Of a DNA stretch of 64,000 nucleotides, positions 1 to 64,000 are shown one piece after another (within the stretch, counting starts at the first letter, position 1; each line of letters starts with the position of its first letter). The notes below the pieces were generated by a model that was not told the origin of the DNA, ran no database searches, and saw only the letters and a program-made list of their open reading frames with translations. This DNA is from a virus. Taxonomy: Duplodnaviria; Heunggongvirae; Uroviricota; Caudoviricetes. The stretch is taken from IMG/VR virus record IMGVR_UViG_3300045988_154391. One strand, written 5' to 3'. Made by a program: the position numbers and the translations under genes.

Positions 1-689
1 TTCAGGCTGAAATTGATAAATGGACTTTAATGGCGCGGGAACTGGAACAGTACCCAGACCTCAATATCCCAAAGACTATTTTATATCCAGTGCCTAACAT
101 CCTTCGCGGTGTGCGCAAGGTTACAACTTATCAGACAGAAGCTGTGAACAGCGTCAACATGACCGCTGGCCGCATTATTCATCTGATTGATAAGGACATT
201 CGCATCCAAAAAAGCGCGGGGATCAATGAGCACAGTGCGAAATACATAGAGAACCTGGAAGCAACAAAAGAGCTAATGAGGCAGTACCCGGAGGATGAAA
301 AATTCCGTATGCGCGTACACGGCTTTAGCGAAACAATGCTGCGCGTCCACTACATTTCCAGTAGCCCTAACTACAATGATGGTAAATCAGTTAGTTACCA
401 TGTGCCACTGTGTGGCGTGTTTATCTGCGATGAAACTCTCCGTGATGGAATTATCATCAACGGTGAATTCGAAAAAGCAAAATTTAGCCTTTATGACTCC
501 ATAGAACCGATCATCTGCGACCGCTGGCCGCAAGCAAAAATATATCGCCTGGCAGATATTGAAAATGTAAAAAAACAAATTGCCATCACTCGCGAAGAGA
601 AAAAGGTTAAGTCAGCCGCATCAGTTACGCGCAGCCGTAAAACCAAGAAGGGGCAGCCAGTAAACGACAACCCCGAAAGCGCGCAATAA
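1..689 (+). CDS. 3' portion of an immunity repressor gene, possibly a P1 c1 homologue; 5' end lies outside the window
   Basis: Frame of ORF 30..689 stays open to position 3; converges on pacB as c1 does in P1; C1-operator-like 17-mers occur throughout the window. Identity is by synteny only. Confidence 0.45.
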   Translation, partial: QAEIDKWTLMARELEQYPDLNIPKTILYPVPNILRGVRKVTTYQTEAVNSVNMTAGRIIHLIDKDIRIQKSAGINEHSAKYIENLEATKELMRQYPEDEKFRMRVHGFSETMLRVHYISSSPNYNDGKSVSYHVPLCGVFICDETLRDGIIINGEFEKAKFSLYDSIEPIICDRWPQAKIYRLADIENVKKQIAITREEKKVKSAASVTRSRKTKKGQPVNDNPESAQ

Positions 690-694
690 ATTAT

Positions 695-712
695 GCCCGG
701 CATCAACCGGGC
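695..712. terminator. GC hairpin (GCCCGG-N6-CCGGGC) between two convergent genes; possible bidirectional terminator
   Basis: Perfect 6-bp stem read directly, 5 nt after the stop at 687-689 and 10 nt before the minus-strand stop at 722-724. Confidence 0.35.
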
Positions 713-721
713 ATTCTTCCA

Positions 722-1837
722 TTATTCAGCTGCCACCGGTTTTAACAAGCCAGCATCGAGCAGTTTACGCGTCAACCACTGCTGGCCTTTACCCGTTAAT
801 TGAGGCGTCAACCGTATCTGGTAGCCATCTTCATCATCCAGCACCACTTCTTTCACCGTGAAATACCCCGCGTTGATGTACTGCTGGAACGGCACATTTT
901 TACGTCCACCGGACGCTATCAGGATGCCGTTCTCCCGTAACCAGACAAACAGCGCGTTTTGCTTAAGTCCAACAACCTTTGCAAAATTCCCAATCAGGAT
1001 CCCTTTAGCTACTGATACCCGGTCGGCAAAATCGACTTTAGGAGCGGCGGCCACCAGCTGCTGATTTAGCTGGTGGGCTTTCTGTTCCAGAAGCTGCTTT
1101 TGTTCAGCCAGTTCGGCAGCCAGGCGCAGAGCTTCTGGAAGCGTCTGGGGGATTGCAACCGGTTGCTGTTCTTTTTGCCGGAAGTAGCTGTCTTCCAGTT
1201 TTTCAAAGAATGCCCATGCCTGATCGGTTTCGAGCATTTTAGCGTGGCGGGCTGCGCCGCGTTCCGTCCAGAGGATGAGTGAGCGGGCTTTAGGAGAGAT
1301 AGGATTTTGTGAGTTACTTAAAGTCACCCGCAAATTGTTCAAATCATCTCCAATAACTTTATAGAAATGCTTGCCTTCACAAAAACGTTCAGCATTACGG
1401 GAAAAGTTCTTCTTGATGTTATCCGCATCTGTCCCATACCCCTTAGCAAGGATCTTAGTTGTCACTACACGCACTCCCTGCCACTCTAGAACGGGAATTT
1501 CATCCGGCTGACTTTGAACAACCACCAGTTCTGATTCCTGAACTAAAGGTGTATTAATTTTTTCAGATTTAACGTTAGTAGCTTTCATTCTGTGTGCCTC
1601 CTTGCGTGTTTCGGCTGCGACGGTTGCGTAATTCAGATGCCCCTGTTCGAGCAGGTATTCACGGATATCAGACAGCAGGATACGGTGAACAGCGTTCTTG
1701 TCCTTTCTCCGGTAAAGTTGTTTGGTGATCATGAAGTAGTTGGCAATAACGCCTGGTATATCCCTGGTACTGATACAGGCAGTGTGCTGTTCAATTGCCT
1801 CGATCATCTCTTCACGGGTGACTAATGACGTTCTCAT
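722..1837 (-). CDS. ant: Antirepressor (Ant1-like): shared N-terminal region, central ORF6N/Bro-like segment, C-terminal KilAC/ANT domain
   Basis: 371 aa; C-terminal about 130 aa nearly identical to ORFs 51524..52570 and 50560..51360; start codon overlaps the stop of the upstream 73-aa gene (ATGA). Confidence 0.7.
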   Translation of the reverse strand: MRTSLVTREEMIEAIEQHTACISTRDIPGVIANYFMITKQLYRRKDKNAVHRILLSDIREYLLEQGHLNYATVAAETRKEAHRMKATNVKSEKINTPLVQESELVVVQSQPDEIPVLEWQGVRVVTTKILAKGYGTDADNIKKNFSRNAERFCEGKHFYKVIGDDLNNLRVTLSNSQNPISPKARSLILWTERGAARHAKMLETDQAWAFFEKLEDSYFRQKEQQPVAIPQTLPEALRLAAELAEQKQLLEQKAHQLNQQLVAAAPKVDFADRVSVAKGILIGNFAKVVGLKQNALFVWLRENGILIASGGRKNVPFQQYINAGYFTVKEVVLDDEDGYQIRLTPQLTGKGQQWLTRKLLDAGLLKPVAAE

Positions 1838-2055
1838 AGTCCCTCCTGAGCAGAAGCGTTAACAGGGAGGCACCAGTAACTGAGAGAATTGCGTGAATCA
1901 GTGGAAAAACGGGCAGAGAAAATACATGGGGCGTCAGGAAGCTGAGAGCGGGCCTCATCTTCTGTCGGTGCAATAACGAAGTGATAGTGACGTTTTTGGC
2001 AGGAGTAAAAGCGCCAGATAAATTCAGGATGAGTTGGGGTAGGGATAGTAGCCAT
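1834..2055 (-). CDS. icd: Icd-like small protein (73 aa), paralogue of ORF 52567..52788
   Basis: ORF 1834..2397 trimmed to the Met that aligns with the 73-aa paralogue (shared FIWRFYSC..HYHFVIA.TEDEARSQLPD); translationally coupled to ant as icd/ant are in P1. Confidence 0.5.
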   Translation of the reverse strand: MATIPTPTHPEFIWRFYSCQKRHYHFVIAPTEDEARSQLPDAPCIFSARFSTDSRNSLSYWCLPVNASAQEGL

Positions 2056-2213
2056 ATTGGCAGCCTCCTTAGACGTTGGTATGTAACCACCGCAGAAGAG
2101 ACCAATCTTGCTGGCGGTGGACTGTACGGAGTTGGCCTTACTGGCGTCCAAGGTAACCAGCCTACCCGAAGGTAGCCCCATACAGCCCACCATTGTAGAG
2201 GTGTGCGTGTACG

Positions 2214-2241
2214 CCGATACAAAAAAAGACGCGAGCGGCGT
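2214..2241 (-). terminator. Hairpin (GACGC-N5-GCGTC) followed by a T7 run on the minus strand, inside the leader upstream of the icd-like gene
   Basis: Read directly; lies between the operator-like site at 2374 and the icd-like start at 2055; could mark the 3' end of a short leader or antisense RNA. Confidence 0.3.
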
Positions 2242-2373
2242 CTGTATCGCCTTAGACTTAAGCGGGAGGCCAATCCCGGCACCCGTTTTAATGAGGTGCC
2301 TGATAAGCATAAACCGAAAATGCCTCAAGGCGCAAGAGGTCAGGTTCAATGTAACATCGGCAGTTAAAAAACA

Positions 2374-2390
2374 CAATTTATTAGAGCAAA
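2374..2390. promoter_or_regulatory. C1-operator-like 17-mer (15/17 to ATTGCTCTAATAAATTT, reverse orientation)
   Basis: caATTTATTAGAGCAAa read directly; immediately 3' of pacB and upstream of the icd/ant-like module. Confidence 0.45.
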
Positions 2391-2393
2391 TAT

Positions 2394-3878
2394 TCATTCA
2401 TTAAGCCATGCCAGAGCTTCATCAACCTGCGCTTCGTCTTCGACGCTAAGCACTTCATCCTGGGGAACATAATCCGCCAGCATAGCGAAACAATATGTAT
2501 CCCAATGGTCTGGTGAGTGCAGGTTGAGTTTTTTCTTCATATCCTCCTTACTCATCACCTTCCATTGACCTGCGGAGTTAATCCCTACAGGGATTTTCGA
2601 CGCTTCCTCAATAGTTTCATTACCCTTATCCAGTCTCATACGACCAGATTTTACGGCCTCTGCGGCTTGAACGTTGGCATAAGCACGTTTATCAAAGTAC
2701 AGGCTCTTATCTTCACGGCTATGCATCTTTTTACCCCAGCGTATACGCTGTACGGTAATACCATAATACTCGTACATCAGATCCGCCGTTGCTTTACCCA
2801 GCCCATCACCGTCTATCGCTATGGTGATATTTGGAAATCGCTCAGGATTACATTCTGCGAAAATTTTGGCGGCAAGCTGCGTTTCTGTAACGTCTGTGTA
2901 TTCCAGCATTCGATAGTTGATTACACGGCGTTTATTTCTCTGGCCGGACACCATCATGATATTGATAACGGACTTATCCCGTCCCGTACCACCAGCAACG
3001 TCCACACATGCAAGCCAGCCCCATCCTTTGGCAATCTTGACTTTCCGCCGCGTCGCACGTTCAACCTCATCACGTCCAAGAAGGAAGCCATCCTGTGATT
3101 TAGGGAATAGTCCGCGTACCTTAATCATGTACATAGGGTTATCACGCCCGCCGTACTCCGCCAGCTTCATTTTGATAAATGCTGGCGTTACCAGCGGTGA
3201 TTCCTCACTGTTAAGCGTGATCGCCGTATAAACGCCATCAGGGTTACCAGGACGCTTGGCCAGTTTATGGTGAGTATCGTAGAAATAGCCGCTTGGGCGT
3301 GTAGGCTGTGACAGTAATAAGATGCGGTTATCCTGTCCGGTAAGAGCACCGGTGATGATACCGAAAGCTCTATCACTGACACCGGAGGCTTCATCGATAA
3401 TATACAGAAGATGATCTGCGTGTTCACCGGCGAGAGCTTCTTCACTTCCCAGACGAAAGCCCTTCGGTACTACAGTCCATACACCTTTACCAGTAACCTC
3501 ATAGAAAGCGGTTTCTGTCAGAACAAAATAATCAGCAAGCCATGGAAAACGGCTGGTGGCAGTAGCCCAGTTTATCTTGATGTACTTGAATATACCGGTC
3601 ATTACCTGCTGAATTTTGTTCGCAACGATAATGGCGCGGGCACCGGGATACATGATTATGAACAACATGATCATGATAGAAGTCATGTCTGATTTCCCGG
3701 TACCGTGACCAGACGAAACAGATGTCTTGCTACCCTGTTCCTGCACAGACTCAATAATCAGATCCTGCTGCCAGGTAGGTGTTTTGCCGAACAAAACATC
3801 AGCGGCAGCAATCCAGTCATAACGATATAGCGCCACCAGCTCGCGCCAACGTGGATCCGTTACGCAACTTCTGGCCAT
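2394..3878 (-). CDS. pacB: Terminase large subunit (PacB-like)
   Basis: 494 aa; Walker A-like SGHGTGKS; sits directly after pacA with a 1-nt overlap; size matches what I recall for P1 PacB. Confidence 0.75.
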
Positions 3879-5071
3879 TAATCATCATCCCCGTATAGCT
3901 TGCGGGTAACTTCTTCGTCTTCCTCCTCGTCTTCGTCCAGGTCTTGTTCCAGCCATGGGTCGTTTGATACACCTTCAGTATCAACATCTCCATAACCGCC
4001 TGTATCAACGATATCGGCGATTTCTTCCCTACGCTGCTCAATCCACAATGCGGCATCGGCGCGGCGGTTGGCGGCCCGTTCTCGCGCAACTTTGTCCAGA
4101 TCTTCAAGAGAAGGGCCACCGACGGCTGTTTGCCTTTCCTCATCATCGGTATTGGTCTTAGGAGCACGCAGATCGGCTTTGATTTGCTCCAGCATCAGGG
4201 GCGGCACTTTTCCGCCATGCGCCTCGATGAATTCAGCTGCTTCCAGCACTGACCAGTTATTTTCACGCTTTCGTTCGTATGCCAGCTTAACAATGCCAGC
4301 TTGCCCCATAGATAAAGCGTGCTTTTCCGCCTCCCGGCTTTCTTTTCGATAGTTATTCCGAATGCTGTAAATGGTGTTGATCAGGCTGCTTATCTGCGCG
4401 GAACAGCTGTTTAGCATGCTCGCGATACGATATTCAGGCGGAGTCCCTTCATCATCGTCTTTTTGCTGATCGCGCATTTCCTGCACCAGACGAATACACG
4501 TATCCCTGGCGTTCTCCAGCATAAGGAGATGAGAAAGAGACTTTTCCAGAAGAGTGGTTTCCAGAACATCGGCCCCGGACCGACGCAACATAGCGCGCGC
4601 GGCCTTCCGCGCTTCAACGTTATCTATCAGGTAATCGCCAGCTTCGAATTCAAAGCGTTCACCATCATCATCCAGGGTGTCGCGTTCCAGGCGATCACGT
4701 AAGGTCCGGTGGGCGCGGGTGATCACGTCATGATCATCAGAACGATCATTTATGCGCTTATTTTGGCGCTTCGCATTCTCGACTGCGGCACTGACAACGG
4801 CATTAACCCTTTGTTTTTCCGCTATTTCAGCCGCAATGTGATCACCTGCATGTTGATCATTAGAGTGATCAATGATCATGCTTTTTAGTGGCTTCCTGAC
4901 TGGCTTATTTGGCTTGCGGCTGTCCGCTGTCCTGGTGTCTTCTTTGAAGGCACGGAGATAACGACGTGCAGTATTAGGGTTAAGATTAAACTCGGCGGCA
5001 TACTGTGCGATGGTGTAACCACCATCTCGCGCCAGGCGAGCAAAATTCTTCTTGTGATCGTCCCAGGTCAC
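3878..5071 (-). CDS. pacA: Terminase small / pac-recognition subunit (PacA-like)
   Basis: 397 aa; N-terminal HTH-like segment; acidic C-terminus; contains the GATC-hexamer pac site. Confidence 0.7.
4690..4880. other. pac packaging site: two clusters of four GATC-containing hexamers about 95 bp apart
   Basis: GATC at 4693, 4721, 4732, 4744 and at 4840, 4855, 4867, 4874, mostly as TGATCA/C/T; matches the Dam-regulated P1 pac architecture inside pacA. Confidence 0.6.
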
Positions 5072-5156
5072 TTATGCTTCCTTTCGTAAAAACTCTTTTT
5101 GACGCGAGGGTAACGAAAGTCACATGTCAAAAGGCCCGGAACGGGCAAGCAATCAA

Positions 5157-5609
5157 TCAGATACGTGCGGATGTGGCATTACCGTAATGACGGTGCTGAC
5201 GGGCCACCTTATTGAAAAGTTGACGCGCCATTACCCAAGGCTGGTGCTCCCGGCGTTCCTTTTCGTCCTGCGTCATATAGAGTTCGTTCTGGAGTTTTTC
5301 ATCAAACCGGCGCGGAGCGCGGCTACGGCGAAAGAATTCAGGATTCAGAGAGTGGATCTGAAATCTACGTGGGCGTGTACTGTCATCAATCAAAACAGAC
5401 GAATACTTAGACACAGCGATAGCCTTTAAGCGCAGATAAACATCGCGCTTATCGACATCCAGATGCGGGTATTCCTTTTCAAGAATTGCTGCGAGTTCTT
5501 TCGCTGATAGAAGAGATTTAGTGCGGATCATGTAATCCGCAATCTCGTACGATGTTATTCGTGAGTGATTTATTTCCATGAAGTGGCGTCCCTGCCAGTT
5601 AAGTAACAT
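5157..5609 (-). CDS. Hypothetical protein in the position of P1 lpa (late promoter activator)
   Basis: 150-aa ORF directly upstream of pacA with an operator-like site just upstream; call is from synteny only. Confidence 0.35.
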   Translation of the reverse strand: MLLNWQGRHFMEINHSRITSYEIADYMIRTKSLLSAKELAAILEKEYPHLDVDKRDVYLRLKAIAVSKYSSVLIDDSTRPRRFQIHSLNPEFFRRSRAPRRFDEKLQNELYMTQDEKERREHQPWVMARQLFNKVARQHRHYGNATSARI

Positions 5610-5679
5610 CCTGTCACCTACTGATTAGCCCATGTCAACTAATCAACGTGGAATATAATACCCTCGATTAAAGAAATGG

Positions 5680-5696
5680 CAATACATTAGAGCAAT
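5680..5696. promoter_or_regulatory. C1-operator-like 17-mer (14/17)
   Basis: caatacATTAGAGCAAT between ORF 5698..6741 and the lpa-like ORF. Confidence 0.35.
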
Positions 5697-5697
5697 T

Positions 5698-6741
5698 TTA
5701 TCTAACGCTCGACGAGTGACTTGTGATAGCGCCGACTCCAAGCGCGTAATCAAAGAACAATCGTTGATGCATCGCCAGCCTACCGTGCGTCTTCTCCCAA
5801 TTATCGCGGTCACGCTCAATATCACGCTGGCATGACTGGCACAGAGGAATTGCGTAAATGTCATGCGCGCATAATCGACTATGACGAACGATATAAGGCG
5901 TAATGTGAGCGCCAGCTCCCGCCGCTCCACACCCACAGCATGGACGGGAAGCAACAAAGTCCATGTACTCAGGTAATTTTAGCGATTGCAGTTTTGGTAT
6001 TTTGAAATGCGCCATGCCAGGGTCGGAGTCAACATCCACAGGGCATACTTTTGCACGCATCGGCGCGGCGCGTTCTTCCATCATCTGAACATATGCTGTA
6101 GCGCGATCGTCATACGGGCGAATATCCGCCTCTTTCAGAGGTCCGCTATCCTGCGTTGCGGCTTTCATCTTATTTATTGATATACGGCAAACTTCTTCCG
6201 GCATCAGGTGCATCATGTTGCGCATGAAAGCCCACCAGCACAGTTCCTGAATACTTAAATCATGGCCATCTGAAAGCCCCATTTCCTGACGGGCGACATC
6301 CAGTATCCAGTTAACGCGATTATTATGCAGCGTTTCTTTCAGCTCATTAAAACCACGCATCCGGTAATGGTTATCGTGATGCCAGCACAACAACACCGCG
6401 CTATTGTCTCGTTCTGCGTGGACAATATGGTTGTCACACCAGCTACGATCTGCGGCCTGGCATTGCCCCTCTTTCCTGCGCAACCACGCCACCAGCGCGT
6501 CAATTCCACCAATACGGCGAAACAGTTCATCGCTGTTAAAAAACGGCTGCAACGCCTCATTTGTTGCCATGGTTTGCTCGGTAACAACGAGGCCGTCTTC
6601 CATGTGCTCGATTAACTCACGCGGCACCGGCTCCATAATAAATTTACGGCCAGCCTCCACCAGCTTTCTGACCTCCTGATCCACTTTGAACGTGGCGAGG
6701 CCAAGCTCTTTCTGTACAAAGGGAGTAATTACGGCTTTCAC
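5698..6741 (-). CDS. Hypothetical protein with a C-terminal Cys/His-rich cluster (zinc-ribbon or HNH-like); post-doc position
   Basis: 347 aa; motif CCGCG...H..H..C.H......C..C near the C-terminus; sits where pdcB does in P1. Confidence 0.45.
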
Positions 6742-6768
6742 ATCACACCTTTAATCACTGATTGGGCT

Positions 6769-6948
6769 TTATCTGCTGCCCGGCATTCTCTGTTTAAGCA
6801 CAACCATTTCCTGACGGCATAACACAGCAATAGCTGTCCTGGCACCAATTTGCTTACCAACCAGGTATTGCTTTACCTCGCGGCGACTCACGCCATCAAG
6901 AAGCATCTTTAACGCTTCACGGGACAATTTGTTGTATTTACGTGCCAT
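6769..6948 (-). CDS. Small basic protein, possibly helix-turn-helix; post-doc position
   Basis: ORF 6769..6969 trimmed to the MARKYNK start so it no longer overlaps doc. Confidence 0.35.
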   Translation of the reverse strand: MARKYNKLSREALKMLLDGVSRREVKQYLVGKQIGARTAIAVLCRQEMVVLKQRMPGSR

Positions 6949-6952
6949 TAAT

Positions 6953-7333
6953 CTACTCCGCGGAACCATACAATCTACGTAACGTGTCGGCGACAGAAGA
7001 TACAGATATCTCTCCGGTCGCAGCCCCTACGGTAAGGTCTGCCAGTTCAGGTGAATCAAATACCTGCACCCCGTTACGGCGTAGAAATAGCAGCGCACTG
7101 TTTAGCGCGGTACGCTTATTGGCATCATTGAATATATGCCCTCTCGCTGTAGCCACCAGGTAGGTGGCGGAGACTTCGAAAAGGTCGGTGATCTCTTCGT
7201 AGGCAACTCTGGCCTGAACTCTCCCGATAATGGCCTCTGCCCTACCCGGATCAGACATTCCCGGCAGGCCGCCGTAGCGGCTTATATTCGCATCATGAAG
7301 CGCAATAAGTTCTTCCGGTGATATATGCCTCAT
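6953..7333 (-). CDS. doc: Doc toxin (Fic/Doc family)
   Basis: 126 aa; matches my recollection of P1 Doc in length and sequence; directly downstream of phd with a 1-nt overlap. Confidence 0.9.
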
Positions 7334-7554
7334 TATCGGTTAACCAGTTCCTTGTTGGTGGAGTCCAGGGTGTCAAACAGGGATGCAAATTCAGCATCCA
7401 GCGCCGCTTTTTTGTAGGCTTCGAAAGTAGCCTTGCTGACAATTACTGCTGGCTCACGGCCTCTGCGGGTGATTTCAACCTCTTCCCCGGCTTCAACATT
7501 GTTGAGCACTTCAGAAAGGTTGCCACGCGCGGTACGGAAGTTAATGGATTGCAT
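7333..7554 (-). CDS. phd: Phd antitoxin
   Basis: 73 aa from the MQSINFR start; the track's longer ORF begins at an upstream GTG. Confidence 0.9.
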
Positions 7555-7626
7555 AAACACCTCGTGTACTCGTTATGTGTACACAATTATAAACTTCACA
7601 GGCATAAAGCACCAGCACTTTGCAGC
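7555..7626. promoter_or_regulatory. Putative phd-doc promoter/operator with GTGTAC palindromes
   Basis: gtgtac at 7564-7569 and tgtgtacaca at 7577-7586, immediately upstream of the phd start. Confidence 0.4.
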
Positions 7627-8016
7627 TTAAATAACCGGACAATCATCAAATTCCCCACTTCGGGCATCATTGATGACATGAGTGATCACACCAAAAACAG
7701 CATTACTGCCCGTGTATCCATCGTCATCTACTGGTAACGCCTCTTTCTTCCCGGTGCTTAAATCCTCCAGGTGCTGGCGCGGATACTTCCTGTATCTCTT
7801 TATGCGATATTCACCCTCCATAGCGCACACAAGCAGAGAACCATCAACCGGAGTAAGCGAGGAATCAACCACCAGCAAAGCACCCTGCAATATTCCCTCA
7901 CGGTGATGGCTATCAGCTGCCCGCATGAAGTAGGTCGCTGAAGGATGTCTAATTATCTGCTGATCAAGAGAAATTCGGCTTTCAACATAATCCGCCGCAG
8001 GAGAAGGGAAGCCCAT
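7627..8016 (-). CDS. humD: UmuD-like S24 peptidase (HumD)
   Basis: 129 aa; UmuD'-like sequence; LexA box immediately upstream. Confidence 0.75.
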   Translation of the reverse strand: MGFPSPAADYVESRISLDQQIIRHPSATYFMRAADSHHREGILQGALLVVDSSLTPVDGSLLVCAMEGEYRIKRYRKYPRQHLEDLSTGKKEALPVDDDGYTGSNAVFGVITHVINDARSGEFDDCPVI

Positions 8017-8034
8017 AGCGTTTTACCTCAATGA

Positions 8035-8054
8035 TACTGTTTATTCATACAGTA
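8035..8054. promoter_or_regulatory. LexA (SOS) box TACTGT-N8-ACAGTA
   Basis: Perfect CTGT-N8-ACAG read directly, 19 nt upstream of the humD start. Confidence 0.65.
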
Positions 8055-8139
8055 TACATTGAAAAGGCATAGTTTGTGAAAGCGGGGTTTGTAGGCGCGC
8101 CACGCTGGGGGCTAATCACATTTCTCCCCCATCTTGCCG

Positions 8140-8391
8140 TTATTTTTTTGGTGCATCCTCGTTCTGATACACCGGATCGCTCCCTTTTGGCAACTGGAGG
8201 CTTAACTGCCGATAGTGCCGTAACCGTTCCATGAAATAGGTGCGCAGGTTTTCCGGTTGCTCACGGGCCACCTGCTCTGCAATCACAGGTATATTCAGCC
8301 GTTCTTTGTAAGCAACGCCGCTGGCGGCAAGGTCTACGTTCACCTTGTCTCGCTCTTCCTGGCTTTTAGCTGCTATATTTCGATCTGACAC
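8140..8391 (-). CDS. hot: Homologue of DNA polymerase III theta subunit (HolE-like)
   Basis: 83 aa; [21 protein letters not shown]...REQPE shared with E. coli theta as I recall it. Confidence 0.75.
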
Positions 8392-8423
8392 AAGAAACCT
8401 CCAGGAGTTAGTGGATCAGGCAC

Positions 8424-8774
8424 ATGCACAATAACGTTCTCAATGTTAGCCGTTCAATTCAGACAATCAGAGACTGCACCAGTGTGGTGGCATCAATCCC
8501 ATTGCGGAACAGCATAGACGAACTGCAAATTCGTGTATTGAATCCGAATCAGGCTAATAAGCAATTGCGCTTTATTTTGACGCTGAAAAGTGAAACAGAG
8601 GGGATAAAGCACAGCGTAAAAGTGTTTTCTGAGGCCATTCTGCTTAATGGGAAGCTCCGGCATCTGGTAAGGCCAGAACGTCAATATCCTGACGTCCTGG
8701 CGCGTGAAAAAGACCTTCTTTCTGAAGTTCAGGATAGGGTGATCGATTTCGTCAAATGCTATCCCCTGCATTGA
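8424..8774 (+). CDS. Hypothetical protein
   Basis: 116-aa ORF; overlaps an antisense ORF (8493..8771), so coding strand is ambiguous. Confidence 0.3.
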   Translation: MHNNVLNVSRSIQTIRDCTSVVASIPLRNSIDELQIRVLNPNQANKQLRFILTLKSETEGIKHSVKVFSEAILLNGKLRHLVRPERQYPDVLAREKDLLSEVQDRVIDFVKCYPLH

Positions 8775-9043
8775 GGGCAGGTGTTCCCTTCCGCAAAGTA
8801 GGGAAAATTGCTATCAAGTTCATCACACCATCTGCGATGGTCGTAGCACCAAAACGCCTCCCACGGTGCACGGAAATACTTCATCCACCAGGACACTCGA
8901 TCAGGTATATCTGCTGGTGGCAGTTCTTCTGGCAATAATTTGCCTGATAATTCCCTTTCCGCCCGCGACAGCATTTTTTTGAGGCTCGCGTTCTCTTTTT
9001 CAAGCTCATCTACGCGCACCTGTAATTCAGCTTTCGTTGGCAT
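8759..9043 (-). CDS. Hypothetical small protein
   Basis: ORF 8759..9124 trimmed to an internal Met to limit overlap with the upstream gene. Confidence 0.3.
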   Translation of the reverse strand: MPTKAELQVRVDELEKENASLKKMLSRAERELSGKLLPEELPPADIPDRVSWWMKYFRAPWEAFWCYDHRRWCDELDSNFPYFAEGNTCPQCRG

Positions 9044-9965
9044 GGTCCACCTCATGCTTTTCAGCCACCAGCGGCAATAAAGCCCTGGCCATCTTATGAA
9101 CCAATAGTGCATCAATAATGCCAAGCGTATGCCCCGGCTTAATGTTTAATGCCGCCTCAAGGTGACACCTTTCCAGGTCACTTTTCTCGGCTTGTTTATG
9201 ATGATCTGGTGTAATAACGTCGCCCAAAACACGGCTAATTCTTTCTCGTAATTGCTGGGTGCCAGCACACTTGATCGCTGTATCGTGGAGACGGTTAACC
9301 AGTTCGCGATAAACATGCGGCTTAATGCGGATACGTTCACCGGTGACGCCCTTTCCTGGCGCTGGCACCGAACTATCCGGAATATCCGGATAGTTGCCAG
9401 CCTCGTAAGCTACCCACAGCCAGTGCATGAATGTTTCAGTGGACACACAACCACAGTCCACATCGATTTTCCCGCGTTGCTGTTCCAGCCATTGCCCAAA
9501 ATCCAACCTGTAAGTCTTACTTTCAAGTTCATCACCATTGAACTCGACTTTCTGCGACGCTATGAGAGCTGATTCGTATTGTTCGCGAGTGACAACTGAC
9601 TGGTATTCATCGCTATCAAGGCCACCAATTGGAAGCTCAATCTCACAACAAAAATTGCGCCCAAAGAAAGTGTCTTTTTTGTGGTCTGAGCCAAAAGCAA
9701 AAGTCGCGCATGGTGCCATTAAATTGACACTGGGTAGGTAACAATAACTCATTCCATCAGGCCACCCGCCGCACTTAGGCAGCTCCTTCACTAACAAGTC
9801 GATAAACTTCATTTTTTTATCATCTTTGCAAGCCGCCAAAGCCATTTGGGCAAGTGCCAATACTTCATCTGCCGTATATCCAGCACCGTGACCATACATT
9901 TCGATACGGGAAATAATCTCTGATATACGCTCTTCAGTGATTCTGGTCATTTCTTTTTGCGCCAT
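9027..9965 (-). CDS. Hypothetical protein
   Basis: 312-aa ORF in the co-directional leftward block. Confidence 0.5.
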   Translation of the reverse strand: MAQKEMTRITEERISEIISRIEMYGHGAGYTADEVLALAQMALAACKDDKKMKFIDLLVKELPKCGGWPDGMSYCYLPSVNLMAPCATFAFGSDHKKDTFFGRNFCCEIELPIGGLDSDEYQSVVTREQYESALIASQKVEFNGDELESKTYRLDFGQWLEQQRGKIDVDCGCVSTETFMHWLWVAYEAGNYPDIPDSSVPAPGKGVTGERIRIKPHVYRELVNRLHDTAIKCAGTQQLRERISRVLGDVITPDHHKQAEKSDLERCHLEAALNIKPGHTLGIIDALLVHKMARALLPLVAEKHEVDHANES

Positions 9966-10321
9966 TTCTTTTCACATTCCTTAGTCCATTTTTCAATGTT
10001 CATTTTGGCAATATCAGTCATTCCATCACCTAAGAAATACTTTTTCCGGTACGTCTTGCACTTAAACCACACTACAACAGCCACCAGCCAGAAAATAAAA
10101 GGCCATACGGCAATACCAACTCCAGCCGCGATAAAGCCCAATATCCATAAATGAAGCTCTCCAACTTCTGTTTCCGGCAATATTCTTAAAGAATTAAACA
10201 GCAGGCTGAACGAATGGTCGTATGCATTGGCAGTATAAGACATGCAATCCATATAATTAAAGTCATAGCCTGCGGCTGCCGCCCATAATGGGCGGTCAAG
10301 AAAATGTTTTAGTGTCATCAT
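9947..10321 (-). CDS. Hypothetical membrane protein
   Basis: 124 aa; hydrophobic core FIAAGVGIAVWPFIFWLVAVVVWF; lysine-rich C-terminus. Confidence 0.45.
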   Translation of the reverse strand: MMTLKHFLDRPLWAAAAGYDFNYMDCMSYTANAYDHSFSLLFNSLRILPETEVGELHLWILGFIAAGVGIAVWPFIFWLVAVVVWFKCKTYRKKYFLGDGMTDIAKMNIEKWTKECEKKWRKKK

Positions 10322-10327
10322 ATTAAT

Positions 10328-10621
10328 TTAAGGTTCAGACCAGTTATCTTCAATAGCAATGCTTAATCTTTGTAGCCATTCTGCTAATTTCAGCATTGCT
10401 TCTCTTTCGCTTAAACCACACGGAAAATCATCAAGCGATATTGTTGGCTTGAAGTTTCCCAAATTATCCATTTCAACGGTCAGATTTTGCTCCAGAACGG
10501 TATTTCTTACGCGGCTATTGTGCCGAAGCAAATATACTGAACGTGATTTATTGGTTTTGTGGTCGAACGTATATTCGGTAAGTATCATCTGACTTCCGCC
10601 ATGATTATTACCGCGCCACAT
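10328..10621 (-). CDS. Hypothetical protein
   Basis: 97-aa ORF in the operon-like array. Confidence 0.4.
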   Translation of the reverse strand: MWRGNNHGGSQMILTEYTFDHKTNKSRSVYLLRHNSRVRNTVLEQNLTVEMDNLGNFKPTISLDDFPCGLSEREAMLKLAEWLQRLSIAIEDNWSEP

Positions 10622-10644
10622 AATTACTCCGTGTTAATTGAAAT

Positions 10645-10926
10645 TTAGCTATTAATCTTCACTTTTATCGCGTACACCTTTACCGGTTTATCACCGAAGT
10701 GTGGATGTGTGATTGTTTTTATTTCATATCCGTTATACGGGACGTCAATTCTGCGACTGAAGTCTTCGCGCTTCGGATATCCCTTTGTGATAATCAGGCG
10801 GTCATACTCGCGGAACATAATTCGCTTATTCCAGTAGTCATTACACAGGCGATACTCTTCCGTTTTCTCTCCGCGAATCATGGCATCGAAGTATTCACCT
10901 TTAACGGCAAGTTGCAGGTTAGCCAC
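10645..10926 (-). CDS. Small ASCH/PUA-like domain protein (putative)
   Basis: 93 aa; YFDAMIRGEKTEEYR resembles the ASCH N-terminal signature. Confidence 0.4.
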   Translation of the reverse strand: MANLQLAVKGEYFDAMIRGEKTEEYRLCNDYWNKRIMFREYDRLIITKGYPKREDFSRRIDVPYNGYEIKTITHPHFGDKPVKVYAIKVKINS

Positions 10927-11206
10927 GACCTTCCTCCTTTGGCTTGTGAATTTGTATCGTCATGCCGCTTTGAGTGGTGACTACAACGACAGAACCAGGC
11001 TGAAGACTGTTAAGATTGAATGCTTCGTAAAACGAAGCCAAGGCCAGCGCTTTTTTATTCTTTCGGTTCCACCAACGCCATCCATTGCTACAGGCTACAC
11101 TGACAATCCACTGTCCACTCCTGTAAGCCATATAAAACCAGATGAGCAAAACCTGAATGAATGCTATCCAGTCAATAATCGTATATTTCGCGAAGGAGAC
11201 CATCAA
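10919..11206 (-). CDS. Small membrane protein, paralogue of ORF 12804..13127
   Basis: 95 aa; one hydrophobic helix then a conserved ...A..FYEAF.L....PG... domain; 4-nt overlap with the preceding Ea22-like gene. Confidence 0.45.
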   Translation of the reverse strand: MMVSFAKYTIIDWIAFIQVLLIWFYMAYRSGQWIVSVACSNGWRWWNRKNKKALALASFYEAFNLNSLQPGSVVVVTTQSGMTIQIHKPKEEGRG

Positions 11207-11775
11207 TTAACCTCCTGCGGCGGTTCCGGTAGAGGCATCCAGTACAAGGCGTTCCCTAACCACGATAAAGTGCCGTCGCTCAACTCCACGTATTCCCCTT
11301 GTACCTGTCCTGCCATATACTCGCCGTGCTTTGAATAAATTAAAATCCAATCATCTTGAGCGGGCATTCGCTCACTACAGCTTATCCAACCATCCGGAGT
11401 TACCGGATAGTTGCCCGACAGCTCGTTCAACTTGTAAGTTTGGCTTACAGGTTCGGCTTCCAGTTCTGCAATGCGCTTCTCTGCAGCTTCCAGCTCAACG
11501 CGCAGCTTCCCTACCGTTAGCGCAATTTCCTCGTTCTCCTGGTCGCGGCGTTTGATGTATTGCTGGTTTCTTTCCCGTTCATCCAGCAGCGCCAGCACGG
11601 TTTCTGGTCCGGTCAGAAATTTGAAGGCGTTGAGCGCATCAATATCCACACCGTAATCCTTAAGTTCCTGTTCACTTAACAAATCATCATCAACTGGCAA
11701 CATTAACAGGCGTTCCATTGCCGGAATTGCACGTTCTGCCGCCTCACGCAGTGCCTGATAGTTAATTTTGGTCAT
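11203..11775 (-). CDS. Ead/Ea22-like protein with C-terminal DUF551-like domain
   Basis: 190 aa; N-terminal INYQALREAAERA; coiled-coil AELEAE; C-terminal WISCSERMP...WMPLPEPP. Confidence 0.55.
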   Translation of the reverse strand: MTKINYQALREAAERAIPAMERLLMLPVDDDLLSEQELKDYGVDIDALNAFKFLTGPETVLALLDERERNQQYIKRRDQENEEIALTVGKLRVELEAAEKRIAELEAEPVSQTYKLNELSGNYPVTPDGWISCSERMPAQDDWILIYSKHGEYMAGQVQGEYVELSDGTLSWLGNALYWMPLPEPPQEVN

Positions 11776-11776
11776 A

Positions 11777-12076
11777 TCACATCCTCCTGAAGCCGTTGCA
11801 TTTACGTAAAAAATCGCAGATATAGCCCTTCATTTTTTCGTGCCAATCTCGATCATTCCCATTGCACCAACCATCAGGTGGAGTCCAGTTTTCTATCAGA
11901 GCAGCCATTTTCTTTGCTTTCGCCGGAGTAGCTGTTGCGGTATCGCAGTAATGACGAGTGTCAACCAACGTATCCATACCATCGATATCAAGTACGCAAA
12001 ACCATGTGTGATTCGGCATTTCAACAGATGGTATTTGTTGCCCACGTCGACGTTTATCAATAAGACATACAGTCAC
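11777..12076 (-). CDS. Hypothetical protein
   Basis: 99-aa ORF, tightly packed between two Ea22-like genes. Confidence 0.4.
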   Translation of the reverse strand: MTVCLIDKRRRGQQIPSVEMPNHTWFCVLDIDGMDTLVDTRHYCDTATATPAKAKKMAALIENWTPPDGWCNGNDRDWHEKMKGYICDFLRKCNGFRRM

Positions 12077-12807
12077 TGGTTGCCTCCTTTGCGAAGCTGG
12101 GCAGCAAAGTCAACTAACCACTCAGTCATTTCAACCTTCCCTACCAGGTCTGAACCAGGGTGCATACAGCAATCACTCTGCGCCGCTTTGAAATCCTTAT
12201 ACTCATATTCTTGGGCCACCAGATTTTTTGCAGCTTCTATAGCAGCATCCACGCCCTGCGCCCGCACTTCAGCCAGGAAAGCATCGGTGGCTGGCATATT
12301 TCCTGTTGCCTTCATGGCCTCCAAAATAACCAGAACGCCATCTCGCCCAACCACCTCAGCGATAACCTCAGTGTTGTCGCCAACAACATCGCAGAATGCC
12401 TGAACTGCCTTACGAGCCAGCTCATTCTCCACTGCCAGCGCCGTGCGATTACCCTCCAGCTCTGCAATGCGCTGTTTTGCGGCATCCAGTTCAATCGACA
12501 ATTTTTCCAACTGCTCTTGATGCTTCTTGTATTCCTGATATGCGTGCCAAGACTGACCTTTGCGCACACTATCAGTGATATCAGTAATCTGTTCTGGTGT
12601 TAGCGTGGTCAGTGGCTGTGATGGGAAAATAAGCACTTTCCCGGAATCCCAATCAAAACCAGCGTGAATTGACTGAACCTCAACTGAAGGTGTTGAACCA
12701 ATGCTGCCAGGCGAATGAACAACGATTGTTACATCCATATCGCGACGATGGCTGTGGTTGTTGGACAAAATACGATTCACCAACTCAGAAAATTTGGAAA
12801 ATTTCAT
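12073..12807 (-). CDS. Ea22-like paralogue
   Basis: 244 aa; coiled-coil AAKQRIAELEGNRTALAVENELARKA; shares ATDAFLAE(I/V)RA with ORF 13091..13966. Confidence 0.5.
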   Translation of the reverse strand: MKFSKFSELVNRILSNNHSHRRDMDVTIVVHSPGSIGSTPSVEVQSIHAGFDWDSGKVLIFPSQPLTTLTPEQITDITDSVRKGQSWHAYQEYKKHQEQLEKLSIELDAAKQRIAELEGNRTALAVENELARKAVQAFCDVVGDNTEVIAEVVGRDGVLVILEAMKATGNMPATDAFLAEVRAQGVDAAIEAAKNLVAQEYEYKDFKAAQSDCCMHPGSDLVGKVEMTEWLVDFAAQLRKGGNQ

Positions 12808-13127
12808 GCTGATTCCCCTTTCTCTGCTCTCTCCTGTCGGAACATCACTATCATCAGGTCGCCTTTTGTCGCTATCCTGGCTGTTGTACCTGGTTCAATG
12901 CGGCTAAGCTCAAATGCGTCATAGAACGCTTCTAATGCCTTCTGGCGTAGTTCCTGTTTGCGCCGTTTTTTCCACTGTTTTAGGAAAATGGAACCCAGCC
13001 ATCGCCATGTGCGGGACATGATGTAAAGCCAACCGAGAAGTGCCAGACCGGTATTTAGGAGCGTATCGATCGTTATTGTCGTGTCGATATTCACTGGCTG
13101 CTTCCTTTGCGAATCTGTTCCGCCCAT
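12804..13127 (-). CDS. Small membrane protein, paralogue of ORF 10919..11206
   Basis: 107 aa; hydrophobic helix then ALEAFYDAFELSRIEPGTTARIATKGDLMIVMF; overlaps the 3' end of the preceding Ea22-like gene by 37 nt. Confidence 0.45.
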   Translation of the reverse strand: MGGTDSQRKQPVNIDTTITIDTLLNTGLALLGWLYIMSRTWRWLGSIFLKQWKKRRKQELRQKALEAFYDAFELSRIEPGTTARIATKGDLMIVMFRQERAEKGESA

Positions 13128-13966
13128 TCTTCAAGGGATTTCTCCGCATATTCACCAGACAGGCCATCAATCGGATGCGCTTCATTAGCCAACTCTTCTT
13201 TCGCTGACAAAATCATGCGTGTAACGTCGAAAACTTCACGCAAAGACTTATTGATAAATCCGTGATTGAACGCAGCAGCAAGACGGCTGGCGGTATAGTT
13301 AATCCCCTCGTTGCGTGCTTCCGCACGAATTTCAGACAGGAAAGCATCGGTGGCTGGGGTTTCGACATTAGGTCGAAGCTCATAATCACAAACTCTTTCA
13401 ATCCATGGTGATACTCTGTCGCATTTCCTCTTCTTGCGTTCACCGACCTTGGTTGCCTGCTGAATAATTACCCCCCAGCAAATGCTTTCGACCTCTTCGC
13501 TCCATCCATCGCAAGCATCGCCTCTATAGTCGTCAATTGCAGCCTCAGCAGCAGCGATAGCCTCCTCAGCAGTTTTGTGACACTCGAAACTAAATTCAGA
13601 GCCATATGAGAAATACATAGCCCCGGCCTTCAGCGCCGCATTCTCCGCTGCCAGCGCCGCGAGATTAGTCTCAAGCTCTGCAATTCGACACATAGCATCA
13701 ATATTTGTGTCCTCCAGGCGCTTAATTTCACCAAGCAGCTCCAGTGCAACCTTTGGGTTGAACGCGGCAACATAACGAGCGTTGTTCTCTGCATTTTTCT
13801 GTCCATCAAAGCCGGTCCATTTGATAACGTCTTCACATCGTTCATCACCGGGCGTGTGCACCGCATAAGTACCAGTATCCGTCGAAATAAATGCGACCCA
13901 TTCGTCTGGTGTTGCCTTTTCTGCCGCCTCACGCAGTACCTGATAGTCAATTGTCATTCTCGCCAT
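13091..13966 (-). CDS. Ead/Ea22-like protein
   Basis: 291 aa; N-terminal DYQVLREAAEKATPDEWV; coiled-coil RIAELETNLAALAAENAALKA. Confidence 0.55.
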   Translation of the reverse strand: MARMTIDYQVLREAAEKATPDEWVAFISTDTGTYAVHTPGDERCEDVIKWTGFDGQKNAENNARYVAAFNPKVALELLGEIKRLEDTNIDAMCRIAELETNLAALAAENAALKAGAMYFSYGSEFSFECHKTAEEAIAAAEAAIDDYRGDACDGWSEEVESICWGVIIQQATKVGERKKRKCDRVSPWIERVCDYELRPNVETPATDAFLSEIRAEARNEGINYTASRLAAAFNHGFINKSLREVFDVTRMILSAKEELANEAHPIDGLSGEYAEKSLEEWAEQIRKGSSQ

Positions 13967-14598
13967 CCTTCACAGTTGTAATCACTACAGCCTTCAAAAT
14001 CATATGGGCTGTACTGCCAGGTTATTTTTCCGCAATGCGGACAATTCCAACGCACCTTCCCGCTTCGCGACTTCTTTCTTCTGTTTTGCTTTTTCAACCA
14101 GTCAGGCATGACCAAACCTGCGCCCTGAACCATTGTTCTGCGGTTAAAGTTATTGATATTGAACGTCCGGCGCTTTGCTGCATCAGCAATGGAAAATGGC
14201 AACCAAACTATTCCTGGTTCGTTTTTGTTGGCGACGCTAAAGATGGTCGCTTTACTGAAGTCATCTGTTGGCAATCCACCGTGTTGAAGCCAGTAAACAT
14301 CGTTGCCGTTCCAGCTACCTTTTTTGTAGGCCACATACGCAGTGCAATCTGACTCAATCAGGCTTTCTGTAGGGATGTACTGGCAATCAACGTGCCACAC
14401 AGCCATTGCATCCACGCTATCAGCGCAAACAGGCTGATCGATATCTCGTCCACAATTCCAGGCTTTTTGGGCTGCTTCCAGCGTGTAAACATGAGCGCGA
14501 TCGATATCAGAACTGTAACCATTGCCGTTATGGCAATGGAATGAGGCGTTATTACCCACAGTTTCACGCAAGCACATCATGTAAAAGCGGTTATTCAC
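13954..14598 (-). CDS. Hypothetical protein with C-terminal Cys-rich zinc-ribbon-like motif
   Basis: 214 aa; CPHCG...C..YNC near the C-terminus. Confidence 0.45.
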   Translation of the reverse strand: MNNRFYMMCLRETVGNNASFHCHNGNGYSSDIDRAHVYTLEAAQKAWNCGRDIDQPVCADSVDAMAVWHVDCQYIPTESLIESDCTAYVAYKKGSWNGNDVYWLQHGGLPTDDFSKATIFSVANKNEPGIVWLPFSIADAAKRRTFNINNFNRRTMVQGAGLVMPDWLKKQNRRKKSRSGKVRWNCPHCGKITWQYSPYDFEGCSDYNCEGWRE

Positions 14599-14806
14599 TG
14601 GATGCCTCCCAGCAAATTTGTCTTATATAAGAACTGTTAACGCGCTTTACTTTCCCGTCGAACTCCAGTTTCTTTAGACGACGCAAAACGTATGCCGTTT
14701 TGAGTGTGCGATATTTATCCCTAAGCCAGTTGGTCACGACGTAAGTCATACAGCGCCCGTGTTCTTCCAACACCCGAACTATTTCTTCGTCGGTTGGCTT
14801 GCTCAT
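14591..14806 (-). CDS. Hypothetical small basic protein
   Basis: 71-aa ORF, overlapping neighbours by a few nt. Confidence 0.4.
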   Translation of the reverse strand: MSKPTDEEIVRVLEEHGRCMTYVVTNWLRDKYRTLKTAYVLRRLKKLEFDGKVKRVNSSYIRQICWEASSE

Positions 14807-15024
14807 TTTGTCGCTCCTTCAGCTTTCTCTACTTTCGCTGCCATGATTTCCAGCTTTTGTGCTGCCGATGCCGCTAACCTGTGAAATTCATCATCTGTTT
14901 CAACTGGAATTGGTACAAACCTGACACCAATTTGAGCAAGGCTATGCGCCATTTCGAGACTTGCTCTTAACTCTGCTGGGGATGCTTTATTCAGGCCGAC
15001 TTCCTCACAAATAACTGATTGCAT
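14803..15024 (-). CDS. Hypothetical small protein
   Basis: 73-aa ORF. Confidence 0.4.
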   Translation of the reverse strand: MQSVICEEVGLNKASPAELRASLEMAHSLAQIGVRFVPIPVETDDEFHRLAASAAQKLEIMAAKVEKAEGATK

Positions 15025-15033
15025 ACGCTCGCC

Positions 15034-15639
15034 CTACTGAATACGCTCAAACTCGATTACCCAAACCCAGGGATTAGCACTCCAGCTTTCTTCGCCGTAG
15101 ATGGATTCCCACAGGCGCTGGAACGCAACCTTGGCCATTGCGAAATCCCCCTTGGGAGTAAGGAATGTTCCCGGGTGATCAGGAAGCAAACTTCCAGCAG
15201 GCGGAACGCCCTCATCCCTTGCATCGCATTCGCTGATATCGTTCAACCGCTCAACGCGCACGTTGGTAATTTCCAGAAGAATGCGCGATGCCCAGCGCGG
15301 CATGTGAATTGATGGCGTCCACTTTTCTGATACTGGTTTATTACAAACCTCGACCGGAACCCGGTGCGTTTGTTCTGTCCAGGAGTTACGCACGCTTGCG
15401 CGATAAACCAGCGTTGCGACGTCCGTCGCTTTGCCATGTACCCGGTAGGTTTCGCGAACCCAAATACGATCGCCCGGTTGACCATATGGACAATGCTTGG
15501 CAAGCAACTCTGCGGCCACTGCCCGTCCATAGAATTTTTCTTCAACAATCCTGCGAGTCTGTGTTTTATTCCCGCCAAGAATTGCCCGGACCATCTCATC
15601 GTTAAAAATCATGCCGCGCTCTTTCACTTCGCCTTTCAT
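15034..15639 (-). CDS. ASCH/PUA-like domain protein (putative)
   Basis: 201 aa; MIFNDEMVRAILGGNKTQTRR matches the ASCH N-terminal pattern; true start is probably the MIFNDE Met. Confidence 0.45.
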   Translation of the reverse strand: MKGEVKERGMIFNDEMVRAILGGNKTQTRRIVEEKFYGRAVAAELLAKHCPYGQPGDRIWVRETYRVHGKATDVATLVYRASVRNSWTEQTHRVPVEVCNKPVSEKWTPSIHMPRWASRILLEITNVRVERLNDISECDARDEGVPPAGSLLPDHPGTFLTPKGDFAMAKVAFQRLWESIYGEESWSANPWVWVIEFERIQ

Positions 15640-15817
15640 GCATCCCCCTTACCCATGTGCGACGATGCCGCCAAAAGTGATAGAGAACAGCCAGAAATAG
15701 ATCGCGGCCATAATGATTTTGAATGCCGTGTTCATATTTTCATCTCCTGTGATTGATTGGATACATGCCGCGCCTTGCGGCATGTTTTTATTTTCACTTT
15801 CTCTGTTTTAAAAATCA

Positions 15818-15834
15818 ATATTTATTAGAGCAAT
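15818..15834. promoter_or_regulatory. C1-operator-like 17-mer (16/17)
   Basis: AtATTTATTAGAGCAAT abutting the 3' end of the HAD-like gene, upstream of ORF 15034..15639. Confidence 0.5.
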
Positions 15835-16340
15835 TATTGTTGATGGAGAAGCGCGTTTTCATACTCCCTGACCATTAACGTAAGCACGCCGTGCCTCCTG
15901 AAAACACGCGCCACTTCAATCTTATCTTCCAGCGCGAACGCGATTTTACTTAGACCAATTTTCTTAAGGAGATCAATCTTTGCTGGGCCGTCATTTCTGT
16001 CATCGGTGGCAGGACGCATAGATAGCAAAGGCTCAGCCCCGTTTGTTACGTACTTCCGCAGCCAGGCTCGTGTTTTATCCCTTGCGATCTCACAGCGCCC
16101 GGTTACAAACCAGACCGTGTAAACGTTAAATAACTGGCGCACAATATCAATAACTGGAGTTATGGGAGTATCAGTGTCACAGGCGAGATTAAACTCGTTC
16201 CAGTCCTTTGTTAATGCACCTTTACCTGGTGGCGGAAGCAAATGCAGTCTGTCTTCAGTTGCCTCTGATATTGTTCCATCAATATCAACTATGACGATAT
16301 ACGGACGTTCCTGGTGTGCGTGTTTATTGAAAATACTCAA
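15834..16340 (-). CDS. HAD-superfamily phosphatase-like protein
   Basis: 168 aa; N-terminal VIVDIDGT, the HAD motif I. Confidence 0.5.
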   Translation of the reverse strand: MSIFNKHAHQERPYIVIVDIDGTISEATEDRLHLLPPPGKGALTKDWNEFNLACDTDTPITPVIDIVRQLFNVYTVWFVTGRCEIARDKTRAWLRKYVTNGAEPLLSMRPATDDRNDGPAKIDLLKKIGLSKIAFALEDKIEVARVFRRHGVLTLMVREYENALLHQQ

Positions 16341-16412
16341 ATGCCCTCCTCATTGGACGAAAAAAATGCTGGTGGGCGCACTCCACCAGCATTAAAAGTG
16401 ACACTGTAACTG

Positions 16413-17675
16413 TCAGCGAACGTAAATAGTGCCGCCGTTCTCTTTTTCCCATGCATCGCTACGTGCATAGCAAACATCGAGAAGTCTTCTTGCCGCTGTT
16501 TCCTCTAAACCCAATTCGACAACCAACTGCTCATGACGGCGGGTAACCACATCAAACAGGGTATGCAGCCCTTTAGCTGCCAGATCATCAATAAATTCCG
16601 GTTCGAACGGCAGCTCTGCCTCTGCCAACATAACCTCTTGCGCCCACTCAACTCGACGGACCAGTTCCGGGCGGCGGCTTTCCATCTCTTTACAGATCAA
16701 TTCATGGAAGAACTCTACCCAACCTTCCGGCTGGAACTCGCGGAAAATGGCCAACGGCTGGAAGTTTGGCATCAACCATTCGTTGATCCGGATATCAATG
16801 GCATAGCCCATGTCGCAGCAGAACTGATAAGCAAAGTCCAGCTTAGAAACGATATAAGGACGCTCGTTATTGAACTCTTTAGGCGATGAGATCCCATAAG
16901 CCAGGAGGCGCGGGAAGAAGGAGATTTGCCCTAACGTCGGATGAAGTTTGCTTGCAGGGAAACGGCGCTCAGTAATGCCATACATTTCCTTCTTGAGCGT
17001 CGCAAATTTGGCATTCTCATTAACCAGCGCGGTAACCTCTGCTTTTTTATTAGCAAATGCCACGCGCGCTTCGCTTGCATCTTTAATAGTTTTTTTGAGC
17101 TGTTGGTTAAGGTCGGCGACCTGCTTACGCAGTTCCTGTCGCTCGCTTTTAGCTTTGTTATAGCGTTTCTCAAGGTTAAAAGGATCAAGTTTCATGATCT
17201 CTTTATATTGAGATTTTAGCGTTGAAATCTGTGAGTTCCGCAGTTCAACCATCGCGGTCATTTCATTGAGTTTTGTTTCCAGCTCAATGCTTATACGTTC
17301 GGCATTATCAGCACGCTGGTTGGCGTCATGCGTCGCATCGTCGATCGCGTCCTGTTGCTGGCGTTTCAAATGTTCAATTTGCAGCTGAAGCTCTTCAATT
17401 TCTTTACCCTTCAGACCGAGATCCAACTGCATATTTTCAGCTGCATCGACCAGGGAGTTATGGCTATCAGCTTCTGCGTTATAAACATCAATAAGCTGTG
17501 CGTGAAGCATCTCCGCTGACTGAACCGCATTATCAAAAAAACGTGCTGTGAGGTCATCACAACTAACGCGGCGTTGCGCGGCCCGGATGTTCTGGATAAT
17601 GGCCGGGATACCGGCATTCAGGACATCAGGGATAGATACATTTTCGATTGATTGGTTTTGTGCTGAAGTGCTCAT
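16413..17675 (-). CDS. Large coiled-coil protein, function unknown
   Basis: 420 aa; long heptad-like central region rich in E, K and Q; globular C-terminal domain. Confidence 0.5.
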   Translation of the reverse strand: MSTSAQNQSIENVSIPDVLNAGIPAIIQNIRAAQRRVSCDDLTARFFDNAVQSAEMLHAQLIDVYNAEADSHNSLVDAAENMQLDLGLKGKEIEELQLQIEHLKRQQQDAIDDATHDANQRADNAERISIELETKLNEMTAMVELRNSQISTLKSQYKEIMKLDPFNLEKRYNKAKSERQELRKQVADLNQQLKKTIKDASEARVAFANKKAEVTALVNENAKFATLKKEMYGITERRFPASKLHPTLGQISFFPRLLAYGISSPKEFNNERPYIVSKLDFAYQFCCDMGYAIDIRINEWLMPNFQPLAIFREFQPEGWVEFFHELICKEMESRRPELVRRVEWAQEVMLAEAELPFEPEFIDDLAAKGLHTLFDVVTRRHEQLVVELGLEETAARRLLDVCYARSDAWEKENGGTIYVR

Positions 17676-17676
17676 T

Positions 17677-17895
17677 TCAAAGTTCCGTATTAGCTTGTGC
17701 TTCGGTCATTTTTCCTAAGTATGAAGGTGGAAGGACTACGCAATTTGTATCCAGTCCCTCACCTATGGCAGCCTGTAAAATTCTGGCTAAGGTGAGTCTC
17801 TTGTTGCGATACCTGGTGATGACATGCCTGATACCGCCGGTCGGCGTAACAAAGGCGATCAGCCAGTAGTGATATTTCCGTCGGAATGGCCACAT
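17677..17895 (-). CDS. Hypothetical small protein
   Basis: 72-aa first ORF downstream of the paired operator-like sites. Confidence 0.35.
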   Translation of the reverse strand: MWPFRRKYHYWLIAFVTPTGGIRHVITRYRNKRLTLARILQAAIGEGLDTNCVVLPPSYLGKMTEAQANTEL

Positions 17896-17909
17896 AGTGC
17901 ACCTTGTAG

Positions 17910-17975
17910 ATTGCTCTAATAAAAAACGTGATGAGTGTACATCACGTTTTAAAAATATGGAATTATTAGAGCAAT
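17910..17975. promoter_or_regulatory. Pair of inverted C1-operator-like 17-mers (each 14/17)
   Basis: ATTGCTCTAATAAAAAA at 17910-17926 and ggAATTATTAGAGCAAT at 17959-17975, in the gap upstream of the 72-aa and 420-aa genes. Confidence 0.45.
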
Positions 17976-17976
17976 A

Positions 17977-18678
17977 TTATTCTGATTCTCGCTCAAAAAA
18001 TGAGCTGATAAGGGGAAGCCAATCCTCTGACACTTCGCGAGGTCGCGGTTTGCCGTGGAAAAAGATTATTCGGCAGTCTTTTGGTAATGCCCCATTCCCC
18101 CTGGAGTAACGCGCGCTCGCATATTTCGAACCAGGTTCCACAACATCGGCCTTGTAACTTACAAACCATCCCGGATACAGATCCTGAAATGCTGGTGTAT
18201 CATCGCCCATAACCTTTCGTAAGAACCCCTGGTCACCCCAACACTCAGTAGTGACACAACGAGAAATCCAACCTTCCGGATCTTGCCAGAATGCACTCCA
18301 GATATGCGCTTTAACACTATTTGGTATCCACAGGGCACCGCTGCCACGATATTGTGGATGGTAAAAATCCCTAAGCATGGTGAAGCTGGTTGGTGGATGC
18401 TCTAGGATTGGGCGTATATCACCGGCAATAACCGTGTCCAAATCCAGATAGAACAGATCATCGGTTATATCCGGTCGGAACAACTCGATTTTCGCCCACC
18501 AGCCACGGCACTTTTGCCACTGGTTGATCAATGGGACAACTTTGACGCCAGGTACATGTAAACGCTTCAGGTCTGTCAGGCAAATAATTTCATAGCCTTT
18601 TGGCAGTTGATTAACCAGCCACTGCACATCGGAAGCGTTATAGTCACCACCAGAGCGAAAAACTAAAGCAATCTTCAT
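17977..18678 (-). CDS. Hypothetical protein, possibly a DxD-type nucleotide-sugar transferase
   Basis: 233 aa; FYLDLDTVI is DxD-like; weak call. Confidence 0.3.
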
Positions 18679-19367
18679 GCTGCACCATCACCTTTCACTT
18701 TCATCAATGTCAGGTTTCCGCAAAATACGGCACCAGTGTCGATATACTGCTGATTCCAGAATGTCTTCGGGCTTTTCACCGGAGTGTGACCAAAGATAAA
18801 ACGATCTGCGCCCGAAATTTCGCCACCAATATCATCCATCGAATCACTGATACGCTCGCGCGCCCAGACAACGTTGAAAAGCGGCACCTCCTTACCGAAT
18901 TGATATTCATTATCCGGATAGTCGGCATGGGCTATAACGATAGTTTCTTGCCCGATGTTCAACTCAATGATATAGGGCAGTCGTCTTACCAACTCCACCA
19001 GCGCCCTGGCTAATATTTCCTGATCAGCGTCCAGCATGAAGAACCATTGACCGCCATTCATTAGCCAGTTATTCACGTTGCCATCAGGACTTAACGCATC
19101 AATCATCAGCCGCTCATGGTTGCCCATAACCGCTCTGAACCATGGCATCTGCAATAGCTCCAGGCATTTAACATTTTCGGTGCCGCGATCGATAATGTCG
19201 CCGACCGATATCAGTAAATCCTGCGCAGGGTCAAAATCCACACGATGGAGTTCGGACATCAGTCTGGTGTAGCAACCATGCAGATCACCAACAACCCAGA
19301 CATTCCTGTATTTGGTACCGTCGATACGGTGATAAATTGTGGGTGCTATCATGTATTCTTCAGCCAT
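18675..19367 (-). CDS. ppp: Ser/Thr protein phosphatase (lambda PPase / calcineurin-like metallophosphatase)
   Basis: 230 aa; GDLHG, GDIIDRG and GNHE metallophosphatase motifs. Confidence 0.8.
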
Positions 19368-19975
19368 TCTTTAAGAGTCATCTGCGGAATACCTCCCATT
19401 TTCCCGCATGAAACAACGTCAATCTGTTCACGCGCAGACTGGAATAACAAAGGCAGGTGACTTAGATTTTTTGGCGTGCCGCCGGAGTGAACTCGTGGCT
19501 CTTGCGTAGCGTCAACGCCCACCAGGGCTACATGTTTGAATCCGATATGGAAAGCCAGGTTCAGAGCACCATATGCACTATTGCCGCTGGCAATTTCATT
19601 CTCATCTTCGCAAAGGCCGAAATGTCCGGACCAGCGCCACGCCCACCACTCGGGAGAATTCGTATTTTTTGGCTCCATGCCGCGTTCAGCCACACGACGG
19701 AAGCACAGAACGCCGTCTCTGACTTCACGTTCTTTAACATCGGGTAGTGCCATGCAATAACAAACACCACGGCGACGGCGGCCACGACCAACGCGCCGCA
19801 TATTGTCTGGCGATGGATCAAGTGTGAAAAAATAAGAAGCGCGGTTAAGCGAGTCGATGGCCCCATTGACCGCTATAATCGGTACTCCGCGCGGCGCAAC
19901 AAAGTTTGCGGCGCTTGGGCCACTGCCGACGATAATAACGCGATCACTGCCTCTAAATTTATTCTTGGGAAACAT
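19349..19975 (-). CDS. MptE/DUF115-like protein, paralogue 1
   Basis: 208 aa; VIIVGSGPS...IIAVNGA; its 5' end overlaps the upstream paralogue by 103 nt. Confidence 0.45.
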
Positions 19976-32149: not shown

Positions 32150-34728
32150 ATAGCCATAACGTCATGAGCAACACCACGAGTGTCTCCCTTACAAGACACA
32201 GAACGTCTGGCAAAGAGAGGTTCCACTCTGAAGCCTCTGTCCTGATAAAGTTCTCTGACGTTTGGCGCGCCACTGTTAGTAATGAGTACCTTTGCACCTC
32301 GGCGATGAGCATCCGTCAACAGAGACACCAGGCGTTTTTGCTCTTCAAACTTAAAGTCATGACCGGAATAGTTCGTGAACCCCTCTGTATTGGGGAGCGG
32401 TTCATACGGCGGATCGCAAAAGATGACATCTCCTTCTCCGGCAGCTTCAATCACTGCTGCAAAATCACCGCATACAAACTCAGACCGCCCTTCCGCACCG
32501 AGGAAGGCTTCCATCTCCTGTAATGGGAAATACGGAGTTTTATACTTCCCATAACCGACATTGAACTCACCGGCCTGGTTGTAGCGCGTCAATCCGTTAA
32601 AACAATGACGGTTCAGGAACAAAAACGCCGCTGCGCGATGTAAATCATCATAGACTTGTTTGTTAAACGCATTCCGTACTGCCAAGTATCCCTCCTGGGT
32701 GTTGTAGTCCAGGAAAAAACGATGTGCCAGAGTGATAAGTGAATGCTCCTCGCGTTGCAGAGTCTTGTAAAAGTTAATCAGGTCAGCATTCACATCATTT
32801 AGCAGATTTTCCTGGTATCCGGCATTCATGAAGACAGCTCCGCCACCGACGAAAGGTTCAATCAGGCGCTTCCCTTCTGGCAAATAGCGAAAGATTTGTT
32901 CCAGAACACCAAATTTTCCACCGGCCCATTTGAATATGGACCGTTCGAATTCTGCCGCTGGTTTAACTTTTCGCTCTTTTGTTTCACTTCCTTCTTTCTG
33001 CCGACATACGGCCTTAGTAATCCGATCGCCAATCCAGCGCATTACTGGTATTGCCATACTATTGCCGATCGCTTTGTAACGCGGTCCGTCAGCTGCAAGC
33101 ATCGCGGCCTCTTCTTCGCTTAAATCTGGATAGTGATTGCGAAGATATGCCAGTTCATCTGAATTAACTTTTTTACGCTTTTCCGTCGGGATCAACGTAT
33201 GCCCATCAGGAAAACCTTGAAGTCTCTCACATTCGACAGGGGTAAGACGGCGAACACTCATCATATGAGGTAAGTAACCATTCTCACCTAATTCGCCTTT
33301 TTCAATACTTTTCTGCCCCCCAAAAGATAACGCAACGGCGTCAGCTGTAGCGCGGGAATCAAGAGTAAAACTTATCTCTTTTTGCCACCCTTTACCTTGC
33401 GGTCCAGCATCATCTTTTCGCCCAATTTGTGCATGTTGTAGCGAATACGCAACAGCTGGTGGGCAGCCTGCATTTGGATTGCTATTAACAGAATTACCTG
33501 ATCGTAAAGTCGGAGAACATTCAATAGAAACATCTTGTCCATAATCTTTGCAGGAAAAAGCTACAACTGCATTTTCTTGACCATGGTTACGACCAATAGT
33601 ATGTGCCAATTCACAATTAACATCAGGATCTTGTGTTCCATGAATAGCCATCACCGCCAGATGTTCGTGACTTTCTTGTGATCTGGCACGAAGAGTGCCT
33701 GCACCTTCACGCCAACTACCAGCACCAGTACTACTGAAAACAGCTAAATCGGTTGCATCTTTAAAATCTCTGGCCTTGACAGTAGAAGCAGTCTCATCAT
33801 CAGCATATTCGCCAAATGCAACCATTCGATAAGCACCAACAAGCCCACTTCCGCGCTGCGCAAAAATCTCTTGGTTACTTGCACCGATTCCGCCAGTATT
33901 GTGTGACTGGTTAAGTGTCGGGTGAGGATTTACAGGGTTATCCCAATGGCTCCCGCTTTTAATGCCATTTCCAACATTTCCGGCAACTTCCTTCCCCTCG
34001 CCTCTGCTCGGCGCAATATTCCGGCGCACGCCTTCGAACTCAAAAAGTACCGTTGCGGGATCGAGGTCTGTTCGAGCACTTGCGACAACAAACACGCGTC
34101 GGCGTCGTTGTGCCACTCCGAAGTATTGGGCATCAAGGATTCTCCAGGCCACCTTTCGCTGCGGTCCATAAATACAACCACACTGCGGCCACTTTGGAAC
34201 ATGGCAACCGGTTTTGCCATCCCACCGCCAGAACGCGTTGCTTTTTCCTGATTCAGGTCGATCACCTGGTTCAAATGGCACATCTTCTCCAGCCAATCCG
34301 GCAAGGAAACATCCGAAGGCGTTATCTGCCGATGACAAGACTCCTGGGACATTTTCCCAGACGATAACGGCTGGTTTGAGAAATGACTCAGCCCGTTTGT
34401 CGTCAATTGCATTTGCAAGCTCCACATACTTTAAAGTTAGCGCGCCACGCTCATCATCAAGCCCACCACGTAATCCCGCGATACTGAATGCCTGACAAGG
34501 TGTTCCCCCGACGAGCACATCAGGGGATTCGATTTCCCCAGCCAGGACTTTTTTGGCAAGTTTTGTCATGTCGCCAAGGTTGGCGACATGGGGCCAGCGG
34601 TGCGCAAGAACGGCAGATGGAAAAGGCTCGATTTCAGCAAACCACGCCGGACGCATACCCAACGGTTCCCAGGCAATACTCGCGGCTTCAATTCCACTGC
34701 AAACAGATCCATAGCACAGCTCTTTCAC
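32140..34728 (-). CDS. dmt: Fused DNA methyltransferase: N-terminal C5-cytosine domain plus C-terminal Dam-like N6-adenine domain
   Basis: 862 aa; C5 motifs [27 protein letters not shown]; C-terminal FKWAGGK and DPPYEP. Confidence 0.85.
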
Positions 34729-35630
34729 TGCTTAGCCTCTCCACCAAGGGCATTTACCAGAGCATCAACCAGGCACGAAATTTCACTGGTCAACAGGAAG
34801 AAATCTGCGTCCAGTCGCTGCGCTACATCTTCACTATCAATATCAGAGTTCTGATCAAGCAATTCATCCGCAAATTTGACGCTGGTAAGGCTGAAGTTAT
34901 GGTCCAGTGTAAATTTAATGCGGTTCTGCCAGTCGAGTGCCAACTTAGTGACGAGCTTGCCAGCTTCCAGGTGTGTGGAAATTTCATCGCTTCCCAAATC
35001 CTGCTTTTTCACTCGGGCAATACCGCCATCCTCAAGCACTGCCTTAAGTTCTGCCGCATCCCCCATTTGAAATCCCTGTGGAGCACTACCATCACGTACC
35101 CAGTCGGTCAGCGTTAATTCAATGGGATTTTCAACACTCAGGGGAACAACAGGAAGAGAACCCAGAGACTTACGCATAAGCGCGAGCATATCCTCTGCCT
35201 GCCGCGCGCTGGCATTGATATAGATACGTTTAGTTGAACCGTCGTAGATCGCCTGGATAACAGAAAACTTTGAAAAAGCCCGTGGCAGAAGAGAATGCAG
35301 AACTTCGTCTTTCAGGGAGTCCTTCTCTGTTTTCTTCAGTTTACGCGCTTGTTCTTGCTCAAGTTTTTCAATTTTTTCTTGAATAGCTCGCTGGATAACC
35401 GGCGGGGGAAGAATTTTTGTTTCGCGCTTTGCTTCAACAAGGATAAAACCATTTCCATGCATAGCGATAACTTCGGAATTATCACCAAATGGAGATACAA
35501 AACCGAACTTGGCCATATCCTGACTACCGCATGGCGTGAAAAGGATCATTTTCTTTTTATCTTCTAAGTCGGTCAGATCCGCCTCACGAGAAAGTTTATA
35601 AATAGTAATGTTTTTCCAGTGCTTAAACAT
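34725..35630 (-). CDS. hrdC: RdgC-like recombination-associated protein
   Basis: About 301 aa from the [13 protein letters not shown] start; [13 protein letters not shown] and [24 protein letters not shown] are near-identical to host RdgC as I recall it. Confidence 0.85.
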
Positions 35631-35979
35631 GTTGTAACCCTTGAATATCAACCACAGAAAGCTCGTCTTTGTAGAAAAAGGCCAGGTTGTGGCACCCCCT
35701 CGTTTGAGCGTATGAGCTGGGACCAATTTCGTTCTTCCAGACAAATGGCTTCAAATCCGTACGGCGAAGCATAAAAACGCGATTTGTTCCGCTCTGATTC
35801 CCAATGAGGCAAAAGCCTTCTTTCACCTTGATAGCCTGCAAGTTGTCGAGTTCACCGCTGGTTACACGGCTATCGAACTCTTTGCGGCTTATTAGCTCCA
35901 TCTGCATCTGACGACTCCAAACAAATGCCCATTGAAGGGCGATGGCTGAATGGTACCGAAAATACGACATAAAAAACAA
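35623..35979 (-). CDS. Hypothetical protein upstream of hrdC
   Basis: 118-aa ORF whose start abuts an operator-like site; first gene of the apparent three-gene dmt operon. Confidence 0.4.
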
Positions 35980-35995
35980 TATTTATTAGAGCAAT
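35979..35995. promoter_or_regulatory. C1-operator-like 17-mer (16/17)
   Basis: AtATTTATTAGAGCAAT at the 5' end of the minus-strand operon. Confidence 0.5.
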
Positions 35996-36076
35996 TTTGC
36001 AATAGTTGAACTCCATGTAGACCACAAACAACCTGAGTTAAAATAACGAAAATCAGAGCAAATAATTGGTGATGAC

Positions 36077-36361
36077 GTGGCAAGTATTGCAACAAAAGAC
36101 AGCATTTGTTCGGGGCACGGAGGATTCCCATCCAGGCCTCCTGTAGAGAGTGAACCACTACTTAAAGTCAACGGAGTCGAAGTGTTAGTTGATGGTAAGC
36201 AATATGCACAGCATACCGATGGAAACAGTACGCACGGTGGGCAAGCTATATCAACCAGGGCATGGTTTACCGTCAATGGTAAAGGGATCGTATGCGTTGG
36301 TGACCCTGTTTCATGCGGATCTACCGTAGCGTCCGGAGACGGCCTGGTTCAGGTAAGTTAG
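36077..36361 (+). CDS. PAAR-like spike-tip protein (putative)
   Basis: 94 aa; ICSGHGG, HTDGNSTHGG and VGDPVSCGSTVASGDG resemble PAAR repeats; appears to start on GTG. Confidence 0.5.
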   Translation: MASIATKDSICSGHGGFPSRPPVESEPLLKVNGVEVLVDGKQYAQHTDGNSTHGGQAISTRAWFTVNGKGIVCVGDPVSCGSTVASGDGLVQVS

Positions 36362-36369
36362 GAGATATC

Positions 36370-37158
36370 ATGCTGGAAAAAGACTACCAGTTATCCGCAT
36401 ATAAAAAATTGGCTGCCGCCGGTGGGATGAAAACACCTGGTGCCATAACATCAGCACGAAACAGTGCTAACACAGCAAAACTGCTTGCAGAAGAATTGAC
36501 CGGATTAATTCTGGATACAATTGTCTATCCCGACACTATTACCAGCTATGTTTCAACGATCAGAACAACCACAACCGGCTTAACGAACATTGGAGAACTG
36601 GCAACTAAGCACGCGGACCTGTTGGCTGGTTATGCAGATCTGTCAATGCTGCTTCAACTCGATATTGGTTGGGATGTTTACTGCCGTGCTAATGAGCGAG
36701 AAGTATCAGAACTGCCGATCTCTATTGCCATTGGTGATGTGACTATTACTAAATCGCTTGAGGACGCTGTAAACGCGCTTAATACATCAAGTTTAGTCGC
36801 TGCTATGGGGGAGATTAACCAGACCCTTAACACTGGCTCAGGAAGCTCGTCAGGCTCTGGTTCAGGCGGCGGCACTGCCACTCCCCCACCAGCACTAACA
36901 GAAGAGCAAATTGAATCTCTGAAAGTAGCAACTGAACAGTTTGGGGTTGTTTTCAACCAGACAACAGCGCCCACAACTGCGTTACAACAGCAGTATGAAC
37001 GAGCGAATGAAAGCGCCAATGTAGCCATAACTGCTTATAACCATGCTATCGGTACTGCTCTTGCGGAAGCATCAGCAAATAAGGCCAGCACAGCCAGCGC
37101 AGTTGCTGCTTTGGTTCCTGATTCTGTTCTTGATGAATTAAACAAAGCGGCACAGTAA
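36370..37158 (+). CDS. Hypothetical protein with a Ser/Gly-rich linker
   Basis: ORF 36313..37158 trimmed to the ATG at 36370, which has an AGGAG 5-9 nt upstream. Confidence 0.45.
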   Translation: MLEKDYQLSAYKKLAAAGGMKTPGAITSARNSANTAKLLAEELTGLILDTIVYPDTITSYVSTIRTTTTGLTNIGELATKHADLLAGYADLSMLLQLDIGWDVYCRANEREVSELPISIAIGDVTITKSLEDAVNALNTSSLVAAMGEINQTLNTGSGSSSGSGSGGGTATPPPALTEEQIESLKVATEQFGVVFNQTTAPTTALQQQYERANESANVAITAYNHAIGTALAEASANKASTASAVAALVPDSVLDELNKAAQ

Positions 37159-37197
37159 CAAAGGACTTCATTGATAATTTTTTTTCAGGAGGAAGAC

Positions 37198-37620
37198 ATG
37201 TCATTCTTTTCTACGTTAAAAACAGCTTTGTCTTTGAAGGAGAAACTTGCTGCTACTGGTGTTCTTGTTCTGATTTGCGCACTTGTTGGTGCTGGGTTTG
37301 CATGGGAACGTCATCAGCTAAAGCAAGCCATCGAGAAAATTGGCAGTCTTGATCAGGCTGTTAAGGAACGTGATAAGTCAATAATGGATCTTAACCAGAC
37401 CATTGAGACGATGAACAAAGCAGAGCAACATTTTCACAGCCAGGAAGTGAAAAATGAATCAGAACAAGCCAAATATGCTGACAGGCAAATGGAACGAAAA
37501 GCTGAAGTTCAGAAACAACTGGTTGCGGCGGGTAATGTTCGCCAGCGCATTCCTGCTGACACTCAGCGGTTGCTCCGGGAGTCGATCAGCGAATTTAACG
37601 CCGACGCCGACAAAGGTTAA
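37198..37620 (+). CDS. Putative i-spanin (Rz-like)
   Basis: 140 aa from the ATG at 37198 (AGGAGG upstream); N-terminal transmembrane helix then coiled-coil periplasmic domain. Confidence 0.5.
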   Translation: MSFFSTLKTALSLKEKLAATGVLVLICALVGAGFAWERHQLKQAIEKIGSLDQAVKERDKSIMDLNQTIETMNKAEQHFHSQEVKNESEQAKYADRQMERKAEVQKQLVAAGNVRQRIPADTQRLLRESISEFNADADKG

Positions 37621-37786
37621 CCACCCTGCCCCCAAAAGTGCATTTATGTGCAGAATGCCAGAGTTTAGCAGTGAATATTTTGATGATCTGCCAGCGTATA
37701 TCCTCGATACAGAAACGATGCTGATGGGGATTAACAGGAAGAATCGCAACGTTAATGATTACAACCGCGCTATCAGCGGTAACTAA
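37535..37786 (+). CDS. Putative o-spanin lipoprotein (Rz1-like), overlapping the 3' end of the i-spanin in another frame
   Basis: 83 aa; MFASAFLLTLSGC signal with lipobox; Pro-rich mature part; starts 86 nt before the i-spanin stop and extends 166 nt past it. Confidence 0.5.
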   Translation: MFASAFLLTLSGCSGSRSANLTPTPTKVNHPAPKSAFMCRMPEFSSEYFDDLPAYILDTETMLMGINRKNRNVNDYNRAISGN

Positions 37787-37797
37787 AAGGGATTTTT

Positions 37798-38190
37798 ATG
37801 TCTGATAAAGTAACAGTAAAGCAAACTATCAACAAAGCGACTTCAATCTACAAAATTGAGCACATCACTGTTGGCAAGCCAGGATCTGAACAATACCGTC
37901 ATGCTTTCGAGCTTGCCGATCAGCTTGGTTTAAAACACCCGGATTGCATTGAGCATGTATTTCCGACCTATGCTGATGAGCAATGTACTCATGTTCTTAC
38001 CGAAGAGGATTTTTTCAGCACTGAAGAACGAGAAGGCGTTGATCGCTGCATTGGTGTGATTTGCTCTTCAGTGAGTTATGAGTTATTCCCTAATGTCCAT
38101 GAAAATGGTGGTATTGGATACCAATTCCTGTACGAAGGCGATGAGCTTAAATGTTATGAACATGGTCTTCTTATCGAAAGCGTAGAATAA
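37798..38190 (+). CDS. Hypothetical protein
   Basis: 130-aa ORF adjacent to the plasmid origin. Confidence 0.45.
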   Translation: MSDKVTVKQTINKATSIYKIEHITVGKPGSEQYRHAFELADQLGLKHPDCIEHVFPTYADEQCTHVLTEEDFFSTEEREGVDRCIGVICSSVSYELFPNVHENGGIGYQFLYEGDELKCYEHGLLIESVE

Positions 38191-38232
38191 TACCCTTCCT
38201 TCCAACCGGCTATGTTGGCCGGTTTATTCAAC

Positions 38233-38303
38233 TTATCCACAGCATAGATCCAATAAACAGATCCTAAAGAGAACCCAGGAAGATCCAAAGAAGATCCCGG
38301 ATC
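38233..38303. other. Plasmid origin region: consensus DnaA box plus five clustered GATC sites
   Basis: TTATCCACA at 38233-38241; GATC at 38247, 38260, 38282, 38293, 38300, mostly in AGATCC heptamers. Confidence 0.6.
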
Positions 38304-38343
38304 GCTGTAAGCCGCGCCATTTCTGGCCTGAAATGGGATCAAC

Positions 38344-38450
38344 ATTGACTATACGCGATTTTATGTTGACTGTGCACGATTTATTGTTGACTGCACGCGA
38401 TTTATTGTTGACTATACGCGACAGAAACATTGACTGTACGCGATTTTAGA
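38344..38450. repeat. Five direct iterons upstream of repA (incC-like)
   Basis: Five copies of (A/G)TTGACT(A/G)(T/C)(A/G)CGCGAT-like units at about 21-bp spacing. Confidence 0.7.
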
Positions 38451-38523
38451 GCCTGACTATTCACAGTTGTTGATAACTGCAATCCAGATGACGCCAGGCC
38501 GCGACACATATGGAGAAACCACG

Positions 38524-39408
38524 ATGCCGGAAGAAAATAAAGGCTTCCTTAGCGTTGAAGAAGTTGCAGGAAATACAGGAGAAATCCACAGCCTGAAACC
38601 CAATAACAATAGCACTATACAACCCATCGCTTTGTTGCGCTTAGGTGTGTTTGTGCCAACCTTAAAATCTACCAATGTGGCACTACGTCGCGGATCGTCA
38701 GTTACTACAAACACAACGAACGCAACCGAAGAACTATCAAGCCTCAAAATTGTTGAGCAGGAAGGCTATGAGGGAATTGAAATACATGGTCCACGCCTGG
38801 ATATGGATACTGATTTTAAGGTGTGGGTGGGCATAACCTCCGCGTTGTTTGACTACGCACCTGATGATGACGGCATAATCACCCTGCCATTCTCCGAGTT
38901 TGCCGATCGATGCGGCTATCCACGTAAGCGCCTTTCAAAGGCGTTCCGTAAAAGTATTGATGACTCTCTGACACGCATTCAGCAGACAGTTGTCAAATTC
39001 CGCTTCCCGGCGGCAAAAGGTCATCTCAATAACATTAACGTCAACTTGTTGGCATATAGCAGCCTGAATACCGAGCTTGATGTTATCGAGATCCAGCCGC
39101 AGAAACAGCTATCTGAACTTTACTATGTTGACTATAAGCGAATCCTGAAGCTGAAGATGCTGGATAAGCTCGGGCGCAAAGAGACGGCCAAGGTACTGTA
39201 TACATTCTTTGAGGCTCTACCTGCCAACCCGGCACCTGTCAGCATTGAGCGCCTTAGAGCAAGGCTTAATCTCAAATCATCCGTTAGCGTGCAAAATAGC
39301 GTTATCAGAAAAGCCATGAAAGATTTGGAAGCTATTGAATATCTTAAATTTTCAGAGATAAAAAACGGCAGGAAAATCGGCTTCCAGATCCATAAGCGCA
39401 ATCCATAA
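38524..39408 (+). CDS. repA: Plasmid replication initiator RepA
   Basis: 294 aa from the ATG at 38524 (GGAG upstream); P.ALLRLGVFVP and GPRLDMDTDFK resemble P1 RepA as I recall it. Confidence 0.8.
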   Translation: MPEENKGFLSVEEVAGNTGEIHSLKPNNNSTIQPIALLRLGVFVPTLKSTNVALRRGSSVTTNTTNATEELSSLKIVEQEGYEGIEIHGPRLDMDTDFKVWVGITSALFDYAPDDDGIITLPFSEFADRCGYPRKRLSKAFRKSIDDSLTRIQQTVVKFRFPAAKGHLNNINVNLLAYSSLNTELDVIEIQPQKQLSELYYVDYKRILKLKMLDKLGRKETAKVLYTFFEALPANPAPVSIERLRARLNLKSSVSVQNSVIRKAMKDLEAIEYLKFSEIKNGRKIGFQIHKRNP

Positions 39409-39409
39409 T

Positions 39410-39690
39410 ATTGACTATATGCGATAGCGAGAAGTTGACTATAGGCGACATTCGTTGACGCTGGTGGATTTTTGCTGGCGTCAATATTCTGCAAGCTGCT
39501 ATTGAGATGGCTTTTAGGGTCATTTCATCGCGTATAGTCAACGTTTCTCCCGACAATATCTTACATAGTCGATTTTTGGTGGAGTTAAATCGACTACAGT
39601 CAACTTTTGACTGTAGTCACATCGCGCATAGTCAACTATTCACATTAACTTTCGCGCATAGTCAACATTTGCGCGGTTCTCATCAAGCAG
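39410..39690. repeat. Iteron array downstream of repA in both orientations (incA-like copy-control locus)
   Basis: About 8-9 copies of TTGACTATA(T/G)GCGA and its reverse complement. Confidence 0.6.
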
Positions 39691-39700
39691 TGGTATTGAT

Positions 39701-40510
39701 ATGCAAGAAGAGAAACAACACTACCTCTACGTTCTGGTGCCGGAGAACGGAGATACTTTTAAAATCGGCATTTCATGTGGTCCATTGGCACGGTTTAAAG
39801 GGCTACAAGTGAATCCCGATTTTGCGCTTTCACGGGTCTATCGTGGTACGCGTTTGGCAATAGTTAATCTTGAGCGGGCTTTACACGCAACCTTTTTCCC
39901 CTGGAATGCGCCGTGGGAGAAAAGCGCCGGTGGCGGGCATACTGAATGGTTTACACGAGAGTGTCTTGATAAGGTTTTGGCTCATATCGAATATCTAAAT
40001 GATATGTGGGGAGGGATTCTCGAGCGGATTAAGTCGAATGATTTACTTCAGCGTCCAGTAGATGCTGCTCGCTCTTTCGAAAAAGAACTGGATGTTACTT
40101 CTATCGTGACTTTCAAAGATGACGCAGGAATGAGGGATGTGGCTTATGTCTCCATATCTGGCTATGAACCTGACGCGATCCGCGCTCAATGTGAATTGCT
40201 GAAAGCGATGTTTACGCTTCGGACTAAATATCCCTGGGAGACAGGGCGGGTGTGCTTCCCTATGGAAGAGTTAACCGCCACCATTGATTCCCAGCTTTAC
40301 CACGATAATCCAGAGAAGTTTTTTAGCCTTTTAGCCGGTAATGGGCTTAACTGTGTGTCCGGACTGGGGCGAAGTAGAATCCAACATGCCTCGCTCTTCG
40401 GTCCCTTCTTTTACGATCGAAACGGGTGCTTTGAGGCTGAACTTCCGGCGCTTACGCGTGCTATAGATACTATCGATTTCGAACGATTATTCGCAGCTCT
40501 TAACAAATAA
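39701..40510 (+). CDS. T5orf172/MUG113-type (GIY-YIG-like) domain protein
   Basis: 269 aa; N-terminal YLYVLVPENGDTFKIGIS...RFKGLQ...GGGHTEWF matches the T5orf172 signature as I recall it; lies between the iterons and parA and has its own terminator. Confidence 0.5.
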   Translation: MQEEKQHYLYVLVPENGDTFKIGISCGPLARFKGLQVNPDFALSRVYRGTRLAIVNLERALHATFFPWNAPWEKSAGGGHTEWFTRECLDKVLAHIEYLNDMWGGILERIKSNDLLQRPVDAARSFEKELDVTSIVTFKDDAGMRDVAYVSISGYEPDAIRAQCELLKAMFTLRTKYPWETGRVCFPMEELTATIDSQLYHDNPEKFFSLLAGNGLNCVSGLGRSRIQHASLFGPFFYDRNGCFEAELPALTRAIDTIDFERLFAALNK

Positions 40511-40517
40511 CACTGAT

Positions 40518-40538
40518 GCCCCTGAACGGGGCTTTTTT
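40518..40538 (+). terminator. Rho-independent terminator
   Basis: GCCCC-tgaac-GGGGC followed by TTTTTT, 8 nt after the stop. Confidence 0.65.
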
Positions 40539-40678
40539 GTGCCCTCCTTGCAACTCTCTATCGTGCAAAATGAACCAAACATGCAGAGAATGCTATGTAC
40601 AAGCATCTACGCATACATTATTATTTTATGCAGCATTTTTAATTAAATTCAAAAATACAGCATAAAGGATGACTTTCG

Positions 40679-41875
40679 ATGAGTGATTCCAGCCAGCTTC
40701 ACAAGGTTGCTCAAAGAGCAAACAGAATGCTCAATGTTCTGACTGAACAAGTACAGTTGCAAAAGGATGAGCTACACGCGAACGAGTTTTACCAGGTCTA
40801 TGCGAAAGCGGCACTGGCAAAACTGCCTCTACTGACTCGAGCGAACGTTGACTATGCCGTAAGTGAAATGGAAGAAAAGGGTTATGTTTTCGATAAACGC
40901 CCTGCTGGCTCTTCAATGAAATATGCGATGTCAATTCAGAACATCATTGACATATATGAACATCGCGGAGTGCCAAAATACCGGGATCGCTACAGCGAAG
41001 CGTATGTGATTTTCATCTCCAATCTTAAAGGCGGTGTGTCAAAAACTGTATCGACGGTTTCTCTGGCGCATGCAATGCGTGCTCACCCTCATCTTCTGAT
41101 GGAAGATTTAAGGATTCTGGTTATTGACCTTGATCCGCAATCTTCAGCAACGATGTTTTTAAGCCATAAACACTCTATTGGTATCGTAAACGCAACATCT
41201 GCACAGGCTATGTTGCAGAATGTAAGCCGTGAAGAGCTGTTAGAGGAGTTTATTGTTCCTTCTGTTGTACCTGGGGTTGACGTTATGCCTGCGTCGATTG
41301 ACGATGCCTTTATTGCATCCGATTGGAGAGAGCTGTGCAATGAGCATCTACCGGGTCAGAACATCCATGCTGTCCTGAAAGAAAATGTGATTGATAAGCT
41401 GAAGAGCGATTATGACTTTATCCTCGTTGATAGTGGTCCTCACCTTGACGCCTTCCTGAAAAATGCTTTGGCCTCGGCCAATATACTGTTTACACCTCTG
41501 CCGCCAGCAACTGTCGATTTCCACTCATCGCTTAAATACGTTGCCCGCCTTCCTGAGTTGGTGAAACTCATTTCGGATGAAGGCTGCGAGTGCCAGCTTG
41601 CGACTAACATTGGTTTTATGTCCAAGTTGAGTAACAAGGCAGACCATAAGTATTGCCATAGCCTGGCTAAAGAAGTGTTCGGTGGGGATATGCTCGATGT
41701 CGTCCTCCCTCGCCTTGACGGTTTTGAACGTTGCGGCGAGTCTTTTGACACTGTTATTTCAGCTAACCCGGCAACGTATGTTGGTAGTGCTGATGCATTG
41801 AAGAACGCGCGAATTGCCGCGGAAGATTTTGCTAAAGCAGTTTTTGACCGTATTGAATTTATCAGATCTAACTGA
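40679..41875 (+). CDS. parA: Partition ATPase ParA (type Ia, with N-terminal HTH extension)
   Basis: 398 aa; deviant Walker A KGGVSKT. Confidence 0.9.
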   Translation: MSDSSQLHKVAQRANRMLNVLTEQVQLQKDELHANEFYQVYAKAALAKLPLLTRANVDYAVSEMEEKGYVFDKRPAGSSMKYAMSIQNIIDIYEHRGVPKYRDRYSEAYVIFISNLKGGVSKTVSTVSLAHAMRAHPHLLMEDLRILVIDLDPQSSATMFLSHKHSIGIVNATSAQAMLQNVSREELLEEFIVPSVVPGVDVMPASIDDAFIASDWRELCNEHLPGQNIHAVLKENVIDKLKSDYDFILVDSGPHLDAFLKNALASANILFTPLPPATVDFHSSLKYVARLPELVKLISDEGCECQLATNIGFMSKLSNKADHKYCHSLAKEVFGGDMLDVVLPRLDGFERCGESFDTVISANPATYVGSADALKNARIAAEDFAKAVFDRIEFIRSN

Positions 41876-41891
41876 GGAGTAAGAAACCCCC

Positions 41892-42893
41892 ATGTCAAAG
41901 AAAAACAGACCAACAATTGGGCGAACCCTTAATCCTTCAATATTAAGCGGATTTGATAGTTCTTCAGCCTCTGGCGATCGAATCGAGCAGGTATTCAAGT
42001 TATCAACTGGTCGCCAGGCCACATTTATCGAGGAGATAATTCCTCCGAACCAGGTAGAAAGCGATACCTTTATTGATCAGCATAACAACGGGCGTGACCA
42101 GGCATCTCTTACGCCAAAATCATTAAAAAGTATCCGAAGCACTATTAAGCATCAGCAATTTTACCCTGCAATAGGTGTTAGACGGGCTACAGGGAAAATT
42201 GAAATTTTGGATGGTTCCCGGCGTCGAGCTTCTGCCATCTTAGAGAACGTAGGGTTGCGGGTTTTAGTCACGGACCAGGAGATCAGCGTTCAGGAAGCGC
42301 AAAATTTAGCGAAAGACGTTCAGACAGCATTGCAGCACAGCATTCGAGAAATAGGTCTGCGTTTGATGCGAATGAAAAATGATGGGATGAGTCAGAAGGA
42401 TATTGCAGCCAAAGAAGGACTGTCTCAGGCGAAGGTCACGCGTGCTCTCCAGGCAGCGAGTGCTCCGGAAGAATTAGTCGCCCTTTTCCCTGTGCAGTCG
42501 GAATTAACCTTTTCGGACTACAAAACGCTTTGTGCTGTTGGCGACGAAATGGGGAACAAGAATTTAGAGTTTGATCAGCTTATTCAAAACATATCCCCGG
42601 AAATAAACGACATCTTATCCATTGAAGAAATGGCCGAAGATGAAGTTAAAAATAAAATCCTGCGCTTGATAACAAAGGAAGCCTCACTACTCACGGATAA
42701 AGGTTCTAAAGATAAGTCCGTAGTTACTGAATTATGGAAATTTGAGGACAAGGATCGCTTTGCAAGGAAGCGCGTGAAAGGCCGTGCATTTTCTTATGAG
42801 TTTAATCGACTTTCAAAAGAGCTACAGGAAGAACTCGACAGGATGATTGGGCATATCCTTAGAAAGAGCCTCGATAAAAAGCCGAAGCCTTAA
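41892..42893 (+). CDS. parB: Partition protein ParB
   Basis: 333 aa; immediately downstream of parA and followed by parS-like heptamers. Confidence 0.9.
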   Translation: MSKKNRPTIGRTLNPSILSGFDSSSASGDRIEQVFKLSTGRQATFIEEIIPPNQVESDTFIDQHNNGRDQASLTPKSLKSIRSTIKHQQFYPAIGVRRATGKIEILDGSRRRASAILENVGLRVLVTDQEISVQEAQNLAKDVQTALQHSIREIGLRLMRMKNDGMSQKDIAAKEGLSQAKVTRALQAASAPEELVALFPVQSELTFSDYKTLCAVGDEMGNKNLEFDQLIQNISPEINDILSIEEMAEDEVKNKILRLITKEASLLTDKGSKDKSVVTELWKFEDKDRFARKRVKGRAFSYEFNRLSKELQEELDRMIGHILRKSLDKKPKP

Positions 42894-42894
42894 A

Positions 42895-42985
42895 CTTTCG
42901 CCATTCAAATTTCACTGTTAACCTACTGTTTTTAAAGTAAATCAATCTAAAATTTCAAGGTGAAATCGCCACGATTTCACCTTGG
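42895..42985. other. parS partition site (box A heptamers and box B hexamers around an AT-rich spacer)
   Basis: TCGCCA at 42898 and ATTTCAC at 42909; then GTGAAAT, TCGCCA, ATTTCAC at 42960-42980. Confidence 0.65.
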
Positions 42986-43097
42986 ATTTTACCTTCCTCC
43001 CCTACTCCCGAAAAAAATAAAAAAATTGCTTGTCACGAGAAAGTCAACAAGTGACTTTCAATAAAATCTCTTCCGAAAAGGGATTCACACAAGTGCC

Positions 43098-44825
43098 TTG
43101 TGTTTAAGGAAGAGTAAATTGAGTAACTTACGCGAATACCAGAATCGTATTGCAGATATCGCAAAACGCTCTAAAGCTGTGCTTGGCTGGGCAAGCACTG
43201 CGCAGTTCGGTACTGATAACCAATTCATTAAAGATGATGCCGCGCGTGCCGCATCTATCCTTGAAGCTGCACGTAAAGACCCGGTTTTTGCGGGTATCTC
43301 TGATAATGCCACCGCTCAAATCGCTACAGCGTGGGCAAGTGCACTGGCTGACTACGCCGCAGCACATAAATCTATGCCGCGTCCGGAAATTCTGGCCTCC
43401 TGCCACCAGACGCTGGAAAACTGCCTGATTGAGTCCACCCGCAATAGCATGGATGCCACTAATAAAGCGATGCTGGAATCCGTCGCAGCAGAGATGATGA
43501 GCGTTTCTGACGGTGTTATGCGTCTGCCTTTATTCCTCGCGATGATCCTGCCTGTTCAGTTGGGGGCCGCTACCGCTGATGCGTGTACCTTCATTCCGGT
43601 TACGCGTGACCAGTCAGACATCTATGAAGTCTTTAACGTGGCAGGTTCCTCTTTTGGTTCTTATGCTGCTGGTGATGTTCTGGACATGCAATCCGTCGGG
43701 GTGTACAGCCAGTTACGTCGCCGCTATGTGCTGGTGGCAAGCTCCGATGGCACCAGCAAAACCGCAACCTTCAAGATGGAAGACTTCGAAGGCCAGAATG
43801 TACCAATCCGAAAAGGTCGCACTAACATCTACGTTAACCGTATTAAGTCTGTTGTTGATAACGGTTCCGGCAGCCTACTTCACTCGTTTACTAATGCTGC
43901 TGGTGAGCAAATCACTGTTACCTGCTCTCTGAACTACAACATTGGTCAGATTGCCCTGTCGTTCCCCAAAGCGCCGGATAAAGGCACTGAGATCGCAATT
44001 GAGACGGAAATCAATATTGAAGCCGCTCCTGAGCTGATCCCGCTGATCAACCACGAAATGAAGAAATACACCCTGTTCCCAAGTCAGTTCGTTATCGCGG
44101 CTGAGCACACGGTACAGGCGGCGTATGAAGCACAGCGTGAATTTGGTCTGGACCTGGGTTCCCTACAGTTCCGCACCCTGAAGGAATACCTGTCTCATGA
44201 ACAGGATATGCTGCGTCTTCGCATCATGATCTGGCGCACTCTTGCGACCGACACCTTTGACATCGCTCTGCCGGTTAACCAGTCCTTTGATGTATGGGCA
44301 ACCATCATTCGTGGCAAATTCCAGACTGTATATCGCGACATTATTGAGCGCGTTAAATCTTCTGGTGCGATGGGGATGTTTGCTGGTGCTGATGCAGCAT
44401 CTTTCTTCAAACAGTTGCCGAAGGATTTCTTCCAGCCAGCCGAAGACTATATCCAGACTCCGTATGTTCACTACATCGGTACCCTGTTCGGTAACGTGAA
44501 AGTGTACGAAGTACCTGCTGGTATTTGTAAGAACTTAACGACAGAGAACATTCAGTTCAGCTCGATGGATGTGCTGTGCTACGTCCGTGATGAAAATCCG
44601 GGTAAAGCAGGCTTTGTGACTGGTGATGCTGTCCCGGCTATCCCGTTCCAGCATCCGACCACTCCGGCGCTGGTCAACCGTACCACACTGTGGGGTTCGG
44701 CTATCAACGATATGCACCCACGCAACGGCGCTGATTACTTCACTCGTGTAACGCTGACAATGGCCAAAAAAGGCGGGCTTAACTTTATAAGCGGCGACAC
44801 GATTGATGCCGGTGACTCTGAGTAA
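43098..44825 (+). CDS. Large structural protein, possibly the major head protein (P1 gene 23 position)
   Basis: Track ORF starts on TTG at 43098; a second TTG at 43119 has a better AGGAAGAG upstream; functional call is from synteny only. Confidence 0.4.
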   Translation: MCLRKSKLSNLREYQNRIADIAKRSKAVLGWASTAQFGTDNQFIKDDAARAASILEAARKDPVFAGISDNATAQIATAWASALADYAAAHKSMPRPEILASCHQTLENCLIESTRNSMDATNKAMLESVAAEMMSVSDGVMRLPLFLAMILPVQLGAATADACTFIPVTRDQSDIYEVFNVAGSSFGSYAAGDVLDMQSVGVYSQLRRRYVLVASSDGTSKTATFKMEDFEGQNVPIRKGRTNIYVNRIKSVVDNGSGSLLHSFTNAAGEQITVTCSLNYNIGQIALSFPKAPDKGTEIAIETEINIEAAPELIPLINHEMKKYTLFPSQFVIAAEHTVQAAYEAQREFGLDLGSLQFRTLKEYLSHEQDMLRLRIMIWRTLATDTFDIALPVNQSFDVWATIIRGKFQTVYRDIIERVKSSGAMGMFAGADAASFFKQLPKDFFQPAEDYIQTPYVHYIGTLFGNVKVYEVPAGICKNLTTENIQFSSMDVLCYVRDENPGKAGFVTGDAVPAIPFQHPTTPALVNRTTLWGSAINDMHPRNGADYFTRVTLTMAKKGGLNFISGDTIDAGDSE

Positions 44826-44885
44826 TCAGGGGAAGTTCTCCGTTTAACATAGCGCCCCCGTGCGGGGCGCATAACAGGGAAAGTT

Positions 44886-46475
44886 ATGTCTCAATATTCA
44901 ATTCAACAGTCATTAGGTAATGCATCCGGCGTCGCTGTTAGCCCGATCAATGCCGATGCGACGTTATCTACCGGTGTTGCATTAAATAGCAGCTTGTGGG
45001 CTGGTATTGGCGTATTTGCGCGTGGCAAGCCGTTTACTGTTCTTGCGGTTACTGAGTCCAATTACGAAGATGTTCTCGGCGAACCGCTGAAGCCGTCTTC
45101 CGGCTCACAGTTCGAACCAATTCGCCATGTATACGAAGCTATTCAGCAAACGTCAGGTTATGTTGTTCGTGCTGTTCCGGATGATGCGAAGTTCCCGATT
45201 ATTATGTTCGATGAATCAGGCGAACCGGCTTACAGTGCGTTGCCATACGGTTCTGAAATTGAACTTGATAGCGGCGAAGCCTTTGCTATCTACGTTGATG
45301 ATGGTGATCCGTGTATTTCACCTACCCGTGAGTTAACCATCGAAACGGCAACAGCGGACAGCGCAGGTAATGAACGCTTCCTCCTGAAACTGACCCAGAC
45401 GACTTCGCTCGGCGTGGTAACGACCCTGGAGACACACACTGTGTCTTTGGCGGAAGAAGCAAAAGATGACATGGGCCGCTTGTGTTATCTGCCTACGGCT
45501 CTGGAAGCCCGTTCTAAATATCTGCGCGCGGTTGTTAATGAAGAGCTGATTTCGACGGCGAAAGTAACAAATAAAAAATCGCTGGCGTTCACTGGCGGTA
45601 CCAACGGCGATCAGTCGAACATTTCCACTGCTGCTTACCTGCGTGCGGTGAAAGTGCTGAACAATGCGCCGTACATGTACACCGCTGTTCTTGGCTTGGG
45701 CTGCTATGACAATGCGGCTATCACCGCATTAGGTAAAATCTGTGCAGATCGCCTGATTGATGGCTTCTTTGATGTCAAACCGACATTGACGTACACGGAA
45801 GCGATCTCTGCTGTTGAAGATACCGGTTTACTTGGTACCGATTATGTAAGCTGTGCTGTCTATCACTACCCGTTCTCCTGCAAAGACAAATGGACCCAAT
45901 CCCGTGTGGTCTTTGGTCTGTCTGGCGTGGCGTATGCGGCGAAAGCTCGTGGCGTCAAGAAAAACTCTGATGTCGGCGGTTGGCATTACTCACCGGCTGG
46001 TGAAGAACGTGCCGTCATTGCTCGTGCGTCAATTCAACCGCTGTATCCGGAAGATACCCCGGACGAAGAAGCAATGGTCAAGGGCCGTCTCAATAAAGTA
46101 TCTGTTGGCACCTCTGGCCAGATGATCATCGACGATGCTTTAACTTGCTGCACGCAGGATAACTATCTGCACTTCCAGCACGTCCCATCCCTGATGAATG
46201 CAATCAGCCGTTTCTTTGTCCAGTTAGCCCGACAGATGAAGCATAGCCCGGACGGTATTACTGCGGCTGGCCTGACTAAAGGGATGACCAAACTTTTAGA
46301 TCGCTTTGTCGCCTCCGGCGCTCTGGTGGCTCCTCGTGATCCTGATGCTGACGGTACAGAACCGTATGTGCTGAAAGTTACGCAGGCGGAATTCGATAAA
46401 TGGGAAGTAGTCTGGGCTTGCTGCCCGACTGGCGTAGCCCGTCGTATCCAGGGCGTACCGCTGCTTATTAAGTAA
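44886..46475 (+). CDS. Putative contractile tail sheath protein
   Basis: 529 aa; central AVLGLGCYDNAAITALGKICADRL resembles the sheath-protein VPG...ALA motif; weak recollection-based similarity. Confidence 0.45.
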   Translation: MSQYSIQQSLGNASGVAVSPINADATLSTGVALNSSLWAGIGVFARGKPFTVLAVTESNYEDVLGEPLKPSSGSQFEPIRHVYEAIQQTSGYVVRAVPDDAKFPIIMFDESGEPAYSALPYGSEIELDSGEAFAIYVDDGDPCISPTRELTIETATADSAGNERFLLKLTQTTSLGVVTTLETHTVSLAEEAKDDMGRLCYLPTALEARSKYLRAVVNEELISTAKVTNKKSLAFTGGTNGDQSNISTAAYLRAVKVLNNAPYMYTAVLGLGCYDNAAITALGKICADRLIDGFFDVKPTLTYTEAISAVEDTGLLGTDYVSCAVYHYPFSCKDKWTQSRVVFGLSGVAYAAKARGVKKNSDVGGWHYSPAGEERAVIARASIQPLYPEDTPDEEAMVKGRLNKVSVGTSGQMIIDDALTCCTQDNYLHFQHVPSLMNAISRFFVQLARQMKHSPDGITAAGLTKGMTKLLDRFVASGALVAPRDPDADGTEPYVLKVTQAEFDKWEVVWACCPTGVARRIQGVPLLIK

Positions 46476-46484
46476 GGGAATACA

Positions 46485-47300
46485 ATGAGCAAAAACTTTT
46501 TTCAATCCGGGGCATTTTTGGGGAATGGACTGTCTCGTTTCGCTTTGAACTCTGATCCTGTGCAGCTGATGGAGTCTGCCAGAGCAAGCGCCGAACCGCC
46601 AACAGATCCGGTTATTAATAATAATCCGGAACCGGCGGCACAGACTAACGATAACGTTCCATCTGCCCCGGCTCCTGAGCAAATCCTGGAAGGGAAAGAC
46701 GGTAAAGAATGGACCGTCGAACAGGCGCACCAGATGATTCTGGAAGCTGCAAATCGAAGTGCTATGCAGAATGCGTTGAGTGATGCGGCCGACGCCGTTT
46801 TCGCCTGGGCTGATAGCGGTGATCTGACTTTCGACTCCCTTGATGGTTTCGTTCAGGCTATCGCTGGTATCTCTGATGACGACGACTCCGAAGTTACAGA
46901 AGAACAGGACGATGCCTATAACGAAGCATGGGCAAATGTTGCTGACTTCCTCGCAGCATGCGGTGTAGATGATGACCTGATCGAAGCACTGGCTGACGAT
47001 GAAGACGACGACGCAGCTGCTGATGTTGGTGCCTCTATCGCTGGTTTAGATAGCGACGACCGTGACGAACTGGAAGCGGCGTTTGTTGTTGCTGGCACTT
47101 CTGATGAAATGCTGACTGAAGCATTTAAGAAGGTTGTTCGTAATGGTGAGATCAAACTCATCCGTAAACGCCTGCGTAAAAAACGTCTGACTGCGGCTCA
47201 AAAATCGGCGCTGAAAAAAGCGCGTCGAAAAGCCCAGACCGGCGCGGCAAAACTGGCCCGCAAAAAGTCAATGAAACTGCGCCGTAAGCGCCTCGGCTAA
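46485..47300 (+). CDS. Acidic protein with a strongly basic C-terminal tail
   Basis: 271 aa; D/E-rich centre; last about 45 residues dominated by K and R. Confidence 0.4.
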   Translation: MSKNFFQSGAFLGNGLSRFALNSDPVQLMESARASAEPPTDPVINNNPEPAAQTNDNVPSAPAPEQILEGKDGKEWTVEQAHQMILEAANRSAMQNALSDAADAVFAWADSGDLTFDSLDGFVQAIAGISDDDDSEVTEEQDDAYNEAWANVADFLAACGVDDDLIEALADDEDDDAAADVGASIAGLDSDDRDELEAAFVVAGTSDEMLTEAFKKVVRNGEIKLIRKRLRKKRLTAAQKSALKKARRKAQTGAAKLARKKSMKLRRKRLG

Positions 47301-47335
47301 AGGAGGGGGCCGGAGAACTCCGGCCTTTAACTTGA

Positions 47336-47917
47336 ATGGCTCCTATAGCTTATGGGGTTTACAGCCAGGCTGACGGTGTATCGCCATATCTGAAAGTTAC
47401 TTTAACGAACTCTCAGTACCAGGTTACCGGATATATCAGCCAGGGAGCGGCAATGAACATGGCCCAGAATTGGGAAGCGCCATTTACCGGTATGTCCATG
47501 GGATCTGTTTCTGGTGCTCTGGGTGGTTTTGTGCAAGTAGGTACTGAAACAACGTCGGTTGCCCGTTGGAATAGCTTAATGGTTTGGGAAGGGGGGACTC
47601 CGCCGACGTTCACGCTGCCTGTAACTTTCATTGCTTTGAACAATCCATTCATTGAAGTTTCAGGCGCTATCGCCGCGTTGACAGCCATGATTAGCCCGGA
47701 ACTAAAAGCGGCCAATGTTGGTGGTCGAATCCCGGAGCGCGTGACGCTAAACATTGGTCGCCGGATCAACATCACCGATGTCGCCATCCAGGACTTAAGT
47801 TTTGATCTCGATGCGCCAAGGGACAGTAATGGATATTTCCTGAAAAACACCGTCAACCTCCAGTTGACCGGTTCTTCGATATATAACAGCTCCGATATTG
47901 TTCGGGCGTTCCAGTAA
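47336..47917 (+). CDS. Hypothetical structural protein
   Basis: 193-aa ORF in the structural operon. Confidence 0.4.
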   Translation: MAPIAYGVYSQADGVSPYLKVTLTNSQYQVTGYISQGAAMNMAQNWEAPFTGMSMGSVSGALGGFVQVGTETTSVARWNSLMVWEGGTPPTFTLPVTFIALNNPFIEVSGAIAALTAMISPELKAANVGGRIPERVTLNIGRRINITDVAIQDLSFDLDAPRDSNGYFLKNTVNLQLTGSSIYNSSDIVRAFQ

Positions 47918-47928
47918 AAGGATTTTAT

Positions 47929-48438
47929 ATGGGGCACAATAACACTAAGGGAAACCGTAAATTTATTAAGGGCCGCTATACTGCCAACGCGGCCAAAGGC
48001 GAACGACTGGTATCTTCTGAATTCCAGCTCACTTTTGCAGGCCATGAAGATATCAGCGTACTGGTTCGCACGTCGCAAATTCCTGAAATGACCCGCGAGG
48101 ATGTGGAGGACTATGGTCCGAATGGTGTGAAGTTCAACCAGCACGGACCAATTCGAAACTCTGGGGAAATCCAGGTCCAGTGCGTGGAGACTATCGAAGG
48201 CGATATTCTTCAGTTCATCAAGGATCGCATTGCGGCGAAGGACTATGTTGATATCACGATGGCTGCTACCCCTGAATCCAAATCTTCCGGGGTTAACGCT
48301 GTGACAAAAGCTGCTACAACAATTGAAATGTTGGACTGCAAAATCTACAGTGATGCAATCGACTTTAGTACCGAAGATGTGACTGCTGCTGTGCGCCCGT
48401 CACTTCGTATCGTCTACAACTGGATTGAGTGGGATTAA
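47929..48438 (+). CDS. Hypothetical structural protein
   Basis: 169-aa ORF followed by a strong terminator. Confidence 0.4.
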   Translation: MGHNNTKGNRKFIKGRYTANAAKGERLVSSEFQLTFAGHEDISVLVRTSQIPEMTREDVEDYGPNGVKFNQHGPIRNSGEIQVQCVETIEGDILQFIKDRIAAKDYVDITMAATPESKSSGVNAVTKAATTIEMLDCKIYSDAIDFSTEDVTAAVRPSLRIVYNWIEWD

Positions 48439-48457
48439 GAGTCATCCCTTGTATTTT

Positions 48458-48482
48458 AAAGCTCCTTCGGGAGCTTTTTTTA
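48458..48482 (+). terminator. Rho-independent terminator
   Basis: AGCTCC-ttcg-GGAGCT followed by a T7 run. Confidence 0.65.
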
Positions 48483-48609
48483 TAACTATTTTATATAAAC
48501 ATGCATCGATAACATTGTCTGGAGTTTTATGTTAGATTATTAATGTTCTAATAAACTACAATTATTGAGGTAGATGTTTGTGCCTGTACTGTTAAAGGGG
48601 GACTCTAAA

Positions 48610-49206
48610 ATGGCTGTGATTCCAATGTCGTACTCCCCGGGTACTGTCGCTCGTCGATTTTCGATCCTGGACGGAGTTACCATCCAGGGTGTGCTTTACC
48701 AGGTTATATGGGATTCCAAAACCCCATTTGCAGCTGTAATAGAGGCTGCGCCTTCTATTATCGATGGTGATATGCGCCATAAGGTTGTCGCTACTCTTGA
48801 ACTTCAACGTCGCCCGCAGCTTGAAGGCGTACTGGTAAGGAAGTTCTGGGAGGATAGCGATGTTGCCCAGATTGAAGGTATCGTGGTTGATGGAACCGTC
48901 CGGGATGTCGGTTTAGCTACTTTTGTTTACGAAACCGTAGCCTCAAAAGCTGGTGTTGTTTTGCTCAGTGATAATGAGCAATACGAAGGTGGAAAAGCTC
49001 TTTGGCAACACATCGCCCGTCGCTCTTCCGAGCTAAAAGTGTTTATCCTTGACACCGATGCCGCTCAGTATTACCCGTTTGACGGCGAACGTGTTTGCTA
49101 TGACGGGGTAAGTATTCCTGAATCCGAGATATGGAGTGAACACCCAGATCGAAGTAAGCATGGGGTTGTTCTGGTCGCTGAATCCATAATTGGAAATGCG
49201 GCATAG
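48610..49206 (+). CDS. Hypothetical protein, isolated gene with its own AT-rich upstream region
   Basis: ORF 48574..49206 trimmed to the ATG at 48610 (AGGGGGA upstream). Confidence 0.4.
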   Translation: MAVIPMSYSPGTVARRFSILDGVTIQGVLYQVIWDSKTPFAAVIEAAPSIIDGDMRHKVVATLELQRRPQLEGVLVRKFWEDSDVAQIEGIVVDGTVRDVGLATFVYETVASKAGVVLLSDNEQYEGGKALWQHIARRSSELKVFILDTDAAQYYPFDGERVCYDGVSIPESEIWSEHPDRSKHGVVLVAESIIGNAA

Positions 49207-49388
49207 CAGTAAAAAATTCCTTGCTCCTTAAAAGGGGAGAGGGTTAATCTACGTATGCTAAGCATAGATATGGCCTCAGATTAATGTTAAGCGTCTTGCA
49301 GGACGCGTAATGTTATCTGGGGCTTTCTTCTATCTGCTTTTCGGGTAATGCCTGAAGCAGATAGCCTCAAGCACCCGCAACGATTGTA

Positions 49389-49634
49389 TCAATGTCTGGC
49401 TTTTTTTCTATAGAAATCACCTGGAAGGGTGAATATCCACATCAGAAGAAATGTTGCAGCAAACATGATCCCTAATGGCCAGACCGCGCCAAAGAAAATC
49501 CATTCTAAGATCTCCTCTGCTTGTTCTTTGCGGTCGATATCGACAAGCATTTTTCGGCTGATCATGTATACACAGAAGCCAATACAAACATATTCTGCAA
49601 AAGCGATCGCTAACTGTAAAAAATCAGATTGCAT
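49389..49634 (-). CDS. Small membrane protein downstream of repL
   Basis: ORF 49389..49715 trimmed to an internal Met to avoid overlapping repL; two hydrophobic segments. Confidence 0.35.
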   Translation of the reverse strand: MQSDFLQLAIAFAEYVCIGFCVYMISRKMLVDIDRKEQAEEILEWIFFGAVWPLGIMFAATFLLMWIFTLPGDFYRKKARH

Positions 49635-49684
49635 CTCCGACCTCAAACTGAAAACGCCAGGTGACTCCAGATTAGAGCAATCTA

Positions 49685-50530
49685 TCACCCTCTGAATCCT
49701 GCCGGTATACCCCATTGTTCGTTATCTTTATTTTTGGCTAAAACCGCATTAAGAGCTTCGTTTACCGTCATGCAATGCGGCAAATTATCGAAGTTTGATA
49801 CCCCGCCAATATCAGGAGAACGCTTGTTCTTCAGGTAAGCATATTTCCGCGCTGCCGCCTCTACTTTCTGCTTGAACTCATGTTTTTGAGCGCGCTTTTT
49901 GGATAACCGCAGATTGTCAGCCTTTGCTTTTGCCTCAGCGATCCATGAAGTCAATTTTTTGAGTCTGCTCGTTCCGGCACCGCCGGAAACTGATCTTTTT
50001 GTTTTTTTAACTTGTGACTTCTTATTCTTTATTGCCACGTCATCCTGACAGGGGGAGGGGGTATCATTTTGACATGGGGGTGTGGATAAAAAATTAAATA
50101 AAGCCAATGTCTTAGCGAGAACAGCTTTAACCTTGGTTGCCGCTGAAGAGATCTTTAATTTGCTTTCAATCAGCGCATTTTTGGCTTGTTGTGCGAAGGC
50201 CAAAAAGGATGGCGTAAACCGGTACAGGTTAGCGCGACGTTCACGGTGATCGCCGATAACAATCTCTACAGACAGAATTCCTTTGTTTACAGCTTCACGG
50301 AATGCACGAACGACGGTTGATTGGCTATAACCAGTTTCTGCCGCGATCAGGCGGTGAGGCTTGTGAATGAAGTATTCACTGGTTGTTGCCGCGAGATTTG
50401 CACATTGCGACAGGATATGCCCGGCGCTACGGGATAGACCGGAGTATGTTACAAAGCAGGCCAATTCATAGCCAGAAAAAGTAAAATCGCTCATCGTTAT
50501 ACAGCTCAGGAAAGTGACTTTAGCCAGCAT
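49685..50530 (-). CDS. repL: Lytic replication initiator RepL-like protein
   Basis: 281 aa directly downstream of the kilA-like gene, as in the P1 kilA-repL operon. Confidence 0.65.
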   Translation of the reverse strand: MLAKVTFLSCITMSDFTFSGYELACFVTYSGLSRSAGHILSQCANLAATTSEYFIHKPHRLIAAETGYSQSTVVRAFREAVNKGILSVEIVIGDHRERRANLYRFTPSFLAFAQQAKNALIESKLKISSAATKVKAVLAKTLALFNFLSTPPCQNDTPSPCQDDVAIKNKKSQVKKTKRSVSGGAGTSRLKKLTSWIAEAKAKADNLRLSKKRAQKHEFKQKVEAAARKYAYLKNKRSPDIGGVSNFDNLPHCMTVNEALNAVLAKNKDNEQWGIPAGFRG

Positions 50531-50559
50531 TACAATGCTGGTGGTTCTTACTACGTCTG

Positions 50560-51360
50560 TTAGCGCGTTGCCGCGACAGGTACCAGCACACCAGCATCAA
50601 GCAATCGCTTCATCAGCCACTGCTGACCTTTGCCGGTTATACGAGTCGTGAAAGAAATCCTGCTTCCATTGCTTGTATCGATCACGGTTTCTTTAAGGGT
50701 GAAATACCCACGGGATATGTATTCTTGTTTGGGGACGTTCCTGCGTTCACCGGTTGCGATCAGAATTCCGTTATCACGCAACCAGGTGAAGAGATAGTTT
50801 TGGCCCAGGCCGAGCACTTTGGCATAGTTGCCGATTAGAACCCCGCTGGCGGTAGCAACGCGTTCGGCGAATTCGACTTTAGGTGCATCCATAAGCATTT
50901 TTTGCTCCAGCCGTTGCTTTTGCTCTGCCAGGTCGGCAGCCAAACGGAGAGCTTCAGGGAGACTCTGCGGAATAGCAGGTTGTAATCTTCCAGCTCGATA
51001 GTCGATAAATGTCTGGTTTACCTTCAGCCGAAACGCGGGAGAAATCCAGCCTGCGTACTCCACAGCGAGCAATTCATGGGCAAAAGTGCCGCCGCCACGG
51101 CCTTCGAACGAAACTATGCAATTCTGCATAGTTTCTTTTTCAAGCTCTTCGATGAGCTGTTTGGCTGACAGCGTTCTTAGCCATTGAGCTGGCGCTTTAT
51201 GGGCACCGAGTCCGCTCGCTCTGTGTAGAGCATTAAGGTTGTAACGGCCAGCGCGGTCGGTCGTAATTTCAACACCACAAATAACAGGCAGAGTGGTTGA
51301 AGGATCGACATTTTGATGAAGGTTTGATATATTCATATCCGCATTGAATGTTTGTTGCAT
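50560..51360 (-). CDS. kilA: KilA-like protein (KilA-N domain plus KilAC/ANT C-terminal domain)
   Basis: 266 aa; C-terminal 120 aa paralogous to both Ant-like proteins; operator-like site upstream. Confidence 0.65.
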   Translation of the reverse strand: MQQTFNADMNISNLHQNVDPSTTLPVICGVEITTDRAGRYNLNALHRASGLGAHKAPAQWLRTLSAKQLIEELEKETMQNCIVSFEGRGGGTFAHELLAVEYAGWISPAFRLKVNQTFIDYRAGRLQPAIPQSLPEALRLAADLAEQKQRLEQKMLMDAPKVEFAERVATASGVLIGNYAKVLGLGQNYLFTWLRDNGILIATGERRNVPKQEYISRGYFTLKETVIDTSNGSRISFTTRITGKGQQWLMKRLLDAGVLVPVAATR

Positions 51361-51429
51361 TTTTTCTCCAAATTTGCATCAACCTTCAATCACCAGCTCG
51401 AAATGGTGATTCTTTGCACTTAGAAAACG

Positions 51430-51446
51430 AAATTTATTAGAGCAAA
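51430..51446. promoter_or_regulatory. C1-operator-like 17-mer (16/17) upstream of kilA-repL
   Basis: AAATTTATTAGAGCAAa. Confidence 0.55.
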
Positions 51447-51523
51447 TTTTTCTGACTCGATCCAGATCGGGTTGGTCGATCTGCTCAGAAACCTGCCAGT
51501 TTGCTGGCAGGTTTTTTCTTTTG

Positions 51524-52570
51524 TTAACCTATTGCTACTGGTTTTAACAAACCAGCATCAAGTAGCTTGCGAGTTAACCACTGCTGGCCTTTACCCGTTA
51601 ATTGGGGCGTCAGCCGTATCTGGTAGCCATTTTCATCATCCAGCACCACTTCTTTCACCGTGAAATATCCGGCGTTAATGTACTGCTGGCGCGGTACGTT
51701 TTTGCGCGCACCAAAAGCCATGAGAATGCCGTTCTGGCGCAACCATGAGAAAAGGGCGTTTTGCTTAAGTCCAACGACCTTTGCAAAGTTCCCGATCAGG
51801 ATTCCATTAGCCACTGATACCCGGTCGGCAAAATCGACTTTAGGGGCTGCGGCCACCAGCTGTTGTTCCAACTGCATTTTCTGTTCTGCCAACTCGGCAG
51901 CCAGGCGTAGAGCTTCTGGTAATGTTTGGGGGATCGATGGGGTAGGGGAGTTTGCCTGCTGCAATTCTTCCAGTTTGTCGATCAGCGAACGGCGGACCGC
52001 TTTCGATTCGCGAGCAGCAACGCGCAGGGCTTGTTTGTATGTCATTACTATAACTACCTGATCCGCTCCACCTTTTTTCTTATCCATAGGGGTTACGAAG
52101 ATTTCGTAACCCTCCCCATCAAGCTCATCCTTAACTCTGGCAATGAAATCATTGTTGCGAACTGGTTTTTCGCTACATAATTTCCGTGCCTCATTGACCA
52201 TCTTTAACAGTGTCAGGCTGTCGATTGTGTCTCCGGTGTTGGGGATAATATTCACGGCTGGTGCTGGCGTAGCTGACGTAACAGGTGCTGGTTTTTCAAC
52301 ATTCAAATTATTACCGGTCATTCTATGTGCCTCCTTTCTCATTTCTGCTGCCACTGTTGCGTAACGTAGACGTCCTTGTTCAATCAAATAATCCCTGATC
52401 TCGGCTATCAGTAGCCTGTTGATCACAGCCTTATCTGTTCGGGTATAAAAACGCCTGGTTATCATGAAATAGTTAGCAATTGCGCCGGGGATCTCCCGTG
52501 TCGGCATACAGGCAGTATGCAAAGCGATCGCTTCGGCTATTTCATTACGGGTGACGAGAGGTTTTTTCAT
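51524..52570 (-). CDS. ant: Antirepressor (Ant-like) with KilAC/ANT C-terminal domain
   Basis: 348 aa; N- and C-terminal thirds paralogous to ORF 722..1837, central third different; 4-nt overlap with the icd-like gene. Confidence 0.75.
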   Translation of the reverse strand: MKKPLVTRNEIAEAIALHTACMPTREIPGAIANYFMITRRFYTRTDKAVINRLLIAEIRDYLIEQGRLRYATVAAEMRKEAHRMTGNNLNVEKPAPVTSATPAPAVNIIPNTGDTIDSLTLLKMVNEARKLCSEKPVRNNDFIARVKDELDGEGYEIFVTPMDKKKGGADQVVIVMTYKQALRVAARESKAVRRSLIDKLEELQQANSPTPSIPQTLPEALRLAAELAEQKMQLEQQLVAAAPKVDFADRVSVANGILIGNFAKVVGLKQNALFSWLRQNGILMAFGARKNVPRQQYINAGYFTVKEVVLDDENGYQIRLTPQLTGKGQQWLTRKLLDAGLLKPVAIG

Positions 52571-52788
52571 AAAACCCCCTGAACGTCGGCAGAGAAGGGG
52601 AGGTTCCAGTAACTAAGTGAATTGCGCGAGTTAGTTGAAAAACGGGCAGTAAAAATGCAGGGGCCATCAGGCAATTGGGAGCGTGCTTCGTCTTCTGTTG
52701 CTGCGATAACGAAGTGATAGTGGTGTTTTTTACAGGAATAGAAACGCCAGATGAATTCTTGGCGTGCGCAAGGATTGGCATTAACCAT
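52567..52788 (-). CDS. icd: Icd-like small protein (73 aa)
   Basis: Paralogue of ORF 1834..2055; translationally coupled to ant. Confidence 0.55.
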   Translation of the reverse strand: MVNANPCARQEFIWRFYSCKKHHYHFVIAATEDEARSQLPDGPCIFTARFSTNSRNSLSYWNLPFSADVQGVL

Positions 52789-53118
52789 AGTTACGGCCTC
52801 GTAAGTTGATAAACAACCTGCGACCCGCTGTCAAACAGGTGGCAGGACGTGACAGGGTTGACAGACTGGCACTTACGAAACCAGCAGGCCGAAGCCTCCC
52901 CATCACGCCCCACCATAATTCGGGCGTAACGTGGTTTTACGGACACAAAAATACCGCAATATCGGAAATGTGCGGTTGTCCGCGTAAGTATTCAGGCTGT
53001 CAAACCTGGTCGCAGAATTTGCTGCGACGGCGGAACTATAAGCCTGAACGATTAAAAGGTCAATATGATGCGAAAAGATAGCATTCGTGACTTAAAAATA
53101 CAAATTTATTAGAGCATT

Positions 53119-53135
53119 GTTTGTTTAATAAATAC
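53119..53135. promoter_or_regulatory. C1-operator-like 17-mer (16/17) upstream of the icd-ant leader
   Basis: AAATTTATTAGAGCAtT. Confidence 0.5.
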
Positions 53136-53214
53136 ACAAATGGATCTAATAACCTCTTTTTTTTAAAGGCGAAAATATGTACCCTAAATGAGTTATAAGG
53201 CAGGTGAGGTTATA

Positions 53215-53862
53215 ATGAGAAAACTATTACTACCGTTATTATTTATGGCTGGGACTGTTAATGCAGCATCAAGCGTAAAGGAGATTTGTACCGATTATAC
53301 GAAATACCTTGGGCACGTTTACGGCTTTGCTGTCAGTCAAGACGAATCCATGCGCAAGAAGTTACTGTCAGATATGAAACGCCTTAAACTTTCTGAAGCG
53401 ATGGTGCAGCAAGAACTGTATAAAGTCGCAACCAACGAAAATGCTAAATATCAATATTCTCGCCTGTTAAATCCCGACGCAAACGAGATCAATCGAAGCT
53501 CTTTCGATTATATGGTAAAGGCATGCGAAACCGCTCCTGATTTTGCTATCCCTAGCTGGGGTGTGCTGGTGGCGAGCAATGCCGTTAATAAAGAAGACGT
53601 TGGAAGAAATGGCATTGATTCAATCAGAAACGCCCCGGGAATGCGCCATCAAAACGTGCAGGGTACGCTTGAAGAGCGGGCCAGGGGGCCGGGTACAAAC
53701 TCCCCAATGGGAAACCTCTCACCAGAGGAATTGCAAGAGTATAACCAACGGATGGAGCAGTATGAGAAAGCGGCACGCGAACAAATGGAACAACAAAAGA
53801 ACGGCTCACTTAATACCTTCCAGCAAGGTTTAAAAGCGCTTAATTTACCCTATGAATGGTAA
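53215..53862 (+). CDS. Secreted protein, possibly Sim-like superinfection exclusion
   Basis: ORF 53188..53862 trimmed to the Met of a signal peptide (MRKLLLPLLFMAGTVNAAS); low GC; shares VQGTLEERARG with Sit. Confidence 0.4.
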   Translation: MRKLLLPLLFMAGTVNAASSVKEICTDYTKYLGHVYGFAVSQDESMRKKLLSDMKRLKLSEAMVQQELYKVATNENAKYQYSRLLNPDANEINRSSFDYMVKACETAPDFAIPSWGVLVASNAVNKEDVGRNGIDSIRNAPGMRHQNVQGTLEERARGPGTNSPMGNLSPEELQEYNQRMEQYEKAAREQMEQQKNGSLNTFQQGLKALNLPYEW

Positions 53863-53923
53863 ATATATTATGGATAACCAATTAAAATATTGATAATCGT
53901 TAATATCCAAAGGAGATAAATTA

Positions 53924-54400
53924 ATGCGCATCAAACGATTTTTTCTAATTCTTGCTTTGCTTACTCCATTTTCATCAATGGCAAATGTAAGCAAATGGTC
54001 AACCGGCGAGACTCATGGTGTTCGTTCTTATGCTGTTTCCAGCAAAGATAATTATACGCTTACATTTGAGTGCGATGTTGGATTTAATAATACGGATCCC
54101 AATCAAGTAGGAACACGACTACTCACTCTCATGAAAACAGAACCTGGCGGTGAGTCATTTGATGCTAAAAAAGAACAAATAACGCTGAAAGTTGGTGATG
54201 ATGAATATCCTATCAGTTCTATCGGTTCCTCTGTGGGTGATAGTTACTGGTATGGTTTTTGGTCAGATACCCCTGATATGGAAGTTAAAACATTCGATGC
54301 ATACGTAGACGGAAAAAAAATCGCAACATTTACGCTATGTAAGGCCGCAGAGCTTTTCAACGCGGCACCTGAAGATGGCTGCCTGAAGCGCGCAAAATGA
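53924..54400 (+). CDS. Secreted protein of unknown function
   Basis: 158 aa; signal peptide MRIKRFFLILALLTPFSSMANV; low GC. Confidence 0.4.
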   Translation: MRIKRFFLILALLTPFSSMANVSKWSTGETHGVRSYAVSSKDNYTLTFECDVGFNNTDPNQVGTRLLTLMKTEPGGESFDAKKEQITLKVGDDEYPISSIGSSVGDSYWYGFWSDTPDMEVKTFDAYVDGKKIATFTLCKAAELFNAAPEDGCLKRAK

Positions 54401-54434
54401 CCTGTCACAAATGACTACTCGTAGAATCGGTTAA

Positions 54435-55025
<591 letters not shown>

Positions 55026-55035
55026 GGGGGCTGAT

Positions 55036-55647
55036 ATGGGGCTTAATGTTGCTTCAGTAAAGTCTTATGTATCTTCGGCATTAACGACGACATTATTTGG
55101 CTCCGGCGTTGGTGAGCGGGAAGTTGGTAAGCTGACGTCAATCATCATGAACAAAATGCTGTTCGCGCAAGGATGGCAGTTCTCTGTCGAAGTTGATGGT
55201 CTGGAGGGGGCAGACTTCTTTGCTAAAGACATTACCTACCACGATTACAGCATCGAATATGAAACGATTAAAATCGGCGGAGGGAATATCCTTCAACCAA
55301 CGGAGCGTTCGCCAGGGCAGATAACAATGATGGTCAGGGATACCGTTGATGGCCTCGTTTTGGACTGGTTTAAGACGGCAAAAAGTCGGGTGATTAATCC
55401 AGACGGTACCGGGAATATACCGTCTAAATATTTGCTCAATGTGCGTATTTATCGGTTGCTGTCTTCCGGCTTAACCAAACTGGAAAATGAGATGACTGTA
55501 TTCCCGGTCACTACCGGCGATGTCACCTATGCGCGGGATCAGGTTACGGAATTTAAGTCATTCCCAATGACCTTCGCATTGCACAGCACGTTTAACCAAT
55601 CCTCAAGTTCTTTGGCTTCCCTTCTGGGCTTTAGTTTTTCTCTTTGA
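55036..55647 (+). CDS. Putative tail tube protein
   Basis: 203 aa; position two genes upstream of sit; call is from size and synteny only. Confidence 0.35.
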   Translation: MGLNVASVKSYVSSALTTTLFGSGVGEREVGKLTSIIMNKMLFAQGWQFSVEVDGLEGADFFAKDITYHDYSIEYETIKIGGGNILQPTERSPGQITMMVRDTVDGLVLDWFKTAKSRVINPDGTGNIPSKYLLNVRIYRLLSSGLTKLENEMTVFPVTTGDVTYARDQVTEFKSFPMTFALHSTFNQSSSSLASLLGFSFSL

Positions 55648-55661
55648 ATTAAGGAGCAAGG

Positions 55662-56543
55662 ATGCTTTTACCCCTTTTCCCGCTACCATCGCGGCCAACT
55701 GAATTGATCCAGTTCCGTCAGCCAAATATTGCTGATGCGATGCGTTTCAACTCGATAACACCGGAGGAACAAGAACAACAGACAACGGCGTATTTAAAAG
55801 CCTTGCTGGCTGAACCCGCGAAACATGATCCCCTGACATGGACGGCGCAGGACCGGATTACCGCGTTATGGTGGATATTTACCGGCTCCCGTGAAACACC
55901 GGTCGAGACATTCACCTACACCTGTAAACATTGCGGTAAAGAGCATTATTACGATTGCGATATGAATGCTCTGGCTGAAGATATCCAGGTCCTGGAAGTG
56001 GAACCTTTCATTGACGATATTGAGGTGTCTGTAGAGGGAGTGCCTTATCAATGGCGTATCGTGCCGCTTGATGGTTGGGCAATGGAAATGCTGGAGATGC
56101 GCCGTGCAGCATTGCCACCTGAAGACGACGCGGAATTCAAAGAAGCGATCGTTGATTTGCGTTTTTGGGAATTCGCTTATCAGTGTGAGCTTTATAACGA
56201 TGTTAGTGGTACTCGTGAAGATCAGGCTGAGCGTCGTTATGAAACGATTAAACGGATGGCCATTGATACTGAATTTATGAAGCTGGCGGCACACATCCGA
56301 CTGGCTCATGAAAAGCTCGAACATGGTTTACCGTGCTACATCGATAAAGGTGAAATGCGTCTTCGTCTCCCGCCGCATAAATGCCCAAACCAGGATAAAA
56401 AGGAGTCCACAGAGGGTGCGTTTACCCGTCTGTGGGTGCCCTTTCGGGCTACCGACTTCATTCCACAGGTGGGGATTGAAAAGCTATCAGACCTTAGTGT
56501 CCAACCTGGTTTTGTATGGGGGTATACCGATTCAGGACGCTGA
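55662..56543 (+). CDS. Hypothetical tail assembly protein
   Basis: 293-aa ORF immediately upstream of sit. Confidence 0.4.
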   Translation: MLLPLFPLPSRPTELIQFRQPNIADAMRFNSITPEEQEQQTTAYLKALLAEPAKHDPLTWTAQDRITALWWIFTGSRETPVETFTYTCKHCGKEHYYDCDMNALAEDIQVLEVEPFIDDIEVSVEGVPYQWRIVPLDGWAMEMLEMRRAALPPEDDAEFKEAIVDLRFWEFAYQCELYNDVSGTREDQAERRYETIKRMAIDTEFMKLAAHIRLAHEKLEHGLPCYIDKGEMRLRLPPHKCPNQDKKESTEGAFTRLWVPFRATDFIPQVGIEKLSDLSVQPGFVWGYTDSGR

Positions 56544-56624
56544 AAGGCTTACTGAATCCTATGCGTTTTTCCTGTTGGAGAAACTGGAAGAAAAACTTAA
56601 ACCGAAACGGTAGGCGATAAGATC

Positions 56625-59600
56625 ATGGAAAGAAAAAACGCCAACATTGACGATGTTATAAGGACAGTTGAAACCGCCAGCGCAAAAGAGCTGGAAGAGC
56701 TTGCAGGTATCCGGGAAGCTGTTGAAGATTTGAAAGGGGGACGCGTTGCAACTGTTGATCCTGTCTCTCGCAGTGTGTCGGCATTAAATCGCACAATCGA
56801 AAATTCCCGGCCAGACTTTGTGGCCAATGCGCCATCAGTGGACCCTATTGTTGAGGCAATGAAACGGCTTAATTTAGGGGACGTTCCTCGTGTAGTTCAG
56901 GAGGATGTTGCTCTACAGGAACCGCAGGCCAAATCAACTACGCGAAAGGGTAAAAAACGAGGCAGGAAGGCTATAACAGAAGATGTAAAGGCGCAACGGA
57001 CCGAAGCAGCCGAACACGCCCGCGAAATGTTCGGTCAAAAAGGCGGTACGCAAAAAAGCCAAAACCAACGCGATGCGCGTGGTCGTTTTATTGGAAAGTC
57101 AGGGAGTAAGGCCGCAGCGGAAGATGCCCGTGCTGAACGCGCTGAAAAGACCAGGCGCAAAGAGGATGATGAGCGTCTAAATGCTGAATCAGGTTTATTA
57201 AAAAAACTGTCAAAAGTAGCTGAAGGTATAGGTAACCCTTCAGAGACTCGTGCCGTCGATGCTTTAGGTTATGCCGTTGCTGGCCCATTGTGGGCAGCGG
57301 GGAAAGAGCTTGGCGGGATATCAAAAGAAGTTGGCGGATCGCTTAATGGTGCCAGAAAGTCTATTGCCGATGTGATTCGTGGCAATGACGATAACAGCCG
57401 TAAAAAAGGTTTTTTTAGGCGTAAATCGCAAAGTAGTGCCGATGTCGTTCAGGTTAACACCCAAAAACGGACGATTCAGGAACTTCAGGATCAGACCAGC
57501 GAAATTAAAGAGGGCAATGACAAGATTCTCAGCGCCCTTGATCAGATAGCCAAAAACACCGGGAAAAAGAAGGGCGGCTTGCTGTCCAAATTATTTAGCC
57601 TGTTAGGGAAGGGGGCCGGTGGTATTGCTTCCCTCATTTTTGGCCGTGGGGCACTAAAGAAAGTTGGCTCGATGGCACTAGGCGCTTTAGGTATAAAAAA
57701 AGTTGCAAGCTTATTGGGCTTTGGTGGGAAAAAGGCTGCTGCCAAAGAAGCTGGCGAATTGGCTACTCGCGGTGCCGGAAAACTTGCAACTAAGGGATTG
57801 GGGAAACTAGGTGTTAAGGCACTTGCAAAGGGGGTTTTACGCGCAATTCCCCTAGTCGGCACAGTGGCTGGAGGTATTTATGATGCGGTAACCGGTTGGA
57901 ATGATACAGAAGCGCAACGTCGAGCGTTTGGGCTTAAATCAGGACAAGATCCATCATTCCAGCAAAAAGCCGCTTATACGTTAGCCAATGTTCTTGATAT
58001 GGGGGGACTGGTATCTGGTATTAGCAGCGCCATTGGTGAGGTTCTCAAATCACTTGGATTTGAGGATATCGGCAATATGTTGCAATCATTTTCGACGGAA
58101 AGTATTGCTCAGGCCATTGATAGTGGGATTACCAACTTAGAAACATATATTTCTAACCTTGGTGACACCATATCCACAACATTCAACGATTACACAGCCA
58201 AGATTGGCGATGCTATTTCAGCCTGGTTCAGTGACACAACCAAGAGTCTGAACGAAAAATTAGACGCCATCAAAGACTTCTTTACTGTCGATAACCTGAA
58301 ACAGGTTTTCAGTGATGCAATTGATAGTGCAATTGATTTCATTAAGAACCCAGGGAAATACATTAAAGAAGCTGGCAGTAATCTATGGAGTGCCGCAAAA
58401 GAGCTTTCAGGTGAGGTTGCAGATGCCGCTGTTCAGAGCACCCCAGTGGCCTGGGTTGCATCAAAGCTAGTCAATAAAGCGGATGCGAAAGAGGTTACAC
58501 CTGAATTAAAAACACCTGCTAAAGAACGTCAGGAGGACAATGCTCCTAAGACTGAATATACCTCTAAAAAGGCTAATATTGTCACTCGTGTTGTAAATGC
58601 ATCCCTAGATACGGCGAAAGATAGCAATAAAACAGTTAAAGAAACTGCCAATCAGATAATCAATGCAAATGCCGTAGAAACGGGCAATAGCGCGTTGCAG
58701 AAAATTGATAAAGCTATTGGTCAAAATAGCTCGTCATCATCGTCGCTTAATACCACTGGCACCAGGAATGACATTCAGAAAGCTGCGGATACCTACAACA
58801 ATGGCAACTTGGATGTAAAAGTCGGAAGTCTTGGCGCTGAAGGTAAGGCAAATCTCGATAAGTTGGCTCCGTATTTTGCCGAACTAGAGAATAAATACGG
58901 TCTTCCAGAAGGCACTCTTTACGCGATTGCTGCAACTGAATCTGGTGGTAATCCGTATGCAAAATCCCAAACCGGTGCTCTGGGGATGTTTCAGTTCACG
59001 GGGATTGCTCGTGAAGAGACTGGCTTAGCTGAAGGTGAATCGTTTGATCCTGTGAAATCGGCAGAAGCTGCGGCTCTTCTCATGAGCAAATATCTGAAGC
59101 AAGCCAATGGAGACTTAAACGAGGCCATCACTGCATATAATGCTGGGTTTGGCACTATCAATAAGTGGAAAAAAGGCACAGGTGACTTATCGAAAGAAAA
59201 CCGTGAGTACGCGATCAAGGTCAATACTCATCGTGCTCGCTATTTAGGTGGTGAAATCTATACACCTGGAGCAGGAGCACAGGGTGGGGCGCAATATGGA
59301 GTGAGGGGACCACTGCCTGATAACGCTGTTATCGATCAGTCTACTGGCCTGGCGTTTACCCCTGGTGATAGCCCGTTTGAGAAAGGCGGTCTGGTAGACA
59401 AAATTGGCAATGCTGTTGGCGTTAACGATCTGGTCAACAAATTCATGAATGGCCGGGGTATGCGTCGGGAAGTCGTTCAGGGAACGCTCGAAGAACGTGC
59501 ACGAGGGAAGGGGACCGCAACAGCAGCTGGCAATGTGTATGTTGATACTCCGATGCCAGTTGAAGAGGCGCGTCCGGTGGCCAGCAACTCAAGTTACTTT

Positions 59601-60023
59601 GACCAACTCGGCGCACAAATGGGGATTGATGGACTATTTGATAAACTCCGCAACTCGCCGGGGATGCGGAAAAATAATGCGCCTGAACCAGCCTCCACGT
59701 CCCAGGTGACGACTGCCGCCAACGATTTGCAGCAACCAACCGGTCGTATGCAGATAGACGGACAGGTTATTAGTGACCTTGGCGGCTCCGGTGCCAAGCC
59801 GACAATGCAGTTGGCTGATAATACCGTTTCACTTGATGGTGAAACGAAGCGGCTGTTTGCGCAGATGACCTCATTGCTTGCCAGGATTGAAGAGCACACT
59901 AAAGACTCGGCGAAAGGCCAGGGAACTGTCGTAAAGGTCAGCACGCCTCAACCGGGCGTTATGCGCACGGTGCCACTGTCAATTGATGATCCGTTGATGA
60001 ATGACTACGCGAGAGTTGATTGA
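56625..60023 (+). CDS. sit: Tape-measure-like protein with lytic transglycosylase (SLT) domain
   Basis: 1132 aa; Gly-rich hydrophobic central segment; SLT motifs AIAATESGGNPYA...GALGMFQF...AYNAG. Confidence 0.8.
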   Translation: MERKNANIDDVIRTVETASAKELEELAGIREAVEDLKGGRVATVDPVSRSVSALNRTIENSRPDFVANAPSVDPIVEAMKRLNLGDVPRVVQEDVALQEPQAKSTTRKGKKRGRKAITEDVKAQRTEAAEHAREMFGQKGGTQKSQNQRDARGRFIGKSGSKAAAEDARAERAEKTRRKEDDERLNAESGLLKKLSKVAEGIGNPSETRAVDALGYAVAGPLWAAGKELGGISKEVGGSLNGARKSIADVIRGNDDNSRKKGFFRRKSQSSADVVQVNTQKRTIQELQDQTSEIKEGNDKILSALDQIAKNTGKKKGGLLSKLFSLLGKGAGGIASLIFGRGALKKVGSMALGALGIKKVASLLGFGGKKAAAKEAGELATRGAGKLATKGLGKLGVKALAKGVLRAIPLVGTVAGGIYDAVTGWNDTEAQRRAFGLKSGQDPSFQQKAAYTLANVLDMGGLVSGISSAIGEVLKSLGFEDIGNMLQSFSTESIAQAIDSGITNLETYISNLGDTISTTFNDYTAKIGDAISAWFSDTTKSLNEKLDAIKDFFTVDNLKQVFSDAIDSAIDFIKNPGKYIKEAGSNLWSAAKELSGEVADAAVQSTPVAWVASKLVNKADAKEVTPELKTPAKERQEDNAPKTEYTSKKANIVTRVVNASLDTAKDSNKTVKETANQIINANAVETGNSALQKIDKAIGQNSSSSSSLNTTGTRNDIQKAADTYNNGNLDVKVGSLGAEGKANLDKLAPYFAELENKYGLPEGTLYAIAATESGGNPYAKSQTGALGMFQFTGIAREETGLAEGESFDPVKSAEAAALLMSKYLKQANGDLNEAITAYNAGFGTINKWKKGTGDLSKENREYAIKVNTHRARYLGGEIYTPGAGAQGGAQYGVRGPLPDNAVIDQSTGLAFTPGDSPFEKGGLVDKIGNAVGVNDLVNKFMNGRGMRREVVQGTLEERARGKGTATAAGNVYVDTPMPVEEARPVASNSSYFDQLGAQMGIDGLFDKLRNSPGMRKNNAPEPASTSQVTTAANDLQQPTGRMQIDGQVISDLGGSGAKPTMQLADNTVSLDGETKRLFAQMTSLLARIEEHTKDSAKGQGTVVKVSTPQPGVMRTVPLSIDDPLMNDYARVD

Positions 60024-60379
60024 TGGCCAACAATAATGAAATTGATCCTTTACTGACGCTGGAGTTATCCGGCGTAAAAACGTATGAGTCCCAGGAGGAG
60101 GCCTGGGGCGCTCGTTTATATGAGTGGCTAAACACTTATCAGGGTGAGGTATACGGAGATCCGTCATGGGGCAATGTTTTACCGCAGTTTAAACACGAAC
60201 CGACCAACTTGTCGCATGTTCAAATTGCGGTTGAGGCAATGCTTTTGCAAAAACTGACGGTAGATTTACCCGACATACCGATTTCTGGCTTGTCAGTAGC
60301 CGAGGGAGATGCTTTTGATAAGTTGAAAATATCCATTCGTATCAGGGATATAACTATCACACAGGACGTGGTGCTATGA
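60020..60379 (+). CDS. Small tail/baseplate protein
   Basis: 119 aa; overlaps sit and the next gene by 4 nt each. Confidence 0.45.
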   Translation: MMANNNEIDPLLTLELSGVKTYESQEEAWGARLYEWLNTYQGEVYGDPSWGNVLPQFKHEPTNLSHVQIAVEAMLLQKLTVDLPDIPISGLSVAEGDAFDKLKISIRIRDITITQDVVL

Positions 60380-61809
60380 GTAAAACAACACCGACTAAAG
60401 ACAGTATTCGTGCAGAGTTTGAAGAGCTTGTCGAGAAAGATTCATTCTGGTCGAAGTTTGTCGGCTCTCAATTTGTCTCGATGCTGACATTGTTTATTAC
60501 CCAGATTGTCTACAGGTGCTTTCAGTATGCCGATGCGGCGCTGGCTGAAGGCTTTATATCGACCGCGACGCGGCGTTCCTCTATCCTGGCAGCAGCAGAA
60601 ACGAATAGTTACGTTGGTACCAAGCCAACACCGTCATCGGGGATGATTGAGATCACCGCCACAAGTGAAGATGCCCCAGCGGTAATCCCCAAAAATATGC
60701 CTTTAATATCTGACGACCAGTACCCTTACATGACTATGGATGTATGCAGGTTGGTTGACGGCACCGGTACGGTAGAAGTGGCACAGTTGGAAATCCAGGA
60801 GGTGACATATACCGTTACGGCAGCCAAAGAATTTCTGGAAGTCGTGTTATCAAAGGCTCTCACTGCTGTCTGCTATAAGCTGGAAGTATTCGTGACGACC
60901 GATGGTAAGACCACGCAGTGGTCTTCCAGCACTATGTTCCGGTTAGCCGGTAGTAAAAGCCAGGTCTACGTTGAGTTTTATAAGCCATCCGAGCAGTTGG
61001 GGGTTCGATTCGGTGATGGGCTAATTGGGCAAATACCGCCAGAAGGCTCGACCATTACACTTAAGGTATGGTGCACCAACGGAGATATAACCCTGGTTGC
61101 TGGCCAAAACCTGACGCCTGTCGATTCTGCGGCTAATTTAGCTAATTTGATTTCAGTTAAGACAACGACACCCATAACCGCAGGTACCGATGCCGAAACA
61201 ACGGAGATCACACGTAATCGTGCACAATATTACCTTGCCTATGATGATCAGGTCGTATGGGGCGGGGACTATACGTATTTTTTGGTGCGTAACATCCCGG
61301 GACTGTCCTGGGTAAAGGCATGGGGCGAAGGCCAGCAAGAGAAATTAGATGGTGCTTATAATGTTCGGAATATCAATAAGATATTTATTTCAGGATGGCA
61401 TCCAAACAAAAGCCAGTCAGAGCTTGAAGAAATGATCCTGGCTGCCTTTAAGAAGGTGCCGAATGAGTTGAACAAGAAATTCTCGTATAAAGAGGTCAGA
61501 AAACTCCCCTTTAAGATCACTATCACTGGGCGGATATCGGCAAGCCTGACCATTGAGAACGTGACTGATGAGCTGAAGTCGGCACTGGAAACAAAATTTG
61601 GGCGTGACTCAACTTTCTTTGATCCGAACCGTGTCGGCAAGTACATCCTAATCAAGAAAAAAGACGTTTGGGCATTTATCGAAACGCTGGGTTATTTCCG
61701 CGACTTTTATCTGGAATTTGTCGAGTGGAATGAGTCCAACGGCTTTTACGATTTCGTTTATCTGGATACAGAAAACTCCACCTTTAATATTTCGTATGAG
61801 GAGGAGTGA
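60376..61809 (+). CDS. Baseplate protein (BplA-like)
   Basis: 477 aa in the position of P1 bplA. Confidence 0.5.
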   Translation: MSKTTPTKDSIRAEFEELVEKDSFWSKFVGSQFVSMLTLFITQIVYRCFQYADAALAEGFISTATRRSSILAAAETNSYVGTKPTPSSGMIEITATSEDAPAVIPKNMPLISDDQYPYMTMDVCRLVDGTGTVEVAQLEIQEVTYTVTAAKEFLEVVLSKALTAVCYKLEVFVTTDGKTTQWSSSTMFRLAGSKSQVYVEFYKPSEQLGVRFGDGLIGQIPPEGSTITLKVWCTNGDITLVAGQNLTPVDSAANLANLISVKTTTPITAGTDAETTEITRNRAQYYLAYDDQVVWGGDYTYFLVRNIPGLSWVKAWGEGQQEKLDGAYNVRNINKIFISGWHPNKSQSELEEMILAAFKKVPNELNKKFSYKEVRKLPFKITITGRISASLTIENVTDELKSALETKFGRDSTFFDPNRVGKYILIKKKDVWAFIETLGYFRDFYLEFVEWNESNGFYDFVYLDTENSTFNISYEEE

Positions 61810-62645
61810 TGCAGCGTTCCTGGTTTAATAACCGGCTTACATCAGCTAAGCAAAAGTCATTACTTTATAAATCATTGGCTGATTTGGTTCAGTCAATGAT
61901 GGACACCTTTGTTGACCCATGGTTGGAGCGAATTACCAACCGGAAGTCTATTTTCTCCATGAGCAAGGAGGATCTGGAGACTAGGACAAATGAACTTGGC
62001 CAGTTTTTTACTATCAGAACGTCGAATTCATCTTCCGTTCCGATGTTGTTACAACAGCGGTTTGATGAGATCCATTTTAAGGGTACTGAACGCCCTATAA
62101 ACCAGACAATTTATCGCGAATTTAACGGTATATCGGTTTTATGGGATCCCATATATGCTCCGGTGGACTTTGAACGTCATCCCTATGGCACGGTCCTGAT
62201 TCCAGAAAGCACACTGGAAACCACCGGCGGCACATTCGGCGAGATGTTTCTGACTTCCAGAGGAATGATCAGTATTCCCATAAACGACCTGGCCCGGACA
62301 ATGGGTATTACTGGAACGATAGATCAGTCCGCAATTACAGAAGAAATTCTCAGAAAGTTTAATCAGTTCGTAAAGCCTCTACTGCCACTGCATATAGTGT
62401 TTGATGGGCTTACGCTCTATTTGTCGGTTGTTGTAAATGAACAGGCCGACATGATCACTTTGAATGAGATTTCTGATACCGAAAAAGCATTCTGCTGGTT
62501 TGAAACTTCGGATACAACTTCGCTTACTGAAGTTACGTCGATTAACGCCCCGATCACTGCAACGCCGGGCGGCACTATTGTGAAAGCAACGCCTACGTTT
62601 GATCGCACCCGCGCAGATGATTTGCTGTTGGATAGCGATGCGTGA
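61806..62645 (+). CDS. Baseplate/tail protein (P1 gene 16 position)
   Basis: 279-aa ORF. Confidence 0.45.
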   Translation: MMQRSWFNNRLTSAKQKSLLYKSLADLVQSMMDTFVDPWLERITNRKSIFSMSKEDLETRTNELGQFFTIRTSNSSSVPMLLQQRFDEIHFKGTERPINQTIYREFNGISVLWDPIYAPVDFERHPYGTVLIPESTLETTGGTFGEMFLTSRGMISIPINDLARTMGITGTIDQSAITEEILRKFNQFVKPLLPLHIVFDGLTLYLSVVVNEQADMITLNEISDTEKAFCWFETSDTTSLTEVTSINAPITATPGGTIVKATPTFDRTRADDLLLDSDA

Positions 62646-62723
62646 CAATCACCCCGTCCGCAGGGCGGGGTGACAAGTTACTTATCTTACAATGAGGCTT
62701 CACAACATTGATTAGGGAAAATC

Positions 62724-63158
62724 ATGTCTGACGTCTCAACAAACCTCTATAAGAGTCAGTTGTTGGACTATTACTATCAGCGGCGCGCTGAATCGTCCAT
62801 TAACAAAGGCTCTCGATTTTTAATCAGCAAGGCCGTTTTCGGTACCAGTTCACTGGTTACTAAGAAAGGAGATGGCACTTATGAGATTGGAGAACTGCCA
62901 AAGGCTTTCGATCTGGCAGAACTGACCAGTCAATTTTGCACCATCAACCTCGTCCCAACCTACTCAGGAGGGATAATTACTGTCCGAATGGACCTTGATC
63001 AAAGTCAGTTGCAGGAAGGGAAAAACTACCCATTCAACACTCTGGTTGTTCTGGATAACGAGAATAAGCCAATCGCCATTATTTGTGTCCAAGAAGACTC
63101 GCTGTATGTGGGCAAAACATATACCGCAGTTATGGCCATAAACACGACTACAGCATAA
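62724..63158 (+). CDS. Tail fibre-associated protein (P1 R position)
   Basis: 144-aa ORF immediately upstream of the tail fibre gene. Confidence 0.45.
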   Translation: MSDVSTNLYKSQLLDYYYQRRAESSINKGSRFLISKAVFGTSSLVTKKGDGTYEIGELPKAFDLAELTSQFCTINLVPTYSGGIITVRMDLDQSQLQEGKNYPFNTLVVLDNENKPIAIICVQEDSLYVGKTYTAVMAINTTTA

Positions 63159-63169
63159 GGATATGCTTG

Positions 63170-64000
63170 ATGAATGACGTTACAGTTGTTACATCGGTTA
63201 CTTACCCATCACCCGAGTCGTTGGCTCTGGTGGCTGATGTGCAATACCACGAACCATATCTGTCAGCCGCTCTAAACCGAAAATTCAGGGGAATTGTTGA
63301 CCCGGGATTTTATGCTGGTTTCTTGCCTAAGCCTGGCGGTGGGATGAAACTGTTAATCACCTCAGTGGATGGTGATAAAACCGCTGGCGCGGCGTCAGTG
63401 AATATTGGTGAATTCTACCAGGTAACTATTCAGCAGCGTAAGGATATTTCTCTTGCACTTAGCGCAGGTAAGAAATATGCAATTGTGCTGAAGGGAAGAT
63501 ACCTCCTTGGAGAAGATTCTTATCAGGTTAATACCGCGTCACATATTCATGCGGCTGAATTTGTTGCCAGAACCTATACCGATTCATATCAGTTAGGAGA
63601 TGGGGAACTGCTTGTTTGTACGGTGAATATCCCTGCTGGCGTATCTGCTATTACTCAGGAAATGATAGATGTATCCGACCGCATCGATCTCACGATAGGC
63701 ATTGAAATTTCCGACTCTGTAACCAGTACCAGAAGTGATGTCGCTGCAAGTTCGCTGGCAGTTAAAAAAGCCTACGATCTGGCGAAAAGCAAGTATACGG
63801 CGCAGGATGCAAGCACAACGCAAAAGGGATTAGTTCAGCTCAGTAGTGCTACTAACAGCACGTCTGAAGTGCTGGCCGCCACACCGAAAGCTGTCAAGGC
63901 TGCATATGACCTGGCTAACGGGAAGTATACAGCCCAGGATGCAACCACGACACAAAAAGGGATAGTTCAGCTCAGTAGCGACACCAACAGCACTTCTGAA
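63170..64000 (+). CDS. Tail fibre protein S, N-terminal part (3' end beyond window)
   Basis: ATG at 63170 with AAGGA 8 nt upstream; open to the window end; repeated KYTAQDA(S/T)TTQKG(L/I)VQLSS.TNSTSE units. Confidence 0.7.
   Translation, partial: MNDVTVVTSVTYPSPESLALVADVQYHEPYLSAALNRKFRGIVDPGFYAGFLPKPGGGMKLLITSVDGDKTAGAASVNIGEFYQVTIQQRKDISLALSAGKKYAIVLKGRYLLGEDSYQVNTASHIHAAEFVARTYTDSYQLGDGELLVCTVNIPAGVSAITQEMIDVSDRIDLTIGIEISDSVTSTRSDVAASSLAVKKAYDLAKSKYTAQDASTTQKGLVQLSSATNSTSEVLAATPKAVKAAYDLANGKYTAQDATTTQKGIVQLSSDTNSTSE

Follow-up and report, generated by a model that had tools for sequence, protein, structure and literature searches.

The interval separating the c1 repressor gene from pacB in the 64,000-nucleotide stretch of P1-like phage-plasmid DNA analyzed here (the window) is probably a second complete ImmI-type immunity operon, one that would work as an RNA-gated, C1-linked antirepressor switch. 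The cassette that fills this interval (690..2393) is real and, judged by its sequence, looks functional; in the window its ORFs, both of its RNAs, its operator and its terminator are all intact (Table 1).

The window opens inside c1. The ORF at its start, which the first-pass annotation had taken for a c1 homologue, is 99.1% identical to residues 56-283 of P1 C1, and its homologues carry the c1 label in RCS47 and in PGAP records (Pfam searches of C1 and PacB gave no match). In P1, P7 and SJ46 the stop codons of c1 and pacB are 24 bp apart, compared with 1704 bp here, which marks the interval as a genuine insertion or replacement allele. The first-pass annotation had described such a cassette between the 3' ends of the two genes as an insertion relative to P1, and both points hold: every element lies where it had been placed, and the P1 junction is empty of icd and ant genes, with the cassette likewise absent from P7 and SJ46. 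The edges of the insert coincide exactly with the c1 and pacB stop codons, and no direct repeats flanking it were found at the junction, a pattern that fits module exchange by recombination; a transposon or IS origin was rejected on this basis. The inverted repeat next to the c1 stop codon, flagged as terminator-like on the minus strand, belongs to the inserted DNA and is missing from the P1 and SJ46 junctions.

Table 1. Coordinates of the c1-pacB cassette, its flanking genes and the canonical immI operon in the window.
Feature	Position	Strand	Remarks
c1 repressor gene, 3' part	3..689	+	5' side cut at window start
Inverted repeat ATGCCCGG-N6-CCGGGCAT	693..714	.	between convergent c1 and ant; putative bidirectional terminator
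ant1-like antirepressor gene, 371 aa	722..1837	-	intact ORF
Nested ant2-like frame	722..1588	-	predicted from sequence; start Met84, ATG 1588..1586
icd-like gene, 73 aa	1834..2055	-	NCBIfam NF033153; same length as P1 Icd
b2 target CGUCUAAGG	2064..2075	-	overlaps icd-like Shine-Dalgarno AAGGAGG; 9-bp complementarity to C4 b' loop
a2 target UUGGUCU	2099..2105	-	7-bp complementarity to C4 a', one G-U
C4 antisense RNA gene	2110..2197	-	Rfam RF01695, 75.9 bits vs gathering score 45, full model length
C4 a' segment AGGCCAA	2138..2132	-	within C4 gene
C4 b' loop CCUUGGACG	2153..2145	-	within C4 gene
IsrK-family sRNA element	2222..2299	-	Rfam RF01394, 60.8 bits vs gathering score 50, model positions 1-77
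Intrinsic terminator of IsrK-family element	stem 2243..2227, then T7	-	terminator scan
b1 site AGUCUAAGG	2258..2250	-	inside IsrK-family element
a1 site UUGGCCU	2273..2267	-	inside IsrK-family element
P51b-like promoter candidate	2306..2335	-	TTGCGC, 17 nt, TATGCT; lines up with P1 P1c4/P51b hexamers
P51a-like promoter candidate	2348..2376	-	TTGTGT, 17 nt, TACATT; position homologous to P1 P2c4/P51a
Putative C1 operator TTTGCTCTAATAAATTG	2374..2390	-	15/17 to consensus; 3 bp from pacB stop codon
pacB	2394..3878	-	right flank of cassette; 88.7% identity with P1 PacB
Canonical immI operon	51524..53118	-	second copy with same architecture
immI ant1/2	51524..52570	-	Ant 99% identity with P7 Ant1
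immI icd	52567..52788	-	comparison operon
immI C4	52835..52920	-	comparison operon
immI c4-a1b1	52989..53041	-	comparison operon
immI P51b	53063..53035	-	comparison operon
immI operator	53102..53118	-	C1 operator match

The 17-mer that had been likened to a C1 operator aligns with P1 Oc4/Op51 and is kept in three cassette variants (L006, L009 and L010), and its consensus match makes it a credible candidate; across the window, 11 operator-like sites with three or fewer mismatches were found, against 0.24 expected. The putative operator overlaps the -35 hexamer of the upstream, P51a-like promoter candidate, the arrangement of an ImmI-type operon, while the downstream, P51b-like candidate has a predicted +1 near 2299, the start of the IsrK model. 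A generic promoter scan of the cassette flagged neither site, both being weak (8 or fewer of 12 consensus positions); the P51b-like candidate was missed because it matches only 8 of the 12. The two candidates were therefore assigned by aligning the leader with the annotated P51a and P51b of P1.

Downstream of these candidate promoters, two regulatory RNA genes occupy the leader. The first is a member of the IsrK family: it scores above the gathering score and ends in a Rho-independent terminator, which accounts for the hairpin and T-run noticed in the first-pass annotation. It also overlaps a sub-threshold c4-a1b1 match (20.5 bits, compared with 60.8 for isrK). The Rfam isrK and c4-a1b1 families occupy the same place upstream of C4, contain the same kind of target site and represent two leader subfamilies. 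The second RNA is the suspected c4-like antisense RNA, a C4 whose predicted fold agrees with the family structure. Its b' loop and a' segment are complementary both to b1/a1 in the IsrK-family element and to b2/a2 ahead of the icd-like gene, as expected of ImmI-type target sites, and the 8-mer GUCUAAGG occurs within the window only at the two C4 target sites. When the whole leader is folded, the minimum-free-energy structure has a1/b1 bound in cis to a'/b', resembling 'structure A' of Gifsy-1.

The 73-aa ORF matches phage_ICD_like (NF033153; E 2.6e-13, 49.8 bits vs a cutoff of 25), and its product shares 80% identity with P1 Icd and 79% with the icd product of the window's immI, so that the icd-like label holds and sequence comparison places the protein in the Icd-like cell division inhibitor family; Pfam searches of both 73-aa proteins gave no match. 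Its ATG at 2055 is preceded by a strong Shine-Dalgarno sequence, AAGGAGG, and its stop codon overlaps the ant1-like start by 4 nt (ATGA, 1837..1834), the same overlap as in P1 icd/ant1. The Ant protein, as proposed a coupled antirepressor, combines a P1-Ant1-like N-terminus (residues 1-84), an ORF6N central domain (116-201) and a KilAC/ANT C-terminus (259-360, Pfam), and its match to phrog_63 'anti-repressor Ant' spans the entire protein. It is 54% identical overall to the immI Ant of the window, and the two C-termini are near-identical. The predicted ant2-like start occupies the same position as that of P1 ant2 within ant1 and follows an AAGGAGG at 1603..1597; at the sequence level, icd-ant1 coupling and a nested in-frame ant2 are both those of an ImmI-type operon. 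The Ant1/Ant2-like proteins would bind and inactivate C1, although the central domain is unlike that of P1 Ant, so that binding to C1 is not assured. A PDB sequence search with Ant found nothing. PADLOC returned weak matches confined to the ORF6N part, which leaves a defence-system reading of the cassette without support.

The other copy of this architecture, beside kilA-repL, is, as the first-pass annotation had recognized, the canonical immI, with operator, c4-a1b1, C4, icd and ant at about 51524..53118; no canonical intrinsic terminator was flagged in it. Its C4 has the b'/a' specificity UUCGUAAGU/CUGUCAA, compared with CCUUGGACG/AGGCCAA in the c1-pacB cassette, and virtually every specificity position distinguishes the two C4s and their targets. 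The b' loop of the cassette contains the anti-Shine-Dalgarno motif CCUU, through which it could pair weakly with any Shine-Dalgarno sequence.

Pairing between C4 and its targets has been preserved by compensatory change. Across 10 distinct leaders of related cassettes, 95.6% of cells in the b'-b2 and a'-a2 duplexes were paired, compared with 27-51% in slid controls, and 8 of the 16 pairs had changed on both sides. The corresponding values for b'-b1 and a'-a1 were 98.8% and, again, 8 of 16 compensatory pairs. The a'-a2 duplex on its own was paired in 100% of cells (4 of 7 pairs compensatory), and b2 likewise shows compensatory changes across relatives. Among 79 IMG/VR loci (L064, L068 and L086 left untyped), the c1-pacB site holds five (b',a') combinations, each with matching targets.

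Duplex energies were calculated from loop-only segments in place of whole C4 molecules; RNAduplex applied to whole C4s did not discriminate between cassettes because the calculation unfolds the C4 stem. The loop-only matrix was diagonal, with cognate b' pairings of -11 to -14 kcal/mol. The immI C4 reached -3.9 kcal/mol on the target of the c1-pacB cassette, and the cassette C4 reached -9.2 kcal/mol on the immI target, compared with -13.9 on its own. In the same matrix, the experimentally heteroimmune P1/P7 pair gave -4.9/-5.5 vs -11.7. The C4 loop and target sequences, which are completely different in the two cassettes and change together among relatives, are the most likely determinants of immunity specificity, not the Ant central domains. 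Of the earlier proposal of two C1-controlled antirepressor systems, the shared architecture stands, but the assignment of specificity to the Ant central domain does not. The C4/target specificity of the cassette is not that of the resident immI; most likely, therefore, the element carries two antirepressor switches linked to C1, each with its own gate.

The cassette shares with P1/P7 ImmI, in the same order, the operator, two promoters (as candidates), a1/b1, C4, a2/b2 (b2 lying on the ribosome-binding site of icd), an icd of 73 aa, an ant1 coupled to it through ATGA, and an ant2 start nested in ant1; the N- and C-termini of Ant are homologous. It differs from ImmI in position (c1-pacB, whereas ImmI sits at sim-kilA(-repL)), in an a1/b1 element that ends in an intrinsic terminator and scores as isrK over c4-a1b1, in its diverged C4 stem and loops with wholly different a'/b' specificity, and in its ORF6N central domain. 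The P1 annotation covers the functions of C4, a2/b2, icd and Ant, and marks the role of a1/b1 as 'putative'.

A second relative is the isrK-orf45(STnc1160)-anrP circuit of the Salmonella prophage Gifsy-1 (Hershko-Shalev et al. 2016, PMC4825925), in which, likewise, an sRNA of the IsrK family has a terminator of its own, a small upstream ORF on the read-through mRNA is translationally coupled to the antirepressor, and, downstream of IsrK, there is a processed RNA complementary to it; in the cassette leader fold, pairing between the middle of IsrK and the C4 region resembles structure A. In Gifsy-1, read-through, trans-activation and coupling of the upstream ORF to the antirepressor have been shown experimentally: the short IsrK binds Hfq and, in trans, switches on antirepressor translation from the read-through mRNA of its own locus, and the circuit induces the Gifsy-1 prophage through AnrP (PMC4825925). 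The small ORF there has 45 aa and lies within the region, whereas that of the cassette is a 73-aa icd homologue downstream of C4; the cassette also differs in its putative C1 operator, its P1-Ant-like antirepressor and the absence of an antQ link.

The P4-family leader (seqA/CI RNA/seqC) is closer in sequence. In a P4-like element of an E. coli chromosome (TOPRIM/DUF927 primase neighborhood), the leader shares 87.7% identity over 300 bp with the cassette from isrK through C4 to the icd start and has the same a', a1 and a2, whereas its b' specificity differs (UCCUUGAUUG vs ACCUUGGACG) and replication genes, not ant, lie downstream. As summarized in PMC4825925, P4 CI is reported to work by premature transcription termination, unlike the translation block of the P1 model. 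Leaders upstream of Rha/AntB genes in Stx phages are ~80% identical to that of the cassette. The whole is probably a mosaic, in which an IsrK/C4 leader like those of P4-like satellites, Stx phages and Gifsy-1 has been joined to an icd-like gene and a P1-type Ant1/Ant2 whose central domain was swapped for an ORF6N domain.

We propose that transcription starts at two promoters adjoining the pacB stop codon, of which the upstream one, overlapped by the C1 operator, would be off in the lysogen and the downstream P51b-like one constitutive. The intrinsic terminator would stop most transcripts and yield a 78-nt IsrK-like RNA bearing the a1/b1 sites, while read-through transcripts would include the C4 RNA, probably processed out. 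C4 would then block translation of the icd-like gene, its b' loop pairing with b2 (over the Shine-Dalgarno sequence of that gene) and its a' segment with a2; because ant1 is translationally coupled to the icd-like gene, Ant would not be made either. Where C4 is outnumbered or absent, the Icd-like and Ant1/Ant2-like proteins would be made and Ant would inactivate C1; the triggers would be entry into a cell lacking this C4 type, or titration of C4 by the IsrK-like RNA. As a prophage, the element would silence incoming relatives of either C4 type; when itself infecting, it would evade any resident prophage missing either C4.

An alternative keeps the RNA gate but has Ant act on the repressors or functions of other co-resident mobile elements instead of on P1 C1, which would make the cassette a cross-talk or anti-competitor module. 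The unrelated central domain of Ant, the likeness of the leader to those of Stx phages and of the P4-like satellite (the latter with the same a' specificity), and the prophage-inducing role of the homologous Gifsy-1 circuit all lend themselves to this reading. We nevertheless consider it unlikely, given that the Ant1-specific N-terminus and KilAC C-terminus are conserved with P1/P7 Ant (the latter end almost unchanged), that a putative C1 operator would control the cassette, and that the cassette is essentially confined to P1-like elements, at a fixed site beside c1. In addition, an isrK-type module with an ORF6N-containing Ant occupies the canonical immI of pJMK02, adjoining kilA, which argues that this kind of module serves as a P1 immunity operon.

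It is less probable still that the cassette is a passenger, silent or decaying, kept by linkage or recombination and without effect on immunity. P1, P7 and SJ46 are fully functional phages that lack it, its promoters are weak consensus matches, and damaged copies exist (L007 has a frameshifted ant, L013 a stop codon within it, and in L008 and L013 the promoter side has given way to IS elements), so the cassette is dispensable. A passenger would not be expected, however, to have every element intact in the window, to be kept in ~250 complete E. coli genomes (compared with ~541 carrying a P1-type pacB), or to show three-way compensatory evolution of b'/b1/b2 and a'/a1/a2 with five specificity types at this one site, which requires selection on RNA pairing. 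That the leader instead encodes protein, either an 'Ash family' product or a 187-aa N-extended Icd (open frame 1834..2397), is scarcely credible. The frame is indeed open from an ATG at 2397 to the icd-like stop, Pfam Phage_ASH (PF10554) matches residues 35-126 (E 2.3e-11), and PGAP calls an 'ash family protein' here in relatives. But close relatives differ in their 'ash' ORF, which may be 39 aa long or a partial pseudogene, leader indels of 1, 5 and 15 nt between cassette types shift the frame locally, and the variable positions are exactly those that preserve RNA-RNA pairing; moreover, two Rfam models score above threshold, and the icd-like ATG has its own strong Shine-Dalgarno sequence and opens a frame of P1 Icd length. 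The Ash family was on these grounds rejected as a conserved protein-coding gene, and the 'ash family protein' and 'hypothetical' ORFs annotated in this interval overlap the two regulatory RNA genes.

E. coli and Salmonella commonly harbor P1-like phage-plasmids, which often bring resistance genes with them and whose immunity circuits decide which of them can coexist, exclude or induce each other. The preferred reading, a second RNA-gated switch with its own C4 specificity beside c1, would make the carrier immune to more relatives and allow it to overcome more residents, while leaving the principle of P1 immunity unchanged. On a broader scale, and more tentatively, such elements may gather, at fixed hot spots (immI, c1-pacB, the ref locus and the mat-res junction), several RNA-gated antirepressor switches that do not cross-react, with a'/b' specificities that diversify and recombine combinatorially; because some specificity elements also occur in P4-like satellites and Stx phages, cross-talk between unrelated mobile elements would become possible, and isrK-type a1/b1 would be released as a separate decoy RNA. 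We regard this as a serious possibility that we would not yet favor. If true, it would amount to an arms race, in which each added module widens the immunity of the prophage and breaks that of residents without the matching C4.

The c1-pacB ant insertion is itself already published: RCS47 is 96.5% identical to the window over 1..4200, where 281 plasmid records reach a coverage of 80% or more, and has an ant annotated at the same junction, and Venturini 2019 placed ant and two short hypothetical orfs between pacB and c1. Our literature searches found no functional study of the cassette beyond that one-sentence report, and no description of its RNA anatomy or function in searchable papers; RCS47-type records and Venturini 2019 list genes only, leaving C4, IsrK, the operator and the specificity types undescribed. 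The arrangement is common among P1 relatives, although many P1-like elements lack it: RCS47, pTZ20_1P and other P1-like phage-plasmids carry it at the same junction, several of these relatives with other (b',a') specificity types.

The window derives from a P1-like phage-plasmid, and its c1 and pacB stop codons lie 1704 bp apart, compared with 24 bp in P1, which leaves no room for icd and ant at the P1 junction. SJ46 has the same 24-bp spacer as P1 and flanks 98.7% identical to those of the window. The 1.7-kb insertion proposed in the first-pass annotation is therefore genuine, and the ORF at the start of the window is a c1 homologue, as supposed. Because no direct repeats flank the insert at the junction and its edges coincide exactly with the two stop codons, the filled junction is best read as an alternative allele, not a transposition scar.

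Features of the c1-pacB junction and of the inserted icd/ant-type module (cassette 1)
Feature	Coordinates	Strand	Remarks
C1 repressor, C-terminal 228 residues	3..689	+	99.1% identity to P1 C1
Inverted repeat between ant and convergent c1	693..714		
ant1-like gene	1837..722	-	371 aa; ATG overlaps icd stop (ATGA)
ant2-like start, Met84	within ant1-like gene	-	AAGGAGG in front; same position as P1 ant2
icd-like gene	2055..1834	-	73 aa; NCBIfam phage_ICD_like; 80% identity to P1 Icd
b2 site	2075..2067	-	overlaps icd-like Shine-Dalgarno AAGGAGG
a2 site	2105..2099	-	
C4 antisense RNA	2197..2110	-	RF01695, 75.9 bits vs 45; fold = family structure
Canonical intrinsic terminator, 3' end of IsrK-family RNA	stem 2243..2227 + T7	-	
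IsrK-family RNA	2299..2222	-	RF01394, 60.8 bits vs 50
Promoter candidate TTGCGC-17-TATGCT	2335..2306	-	aligned with annotated P1 P1c4/P51b
Promoter candidate TTGTGT-17-TACATT	2376..2348	-	aligned with annotated P1 P2c4/P51a
C1 operator TTTGCTCTAATAAATTG	2390..2374	-	15/17 matches to consensus
pacB	2394..3878	-	followed by pacA, also minus strand

The main elements claimed for this cassette were confirmed: the C1-operator-like 17-mer, the leader hairpin with its T-run (an intrinsic terminator), and the icd-like gene with its coupled antirepressor; the search for a c4-like RNA in the leader also succeeded. C1-operator-like sites number 11 in the window against 0.24 expected by chance. Both promoter candidates are weak consensus matches that a generic promoter scan did not flag; transcription from the TTGCGC-17-TATGCT candidate would start at about 2299. 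The ATGA overlap of icd and ant1 is exactly the arrangement found in P1. Domain searches and alignment resolve the cassette 1 Ant into a mosaic of three parts: a stretch similar to the Ant1-specific N-terminus (residues 1-84), an ORF6N domain with no counterpart in P1 and P7 Ant (residues 116-201), and a KilAC domain (residues 259-360) near-identical to that of the Ant encoded by the window's canonical immI operon (cassette 2, next to kilA-repL). Each of the two Ant proteins aligns along its whole length with phrog_63 'anti-repressor Ant'.

The leader carries a complete set of complementary segments. The C4 hairpin loop, b' (CCUUGGACG), complements b1 (AGUCUAAGG) in the IsrK-like RNA and b2 (CGUCUAAGG) on the icd-like Shine-Dalgarno, while the single-stranded C4 segment a' (AGGCCAA) complements a1 (UUGGCCU, in an IsrK hairpin loop) and a2 (UUGGUCU). 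Apart from these sites, the 64-kb window has no copy of the 8-mer GUCUAAGG. Five (b',a') combinations, or specificity types, are present at the c1-pacB site among complete E. coli plasmids and 79 IMG/VR loci, and in each the four target sites show concerted changes. In an alignment of 10 distinct leaders, 95.6% of cells were paired for b'-b2 plus a'-a2 and 98.8% for b'-b1 plus a'-a1, with 8/16 pairs changed on both sides in each set; none of 500 shuffles reached the covariation score for either set. Sliding the partner by 1-3 columns reduced pairing to 27-53%, although the structure was taken from one aligned sequence, which favours the unslid register. Judged from these alignments, it is difficult to see how three sites could have changed together in several specificity types had pairing not been under selection.

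The same leader admits a protein-coding reading. A 187-aa frame (1834..2397, minus strand) is open from an ATG at 2397 across the IsrK and C4 genes into the icd-like gene, with a Pfam Phage_ASH match in its leader part (E 2.3e-11). In relatives, the 'ash family protein' ORFs called by PGAP (L005:2481-2798, L006:2475-2594) overlap the C4 RNA gene and range from 39 aa to partial pseudogenes. We do not favour this ORF as a protein gene: its length and frame are not conserved, whereas the RNA pairing is. In our reading it is an RNA gene in translation; because the ash calls overlap the C4 gene and vary in length, PF10554 appears to be a model of translated RNA-gene sequence.

Cassette 1 shares every sequence-level criterion with P1 ImmI except genomic position, and by homology it would work in the same way. 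As annotated in NC_005856, P1 C4 blocks translation of icd, and hence of the coupled ant, whose products Ant1/Ant2 inactivate C1. C4 of cassette 1 would likewise block icd-like and thus ant translation, and its Ant1/Ant2-like proteins would bind and inactivate C1. The a1/b1 element belongs to Rfam isrK, not c4-a1b1, for which there is an overlapping sub-threshold match. In Gifsy-1, most transcripts stop at the IsrK terminator and read-through yields mRNA; short IsrK can act in trans on a complementary region, turning on translation of the upstream ORF and coupled antirepressor (PMC4825925). Transcripts of cassette 1 from the predicted promoters may similarly end mostly at the terminator, with read-through producing mRNA, and C4 would probably be processed out. 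Here the region complementary to IsrK is C4 itself, and a1/b1 are paired in cis with a'/b' in the minimum-free-energy fold of the full leader; for these reasons we propose that the IsrK-like RNA is a decoy setting the C4 threshold.

Two such gates in one element raise the question of independence. The cassette 2 C4 has b' UUCGUAAGU and a' CUGUCAA. With energies computed for loop-only segments, cognate b'-b2 duplexes of all types fall between -11 and -14 kcal/mol. Cassette-2 C4 reaches -3.9 kcal/mol on the cassette-1 target; cassette-1 C4 reaches -9.2 kcal/mol on the cassette-2 target, owing to the anti-SD CCUU in its loop, against -13.9 on its own. P1 and P7 serve as a yardstick because they are heteroimmune, small immI differences being held responsible (PMC6906374): each C4 scores -4.9 or -5.5 kcal/mol on the other's target and -11.7 on its own. 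These pairing energies predict that the two gates very probably do not cross-react. Contigs holding two or three modules always combine different specificity types. Dual immunity is a likely consequence: a prophage would silence incoming ant genes of either type because it makes two C4 species, and an infecting phage, because it carries two ant genes, would be kept quiet only by a resident with both C4 types.

The window's immI C4 (52835..52920, minus strand) joins a b' loop, CGUAAGU, unlike those of P1 (CACUAAC) and P7 (CACAAUC) to the P1-type a'. Since further b'/a' mixtures occur in IMG/VR loci, the P1-type leader family is combinatorially diverse too. In P1-like contigs, additional c4-icd-ant modules take the place of ref between c8 and mat (P1 2069..2629; L081, L082, L083, L088, L090) or directly follow mat (P1 3469; L077, L080, L087); the window begins inside c1, so its view excludes the ref/mat region.

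The filled allele is common. It occurs in phages RCS47 (96.5% over 1..4200), vB_EcoM-673R5 and JL22 and in 281 PLSDB plasmids (coverage ≥80%); a cassette-specific probe (1100..2393, coverage 80% or more) matched 250 of 5426 complete E. coli genomes, compared with 541 carrying P1-type pacB. All relatives whose junction was inspected have c1 adjoining the cassette, with pacB on the other side except where an IS element has replaced it. In both L008 and L013, IS elements occupy the promoter side; IS5/IS1 stand in place of the promoter side and pacB at some cassettes (L008:2765-3733, L013:2649-3346, L009:2620-3317). Further counter-evidence is that P1, P7 and SJ46 lack the cassette and that decayed copies have an ant frameshift (L007:1123-2240) or internal ant stop (L013:1123-2241).

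Related modules occupy other settings. In pJMK02 (L011, 1123..3015), an isrK-type leader and a 469-aa Ant with both the P1-type central region and ORF6N adjoin kilA at the canonical immI site, which suggests that a module of this type can act as a P1 immunity operon. A P4-like satellite in the E. coli ECONIH5 chromosome (L012, 3096..3284), with a TOPRIM/DUF927 primase neighbourhood, has an isrK-C4-icd leader 87.7% identical to that of cassette 1, with identical a', a1 and a2 but different b'; partial cross-talk with the phage-plasmid is conceivable. In many Stx-converting phages the region upstream of Rha-family regulator and AntB antirepressor genes matches the isrK-C4 leader at about 80% identity across about 257 nt, for example in P13374 (L094, 2501..2755), and this leader type recurs in about 90 other Stx/lambdoid phage records.

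The insertion is already on record: the RCS47 entry annotates ant here, and Venturini et al. describe, with mention of RCS47, ant together with a pair of short hypothetical ORFs as an insertion between pacB and c1 (PMC6906374). The RNA families are likewise in Rfam. Cassette 1 was thus correctly observed, but it is a common and already known variant within a familiar type of system, and its functional prediction is testable but unsurprising. The literature searched held no description of the cassette's RNA anatomy, of its specificity separate from the resident immI, or of combinatorial specificity types at this locus.

Elsewhere in the window, ten more C1-operator-like 17-mers lie at 5680, 15818, 17910/17959, 21583, 32122/32133 (an overlapping divergent pair, 32122..32149), 35979, 51430 (51430..51446, upstream of kilA at the Op53 position) and 53102. 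Rfam detects three tRNA genes (29395..29467, 31314..31386 and 31392..31464, minus strand) and a sok antitoxin RNA (49202..49376, minus strand, 94.7 bits) just beyond a 281-aa ORF (49685..50530), which points to a hok/sok-type addiction module.

Follow-up and report, generated by a model that had tools for sequence, protein, structure and literature searches.

Introduction

The C1 operator network of the phage-plasmid P1 consists of asymmetric 17-bp sites, which are annotated in the GenBank record AF234172 as protein_bind features for the 'phage repressor C1'. In this record, Obanab 'controls expression of ban', and tRNA-Asn, tRNA-Thr, tciABC, tRNA-Ile and ban all lie downstream of Obanab on the same strand. 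Odmt/Pdmt is located upstream of uhr-hrdC-dmt. According to the notes in the P1 record, Lxc strengthens the binding of C1 at all C1 operators. Immunity in P1 and P7 is tripartite, with immC, immI and immT, and the immI operon is arranged as Op51, the promoters P51a and P51b, c4, icd and ant1/2.

Related antirepressor modules have been described in lambdoid prophages, for example isrK-orf45-anrP of Salmonella Gifsy-1 and isrK/C4-Rha/Ant of Stx phages (PMC4825925). These modules contain a short RNA with a terminator, a small coupled ORF and an antirepressor. In addition, an insertion between c1 and pacB of P1-like elements has already been noted (PMC6906374); in the literature, no description was found of the operator, RNA genes or orthogonality of the module at this position. 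Here, the 17-mers scattered over a viral DNA stretch of 64,000 nucleotides (the window) are compared with these systems. They are the well-known C1 binding sites of P1, and the sole addition is an extra operator at a second antirepressor module.

Sequence search and motif analysis

Two motif searches with shuffle controls were used. The 17-mer ATTGCTCTAATAAATTT was searched with at most three mismatches, with 100 dinucleotide shuffles as the control. A position weight matrix (PWM) was built from 17 annotated P1 operators, with at least 14 bits as the threshold for a strong site and 200 shuffles as the control. When applied to P1, this matrix recovered three operators that had been left out of its training (Oref 18.8, Omat 19.2 and Ossb 24.7 bits) and scored two further, unannotated sites at about 17 bits each. 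Coordinates were transferred through the window-P1 alignment onto the protein_bind features of AF234172.

The window and its repressor

In a sequence search, the window matched P1, P7, RCS47 and similar elements at 96-98% identity, which identifies it as a P1-like phage-plasmid (Punavirus). The cognate repressor is encoded by the same element as the operators. Its part within the window (residues 56-283) is identical to P1 C1.100 at 226 of 228 amino acids (99%). The first 55 codons and the 5' end of c1, together with the Op99 operators, lie to the left of the window, and lxc and coi are also outside it.

The operators shared with P1

The search with ATTGCTCTAATAAATTT gave 11 matches where 0.24 were expected, and the maximum in the shuffles was two. 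With the PWM, 12 sites passed the 14-bit threshold, scoring 18-27 bits, compared to a shuffle mean of 0.9 and a maximum of four. Of these 12, eleven are positional orthologs of annotated C1 operators in AF234172, and ten of the 11 shared intact sites are base-for-base identical to P1. The exception is OpmgT (Op88), which has ATAT at its 3' end instead of the ATCT of P1. The features are listed in Table 1.

Table 1. C1 operators and associated features in the window. Mismatches are counted against ATTGCTCTAATAAATTT.
Feature	Position	Strand	Mismatches	Remarks
c1, 3' 228 codons and stop	1-689	+		1-688 corresponds to the P1 c1 region, 96.4% nucleotide identity
ant, copy A	722-1837	-		371 aa; ORF6N and KilAC antirepressor domains
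icd-like ORF, copy A	1834-2046	-		70 aa; 79% identical to copy B Icd
C4 antisense RNA, copy A	2110-2197	-		RF01695, 75.9 bits (gathering score 45)
isrK-type leader RNA	2222-2299	-		RF01394, 60.8 bits (gathering score 50); a1/b1 target sites
Intrinsic terminator of the leader	2227-2243			Terminator-like site in scan
Extra C1 operator TTTGCTCTAATAAATTG	2374-2390	-	2	20.9 bits; heads second immI-like module; no P1 counterpart
lpa	5157-5609	-		
Olpa (Op94)	5680-5696	-	3	Upstream of lpa; position and sequence identical to P1
OpmgT (Op88)	15818-15834	-	1	Upstream of early operon 15639->9027
OpmgRb (Op86b)	17910-17926	+	3	Identical to P1
OpmgRa (Op86a)	17959-17975	-	3	Upstream of pmgR-pmgS; identical to P1
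Oppp (Op83)	20676-20692	+		18.3 bits; identical to P1; weak inverted partner overlaps at 20687-20703
O26 (Op82)	21583-21599	+	2	Between pmgL and gene 26; 24.7 bits; identical to P1
ban operon body	27742-31464	-		Downstream of Op72
ban	27742-29112			
tRNA(CAT)	29392-29467			
SPFH-domain ORF	29495-30322			
tRNA-Ser	30803-30889			
tRNA-Thr	31311-31386			
tRNA-Asn	31389-31464			
Obanab (Op72ab), first half	32122-32138	+	2	ban-operon promoter, bivalent; identical to P1
Obanab (Op72ab), second half	32133-32149	-	0	Identical to P1
Odmt (Op68)	35979-35995	-	1	Upstream of uhr-hrdC-dmt (35907->32140); identical to P1
Orlf (Op55) remnant	49665-49681	-		First 11 bases retained, mosaic junction thereafter
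repL	49685-50530			
kilA	50560-51360			
OrepL (Op53)	51430-51446	-	1	Upstream of kilA and repL; identical to P1
ant1/2, copy B	51524-52570			
icd, copy B	52567-52788			
c4, copy B	52835-52920			
Oc4 (Op51)	53102-53118	-	1	Upstream of c4; identical to P1

A competing explanation is that the 17-mers arise by chance or from base composition in generic, promoter-like AT-rich intergenic DNA without a specific repressor. The motif is indeed AT-rich, and between 8 and 13 bits its weak matches are about as frequent as in the shuffles (26 observed and 21 expected with a threshold of 8 bits). However, the excess at the strong threshold, the conservation of G4, C5 and C7 in nearly all operator sites and the coincidence of all strong sites except one with annotated P1 operators leave this explanation a vanishingly small probability; two shuffle controls and positional orthology rule it out as the source of the 17-mers.

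The reading that the 17-mers, including the extra site, are operators of the primary immunity repressor C1 in a P1-like phage-plasmid is, on this sequence evidence, considered to be correct with a probability of about 0.9. The sites exist far beyond chance, as positional orthologs of the P1 operators, together with a repressor that is nearly identical to that of P1. The window also shares with P1 the 17-bp consensus, the downstream operons and the 11-bp offset between the two halves of Op72ab. Since the overall identity to P1 is high, the conservation of the 11 shared sites provides little independent evidence. The overlap or adjacency of these sites with sigma-70 promoters is carried over from the annotated P1 promoters. 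The finding mainly confirms that the window is a phage-plasmid of the P1 type, in which the network of C1 operators is intact.

A preliminary description of this DNA had proposed scattered operator-like 17-mers upstream of the second icd/ant copy, lpa, an early operon, the tRNA cluster, the dmt operon, kilA-repL and the other icd/ant copy. The sites do lie upstream of these units: the early operon is of the pmgT type, the tRNAs belong to the ban operon, the dmt operon is uhr-hrdC-dmt, and the other icd/ant copy is c4-icd-ant. The inverted pair OpmgRb/OpmgRa was described correctly, and so was the perfect site at 32133 with its overlapping inverted partner. Its last site is located at 53102-53118, 53119 being the base past the end. 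Oppp and O26 are two true sites that were missing from its list. The weaker site that it listed at 49665 is a truncated Orlf/Op55: the remnant matches at 11 of 17 positions (ATTGCTCTAAT followed by unrelated bases), scores below 8 bits and probably no longer binds C1. At this point, the window differs from P1 in that rlfAB has been replaced by a segment containing hok/sok.

In window 53.3-64 kb, the PWM found zero operators, and none are annotated in the corresponding part of P1. Further operators were also sought in the segments that are not shared with P1. Only AATGTTCTAATAAACTA at 48542-48558 (+) was seen, with 13.4 bits, and it is not claimed as an operator: it is without the invariant C5, and its score falls within the range of the shuffle maxima (mean 14.7 bits). 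An unknown 210-aa ORF starts 15 nt downstream of this sequence.

Proposed repression and induction

By analogy with P1, a C1 monomer would occupy each of the asymmetric 17-bp sites and act as a repressor in this element. The operators would overlap or abut sigma-70 promoters, and bound C1 would block RNA polymerase during the plasmid prophage state. This would silence lpa (the late-promoter activator), the pmgT- and pmgR-type early operons, ppp, the gene 26/pmgL units, the ban operon with its tRNAs, uhr-hrdC-dmt, kilA-repL for lytic replication and the c4-icd-ant antirepressor operon. Inactivation of C1 by Coi or Ant would then allow all silenced units to fire together. The extra operator would bring the second isrK/C4-icd-ant module under the same control, in a layout as at Op51.

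A second immI-like module between c1 and pacB

The extra operator lies within an insertion (689-2395) that P1 lacks. It heads a second immI-like module, referred to as copy A, which is located between c1 and pacB and is common to about 270 plasmids. At least 80% of the 111-nt stretch holding the operator is present in 272 plasmids. Copy B is the canonical immI operon downstream of Oc4 (Op51).

As in the immI operon of P1 and P7, both copies have an operator, two sets of putative promoter hexamers, a C4 RNA that scores above the gathering score of Rfam, icd, an Ant with KilAC, and duplicated a/b targets that are complementary to C4, of which b2 covers the icd ribosome-binding site (AAGGAGG in copy A). 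Copy A differs in its location, its isrK-type leader with its own terminator, its a/b pairs and the ORF6N domain in the middle of Ant. Its icd stop overlaps the ant start (ATGA), indicating translational coupling; this overlap was verified for copy A only.

The a1 sequence TTGGCCT is complementary to the C4 RNA of copy A. By eye, a2 (TTGGTCT, one G-U pair) and b1/b2 (GTCTAAGG, one G-U pair each) can also pair. The C4 RNA of copy A is predicted to pair solely with its own a/b target sites, and its targeting specificity differs from that of the canonical copy. In copy B, the a' loop is as in P1, and the b' loop is CGTAAGT, compared to CACTAAC in P1 and CACAATC in P7. The C4 RNA of copy B is neither of the P7 type nor of the P1 type. 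The earlier assignment of a P1-like immunity holds for immC, which comprises C1 and the operators. It does not hold for immI, in which the canonical b' loop is unlike those of both phages and the second module has yet another C4 specificity.

The Ant proteins of copy A and copy B are 54% identical overall. Because the last ~140 amino acids are about 93% identical to those of the canonical Ant (own count from the alignment), we infer that Ant of copy A could also inactivate C1. The alignment also indicates an internal, Ant2-like start at Met84.

At the extra operator, a putative promoter (TTGTGT-N17-TACATT) has a -35 hexamer that, by eye, overlaps the 3' end of the operator, and it is followed by a putative second promoter (TTGAGG-N17-TATCAG). 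A scan with a generic promoter consensus flagged neither of them. In our reading, the hexamers match at about 7 of 12 positions, the same quality as the experimentally known P51a of P1. The operator and both hexamer pairs line up with Op51, P51a and P51b of copy B, in the same -35 geometry, which suggests that this site would place the module under the control of C1.

The origin of this arrangement can be compared with the lambdoid modules. The copy A leader matches the isrK family of Rfam, and Stx-phage modules annotated as 'isrK' and 'C4 antisense RNA' share 79% identity with it over ~275 nt. In lambdoid phages and in D6, the module has a strong promoter of its own (TTGACT-N18-TATATT in Stx phage F004), and no C1-like 17-mer was found in 400 nt around the F004 promoter (best match 10 of 17). 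The P1-like version has a C1 operator and Op51-type twin promoters instead. A derivation of the copy A promoter region from lambdoid isrK modules was rejected, as the homology extends no further upstream than the start of isrK and the DNA before it in those modules is without a C1 site.

The extra site could also be a non-functional hitch-hiker, a remnant of an immI promoter region that was copied together with the ant module, with copy A independent of C1 or silent. Its conservation would then merely reflect a recent insertion. Such a remnant would fit the limited age suggested by the 93-99% identity of the insertion among the best-matching records listed, the failure of both putative promoters in the generic scan and the functioning of related lambdoid isrK modules without a C1 site. 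This explanation is nevertheless judged unlikely. In six relatives, positions 2-17 of the operator and the promoter stretch are invariant, while the C4 loops and their a/b targets split into two covarying types. In addition, the site scores higher than the two unannotated hits in P1, and its geometry relative to the -35 hexamer matches Op51. The invariance of the operator despite the diverged, covarying C4 loops and targets indicates that selection has acted on the copy A module as it evolved.

Another possibility is that the 17-mers serve both as operators and as short shared homologies at exchange boundaries, so that part of their scatter reflects mosaic junctions. P1 homology resumes 5 bp beyond the extra operator, and the replacement of rlfAB begins after base 11 of Op55. 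However, these are two cases only, the other junctions (9408/15064, 29476, 30705, 38327, 48480 and 53330) lie away from operators, and eleven bases are short for homologous recombination. This dual role is thus regarded as improbable, somewhat more so than the hitch-hiker.

With C1 control of copy A as the favored reading, a broader proposal can be made at a little under even odds: about a third of P1-like phage-plasmids, including this element, may carry a second immI module between c1 and pacB, with an isrK-type leader, its own C4, icd and ant, wired to C1 by an Op51-like operator and twin promoters. If true, two antirepressors would act against the master repressor, and each would be gated by its own antisense RNA, with specificities that differ. 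This would change the rules for heteroimmunity, for induction by superinfection and for cross-talk among P1-like plasmids that reside in the same cell.

Contents of the operons proposed to be repressor-controlled

The suggestion that the tRNA cluster and the dmt operon are controlled by the repressor was correct by analogy with P1, in which the same operators (Op72ab and Op68) are annotated. As the P1 annotation already places dmt and the tRNA-containing ban operon under C1, nothing new is added on regulation itself. For the ban operon and its tRNAs, a literature search gave nothing usable, and this statement is based on the GenBank feature table. The sites are useful for annotating the operators, early operons and immunity type.

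The point of interest is that the content of the regulon drifts while the operators stay fixed. An operator now heads the second, orthogonal antirepressor module, and Op55 has been cut by a module swap. In the ban operon of the window, a fourth tRNA and an SPFH-domain gene take the place of the tciABC of P1, and the Op88 operon contains 5.65 kb with lambdoid ea-type genes that are absent from P1; these genes are now inside C1-controlled operons. Such drift matters for predicting the immunity and induction of P1-like plasmids, many of which carry resistance genes. P1 pmgT was also considered as a possible fusion of the first and last ORFs of the 5.65-kb segment. In this form, the idea was not supported: the first ORF alone is homologous to pmgT.

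The C1 Operator Set

In P1, each asymmetric 17-mer operator is bound by the repressor C1, which thereby occludes the overlapping sigma-70 promoter. C1 is inactivated by Coi and by Ant1/2, and its binding is strengthened by Lxc/Bof. This mechanism is reportedly known from the work of Eliason and Sternberg, of Velleman, Citron and Schuster, and of Lobocka et al. 2004.

By megablast the window belongs to the P1 group (Punavirus): RCS47, SJ46, P1 and P7 are 96-98% identical to it over 67-93% of two searched stretches. It runs in reverse relative to the P1 record AF234172, starting inside c1 (P1 93.9 kb) and extending leftwards beyond immI (P1 ~48 kb); by extrapolation, its right end past immI would correspond to tail genes. 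The 3' part of c1 occupies positions 1-689 and encodes 228 C1 residues, 226 of them identical to P1 C1, while codons 1-55 of the gene and the Op99 operators fall to the left of the window. Two stretches, 38327-40577 and 53330-54407, which hold the plasmid replication region (oriR-repA-incA) and the region for sim superimmunity, have no megablast-level alignment to P1, and the element thus appears to carry variant replicon and sim modules.

A preliminary description had proposed that scattered operator-like 17-mers outline a P1-like repressor regulon. A mismatch-tolerant scan for ATTGCTCTAATAAATTT found 11 matches with at most three mismatches, where 0.24 are expected; the highest count among 100 dinucleotide-preserving shuffles was 2. 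The matrix scan that had been suggested was run with a position-weight matrix built from 17 operator sequences of the P1 annotation; it scored 12 sites at 14 bits or more, whereas 200 shuffles averaged 0.9 such sites and never exceeded 4. The 17-mers thus stand out from the shuffled background, and chance matching is excluded. Three P1 operators left out of the matrix were all recovered (Oref 18.8, Omat 19.2 and Ossb 24.7 bits), and only two unannotated hits, ~17 bits each, occur in ~92 kb of P1.

Operators were assigned by projecting window coordinates onto P1 through the alignment and comparing them with the protein_bind features that the P1 record labels 'phage repressor C1'. Ten of the 11 intact sites with a P1 counterpart are base-identical to P1, and OpmgT is one base off. 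This positional match bears out the proposed regulon, which is the textbook P1 C1 regulon in a close relative. The original site list was correct overall, except that its last site had been placed at 53119 and that two good sites, Oppp and O26, were missing; the site described as weaker, Orlf, is indeed weak (11 of 17 positions, below 8 bits). The matrix scan found no operator in 53.3-64 kb, and the corresponding P1 region has no annotated operator either.

According to the P1 record, Lxc 'enhances binding of C1 to all its operators'. The same record puts Obanab and P1ban at the dmt 3' end, with the note 'controls expression of ban'; tRNA-Asn, tRNA-Thr, tciABC, tRNA-Ile and ban come next on that strand, and Odmt/Pdmt lies upstream of uhr-hrdC-dmt. 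Because the window shares this layout, the suggested repressor control of the tRNA cluster and the dmt operon appears right, and such control is already part of the P1 annotation.

Op83 is monovalent by P1 annotation but may be bivalent. At 20676-20703, a partner, CTTAAAATAATAAATTA (10.9 bits), overlaps it in inverted orientation; this partner is similar to Oc1b (ACGAAAATAATAGATTT) and offset by 11 bp as in Oc1ab and Obanab. In addition, a T-run (often TTTTTAA) lies at +20 to +25 from the operator's first base, 3-8 nt beyond the 17-mer, in 10-13 of 17 independent operators (0.7-1.2 bits/position, against 0.71 for the 99.9th percentile of random columns). It may belong to the spacer of a common promoter cassette, form a degenerate second half-site, or extend the stretch contacted by C1 or Lxc.

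Features located in the window
Feature	Position	Strand	Remarks
ATTGCTCTAATAAATTT matches, at most 3 mismatches	2374, 5680, 15818, 17910, 17959, 21583, 32122, 32133, 35979, 51430, 53102
Candidate C1 operator TTTGCTCTAATAAATTG	2390-2374	-	20.9 bits; only site without P1 counterpart
isrK-type leader	2299-2222	-	Rfam 60.8 bits (gathering score 50)
Terminator in leader	2243-2227	-
C4 antisense RNA, copy A	2197-2110	-	75.9 bits (gathering score 45)
Icd homolog, copy A	in 689-2395	-	70 aa; 79% identical to canonical Icd
Ant, copy A	in 689-2395	-	371 aa; ORF6N + KilAC domains
Olpa/Op94	5680		lpa, 5157-5609
OpmgT/Op88	15818		early operon 15639->9027
OpmgRb and OpmgRa/Op86	17910 and 17959		pmgR-pmgS
Oppp/Op83	20676	+	ppp unit
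O26/Op82	21583	+	gene 26 / pmgL
Obanab/Op72ab (bivalent)	32122 + 32133		ban operon
Odmt/Op68	35979		uhr-hrdC-dmt
Orlf/Op55 remnant	49665		no unit; rlfAB replaced
OrepL/Op53	51430		kilA-repL
Oc4/Op51	53102-53118		c4-icd-ant
T-run examples	2351-2371, 15797-15817, 35958-35978, 53081-53101
~12 small co-oriented ORFs	15034-15639 down to 9027-9965	-	include Ead/Ea22-like, DUF4752, DUF7739 and DUF551 proteins
SPFH/Band-7 domain protein	29495-30322	-	275 aa
tRNA-Ser(UGA), fourth of ban operon	30803-30889	-	ARAGORN; sub-threshold in Rfam
sok-type antitoxin RNA	49202-49376	-	Rfam 94.7 bits

An Additional Antirepressor Module

The modestly interesting remainder consists of an antirepressor module, orthogonal by its predicted pairings and with its own candidate C1 operator, and of cargo turnover in C1-controlled operons. 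The c1-pacB gap is 24 bp in P1, whereas in the window it holds a 1.7-kb insertion (689-2395) with a second isrK/C4-icd-ant module (copy A; copy B is the canonical immI module). The insertion was noted previously, with RCS47 named (PMC6906374); the searched literature yielded nothing on its operator, its RNAs or their specificity. The copy A icd stop overlaps the ant start (ATGA), and its Ant is 54% identical to canonical Ant overall and ~93% over the last ~140 residues (counted by hand from the alignment).

The 3' end of the candidate operator overlaps a -35-like TTGTGT, with TACATT 17 nt beyond, and a second pair, TTGAGG-N17-TATCAG, is aligned with the constitutive P51b of P1. A generic promoter scan flagged neither pair; by reading, P1's own P51a hexamers (TTGTAT / TATCTT) seem no better. 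That the site is a non-functional hitch-hiker is disfavoured by its Op51-like geometry and by its constancy where C4 types have diverged: in six relatives whose C4 loops and a/b targets form two covarying types, positions 2-17 of the operator do not vary, nor does the promoter stretch. This speaks for maintenance of the site, as do the plasmid counts: the 111-nt operator/promoter stretch is at least 80% present in 272 PLSDB plasmids, all at 90% identity or more, and the whole insertion in 268 of ~816 matching plasmids. Stx phages and D6 carry related isrK/C4 modules, but homology begins only at the isrK start, and these modules have their own strong promoter and no C1-like 17-mer; the copy A operator/promoter cassette thus appears specific to the P1 context.

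The copy A C4 is predicted to pair with TTGGCCT/TTGGTCT and GTCTAAGG, its b2 site lying over the icd ribosome-binding site (a2 and b pairings read by eye, one G-U pair each), and that of copy B with TTGACAG and ACTTACG. Since these pairings differ, the two modules should be orthogonal. The copy B C4 (52835-52920, minus strand) has its a' loop as in P1, whereas its b' loop is CGTAAGT, with matching b1/b2 targets, compared with CACTAAC in P1 and CACAATC in P7; it would represent a third immI specificity.

Between the convergent c1 and copy A ant stops, a GC-rich hairpin, ATGCCCGG-CATCAA-CCGGGCAT (693-716), is likely a bidirectional terminator insulating c1 from the inserted module.

Gene Turnover Around C1 Operators

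Orlf/Op55 retains just ATTGCTCTAAT, and from the next base unrelated DNA replaces P1 rlfA/rlfB. Mosaic junctions coincide with operators in two cases only, here and at 2374-2390, a hint that segments may at times be exchanged at the conserved 17-mers. The segment standing in for P1 pmgF-rlfB-rlfA (48480-49671), whose right-hand junction lies inside Op55, presumably carries a hok/sok addiction module, given its sok antitoxin RNA. Its 210-aa ORF has no Pfam match, and a weak operator-like 17-mer (48542-48558, 13.4 bits) lies upstream.

Directly 3' of Op88, 5.65 kb (9408-15064) have no P1 counterpart; of the ORFs there, the first alone (201 aa) is matched by P1 PmgT, over the N-terminal 232 PmgT residues. 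Parts of this segment are 96-99% shared with Stx-converting and P22-like (CUS-3) phages, and the ORF run thus appears to place lambdoid 'ea'-type accessory genes inside a C1-controlled operon.

The tRNA-Ser(UGA) is absent from P1 but 96-97% identical in P7 (unannotated there) and D6 (annotated as tRNA-Ser), with relatives at 83% in rV5-like (Vequintavirinae) phages. Between the tRNAs and ban, P1's tciA-tciB-tciC give way to the SPFH/Band-7 gene and a 78-aa ORF, which remain within the Op72-controlled operon. Finally, dmt (32140-34728, minus strand) encodes 862 aa, compared with the 2265-nt CDS (~754 aa) of P1, and P1 has nothing that aligns with its central ~750 bp (33256-34007), a sign that a methyltransferase or target-recognition domain may have been swapped or added.

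Follow-up and report, generated by a model that had tools for sequence, protein, structure and literature searches.

A probable P1-type pac site within pacA of a P1-like plasmid-prophage and the conservation of its TGATCA/G hexamers

Does the dense run of GATC sequences inside the pacA gene of this phage DNA constitute the site from which headful packaging starts, and, if so, how does it compare with the pac site of phage P1? The DNA analysed, referred to below as the window, is a single stretch of 64,000 nucleotides. In the passages of PMC10028697 that define the site, which cite Sternberg and Coulby (1987, 1988) and Skorupski et al. (1994), P1 pac is a 161-bp segment (161 to 162 bp minimal) within pacA that contains seven Dam-site hexamers of the form TGATCA/G, in clusters called HEX4 and HEX3, and also has a site for IHF and, at its center, the cleavage site. 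Judged against that definition, positions 4720 to 4878 of the window, in the 5′ third of pacA, are very probably where a plasmid-prophage of the P1-like group (Punavirus, RCS47-type) has its pac site.

The full listing of GATC positions in the window gives eight between 4468 and 5056, at 4693, 4721, 4732, and 4744 and at 4840, 4855, 4867, and 4874, and there are no further GATC sequences in that interval. Every one of the eight is part of a TGATCA or TGATCG hexamer on the sense (minus) strand of pacA, and all eight lie at codons 65 to 127 of the open reading frame at 3878 to 5071 (minus strand), so the placement of the cluster inside pacA by the initial annotation was correct. The elements of the site, including those placed by reference to P1, are as follows.

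4720 to 4878, minus strand: equivalent of the minimal pac site, with seven TGATCA/G hexamers (4 + 3) around a 90-bp spacer; pacA nucleotides 194 to 352, codons 65 to 118
4839 to 4878, minus strand: HEX4, the pacA-proximal cluster, with TGATCA at 4873 to 4878, 4866 to 4871, 4854 to 4859, and 4839 to 4844; pacA nucleotides 194 to 233
4720 to 4748, minus strand: HEX3, a tight trio, with TGATCG at 4743 to 4748 and TGATCA at 4731 to 4736 and 4720 to 4725; pacA nucleotides 324 to 352
4692 to 4697, minus strand: eighth hexamer, TGATCG, 22 bp past HEX3, beyond the limits of the minimal pac site as published; pacA nucleotides 375 to 380
4787 to 4796, no strand assigned: homolog of the P1 primary pac cleavage region (P1 annotation 90804 to 90813, gap-free alignment), identical in sequence to P1
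4804 to 4816, minus strand: homolog of the IHF-binding site, AAACAAAGGGTTA (P1 annotation 90784 to 90796, transferred by alignment)

The end points of the minimal site in the window were set by the span of the hexamers. Counted between its outermost hexamer bases, this span is 159 bp, which fits the published 161-bp, seven-hexamer site, and it is because of this length, together with the 4 + 3 arrangement of hexamers, that 4720 to 4878 is equated with the minimal site. The spacer between the two clusters (4749 to 4838) is 90 bp long, or 96 bp when counted from GATC start to GATC start, in agreement with the roughly 95 bp proposed initially. The same annotation had described eight hexamers in two groups of four that match the layout in P1. 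Eight hexamers are indeed present, as they are in P1, and the window does match P1, but the distal group consists of a trio and a separated eighth hexamer, and the published minimal pac site is built as 4 + 3, not 4 + 4. The eighth hexamer (4692 to 4697) is without a documented role.

Alignment to the P1 pac site, the check that had been suggested for this reading, was free of gaps. The 271 bp around pac are 99.3% identical to P1 (AF234172, positions 90680 to 90950), and the two differences, AGA to AGG at 4808 and TCA to TCT at 4739, are both at synonymous third-codon positions outside the hexamers. Because there are no gaps, the cleavage and IHF annotations of P1 can be transferred to 4787 to 4796 and 4804 to 4816, the offset being the L001 coordinate plus 3149. 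The cleavage homolog lies no more than 2 bp from the center of the spacer, and in P1 the upper- and lower-strand cuts are spread over approximately 10 bp (P1 record annotation, AF234172). The sole difference from P1 in the IHF site, that at 4808, falls within the degenerate NNNN of WATCAANNNNTTR. A scan of the window with the IHF consensus found 69 matches with one mismatch, compared with 73 expected, so that the motif alone does not exceed chance; the scan carries no information of its own, and the call is based on homology to the P1 annotation. Thus, the interval between the two clusters holds both an IHF site and, near its middle, a cleavage region, each placed by homology only. With its identity to P1 and its retention of the eight hexamers, the cleavage positions, and the IHF site, the segment bears out the original proposal of a Dam-sensitive pac site of the P1 type.

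The same segment is 98.2% identical to that of P7 and 95 to 97% identical to those of RCS47, SJ46, and phiW39; it is 100% identical in many P1-like plasmids of Escherichia coli and Salmonella and is present in 570 plasmid records. All eight hexamers are invariant among seven aligned sequences (the window, P1, P7, RCS47, SJ46, phiW39, and 673R5). In relation to the pac site annotated for P1 (AF234172/NC_005856), the site in the window has the same place in pacA, the same hexamers, the same spacer length, and the same cleavage-region sequence, and differs in the two synonymous substitutions, one of them at the degenerate IHF position. There is no difference of substance from P7, RCS47, SJ46, phiW39, and hundreds of other P1-like phage-plasmids. 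The feature is thus the already known textbook pac site of P1, in one more copy on a P1-like plasmid, and it does not open a new question in itself.

Headful packaging sites of other phages offer a wider comparison. In SPP1 (pacL-pacC-pacR) and P22, pac is located in or beside the gene for the small terminase subunit, which is the same logic as in the P1-type site, and in SPP1 the cut site is centrally placed between two binding regions, with the DNA bent. We know of no sequence relationship between either of these sites and P1-type pac, nor of GATC hexamers or control by adenine methylation in either.

The genes that would act upon the site are found in the window, one of them at a distance.

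3878 to 5071, minus strand: pacA, small (recognition) subunit of the pacase, 397 amino acids, with pac at codons 65 to 127
2394 to 3878, minus strand: pacB, large (nuclease/ATPase) subunit of the pacase, 494 amino acids, in length and position as P1 pacB
5107 to 5125, minus strand: late promoter LPpac (−10 and −22 elements), which drives pacA-pacB, from the P1 annotation by alignment
5157 to 5609, minus strand: lpa, activator of late promoters that is needed for LPpac (Pfam BPP1_LPA, E = 3e-57)
32140 to 34728, minus strand: dmt, bifunctional DNA methyltransferase, 862 amino acids, intact

PacA is 96.7% identical at the amino acid level to P1 PacA and 99.2% identical to RCS47 PacA; its match to an N-terminal helix-turn-helix (HTH) is weak and below the Pfam cutoff. 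The start of pacB overlaps the stop of pacA, so pac is in the 5′ third of pacA and upstream of pacB. The 111 bp upstream of pacA, which include LPpac, are identical to P1. Dmt contains an N-terminal C5-cytosine methyltransferase domain (PF00145, E = 4e-36) and a C-terminal D12 (Dam-class) N6-adenine methyltransferase domain (PF02086, E = 2e-56), and its C-terminal 373 amino acids are 97% identical to P1 Dmt. By its domains, dmt gives the phage a GATC methylase of its own. The prerequisites for control by methylation are therefore present in the form of a GATC in every hexamer and a Dam-class domain in dmt. It had also been suggested that the pac architecture strengthens a link between dmt and packaging. 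The window sequence does not bear this out: dmt is 27 kb from pac, and the link comes from published experiments with P1. Overall, the window has intact copies of pacA, pacB, lpa, LPpac, and dmt and thus provides a cognate pacase under an Lpa-dependent promoter, and no sequence features that speak against a P1-type pac site were found in the window.

For binding, bending, dependence on methylation, and the positions of the cuts, we draw upon the P1 literature, by analogy with which the site would work as follows. Late in lytic growth, Lpa would activate LPpac, leading to production of PacA and PacB. The pacase would then bind both clusters of TGATCA/G hexamers, provided that the adenines of the GATC sequences had been methylated by host Dam or by phage Dmt, and IHF (with HU) would bend the 90-bp spacer such that the two clusters are brought together. 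Staggered cuts covering roughly one turn of the helix would be made midway along the spacer (approximately 4787 to 4796 in the window), after which the cut end would enter a prohead and successive headfuls would be packaged from the concatemer in one direction, which we take to be toward pacB, c1, and lox and hence toward lower window coordinates. Unmethylated or hemimethylated pac would be left uncut, so that cutting would be limited to fully methylated copies. For annotation, the value of the site is that it fixes the expected start of headful packaging and hence the neighboring genes that belong to the first headful. The element carries a complete packaging module of the P1 type, which is relevant to transduction and to the spread of P1-like resistance plasmids.

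Variation among pacA alleles indicates how strongly the hexamers are retained. We compared 84 copies of pacA, taken from P1, the window, and contigs of IMG/VR and of genomes; these represent 66 distinct alleles, and the IMG/VR relatives found are all 97 to 100% identical and serve for allele statistics rather than for depth. Across the 66 alleles, 182 of the 1,194 sites of pacA are variable. Within the pac segment, only 3 of the 48 hexamer positions vary, compared with 41 of the 139 remaining positions (Fisher P = 7e-4), and variation at third-codon positions affects 1 of 16 inside the hexamers versus 30% gene-wide. The HEX3 hexamers and three of the four hexamers of HEX4 are invariant in 66 of 66 alleles. 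The fourth hexamer of HEX4 (4839 to 4844) is TGATCA in 63 alleles, TGATCG in 2, and TAATCA in 1, and the eighth hexamer is kept in 65 of 66 alleles, the remaining one having AGATCG.

Cronobacter phage JK004 and three D6-like plasmids of Salmonella, with PacA proteins approximately 70% identical to that of the window, have hexamers at pacA nucleotides 202, 214, 229, 325, 337, and 348, exactly as in the window, and the same spacing between the clusters. The peptide encoded across HEX4 is largely different in these relatives, a 12-residue stretch being replaced by NDQKRDQKKRDQ, with no change in hexamer coordinates. Differences from P1 are found toward the outside of the site: the hexamer at nucleotide 195 is missing or moved to 176, and that at nucleotide 376 is replaced by GATC sites at nucleotides 365 and 391. 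Taken together, these alignments show selection on the hexamers at the level of DNA rather than of protein. On the same comparative grounds, the conserved core is a set of six hexamers, and the periphery, including the eighth hexamer, is variable. The Salmonella D6-like plasmids also have an extra TGATCA in the middle of the spacer (pacA nucleotides 275 to 280), at a position homologous to the center of P1 cleavage; this hexamer is absent from P1, the window, and JK004.

A conserved site need not be a site in use, and the element could be a defective plasmid-prophage in which pac is present as an unused relic. The window shows just 64 kb of the element, inducibility has not been characterized for many P1-like plasmids (the segment is carried by the 570 plasmid records noted above), and some relatives have a disrupted pacA. 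One example is phage vB_EcoM-673R5, in which pacA is annotated in two pieces (Pac1 and Pac2) and a 1-bp deletion is located just downstream of the eighth hexamer, reflecting either a frameshifted gene or a sequencing error. However, every component of the packaging module listed above is intact in the window, and purifying selection on the hexamers across 66 alleles is unexpected for a site that is generally unused. We consider a relic very unlikely, and a functional P1-type pac site remains the preferred reading.

The concentration of GATC at pac also exceeds what would be expected by chance. It is the densest 190-bp cluster of GATC in the 64-kb window, and when the 256 GATC sequences of the window were placed uniformly over 64 kb, at least 8 fell within some 190-bp stretch in only 55 of 20,000 trials. 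The flanking bases are distinctive as well, with the TGATCR context accounting for 29% of the GATC sequences of the window versus all eight at pac, and 6 of the 31 TGATCA hexamers of the window fall inside one 261-bp stretch at pac (binomial P = 3e-9). At the other extreme, the stretch from 9277 to 14435 has just 2 GATC sequences in approximately 5.1 kb, where the average density of the window would give about 20. Its open reading frames are Ead/Ea22-like or unannotated, and P1-like phages vary in this part of the window.

Clusters of this kind could have a regulatory role. Closely spaced hemimethylated GATC sequences are the kind of target to which SeqA binds, and the only other dense cluster of GATC in the window, the runner-up in density with 6 sites over 94 bp (38247 to 38340), matches the Dam sites of oriR, the origin of the plasmid. 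The cluster in pacA might by this reasoning be mainly a SeqA/Dam-sensitive element for sequestration or for the timing of pacA-pacB expression, rather than a recognition site for the terminase. We regard this as highly improbable, given that the P1 cleavage termini map within the spacer, that the hexamer is specifically TGATCA/G, the context of a minority of GATC sequences in the window, and that binding of the pacase has been assigned to the TGATCA/G hexamers (PMC10028697). Recognition by the pacase, which we favor as the primary role, and regulation by SeqA and Dam are not mutually exclusive, and the latter may be an added function.

The contribution of the protein sequence to the cluster was estimated by synonymous recoding of PacA residues 64 to 128. 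The codon table came from the pacA and pacB genes, a choice that makes the test conservative with respect to selection at the DNA level. The recoded sequences contained a mean of 3.75 TGATCR hexamers, and 8 were reached in 0.045% of 20,000 trials (P = 4.5e-4); the mean number of GATC sequences was 5.15 per 195 bp, versus a window background of approximately 0.75 per 190 bp. That the cluster is a by-product, lacking any function as DNA, of a PacA peptide with runs of Asp-His, Asp-Gln, and Asp-Arg dipeptides is scarcely credible and was rejected on the comparative data and a published synonymous mutant: the local peptide does favor GATC, as this mean indicates, but recoding rarely yields eight TGATCR hexamers, the hexamers keep identical coordinates in JK004 and Salmonella where the peptide changes, third-codon positions within them vary far less than those of the gene as a whole, and synonymous mutation of the hexamers reduces the titer of P1 approximately 9-fold (PMC10028697).

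The arrangement extends to PacA proteins much more distant than these. A scan of genome contigs for distant PacA homologs yielded 6 loci, and the distant relatives described here come from tblastn searches against plasmids. Homologs with approximately 26 to 35% identity are found on phage-plasmids of approximately 85 to 95 kb and on a 177-kb megaplasmid of Xenorhabdus bovienii. Most of them have a TGATCA cluster at approximately nucleotides 140 to 260 of pacA and a smaller one 100 to 150 bp downstream. The numbers of hexamers differ by lineage, being 3 + 2 in three Xenorhabdus species, about 6 + 3 in Serratia, and 7 at a 12-bp pitch plus 2 in Pantoea, and the clusters are smaller in Enterobacter kobei and one Citrobacter lineage. 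We examined 12 diverged loci, JK004 and one Salmonella plasmid among them, whose PacA is approximately 26 to 71% identical to that of the window; in 9 of these, nucleotides 140 to 400 of pacA are enriched for TGATCA (binomial P < 0.02). Enrichment is weak in a Citrobacter/Leclercia lineage and absent over the same nucleotides in an E. coli group annotated as “DNA pacase A subunit.”

From these comparisons, there is perhaps an even chance that the two-cluster TGATCA design goes back to the ancestor of PacA-type terminases in the phage-plasmids of Enterobacterales and is shared by the whole family, in which hexamer number could vary freely. Were this so, the seven-hexamer minimal site would represent one setting of a tunable, methylation-gated switch, and the eighth hexamer of P1 (4692 to 4697 in the window) would be an auxiliary or reserve site. 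Both the core of six with its changeable flanking hexamers and the TGATCA clustering of remote PacA homologs may already have been described. What is added to the established picture is modest: conservation of the hexamers at the DNA level, reaching relatives with approximately 30% PacA identity, and a distinction between the core of six and the variable outer ones.

With respect to the element as a whole, the first 25 kb of the window aligns with RCS47 over 83% of its length at 97.7% identity, and repA and oriR are only approximately 76% identical to P1 and are of the RepFIB type, as in RCS47-like relatives. No loxP was found in the 64-kb window with up to 3 mismatches allowed. By sequence, the element resembles the RCS47-type relatives of P1 rather than P1 itself, from which it differs in its replicon and in its longer Dmt. 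The latter has 862 amino acids, compared with 754 in P1, and its N-terminal 354 residues are 81% identical in a gapped alignment. The window also contains a gene for tRNA-Ser(tga) at 30803 to 30889 (minus strand), which is a fourth tRNA gene beside the Asn, Thr, and Met(cat) tRNA genes common to P1; ARAGORN finds three tRNAs only in the corresponding segment of P1.

Follow-up and report, generated by a model that had tools for sequence, protein, structure and literature searches.

An ea-type accessory gene array in a P1-like phage-plasmid, with two DUF4752 genes of apparently separate origin

Related regions and setting of the array

The closest described counterparts of this locus are the exo-xis region of lambda (orf60a-orf63-orf61-orf73-ea22-ea8.5), the ea region of P22-like phages (Lederbergvirus) and variable region 8 of P1-like phage-plasmids, which corresponds to the pmgT-humD interval (PMC9603915). 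Lambda ea22 and orf63 are non-essential by CRISPRi, as are pmgT, pmgU and pmgV of P1 (PMC10695390). In lambda and Stx phages, Ea22 is a tetrameric coiled-coil protein that favours lysogeny and whose end domains can be swapped (PMC7093339, PMC10834534); in the published Ea22 work, the C-terminal domains differ and may alter function.

The window analysed here is a 64,000-nucleotide stretch of Caudoviricetes DNA (IMG/VR record IMGVR_UViG_3300045988_154391). It carries an approximately 5.7-kb leftward, translationally coupled, polycistronic set of lambdoid early accessory genes in a P1-like phage-plasmid, an array of the same type as the lambda exo-xis and P22 ea accessory regions. The array lies in the hypervariable pmgT region, with pap and an Op88-type C1 operator immediately upstream, and contains an Orf63 homologue, shuffled Ea22/EaD/EaE/EaA modules, DUF4752 and DUF7739 genes and an ASCH-annotated gene. 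A sequence-only reading had picked out five ORFs here (three for Ea22-like proteins and two for small membrane proteins), and all five were confirmed as minus-strand ORFs whose coordinates equal or lie close to those first proposed. From right to left, the features are:

15818..15834, minus strand: C1 repressor operator (Op88/OpmgT equivalent), ATTGCTCTAATAAATAT, 1 mismatch to consensus
15034..15639, minus strand: first array gene, 201 aa, PmgT-like (BLASTP versus P1 PmgT 60% identity, E 8e-86)
14803..15024, minus strand: lambda Orf63 homologue (Pfam DUF1382, 99 bits)
14591..14806, minus strand: 71-aa protein, ATGA-coupled to the preceding gene (14803..15024); no Pfam match
13954..14598, minus strand: 214-aa protein (PHROG 2457, E 7e-119); no Pfam match
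13091..13957, minus strand: Ea22-type protein 1, 288 aa (Pfam Ead_Ea22, 70.1 bits)
12804..13094, minus strand: DUF4752 copy 1, 96 aa (Pfam DUF4752, 143.3 bits)
12073..12807, minus strand: protein 2, a 244-aa mosaic (PHROG 6026 N-domain, putative coiled coil, EaE-like C-module)
12070..12099, minus strand: conserved gene-junction sequence (…CGCAAAGGAGGCAACCAGTGA…; repeat families D5 and D7)
11777..12076, minus strand: DUF7739 protein, 99 aa (Pfam DUF7739, 77 bits; PHROG 1239)
11203..11775, minus strand: Ea22-type protein 3, 190 aa (Pfam Ead_Ea22, 104.3 bits; DUF551, 43.5 bits)
10919..11203, minus strand: DUF4752 copy 2, 94 aa (Pfam DUF4752, 117.3 bits)
10645..10926, minus strand: 93-aa protein, ASCH-domain by RefSeq name (PHROG 625)

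The operator is found directly after pap, the position that Op88/OpmgT occupies relative to pap in P1, and it overlaps the single promoter-like sequence that precedes the array (15862-15833). Eleven C1 operator sites are present in the window, versus 0.24 expected. A search of the block's coding strand for sigma-70-like promoters gave no match, and the search for terminators returned weak terminator-like matches only. The earlier suggestion of C1 control is supported by this near-consensus operator and the lack of an internal promoter, and we infer that the block is a C1-controlled operon; because the Op88-type operator is conserved, it would be silent in the lysogen.

Every junction in the array is an ATGA or GTGA overlap with a Shine-Dalgarno sequence, and the two small genes do overlap their upstream genes, as had been proposed. 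The sequence at 12070-12099 encodes 'RKG', a Shine-Dalgarno sequence, a stop codon and the next start, and it recurs at 13088-13117 and 14592-14609. The enigmatic R/K-G-E terminus of Ea22 proteins probably represents a signal for ribosome binding and gene junctions.

Comparison with reference P1 had been named beforehand as informative for this block: P1 lacks it, joining window positions ~9408 and ~15064. The 'morphogenetic' genes pmgT and pmgU of P1 are probably deletion scars of such an array. The whole block was found in just 1 of 5,426 complete E. coli genomes, and copy-2-type DUF4752 genes (at least 90% identity) in just 2 of 72,556 plasmid records.

Composition of the array

The product of the first array gene shows homology to P1 PmgT over the N-terminal 232 aa of the latter; a Pfam search with this product returned no match. 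RefSeq names the EC23 variant of this product an ASCH-domain protein. The next product is 73% identical to lambda Orf63 (tblastn) and, as in the exo-xis region, Ea22-family genes lie downstream of it. The two regions also resemble each other in having predicted early, repressor-controlled, non-essential genes and in the '...KG(E)' C-terminal junction motif. In contrast to lambda, where the genes lie between exo and xis under pL, the array is carried by a P1-like plasmid and lies under a C1 operator, and no orf60a, orf61 or ea8.5 homologues were detected here by tblastn. The array also has DUF4752, DUF7739 and DUF551-fused Ea22 genes, all of which lambda lacks.

The description of three Ea22-like proteins in series holds for proteins 1 and 3, which match Pfam Ead_Ea22 (PF13935; gathering cutoff 27 bits), but not for the 244-aa protein between them, which has no Ead_Ea22 match at E≤0.01. 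All three match PHROG 368 and can be considered Ea22-family or related. In protein 1, an Ead/Ea22 N-domain and a central helix are followed by a C-terminal module that ends RKGSSQ and resembles P22 EaE, with 35% identity to the C-terminus of that protein. The protein 1 ORF reaches 13966, and ATG 13957 is the most likely start (288 aa, with an ATGA overlap); RefSeq orthologues are also 288 aa in length. The 244-aa protein, which ends RKGGNQ, has its C-terminal module in common with protein 1 (E 9e-5) and shares only a coiled-coil stretch of ~50 aa with protein 3 (E 6e-5). Its C-terminal 123 aa are 65% identical to EaE of phage Gally.

Protein 3 is a fusion of a lambda Ea22/P22 EaD N-domain and putative coiled coil to DUF551. 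It is 63% identical to P22 EaD and, over residues 1-104 (the N-terminal domain and putative coiled coil), 53% identical to lambda Ea22 (tblastn, E 3e-25). The similarity to lambda Ea22 ends at residue ~104, where DUF551 replaces the lambda-type C-terminal domain; that domain, an alpha/beta dimer solved by NMR, is found in none of the three proteins. A PDB sequence search with proteins 1 and 3 produced no match. Judging from these alignments, the three proteins are best described as module shuffles, sharing EaD (63%), EaE (35-65%) and EaA C-terminus/DUF551 (43%) modules with the ea region of P22-like phages.

In the near-identical EC23 plasmid, RefSeq calls the protein 3 gene a pseudogene. Because this 190-aa ORF is unbroken and has identical copies in nine IMG/VR viral contigs and in CUS-3, the flag is an artefact of the domain fusion, an annotation error in which PGAP labels an intact gene a pseudogene. 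The DUF7739 gene, which the earlier reading had missed, follows the 244-aa gene with a GTGA overlap. The 93-aa product of 10645..10926 has no Pfam or NCBIfam match.

Both small proteins are strong members of Pfam DUF4752 (PF15944; cutoff 27 bits), and their ORFs are thus not spurious frames. The domain they were said to share is real and its motif had been aligned correctly: the two are homologous, with 28% identity over 80 aa (BLASTP, E 6e-12). Copy 1 most likely starts at GTG 13094, which has a GTGA overlap with the upstream stop and a AAAGGAAG Shine-Dalgarno sequence, and is consequently 96 aa in length as in RefSeq, rather than 107 aa from 13127. Copy 2, with a probable start at ATG 11203, is 92% identical to GALLYPH_22 of phage Gally. 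Members of the DUF4752 family are stand-alone proteins of 84-108 aa, with length and pattern conserved across Escherichia, Salmonella, Citrobacter and Kluyvera.

Copy 1 combines a hydrophobic helix at its N-terminus with a basic juxtamembrane segment; its AF2 model (pLDDT 72.6) shows a helix at residues 3-60 and a beta-hairpin. The Kyte-Doolittle 19-residue maximum of the N-terminal segment is 1.82 for copy 2 and only 1.37 for copy 1, and the median maximum for 46 family members is 1.56. The flanks of the segment in these members have mean net charges of -0.6 (N-side) and +3.8 (C-side). Given this hydrophobicity and charge distribution, a single N-out/C-in membrane anchor is plausible for the family and borderline for copy 1.

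Origin of the second DUF4752 gene

Three parts of the locus have different close relatives. Over window positions 10655-12294, the DNA matches the ea region of CUS-3, a P22-like phage, at 99.0-99.8% identity; positions 12073-16400 are 99.6% identical to the P1-like plasmid pSBF22b, and positions 9946-10931 are 98.5% identical to RCS47. The attR-proximal block of CUS-3 has the same gene order as the array (hkaH - DUF7739 - Ea22/DUF551 - DUF4752 - ASCH-annotated gene), but the shared piece is only 1.4-1.6 kb and the flanks here are P1-like. P22 itself differs in lacking DUF4752. SNP patterns delimit two zones:

10766..10802, unstranded: left crossover zone, inside the ASCH-annotated gene
12149..12252, unstranded: right crossover zone, inside the 3' end of the 244-aa gene

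At the left zone, CUS-3 mismatches end at 10765 and RCS47-type mismatches start at 10803; at the right zone, there is a pSBF22b mismatch at 12148 and CUS-3 mismatches at 12253 and 12277. The region from ~10803 to ~12148 thus came from a CUS-3-like P22-like phage by double crossover. The imported set comprises the 3' tip of the 244-aa gene, the DUF7739, Ea22/DUF551 and DUF4752-2 genes and the 5' part of the ASCH-annotated gene. The recipient P1-like backbone already had the first Ea22-type/DUF4752 pair: common P1-like plasmids (pSBF22b, pMTY13773, RCS47 and the P7 genes upf86.8-upf89.5) have, at the same location between pap/Op88 and the pmgT/U remnant, a first half made up of the Orf63-like, 214-aa, Ea22-type 1, DUF4752-1 and 244-aa genes (99.6%). 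These plasmids differ from the window in having one DUF4752 gene each, with the 244-aa gene followed by a 162-aa Ead_Ea22 gene and other cargo and no CUS-3 segment.

Homology islands of 36-49 nt with 83-89% identity occur among the three Ea22-type genes, and the import took place by double homologous crossover through short conserved islands common to these gene families. On these alignments, the two DUF4752 genes are xenologues and not tandem duplicates. In-situ tandem duplication was rejected: the copies are 28% identical, copy 2 and its flanks are 99.8% identical to CUS-3, and copy 1 and its flanks are 99.6% identical to P1-like plasmids. The earlier notion of a duplicated two-gene cassette fails for the same reasons, as the pairs are only ~28% identical and have separate CUS-3-like and P1-like plasmid origins. 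What looks like a duplication is routine phage mosaicism rather than a new two-gene system.

Neighbours of DUF4752 and possible functions

Approximately 78 loci were compared for each DUF4752 type, with 49 (copy-1-type) and 62 (copy-2-type) distinct upstream proteins. The gene upstream of copy-1-type DUF4752 is Ea22-type in 44 of 78 loci (~56%), DUF7446 in 17 and DUF977 in 15, and Ead_Ea22 occurs in 20 of the 49 distinct proteins. The copy-2-type loci are all at least 91% identical to copy 2; DUF551 is present in 55 of their 62 distinct upstream proteins and Ead_Ea22 in only 11, a Lar restriction-alleviation gene is directly upstream in two distinct loci, and the ASCH-annotated gene is directly downstream in 64 of 68. 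Divergent DUF4752 members are located in another early operon, after replication genes, with an HNH, DUF4406 or unassigned gene upstream and Ead_Ea22 downstream or absent. A conserved two-gene unit of Ea22-type protein and DUF4752 was rejected, since the upstream partner varies and the order is reversed in divergent members. The idea of a module that diversifies survives only in the general sense of hypervariable mosaic arrays.

We consider it probable that the locus is an ea-type array with a CUS-3-like import, encoding dispensable, C1-silenced accessory factors among which DUF4752 is independent. The genes would be silent in the plasmid-prophage state through C1 bound at Op88 and co-expressed early after induction or infection. 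By analogy with Ea22 (pro-lysogenic) and Orf63 (pro-lytic) of lambda and Stx phages, they may tune host physiology or the lysis-lysogeny balance; the analogy with lambda Ea22 extends only to the N-terminal and coiled-coil parts. DUF4752 would be an independent small inner-membrane protein, N-out/C-in with a cytoplasmic helix-hairpin tail of ~45 residues, and not an obligate partner of Ea22. Their adjacency would reflect array architecture, in which the conserved Shine-Dalgarno/stop/start junctions double as recombination joints.

Alternatively, the array may consist of early anti-defence or host-takeover factors shuffled by an arms race, with DUF4752 and the Ea22-type proteins as independent inhibitors. 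Predicted early, C1-derepressed expression and dispensability in laboratory hosts would fit this explanation, as would the upstream Lar genes, the abc1/abc2, ral, kil and gam genes that share operons with homologous P22- and lambda-like arrays, and the extreme mosaicism upstream of DUF4752 (49 and 62 distinct proteins). Mosaicism would be expected just as much of cargo that is neutral or under weak selection, however, and published work on Ea22 and Orf63 describes effects on lysis-lysogeny and host survival rather than on defence evasion. No homology to characterised anti-defence proteins was seen in searches made without a dedicated anti-defence HMM library, and we regard this explanation as unlikely.

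Phage exclusion factors commonly take the form of small single-pass membrane proteins. A two-component cassette could be formed by each large protein together with the DUF4752 protein that follows it, for example a membrane-tethered exclusion or abortive-infection effector, and the plasmid would broaden specificity by stacking two divergent versions. Both DUF4752 genes are translationally coupled to their upstream gene, but this does not set the two pairs apart, as every array gene is coupled alike. DUF4752 subtype does track the upstream C-module, with copy 1 mostly after '...RKGxxQ' EaE-like tails and copy 2 after DUF551 tails (in the 55 of 62 proteins noted above). Against a cassette, however, DUF7446 or DUF977 is upstream in ~41% of copy-1-type loci, Ead_Ea22 is infrequent upstream of copy 2, and the divergent members have other upstream genes. 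No PADLOC defence model was matched: 9 of 10 proteins had no hit to the PADLOC-DB 2.0 defence HMMs, and the sole match, of the 244-aa protein, is a 13-bit coiled-coil match (E 0.0036). The conserved C1 operator and lack of internal promoters also imply no lysogen expression, and the predicted repression argues against lysogen-protecting exclusion or abortive infection, functions that must act in the lysogen. The role in abortive infection or exclusion put forward in the sequence-only reading is therefore not borne out, and a two-component cassette seems improbable.

The strong co-inheritance of DUF551 tail, DUF4752-2 and ASCH-annotated gene could reflect a real functional module rather than linkage alone; as the loci are all so similar to copy 2, it may also stem from shared descent. 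It is a long shot that the truly conserved unit is a DUF551 (or EaE-like) C-domain, a DUF4752 anchor and the ASCH-annotated protein. In such a module, DUF4752 would bring the oligomeric coiled-coil protein with its variable head to the inner membrane during early lytic growth, and the complex would block a host defence or a competing phage there; were this true, a P1-like plasmid with two divergent versions would gain breadth.

The possibility that the block, or some of its short overlapping reading frames, is debris without function at a recombination hot spot (spurious frames or decaying genes) is highly improbable and largely refuted by conservation: the EC23 pseudogene call, the many database homologues that are deletion or frameshift chimeras and the loss of the whole array from reference P1 are outweighed by intact ORFs with Shine-Dalgarno-coupled starts, two DUF4752 copies far above the Pfam cutoff, a family length and pattern conserved across four genera, and a 190-aa ORF identical in nine independent viral contigs and CUS-3.

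The roles of the Ea22-type, DUF4752, DUF551 and DUF7739 proteins belong to 'phage dark matter', a question for which this locus offers no better handle than hundreds of comparable prophage loci. The locus matters mostly as a clean, datable case of gene exchange between temperate phages of very different lifestyle: a P1-like plasmid-prophage and an integrating P22-like phage exchanged a 1.4-kb accessory segment via 30-280-bp homology islands inside otherwise unrelated genes.

Gene content and predicted transcription of the array

Minus-strand ORFs form an unbroken series over 9.0-16.4 kb of the window. They are listed below in order from pap.

Genes of the array
15834..16340, minus: pap, followed by a C1 operator of the type of P1 Op88
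15034..15639, minus: PmgT-N-like protein, 201 aa (domain scans)
14803..15024, minus: DUF1382 protein, homologue of lambda Orf63 (domain scans)
14591..14806, minus: 71-aa protein (domain scans)
13954..14598, minus: 214-aa protein, PHROG 2457 (domain scans)
13091..13957, minus: Ea22-type protein 1, 288 aa, ATG start (Pfam Ead_Ea22, 70 bits)
12804..13094, minus: DUF4752 copy 1, 96 aa, GTG start (143 bits)
12073..12807, minus: 244-aa protein, without an Ead_Ea22 match
3' of the 244-aa gene, minus: DUF7739 gene (77 bits)
11203..11775, minus: Ea22-type protein 3 (Ead_Ea22, 104 bits; DUF551, 43.5 bits)
10919..11203, minus: DUF4752 copy 2 (117 bits)
10645..10926, minus: 93-aa protein, named ASCH-domain by RefSeq, 3' of DUF4752 copy 2
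After the 93-aa gene, minus: three genes of 97, 124 and 312 aa, at the array end

The sequence-only reading had counted three Ea22-like genes at 10919-13966. The first and third have the Pfam Ead_Ea22 domain but the middle 244-aa protein does not, and the DUF7739 gene following the latter had been overlooked. Starts previously placed at 13127 (DUF4752 copy 1) and 13966 (Ea22-type protein 1) are more likely GTG 13094 and ATG 13957, as these restore the ATGA/GTGA overlaps typical of nearly every junction and agree with RefSeq. The possibility that the small genes are spurious ORFs was rejected. In a near-identical plasmid (EC23 plasmid p2, record L170, 2904-3476), RefSeq/PGAP turns the intact 190-aa Ead_Ea22 and DUF551 ORF (11203-11775) into two items, a pseudogene flagged "incomplete" and, separately, a hypothetical protein of 55 aa. 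The ORF has no interruption, stands as a single CDS in the annotation of phage CUS-3 and is identical in nine IMG/VR loci; the pseudogene flag is an artefact of the domain fusion.

The window contains 11 matches to the C1 operator consensus, compared to 0.24 expected (three or fewer mismatches), spread over 2374-53118. Two of these sites, at 32122-32149, are divergent and overlap each other, and two more (17910-17975) are the counterpart of P1 Op86a/b upstream of pmgR. The site at 15818-15834 (one mismatch) lies directly after pap, the position of P1 Op88 (also OpmgT), with flanking sequence conserved in P1, and it is overlapped by the sole promoter-like match on the coding strand. Promoter-like sites are rarer than expected across the region (3 versus 10.9), terminator-like matches on the coding strand are weak ones only, and each gene junction has a Shine-Dalgarno sequence, with the neighbouring genes either overlapping stop to start or at most 23 nt apart. 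From the operator position, the promoter overlap and the coupled junctions, we infer that the array is one C1-repressed early transcript. An Rfam scan of both strands of 9000-16500 gave no match at E≤0.1.

A strongly hydrophobic 28-codon ORF (15649-15735, minus; MNTAFKIIMAAIYFWLFSITFGGIVAHG; KD19 2.10) lies after the Op88 operator/hairpin and before the first array gene, and its Shine-Dalgarno is AGGAG. The ORF is conserved in P1, whose annotation has no CDS in this interval, and may encode a leader peptide or small membrane protein.

The DUF4752 proteins and their neighbours

The two small proteins are indeed paralogous, as had been proposed: the DUF4752 pair aligns at 28% identity (E 6e-12). 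The proposed membrane helix has a hydropathy above the usual threshold in copy 2 (1.82) and below it in copy 1 (1.37), against a family median of 1.56. Conserved in the alignment are an N-terminal hydrophobic stretch (…LNTGLALLGW.YI…), a basic cluster (KQWxKRRKQ) and, at the C-terminus, an AFYDAF…EPG…β-hairpin. In the AF2 model (pLDDT 72.6), a single long helix spans residues 3-60 and a hairpin spans residues 71-85. The charge bias (-0.6 N-side, +3.8 C-side) would fit an N-out/C-in arrangement. A Foldseek search of this model against PDB and BFVD returned nothing below E 0.001 (prefoldin-like helices and a viral peptide of 40 aa ranked best), and no paper was found under "DUF4752". A far stronger transmembrane prediction than that of either copy is obtained for the 124-aa protein (PHROG 2638; 9947-10321), in which the segment VGIAVWPFIFWLVAVVVWF (KD19 2.38) precedes a lysine-rich tail.

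DUF4752 is a narrow family: an exhaustive profile search of 1.84 billion proteins found 76 representative clusters at 50% identity, all of small, stand-alone proteins. Long homologues, considered as domain fusions, proved on checking to be frameshift or deletion chimeras. Among the chimeric database entries P0114, P0111 and P0096, one joins a Pap N-terminus to a DUF4752 C-terminus and the other two join DUF4752 N-termini to unrelated C-terminal sequence. The Pap chimera implies a deletion from pap into DUF4752 copy 1 in another P1-like plasmid, and such chimeras show how often the array suffers deletions.

The proposal that an Ea22 gene and DUF4752 form a two-gene cassette is not borne out, as the upstream gene varies and gene order is not fixed among the loci sampled. 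Copy-1-type DUF4752 genes were surveyed in 79 IMG/VR loci (77-99% identity), 78 of which have an upstream ORF: an Ea22-type mosaic in 44, DUF7446 in 17, a DUF977 wHTH in 15 and another gene in two. Pfam Ead_Ea22 is present in 20 of the 49 distinct upstream proteins. For copy-2-type genes (77 loci), the 62 distinct proteins encoded upstream differ widely at the N-terminus, with a DUF551 end in 55, Ead_Ea22 in 11 and Lar in two; the ASCH-annotated gene lies downstream in 64/68 loci. The most divergent DUF4752 sampled (approximately 60% identity; Kluyvera, E. coli and Salmonella) occur in the other early operon, where lambda-P/DnaC-like and DUF977 genes precede them and ninB/ninG follow. The gene directly upstream is HNH, DUF4406 or of unknown type, and Ead_Ea22 is either missing or encoded downstream. 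These three divergent clusters argue against the DUF551/ASCH-annotated adjacency being a module. Given the variable upstream genes and the neighbours of the divergent members, DUF4752, Ead_Ea22 and DUF551 genes share the same hypervariable arrays without fixed order.

Mosaic origin of the block

The window derives from a P1-like phage-plasmid; the flanks of the array match P1, P7, RCS47, SJ46 and hundreds of approximately 90-100-kb E. coli plasmids. The block itself had been read as a duplication, but pairwise BLAST and SNP maps assign its segments to different origins and show an import by recombination. The P1-like plasmid pSBF22b matches 12073-16400 at 99.6% identity, the P22-like phage CUS-3 matches 10655-12294 at 99.0% (99.8% over 10900-12294), and the P1-like phage RCS47 matches 9946-10931 at 98.5%. 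With these separate P1-like and CUS-3 matches, duplication in situ was rejected. The CUS-3 counterpart forms the attR-proximal end of that phage's ea region, and its genes run in the same order as here: hkaH, DUF7739, Ea22/DUF551, DUF4752 and the ASCH-annotated gene. Mismatch patterns place the left crossover at approximately 10766-10802, within the ASCH-annotated gene, and the right one at approximately 12149-12252, within the 3' end of the 244-aa gene, an end that hkaH also has. P1-like plasmids usually carry one DUF4752 gene; a copy-2-type gene at 90% identity or more is found in 2/72,556 plasmid records, and the full block in one of 5,426 complete E. coli genomes.

Short DNA homology islands (36-49 nt, 83-89% identity) are common to the three Ea22-type genes, the junction sequence CGCAAAGGAGGCAACCAGTGA occurs in three repeats, and the CUS-3 homology ends at one of the islands (12259-12294). 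Such islands would be obvious substrates for exchanges of this sort. The encoded proteins are module shuffles in tblastn comparisons with lambda, P22 and Gally. In protein 3, the N-domain and coiled coil of lambda Ea22 (53% identity; 63% to P22 EaD) are joined to a DUF551 C-terminus as in P22 EaA (43%). Protein 1 has an Ead/Ea22 N-domain and a P22 EaE-like C-domain (35%), and in the 244-aa protein a PHROG 6026 N-domain is followed by a C-domain resembling EaE (65% to Gally EaE). Protein 1 has matches in more than 4,600 database clusters at E≤1e-5. Neither protein 1 nor protein 3 found a meaningful match in PDB sequence searches, and an AlphaFold2 model of protein 1 from a 20-sequence alignment was unusable (mean pLDDT 41, pTM 0.24).

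The significance of the C-terminal "R/K-G-E/S" motif of Ea22 proteins is reported as unknown (PMC7093339). In the window it is encoded by the AAAGGAG-type Shine-Dalgarno and GTGA/ATGA stop-start of the next gene (12070-12099, 13088-13117 and 14592-14609), and is probably a nucleotide-level junction signal rather than a protein feature. Lambda ea22 ends (record L089, around 2348) with AAAGGAGAGTGA; an alternative frame over this junction reads "LAFASKESE", a string that in many prophages also precedes the ATG of EaA-type genes, yet lambda has no gene there.

Plasmid p2 of E. coli EC23 is 100% identical over 10900-14000 and 99.93% over 8300-15315, and is a close relative only, as its first array gene differs. 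The only substantial difference over 8300-16479 is a patch of approximately 230 bp (15316-15547) in the middle of this gene, which encodes 201 aa in the window and a P1-PmgT-like 242 aa in EC23; identity is then 96.7% through pap. This patch is another mosaic joint.

Comparison with P1 and predicted role

In reference P1 (record L002, 3969-5038), the equivalent of window position ~9408 is joined directly to that of ~15064. Residues 1-232 of P1 PmgT align to the 201-aa first gene product (60% identity), and neither the 201-aa nor the 312-aa protein matches the remainder of PmgT. PmgU corresponds to the C-terminal 101 aa of the 312-aa last gene product in the same frame (96% identity; 9027-9408). 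Given this join and the partial matches, the "putative morphogenetic" genes pmgT and pmgU look like remnants left when ~5.7 kb of the accessory array was deleted.

A toxin-antitoxin-like pair was considered and rejected. The abortive-infection or exclusion role first proposed is unlikely, because C1 repression argues against a lysogen-protecting function; PADLOC and NCBIfam searches gave no real match for the array proteins. An anti-defence role of array genes is possible. Ea22 of lambda and Stx phages is early, non-essential, pro-lysogenic and tetrameric with variable termini, and Orf63 is pro-lytic (PMC7093339, PMC10834534); lambda ea22 and orf63 and P1 pmgT/U/V score as non-essential by CRISPRi (PMC10695390). 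The best-supported reading is that of an early accessory operon that would modulate the host or the lysis-lysogeny balance. Hypervariability of the pmgT-humD interval in P1-like phage-plasmids has been published (PMC9603915), and 3,221 of 5,426 E. coli genomes carry comparable arrays. The gene families are already catalogued; the one distinctive feature is the rare recombinant, in which a P22-like segment is stacked on a P1-like array.

Follow-up and report, generated by a model that had tools for sequence, protein, structure and literature searches.

C1-controlled early units of P1 and P7

The closest described systems are the phages P1 and P7. The C1-controlled early units of P1, i.e., ref, ban/Op72, dmt, ssb, lpa-pacAB, and c1-coi/Op99, are derepressed upon induction and have asymmetric 17-bp operators at sigma-70 promoters, a design common to the DNA analysed here; these operators are of the ATTGCTCTAATAAATTT type, which we take to be the 17-mer consensus of the P1 C1 operator. 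The genes ssb, dmt, ban, and ref have been named as members of the P1 C1 regulon (PMC4713147), and a C1 operator is annotated for lpa/pacAB in the P7 record. A further unit in the P1 record (AF234172) consists of Op86a and Op86b (OpmgRa/b), the promoter PpmgR, and the genes pmgR, pmgS, and pap, together with Op88 (OpmgT); its counterpart in the P7 record (AF503408) reads Op(sht[a/b])-shtA-shtB-pap with Op(hea). Compared with the other C1 units of P1, this one has two separate, converging monovalent sites placed around a hairpin, and its products are known by deletion phenotypes only. In brief, deletion of pmgR from P1 left less than 1e2 PFU/ml with heads and tails unjoined, pmgR being essential, and pmgR carried on pBAD24g in lysogens and in the indicator host restored plaque formation with no toxicity reported (PMC9024508). 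CRISPRi of pmgR was not scored as essential, which the authors regard as a screen miss. According to published deletions, P1 without pmgS is viable and plates normally, and P1 without pap is viable; for both deletions, plaque assays on laboratory E. coli revealed no defect.

The window, i.e., the whole 64,000-nt stretch of DNA that was analysed, is part of a P1-family phage-plasmid. A 2401-bp region of it was 99.7% identical to P7 and 98.4% identical to P1; gene order, operator positions, and orientation were shared with both records, and there was no difference of substance within the pmgR-pmgS-pap region. The 72-aa ORF, the gene for a 420-aa protein, and the phosphatase gene proposed in an earlier sequence-only reading were all recovered, each on the minus strand. 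The locus is the C1-repressed pmgR-pmgS-pap early unit of P1/P7, so that the earlier observation is correct and not new; since the P1 and P7 reference annotations have contained the locus for about twenty years, knowledge of P1 immunity is unchanged. The cognate repressor gene c1 was present with its 3' part (positions 3-686, plus strand; 228 of 283 aa, the gene being cut by the window start), and its product was 98% identical to P7 C1 (tblastn, E 1e-153).

C1 operators

The 13-mer core ATTGCTCTAATAA was found without mismatches at 17910-17922 (plus strand), 17963-17975 (minus strand), and 15822-15834 (minus strand). When up to two mismatches were allowed, the window contained 14 matches as opposed to 1.8 expected, and 14 matches were reached in none of 100 shuffles. 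The full 17-mer ATTGCTCTAATAAATTT was matched perfectly at 32133-32149; the paired sites described below differed from it by three mismatches each and the site at 15818-15834 by one, all of them within positions 14-17. Two overlapping operator sites of opposite orientation were seen at 32122-32149.

Op86a/OpmgRa (P7 Op(sht[a]); ATTGCTCTAATAATTCC; 17959-17975, minus strand), which was identified by its core match and is annotated as a “phage repressor C1” protein_bind feature in P1 and P7, overlaps the predicted −35 element of PpmgR. Op86b/OpmgRb (P7 Op(sht[b]); ATTGCTCTAATAAAAAA; 17910-17926, plus strand), likewise a core match with P1/P7 annotation, is inverted and lies downstream of the predicted start site, ahead of the ribosome-binding site of pmgR. 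The two operators are separated by 32 bp edge to edge and converge relative to the direction of transcription; they are the two inverted operator-like 17-mers about 33 bp apart that the sequence-only reading had described, and its view of them as repressor operators ahead of a transcription unit appears well founded given the P1/P7 annotation and the presence of c1 in the window. Their cores were invariant across about 100 P1-like loci, with variable flanks.

The third site, Op88/OpmgT (P7 Op(hea); ATTGCTCTAATAAATAT; 15818-15834, minus strand; core match and P1/P7 annotation), touches the stop codon of pap and is overlapped by a promoter-like ATGAAA-18-AATAAT. It is the annotated operator of the next downstream unit (44-aa ORF at 15649-15783, Upf86.8 at 15034-15639, etc.), and in relatives without pap it directly follows pmgS. 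A further operator-like site had been postulated at this end of the locus; the site exists, whereas its grouping with the pmgR unit was wrong, as Op88 serves the next unit. For Op88, the P1 record cites the earlier sequence entries M25414 and X98146. Judged by core sequence, homologous annotated positions, and the presence of c1 in the same replicon, all three sites are classed as P1-type C1 operators.

Predicted promoter and inter-operator hairpin

The sigma-70 promoter PpmgR (17946-17974, minus strand) is a prediction in the P1 record and was transferred by coordinates. With a −35 element TTGCTC (17969-17974), a 17-bp spacer, and a −10 element TAAAAC (17946-17951), it agrees with the consensus at 7 of 12 positions, i.e., it is weak, and was not called by a consensus promoter scan at a threshold of 9/12. 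Between the operators lies a conserved RNA hairpin (AAAACGTGATG-TACACT-CATCACGTTTT; 17923-17950, minus strand; −15 kcal/mol), which starts 27 nt past the stop codon of pmgQ/hdmD and is followed by a T-run into Op86b; read on the gene strand, this T-run corresponds to the 3' A-run of the operator. An alignment-based scan was useless for covariation because the loci it returned were 99-100% identical, and diverged loci were obtained from single-protein queries. The hairpin covaries, with compensatory changes: among eight diverged variants, 96.5% of the cells were paired in the proposed register, as opposed to 40-69% in slid registers, and both sides had changed in 4 of the 11 pairs.

The hairpin most likely terminates transcripts from the upstream gene block. 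A PpmgR start inside the hairpin, as predicted for P1, would let the transcripts of the unit itself escape termination there, while a start upstream of the hairpin (e.g., from AATAAT in Op86a) would make the hairpin a leader attenuator rather than an upstream terminator. Published P1 RNA-seq papers provided no usable start-site or timing information for the pmgR-pmgS-pap unit.

PmgR and PmgS

The ORFs of pmgR (P7 shtA; 72 aa; 17677-17895, minus strand; Shine-Dalgarno sequence AAGGTG) and pmgS (P7 shtB; 420 aa; 16413-17675, minus strand) agree with the P1/P7 annotation, and the stop codon of the former and the start codon of the latter are one base apart (TGAAATG). PmgR matched phrog_3177 and no Pfam or NCBIfam family, and a 13-sequence PmgR profile searched against the PDB gave no match up to E 10. 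Homologues of PmgR were restricted to P1-like elements, where a PmgS homologue was always encoded immediately downstream.

Profile search and structure prediction of the 420-aa protein, as the sequence-only reading had suggested, bore out the coiled coil it had noticed there and added a C-terminal (HhH)2. PmgS consists of a helical coiled coil (approximately aa 15-232; helices 42-160 and 166-232 in the structure model), a small beta/alpha domain (approximately aa 236-347), for which the model was of low confidence (pLDDT 38-72) and no fold match was obtained, and the (HhH)2 (approximately aa 350-413, encoded at 16437-16628, minus strand), a five-helix fold with two helix-hairpin-helix motifs that was recognised by both fold and sequence profile. 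The G-h-G hairpin (h-x-x-h-x-G-h-G-x-x-x-A; KGIGxxxA) was present in 21 of 23 distant members of the PmgS family. In the second hairpin of the window PmgS and its closest relatives, LGLEETA replaces G-h-G, and DNA binding by P1/P7 PmgS is uncertain because of this loss (LGLE). The (HhH)2 is of the type found in the N-terminal domain of RAD51/RAD51C, the C-terminal domain of RNA polymerase alpha, and AR1/AR2 of NusA. In contrast to RAD51, RNA polymerase alpha, and NusA, it follows a coiled coil of about 220 aa and a beta/alpha domain in PmgS, which, unlike RAD51 and RNA polymerase, has no ATPase or polymerase part.

Members of the PmgS family were located in ExoVIII-RecT-PmgS-like arrangements, beside DNA methylases, with NinH/RNase T, with NinX/DUF4942, and in lpa-pacAB-c1 contexts; none was in a head or tail cluster among the loci examined. 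An assignment to SMC, Rad50, JetC, or LmuB was rejected, as the matches covered only the coiled coil (aa 55-236) and scored 10-19 bits at cutoffs of 300-1000 (PADLOC, NCBIfam); the structure model is without an ATPase domain. With nothing but this coiled-coil noise from the scans, SMC-like and defence readings of PmgS in general were rejected. The scaffold/head-morphogenesis label of phrog_1660 does not fit PmgS either, considering the viability of the pmgS deletion, the RecT, exonuclease, methylase, and Nin neighbours, and a match to Pfam Phage_scaffold below threshold (E 0.77, 10 bits at a cutoff of 35). PmgS looks like an early DNA-associated protein and not like a head-assembly protein. 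The names “PmgS-like head morphogenesis” and, in D6, “prohead scaffolding protein” have been spread by annotation pipelines and are not supported by genetics, context, or domains.

Terminator-like hairpin after pmgS and the phosphatase gene pap

A strong terminator-like hairpin (AATGCTGGTGG-AGTGCGC-CCACCAGCATT, then TTTTT; 16358-16393, minus strand; 11 pairs, six of them GC; −18.1 kcal/mol) is located between pmgS and pap, with its stem running from 16393 to 16365 and ending 25 nt before the pap start. It was kept in all close relatives and in the loci L007, L135, and L003, with G·U changes. Being a GC-rich stem-loop with a T-run, it has the make-up of an intrinsic (rho-independent) terminator. 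The single three-gene operon of the sequence-only reading was accurate as to genes and gene order; it was over-simplified because this hairpin separates the genes of the 420-aa protein and the phosphatase. The pap gene (168 aa; 15834-16340, minus strand; ORF and P1/P7 annotation) has a TTG start and the Shine-Dalgarno sequence GAGGAGG, and the consensus scan (threshold 9/12) returned no promoter-like site before it.

The expectation of a HAD-like phosphatase was right: Pap matched Pfam HAD_PNKP (PF25109) with an E-value of 6e-12 (46.3 bits, cutoff 27.6) and phrog_415 with an E-value of 2e-56, and carries motif I as VIVDIDGT at aa 16-23 (DxDxT, here DIDGT). PHROG polynucleotide kinase families were matched over their phosphatase part only (phrog_505, positions 156-292 of 295). 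The best real PDB relative was the phosphatase domain of Pnkp1 (4xrp), with which acidic motif IV could be aligned (FALEDK in Pap, FLLDDR in Pnkp1), the acidic pair being DD in Pnkp1 and ED in Pap. The formally highest phmmer match in the PDB, a designed TIM barrel (E 3e-4), was based on four weak repeats and was discarded as spurious. The record name “acid phosphatase” reflects weak similarity (Pfam Acid_phosphat_B, E 0.024, under the cutoff). Unlike T4 Pnk and Pnkp1, Pap is without a kinase domain and without a ligase partner nearby, and hence is not a bifunctional end-healing enzyme; a T4 Pnk-type kinase/phosphatase was rejected given the length of 168 aa, the phosphatase-part matches, and the lack of a P-loop 5'-kinase. 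On sequence grounds, Pap is assigned to the PNKP-type HAD phosphatases as a stand-alone domain. Neither PmgR nor Pap had matches in the PADLOC or NCBIfam scans.

Proposed regulation and alternative explanations

A C1-repressed early unit in which operators bracket a hairpin, pmgR and pmgS are expressed together, and pap is reached by read-through is probably the best explanation of the locus. In the lysogen, monomeric C1 bound to the two converging 17-bp operators would shut off pmgR-pmgS, with Op86a covering the −35 element of the weak sigma-70 promoter and Op86b placed approximately 15-30 nt past the predicted start. The hairpin and T-run bracketed by the operators, just after pmgQ, would stop transcripts from the upstream gene block. 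Upon inactivation of C1, the 72-aa PmgR, experimentally essential for complete virions, would be made, and PmgS, dispensable and from a family that many temperate phages encode in their early DNA-metabolism regions, would be produced by translational coupling to PmgR. Pap, a dispensable and variably present polynucleotide-type HAD phosphatase presumably acting on 3'-phosphates, would be produced only via read-through of the intrinsic terminator, and Op88 would govern the next unit.

Two other explanations concern the arrangement of the control region. If the hairpin were a leader attenuator of pmgR-pmgS instead of the terminator of the upstream gene, transcription would start upstream of it and need antitermination or C1-independent control. 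AATAAT in Op86a is a better −10-like hexamer (5/6), is kept in relatives, and would give starts that include the whole hairpin, yet read from the sequence it has no acceptable −35 element at 16-18 bp upstream, and the start predicted in the P1 record falls inside the hairpin. The G·U wobble changes in the hairpin show RNA-level selection on the gene strand, and P1 ref offers a precedent in that a promoter-operator is combined with attenuator-antiterminator control there, as stated in the title of Windle et al. (1988); against this, a hairpin beginning so shortly after the stop codon of the upstream gene is in the typical place for the terminator of that gene, and we consider attenuation unlikely. 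The sequence-only reading had explained the doubled operator by harm to the uninduced host, above all from the 420-aa protein or the phosphatase, for which leak-proof repression would be needed. An operator over the promoter and a second one downstream would indeed repress more tightly than a single site, and the paired layout is kept down to a relative with 27% identity; moreover, KilA “promotes cellular death” (PMC8201110), and kilA is among the C1-controlled genes (PMC4713147). However, ban, ssb, dmt, and lpa are harmless early genes and are also under C1; as the regulon includes such ordinary early genes, C1 control marks “early lytic” and not “toxic,” and the step from paired operators to harmful products is unsupported, harm being neither proven nor refuted. 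The plaques restored by pBAD24g-expressed pmgR in lysogens and indicator cells (PMC9024508) also argue against harm, as does the finding that PmgR, PmgS, and Pap matched no toxin, nuclease-toxin, or defence family (PADLOC, NCBIfam), the coiled-coil noise being far below the cutoffs. The location of pap behind a terminator and its TTG start fit low expression better than danger, and the overlap of the second operator with the T-run of a conserved hairpin is another plausible reason for its position. Harmful products are thus regarded as very improbable.

As to the function of the products, the database labels favour a morphogenetic operon in which PmgR and PmgS act directly as head or sheath assembly proteins or as structural proteins (“putative morphogenetic function” in P1, “sheath structure/contraction” in P7, and the PHROG and D6 names given above). 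The unit adjoins the hdm/pmgN-Q block, scaffolding proteins are often coiled coils, and there is the weak Phage_scaffold match. On the other hand, an early C1 operator-promoter controls the unit, with no late promoter annotated at this place in the P1 record; in the main text of Gonzales (PMC9024508), no LC-MS/MS signal is reported for PmgR, and PmgS is not mentioned at all. Loss of a scaffold or sheath protein would not be compatible with the normal plating of P1 without pmgS; in unrelated phages, the neighbours of family members are RecT, exonuclease, methylase, and Nin genes, and no member was in a head or tail cluster at the loci examined; and the (HhH)2 end is typical of nucleic-acid- or RNA-polymerase-associated proteins. 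A morphogenetic operon is therefore doubtful, although PmgR alone may have a direct chaperone or head-completion role. Alternatively, PmgR and PmgS could be an early DNA-handling pair and not part of virion assembly: a coiled-coil PmgS dimer with (HhH)2 ends would tether DNA, a host polymerase, or a recombination factor, the P1-specific partner PmgR would make replicated DNA packageable, and Pap would be an add-on healing 3'-phosphate nucleic-acid ends. This is conceivable, even if we would sooner expect it to be wrong. If it were true, the unjoined heads and tails after pmgR deletion would be secondary to failed head filling, as in the pacA deletion. Since the essential PmgR is under early repressor control and strictly paired with an (HhH)2 protein, DNA packaging is worth considering for it besides virion structure.

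Conservation of the layout in relatives

The order operator-hairpin-operator-pmgR-pmgS was kept in relatives at 69-70% and at 51-53% PmgS identity. No paired repeats were found upstream of pmgR in L009, L046, and L047; the paired layout is therefore missing from some of the most distant P1-like elements. The pap gene was absent in L008, L131-L135, and L003. Considering the terminator hairpin before pap and its absence from several diverged relatives, pmgR and pmgS make up the conserved unit, and pap is best regarded as an accessory gene that lies behind a terminator and outside the operon core. In the relative with 27% identity, the same order was kept with a different operator sequence, AAGATACTAATTTAT, which occurs twice. 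Elsewhere in the window, Ash and ANT ORFs between pacB and c1 are extra compared with the P7 record.

Locus identity and C1 operators

The region at 15700-18100 was 99.7% identical to P7 (AF503408) and 98.4% identical to P1 (AF234172), and was matched over its full length by 19 P1-family records. Its minus strand carries pmgR (72 aa, 17677-17895), pmgS (420 aa, 16413-17675), whose ATG lies one base past the pmgR stop (TGAAATG), and pap (168 aa, 15834-16340), which starts at a TTG behind GAGGAGG. All three are annotated at these positions in the P1 record and appear as shtA, shtB and pap in the P7 record; the locus and its regulation are already established annotation.

The 13-mer ATTGCTCTAATAA was found in perfect copies at 17910-17922 (+), 17963-17975 (-), and 15822-15834 (-), and at up to two mismatches in 14 copies over the whole window against 1.8 expected (0 of 100 shuffles reached 14). 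The paired inverted sites that the sequence-only reading had placed before the three genes were thus confirmed, with perfect cores; the 17-mers (17910-17926 (+) and 17959-17975 (-), 32 bp between them) converge relative to transcription. Its repressor-operator interpretation was also correct, as the same sites are annotated as C1 operators, namely OpmgRa (former Op86a, “controls expression of pmgR and pmgS”) and OpmgRb (former Op86b) in P1, and Op(sht[a]) and Op(sht[b]) in P7. The P1 record also has PpmgR, a predicted sigma-70 promoter with its -35 inside OpmgRa. A further operator-like site does exist downstream, and belongs not to this transcription unit but to the next one, since it is annotated as OpmgT (former Op88, with two predicted pmgT promoters) in P1 and as Op(hea) in P7; in the P7-like window, this next unit opens with a 44-aa ORF and Upf86.8. 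The cognate repressor gene c1 lies at the window's very start (3-686, edge-cut, 98% identity to P7 C1). Across about 100 P1-like viral contigs, the operator core bases were invariant and the adjoining bases variable.

In a distant P1-like element (L003; PmgS 27% and PmgR 36% identical), the layout was kept with a different sequence: two perfect converging copies of the 15-mer AAGATACTAATTTAT (0.1 expected) lie upstream of the pmgR homologue (L003:7704-7750, Logan ERR12361609 contig 339) and share only the core CTAAT with Op86a and Op86b. No P1-type operator was found in the 16 kb of this locus, and the paired sites suggest a C1-type repressor with different specificity. An Op86-like pair was not found in three other distant P1-like loci.

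Hairpins and the position of pap

On the gene strand, pmgS is followed by a hairpin of 11 pairs and a T-run (16393->16365, -18 kcal/mol) that stops 25 nt short of the pap start; a promoter scan of the sequence found no promoter-like site before pap. Hairpin and T-run were present in every close relative, as well as in more distant loci (L007, 70%, with a G.U change; L135, 69%; L003, 27%). Directly behind this predicted terminator, pap was found in the window and L007; in L005 another gene lies between pmgS and pap, in L009 pap is three genes further downstream, and in L008, L131-L135, and L003 it is absent, with pmgS directly followed by an Op88-type operator in L008 and L131-L134. As the position and presence of pap vary, the conserved unit is pmgR-pmgS, and pap is an accessory gene, probably dependent on terminator read-through.

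A second hairpin, AAAACGTGATG-TACACT-CATCACGTTTT (17923-17950, -15 kcal/mol), lies between the operators, and Op86b is off-consensus only at positions 15-17 because its 3' end is the T-run of this hairpin. In eight diverged variants, 96.5% of cells were paired versus 40-69% in shifted registers, and 4 of 11 pairs had changes on both sides. Several G.U pairs suggest that selection acts on the gene-strand RNA; with only eight related sequences, this evidence is moderate. The pmgQ/hdmD stop lies 27 nt before the hairpin, whose 5' arm contains the predicted -10 (17946-17951). A leader attenuator is a possible explanation; the simplest is a terminator of the upstream gene block, straddled by a C1-controlled promoter. 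In the favoured account, C1 at Op86a and Op86b blocks a weak promoter straddling this terminator, and induction yields PmgR and PmgS together, plus a little Pap via read-through.

The Op88 unit leader carries a GC-rich hairpin, ACATGCCGC-AAGGC-GCGGCATGT (15763-15785 and 15740-15762, minus), called a terminator on the plus strand by the scanner and followed by AATCAATCA, an SD, and the 44-aa hydrophobic ORF (15649-15783). In L005 and L007, other hairpins occupy this position before the same AATCAATCA motif.

Predicted proteins and function

By Pfam, Pap contains a PNKP-type HAD phosphatase domain (E 6e-12, above the gathering threshold; DIDGT present), and its closest solved relative by sequence is the bacterial Pnkp1 phosphatase domain (4xrp); judged by its Pfam and PHROGs matches, it lacks a kinase domain. 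PmgR homologues were restricted to P1-like elements, always immediately upstream of a PmgS homologue (down to 26-36% identity), and a profile search of the PDB returned no relative of known structure.

PmgS matched no Pfam family. Its AlphaFold model (11 homologues, mean pLDDT 72) has long helices at 42-160 and at 166-232, then a small beta/alpha domain, and a helical C-terminal domain. Structure comparison yielded the RAD51C N-terminal domain (9.5; 1.9 Å), NusA AR1 (8.1; 2.2 Å), and RNAP alpha-CTD (6.9; 2.2 Å), and the family sequence profile, independent of the model, matched the RAD51 N-terminal domain (2.3e-5) and RNAP alpha-CTD (1.6e-4). An exhaustive search with residues 232-420 recovered about 25 distant full-length relatives; the canonical KGIGxxxA hairpin was present in 21 of 23 distant members, and the P1/P7 protein has LGLEETA in that place. 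For the middle domain, the fold search matched nothing, and the family alignment showed no conserved residues that look catalytic. A C-terminal -AA (KAA, EAA, TAA, NAA, VAA) occurs in 12 of 22 distant family proteins (alignment A3, P0066-P0084; also L033:6001-7140), recalling ssrA-like degradation signals, whereas the P1/P7 group ends in IYVR.

In P1, in-frame deletion of pmgR reduced the yield to <10^2 PFU/ml, left tails and incomplete heads, and was rescued in trans by pmgR; PmgR was not detected in virions, and deletions of pmgS or pap gave normal plating and normal anti-restriction (PMC9024508). A CRISPRi screen scored pmgS and pap as non-essential and missed pmgR (PMC10695390). That doubled operators imply harmful products, as had been proposed, is unsupported, because C1 control is a general mark of early lytic genes, among them ssb, dmt, ban, and ref (PMC4713147) and lpa (annotated operator, P7 record); no harm was reported when pmgR was expressed from a plasmid, and family-profile scans revealed no toxin resemblance for PmgR, PmgS, or Pap.

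PHROGs assigns PmgS to phrog_1660 (“PmgS-like head morphogenesis”). The morphogenetic label is weak for PmgS because its deletion is viable, its neighbours belong to DNA metabolism, and it has an (HhH)2 domain. Outside P1-likes, its gene directly follows exonuclease VIII and RecT in one lineage (36 viral contigs); in Aeromonas phage phiARM81mr it lies three genes past this pair, with a Dam methylase and another exonuclease downstream. In Vibrio phage douglas 12A4 the gene adjoins a DNA methyltransferase; it precedes NinH and an RNase T-type exonuclease in another locus, and lies amid NUDIX, DUF4942, DUF3850, and NinX in a further one; in a distant P1-like element, pmgR-pmgS is immediately upstream of lpa-pacA-pacB-c1. 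At none of these loci was pmgS part of a head or tail cluster; the neighbourhoods are early or DNA-metabolism. A tentative and doubtful reading, weakened by the degenerate HhH hairpin of the P1/P7 protein, is that PmgS, and with it PmgR, works on DNA or a DNA-bound machine rather than as part of the virion. Beyond known annotation, this corrects a propagated functional label, sets pap behind a predicted terminator as an accessory gene, documents a conserved inter-operator hairpin, and directs experiments on the essential, unexplained PmgR to DNA packaging.

The phage D6 homologue (MF356679 9226-10101) is labelled “putative prohead scaffolding protein,” and the phrog_1660 label also occurs in RefSeq; both labels apparently go back to nothing more than the old name “putative morphogenetic function” and the coiled coil, and neither genetics nor gene context supports them.

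Other observations in and around the window

The slot after pmgS, which holds pap and the Op88-controlled unit in the window, carries other cargo in diverged P1-like elements, such as a Dam-type methyltransferase and a GmrSD_N-domain protein (L008:6393-7959) or a BrxR-type winged-helix protein (L047:7574-7915), which suggests a hot spot for accessory genes, possibly of defence or anti-defence.

At 32122-32149, two oppositely oriented 17-mers, ATTACACTAATAAATTT (+) and the perfect consensus ATTGCTCTAATAAATTT (-), overlap by 6 bp as a bivalent-type site, unlike the separated pmgR pair. More operator-like sites lie at 21583, 35979, 51430, 53102, and 5680-5696, the last about 70 nt upstream of lpa, before which the P7 record has Op(lpa).

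Between pacB (2394-3878) and c1, two ORFs (722-2397, minus) encode a 187-aa Ash-family protein and a 371-aa ORF6N and ANT/KilAC antirepressor, whereas in the P7 record c1 directly follows pacB. Preceded by a C1 operator-like 17-mer, TTTGCTCTAATAAATTG (2374-2390, minus), they may form an additional antirepressor module under C1 control in this P7-like variant.

Follow-up and report, generated by a model that had tools for sequence, protein, structure and literature searches.

Does an overlapped gene pair that sits beside a plasmid origin, far from any holin or endolysin gene, encode the real spanin pair of the element that carries it? This question is raised by positions 37198-37786 of a 64,000-nt stretch of Caudoviricetes DNA (the whole stretch analysed, hereafter the window), for which an original prediction, made from the letters and their open reading frames, had proposed a remotely placed overlapped i-spanin/o-spanin pair. 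We find by sequence identity that the two genes are ppfA and mlp of a P1-type phage-plasmid, and that this pair probably constitutes a predicted two-component spanin pair (probability roughly 0.8). The pair is already catalogued in the literature and in curated databases; the spanin call is right, and the discovery is not new.

A 3.2-kb region compared with phage and plasmid records is 94-99% identical to P1-like phages and plasmids; the matches comprise 21 records of phages and 734 of plasmids, with E. coli as the main source. The window maps in reversed orientation onto P1 (NC_005856), from c1 (~93.9 kb) to gene S (~37.1 kb). The P1 homology ends at window position 38327, just past upfA, and gives way to an SJ46/RCS47-type replicon, whose RepA belongs to the RepFIB / RepB family in the annotation of the closest records. 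These matches identify the window as P1-like phage-plasmid DNA (Punavirus) carrying a replicon of the SJ46/RCS47 type. In particular, the 140-aa protein is identical to P1 PpfA at 140/140 residues, and the 110-aa ORF agrees with P1 Mlp at 108/110, the two substitutions, S7N and V32A, both falling in the signal region. The features of the locus are the following:

36026..36044, + strand: candidate weak Lpa-type late promoter, AAACAACCT-GAGT-TAAAAT, upstream of upfC; PWM score 8.6 bits; not annotated in P1
36077..36361, + strand: upfC, PAAR-motif protein, first gene of the operon (Pfam PAAR_motif E 8.5e-6, phrog_281 E 2e-30); homologue of P1 upfC
36313..37158, + strand: upfB, unassigned protein (phrog_1559 E 2.6e-138, match from residue 20 on)
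37198..37620, + strand: ppfA, i-spanin candidate, 140 aa; transmembrane helix at nt 37246-37302
37454..37786, + strand: mlp, o-spanin candidate, 110 aa, +1 frame; lipobox LSGC at 37562-37573
37535..37786, + strand: the 83-aa version of mlp originally predicted, from an internal ATG that is probably not the start used
37798..38190, + strand: upfA, last gene before the origin (phrog_1453 E 2.4e-61)
38343..38443, no strand assigned: five iterons of the plasmid origin, direct repeat family D1, 21-22 bp spacing, upstream of repA
38467-39408: repA, downstream of the iterons

The pair does adjoin the plasmid origin as predicted: upfA follows it directly, and then come the five iterons and repA. Relative to the PpfA-Mlp pair of P1 and P7, the genes, their overlap, the frame, the lipobox, the neighbours upfC, upfB and upfA and the site directly upstream of a plasmid origin are all the same, whereas the adjoining replicon is of the SJ46/RCS47 RepFIB type here and is the IncY repA in P1. 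The true start of upfB is likely ATG 36371, judging from homologues in Cronobacter phage JK004 and other relatives, which begin MLEKDYQ.

The original prediction described the first gene of the pair as encoding a 140-aa protein with an N-terminal transmembrane helix and a coiled coil, and its coordinates proved exact. Specifically, ppfA runs from ATG 37198 to the TAA ending at 37620, with AGGAGG preceding the ATG at a 5-nt spacing. The Kyte-Doolittle hydropathy of PpfA over 19 residues reaches a maximum of 2.35 at residues 17-35 (LAATGVLVLICALVGAGFA), with no other hydrophobic segment in the protein, and Lys 8, 14 and 16 lie on the N-terminal side of this segment, which fits an N-in/C-out topology. 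By hydropathy, and by the helicity of the AlphaFold2 model, PpfA is predicted to sit in the inner membrane as a type II protein, anchored by one transmembrane domain near its N-terminus. Charged residues make up 36% of the remaining 104, and the periplasmic part holds a single heptad register over approximately residues 38-78. In the AlphaFold2 model, built from ten homologues and used for its secondary structure alone given a mean pLDDT of 69.6 and a pTM of 0.28, a helix at residues 3-110 is followed by a low-confidence linker (111-119) and a second helix (120-138). At that moderate confidence the periplasmic domain appears to be mostly alpha-helical or coiled-coil, with two helices joined by a linker. 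PpfA has no periplasmic Cys.

The second gene matches the prediction of an out-of-frame lipoprotein with the lipobox LSGC. In particular, mlp lies in the +1 frame, overlaps ppfA by 167 nt (86 nt from the start originally proposed) and runs 166 nt past the ppfA stop; of the embedded, overlapped and separated arrangements in which adjacent spanin genes occur, ppfA/mlp belongs to the overlapped one, as had been claimed. Mlp carries LLTLSGC, whose Cys codon (37571-37573) is followed by Ser-Gly, so that the Asp inner-membrane retention signal is absent. The lipobox reads LSGC, LSAC, LNAC, LNGC or LSSC in relatives. Mature Mlp comprises 71 aa with one further Cys and six Pro, five of which fall within the first 22 mature residues; "Pro-rich", the description first given, holds for this stretch but not for the protein overall. 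The second Cys, in the motif FMC, is conserved in all lineages. Kongari 2018 found at least one periplasmic Cys, for an intermolecular disulfide, in 507/528 systems, and the conserved FMC Cys fits the disulfide-linked o-spanin pattern described there. Mlp is thus predicted to be a small lipoprotein of the outer membrane, having a lipobox Cys but lacking a retention residue at +2, with two caveats: at 39 aa, counted from the conserved ATG, the signal is unusually long, and the SpaninDB curators (Kongari 2018, PMC6139136) considered a 39-residue signal "too long", noted that the start may differ and recorded no LipoP call. Of the signal predictions proposed as a check, the single transmembrane segment was recovered by hydropathy and the lipobox by inspection, but LipoP gave no call according to those curators.

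The start codon is where the predicted 83-aa lipoprotein has to be revised, although the mature 71-aa protein is identical whether the 110-aa or the 83-aa model is used. ATG 37454, the start of the 110-aa model, has AGGAAG 6 nt upstream and is kept in all six divergent lineages examined; in every lineage the conserved ATG sits at -38/-39 from the lipobox Cys with AGGAGG or AGGAAG before it. ATG 37535 (position -12), one of four possible mlp starts, occurs in the P1 lineage only, would give a 12-residue signal without a basic residue and has a poor Shine-Dalgarno sequence, and we reject it as the conserved start. The annotated 110-aa model is, in these comparisons, the only start supported across lineages. 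At position -16, there is a TTG (37523) in the window and in P1, an ATG in three lineages and AGG in JK004. A shorter Mlp product may arise from this position, and, though this is unlikely, the upstream ATG together with a start at -16 could yield two precursor forms as a regulatory device. Residues -39 to -18 of Mlp are poorly conserved (6-7/22 identical), whereas mature Mlp retains 54-56/71 identical residues. The PpfA C-terminus is likewise strongly conserved, with 24-27/32 residues identical across relatives, and the conservation of these two regions is compatible with a PpfA-Mlp interface.

Comparison with curated spanin sets, a check that had been proposed, places the pair in an existing entry. 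The supplement of Kongari 2018 (SpaninDB, PMC6139136) lists P1 and P7 as having an overlapped ("ovl") i-spanin/o-spanin pair of family "P1"; its P1 entry gives gp064 as the i-spanin (OIS) and gp063 as the partner, with no periplasmic Cys in the i-spanin and one in the o-spanin, and PpfA of the window is identical to that OIS sequence. RefSeq labels mlp "Rz-like spanin", and several GenBank records of P1-like elements call the pair "outer membrane lytic protein Rz" and "outer membrane lipoprotein Rz1". Among the PHROGs, PpfA matches phrog_89 over its full length (E 5e-25) and Mlp matches phrog_30284 (E 2e-77), both annotated "Rz-like spanin". Weaker matches were obtained to phrog_214, phrog_739 and phrog_456, where lambda Rz or Rz1 also match weakly. 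By contrast, lambda Rz/Rz1 themselves fall in phrog_13 / phrog_3198 and T7 18.5/18.7 in phrog_1327 / phrog_4306; homology to the T7 pair was rejected. Membership in the lambda Rz/Rz1 family was also rejected, with BLASTP E values of 0.27 and 0.007 in single comparisons and no match to Pfam PF03245 (Rz) at E <= 1. These searches suggest that ppfA/mlp forms a narrow family of its own, restricted to P1-like elements, with every sequence-level attribute of an Rz/Rz1 pair.

As in lambda Rz/Rz1, a predicted inner-membrane protein of type II, whose periplasmic domain is helix-linker-helix, is paired with a small +1-frame outer-membrane lipoprotein, expression is late, the mature lipoprotein has a Pro-containing N-terminal stretch, and the o-spanin has a periplasmic Cys. 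The lambda genes are fully embedded, whereas ppfA/mlp are overlapped; mature Mlp has 71 aa against 40 aa in Rz1 and is only 8.5% Pro; PpfA has none of the two periplasmic Cys found in lambda Rz. Additionally, ppfA/mlp lies outside the lysis cassette, and its function is predicted, whereas that of Rz/Rz1 is experimentally established. T4 PseT.3/PseT.2, likened here by features and not by sequence comparison, also combines an i-spanin lacking periplasmic Cys with an o-spanin that has the cysteines. The T4 genes lie away from the T4 endolysin and holin genes, as ppfA/mlp does from those of P1. They are, in contrast to ppfA/mlp, of the separated architecture, and the T4 o-spanin has two periplasmic Cys where Mlp has one besides the lipidated Cys. 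A Cys-free i-spanin with a Cys-bearing o-spanin is a common combination (Kongari 2018). P2 LysB/LysC shares the overlapped architecture in a temperate myovirus, and PpfA gives a weak match to the LysB profile (NCBIfam TIGR03495, E 0.0023); at 18.2 bits, below the curated cut-off of 92.75, it is not a member of that family.

The expression of the pair in P1 matches that of the lysis genes. In P1vir RNA-seq (PMC8201110 Table S1), the wild-type log fold changes at 10 min / 30 min are as follows:

upfC: 4.9 / 10.6
upfB: 4.1 / 11.1
ppfA: 5.6 / 11.2
mlp: 4.1 / 10.5
upfA: 5.2 / 11.2
lyz (late reference): 6.1 / 11.3
lydA (late reference): 5.2 / 11.8
S (late reference): 4.0 / 11.8

The flanking early genes uhr, hrdC, dmt, parA and parB have already reached 8.6-9.5 by 10 min in the same table. 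The upfC-upfA block thus follows late-gene kinetics in P1, like lyz and lydA; the late expression of the pair with the lysis genes is a property read from P1 and not from the present element. In the P1 annotation, ppfA has predicted sigma-70 promoters only. A PWM built from eight annotated P1 late promoters, in which true sites score 17.6-21.6 bits, was run over the region upstream of upfC, and its top-scoring position fell 27-34 nt ahead of the upfC start codon in 7/7 lineages, at 7.2-12.5 bits; 3.8% of random 160-nt windows reach 8.6 bits. We regard 36026-36044 as a candidate for a degenerate, positionally conserved late promoter. A canonical Lpa late promoter was rejected, with PWM scores of only 8.6-8.9 bits near upfC and ppfA, and a strict Lpa consensus search of the window returned six sites, none near the operon. 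A generic scan for sigma-70 promoters and terminators over 35700-38600 gave counts indistinguishable from those in shuffled sequence.

The claim that no holin or endolysin gene accompanies the pair in the window agrees with our searches: tblastn with P1 Lyz, LydA, LydB, LydC, LydD and LydE found no match in the window. In P1, the lysis genes lie at 20.0-20.9 kb and 30.4-31.5 kb and ppfA/mlp at 63.4-63.9 kb, and the P1 lysis-gene positions fall just past the point where the window ends on the right. SJ46 shares the replicon type of the window; on its 103-kb circle the pair occupies 1.8-2.4 kb and lyz lies at 45.2 kb. A six-frame scan of the window for lipobox ORFs yielded a single further candidate worth considering (29495-30322, minus strand), which was rejected as a 275-aa SPFH/Band-7 protein with Asp at +2; nowhere else in the window than at ppfA/mlp is a lipobox ORF of outer-membrane type paired with a type II membrane protein. 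In their 2022 paper (PMC9025707), Bednarek et al. describe the P1 spanin genes as partly overlapping and placed in "yet another unlinked operon", apart from lyz-lydD-lydE and lydA-lydB. A spanin pair remote from the other lysis genes is thus the accepted view (PMC9025707, SpaninDB, RefSeq, PHROGs), and this part of the original prediction is supported, as a prediction.

By analogy with lambda Rz/Rz1, we propose the following model, in which the lytic, outer-membrane-disrupting function of ppfA/mlp is a supported prediction. The genes would be transcribed late in an upfC-upfB-ppfA-mlp-upfA operon beside the plasmid origin, approximately 40 kb from the other lysis genes. PpfA would insert as a type II inner-membrane protein (N-in) whose helical domain spans the periplasm, while Mlp, translated in the +1 frame as a 110-aa precursor, would receive its lipid on Cys40 and, with Ser-Gly after the Cys, be sorted by Lol to the outer membrane. 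The two proteins would bind through their periplasmic ends, forming a complex threaded through the peptidoglycan. Once the SAR-endolysin Lyz, timed by LydA/LydB, had degraded the wall, the freed complexes would fuse or disrupt the inner and outer membranes and so complete lysis.

Would such an envelope-spanning complex necessarily serve lysis? The pair might instead bridge the inner and outer membranes with a main job other than outer-membrane disruption, and other late functions are conceivable, such as remodelling the envelope so that virions can be assembled or released, or keeping out superinfecting phage. The genomic context leaves room for this. The order PAAR-upfB-ppfA-mlp, in which upfC encodes the PAAR protein, resembling a tail tip, is invariant in every relative found, and no PpfA relative beside a holin or endolysin gene was recovered by tblastn of 50,697 phage records or by a word-indexed search of 5.8 billion proteins. 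A HMMER profile search of 1.84 billion representative proteins gave 33 matches, and those examined were P1-like proteins or fragments; all relatives found belong to P1-like elements, or to fragments of them, and share the upfC-upfB surroundings. Because the family was never found in a canonical holin-endolysin cassette, genomic context gives the lysis role no independent support. Since the P1 lysis genes are all scattered, however, the absence of linkage is uninformative in P1. In addition, a P1 CRISPRi screen (PMC10695390) gave values of 0.24 / 0.19 for mlp and 1.3 / 1.2 for ppfA, both non-essential for plating, whereas lambda Rz, at 5e-4 / 0.15, was essential in the same study; knock-down of ppfA therefore caused no plating defect in an assay in which knock-down of lambda Rz does. 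Plaque formation, though, is a poor readout of spanin function, because spanins are dispensable in shaken laboratory cultures (PMC9025707). Against a different main role also stand the late kinetics, which match those of the lysis genes, and the presence of every structural hallmark of two-component spanins, including the overlapped architecture typical of them. The non-essentiality for plating and the invariant PAAR/UpfB linkage leave a small chance that PpfA/Mlp is not, or not only, a lysis spanin but a separate envelope-spanning module that acts late and has another or a further role, and we consider it unlikely that its main job is something other than disrupting the outer membrane at lysis.

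If PpfA/Mlp is a genuine spanin, as we favour, it might still be redundant or vestigial, with the outer membrane broken down mainly by another route and the two genes persisting while adding little to fitness. The CRISPRi results for both genes would accord with this, P1 has several redundant holin-like genes (PMC9025707), and in P7 a further candidate lipoprotein was remarked on by the curators of SpaninDB. Conservation argues otherwise and makes redundancy improbable: a study of 77 P1-like phage-plasmids counts both genes in its set of 21 "extremely conserved" ones (PMC9603915), both stay intact as far out as similarity can be detected, the window holds no second lipobox-plus-transmembrane gene pair, and the o-spanin frame is under strong purifying selection.

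The divergent P1-like loci retrieved for comparison came from Cronobacter phage JK004 (L007, PpfA 59% identical) and three metagenome/genome lineages (L008, L010 and L011, ~60%), together with the more distant L012-L014, whose PpfA-like protein has 151 aa, and L015, a 1.2-kb contig. All of these keep a +1 ORF with a lipobox, the FMC Cys and the motifs DDLPxYI and INRKNxNVNxYN, and in five P1-like lineages the distance from the ppfA start to the lipobox Cys codon is the same, 373 nt. In comparisons of the window with the four relatives whose i-spanins are ~60% identical, the 52 non-overlapped codons of the mlp frame gave (Nei-Gojobori) pN of 0.11-0.17 versus pS of 0.64-0.88, the latter saturated, whereas the two control frames had pN > pS and contained stops. 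By this measure the mlp frame is under strong purifying selection and the overlap is not a chance ORF; purifying selection is likewise evident for ppfA. The gene order noted above holds in L012-L015 and in all six sampled lineages, with the synteny of upfC kept in all relatives; upfA is variable, being absent or swapped for a Phage_gp49_66 gene in L008, L010 and L011. Although gene callers skip mlp in most plasmid records and metagenome contigs and the 27 codons upstream of its hydrophobic core are the poorly conserved ones, a chance open frame inside and after ppfA has a negligible likelihood and is refuted by the low pN in the mlp frame only, by both Cys and both motifs persisting to the most distant relatives, and by the presence of an mlp transcript in the P1 RNA-seq data.

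The selection on the overlapped frame, the fixed Cys offset, the conserved 110-aa start, the late kinetics of the operon in published RNA-seq and the weak late-promoter-like site are new in this analysis. A modest practical point concerns annotation: among the approximately 650-730 P1-like plasmid records carrying mlp, most have the overlapped o-spanin gene missed, truncated or labelled "hypothetical", and the 110-aa model with its conserved start could be propagated to correct P1-like records. As a discovery ppfA/mlp matters little, being preceded by the 2018 curated database and the RefSeq spanin label; its published history goes back to 2007 (Summer et al., as cited in PMC9025707). For P1, a workhorse phage, the spanin pair is still a prediction, dispensable for plating in one screen. 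As a side observation, the sentence on this pair in Bednarek et al. (PMC9025707) swaps the i- and o-spanin labels relative to both the sequence features and SpaninDB.

The 281-aa P1-style upfB model (window 36313-37158, plus strand) probably begins too early. The PHROG match to its product starts only at residue 20, and the N-terminus MLEKDYQ, found in the homologues of JK004 and other lineages, corresponds to an ATG at 36371 in the window that is preceded by AGGAG. Read from ATG 36371, upfB does not overlap upfC. Many relatives also carry a mis-annotated mlp, the predicted o-spanin gene. In SJ46 (L002, NC_031129) this gene is annotated at 2277-2408 and is shortened to 43 aa, as it is likewise in JK004, so the signal and lipobox are lost from both models; the gene is uncalled in metagenome contigs, and in most PLSDB plasmids its product is labelled "hypothetical". 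Additionally, the Introduction of Bednarek et al. 2022 (PMC9025707) exchanges the labels for i- and o-spanin relative to the curated set SpaninDB and to the sequence features, which place the transmembrane helix in PpfA and the lipobox in Mlp.

The most distant PpfA/Mlp relative found lies on a 1.2-kb metagenome contig (L015), in which the translation of about 930-1246, directly after the o-spanin stop, consists of repeated HIVDK-like strings. These strings suggest putative tandem iterons, and the linkage between the spanin pair and a plasmid origin may therefore be ancient. L015 has no upfA, and this gene is absent or replaced in the lineages L008, L010 and L011.

In all P1-like lineages examined, a degenerate Lpa-type motif precedes the upfC start at 27-34 nt. 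It is recognized by its match score and conserved position, and is missing from the P1 annotation. The sites are as follows:

Window 36026-36044, plus strand: degenerate Lpa-type late-promoter-like motif
JK004 (L007) 2842: homologous site
L008 1840: homologous site
L010 1842: homologous site
L011 1845: homologous site
L013 (more distant group) 3814: homologous site

Across lineages the motif scores 7.2-12.5 bits, whereas annotated late promoters score 17.6-21.6. It could account for the late timing that RNA-seq gives for the upfC-upfB-ppfA-mlp-upfA block. The divergent uhr/upfC intergenic region keeps, as in P1, a C1 repressor operator at 35971-35990, which is Odmt-type and reads ATTGCTCTAATAAATAT on the minus strand.

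Three other strong matches to the late-promoter consensus occur in the window:

43049-43067, plus strand: 19.1 bits, directly upstream of a 575-aa ORF (43098-44825)
23329-23347, plus strand: 16.5 bits
50512-50530, plus strand: 16.6 bits

Four further matches correspond to LP26, LPs, LPsit and LPpac, which are annotated in P1.

Two large stretches showed no alignment to the parts of P1 that were compared. One, lying around the variable pmgT-humD region, spans 8064-15064; the other, running from 38328 to about 54400, is the replication/partition region, in which an SJ46/RCS47-type RepFIB replicon takes the place of P1 repA-incA. Because P1 48-62 kb lay outside the comparison, genes 21-23, rlf, repL and others in 43-54 kb are unmapped. 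A segment at about 29476-30896 likewise does not align to P1 and contains the following ORF:

29495-30322, minus strand: 275-aa lipoprotein-like ORF, MKKTLISAAIILGSLCLTGC, Asp at +2

This ORF, which carries an SPFH/Band-7 domain (Pfam E 1e-30), is probably cargo in the variable tciABC/plp region.
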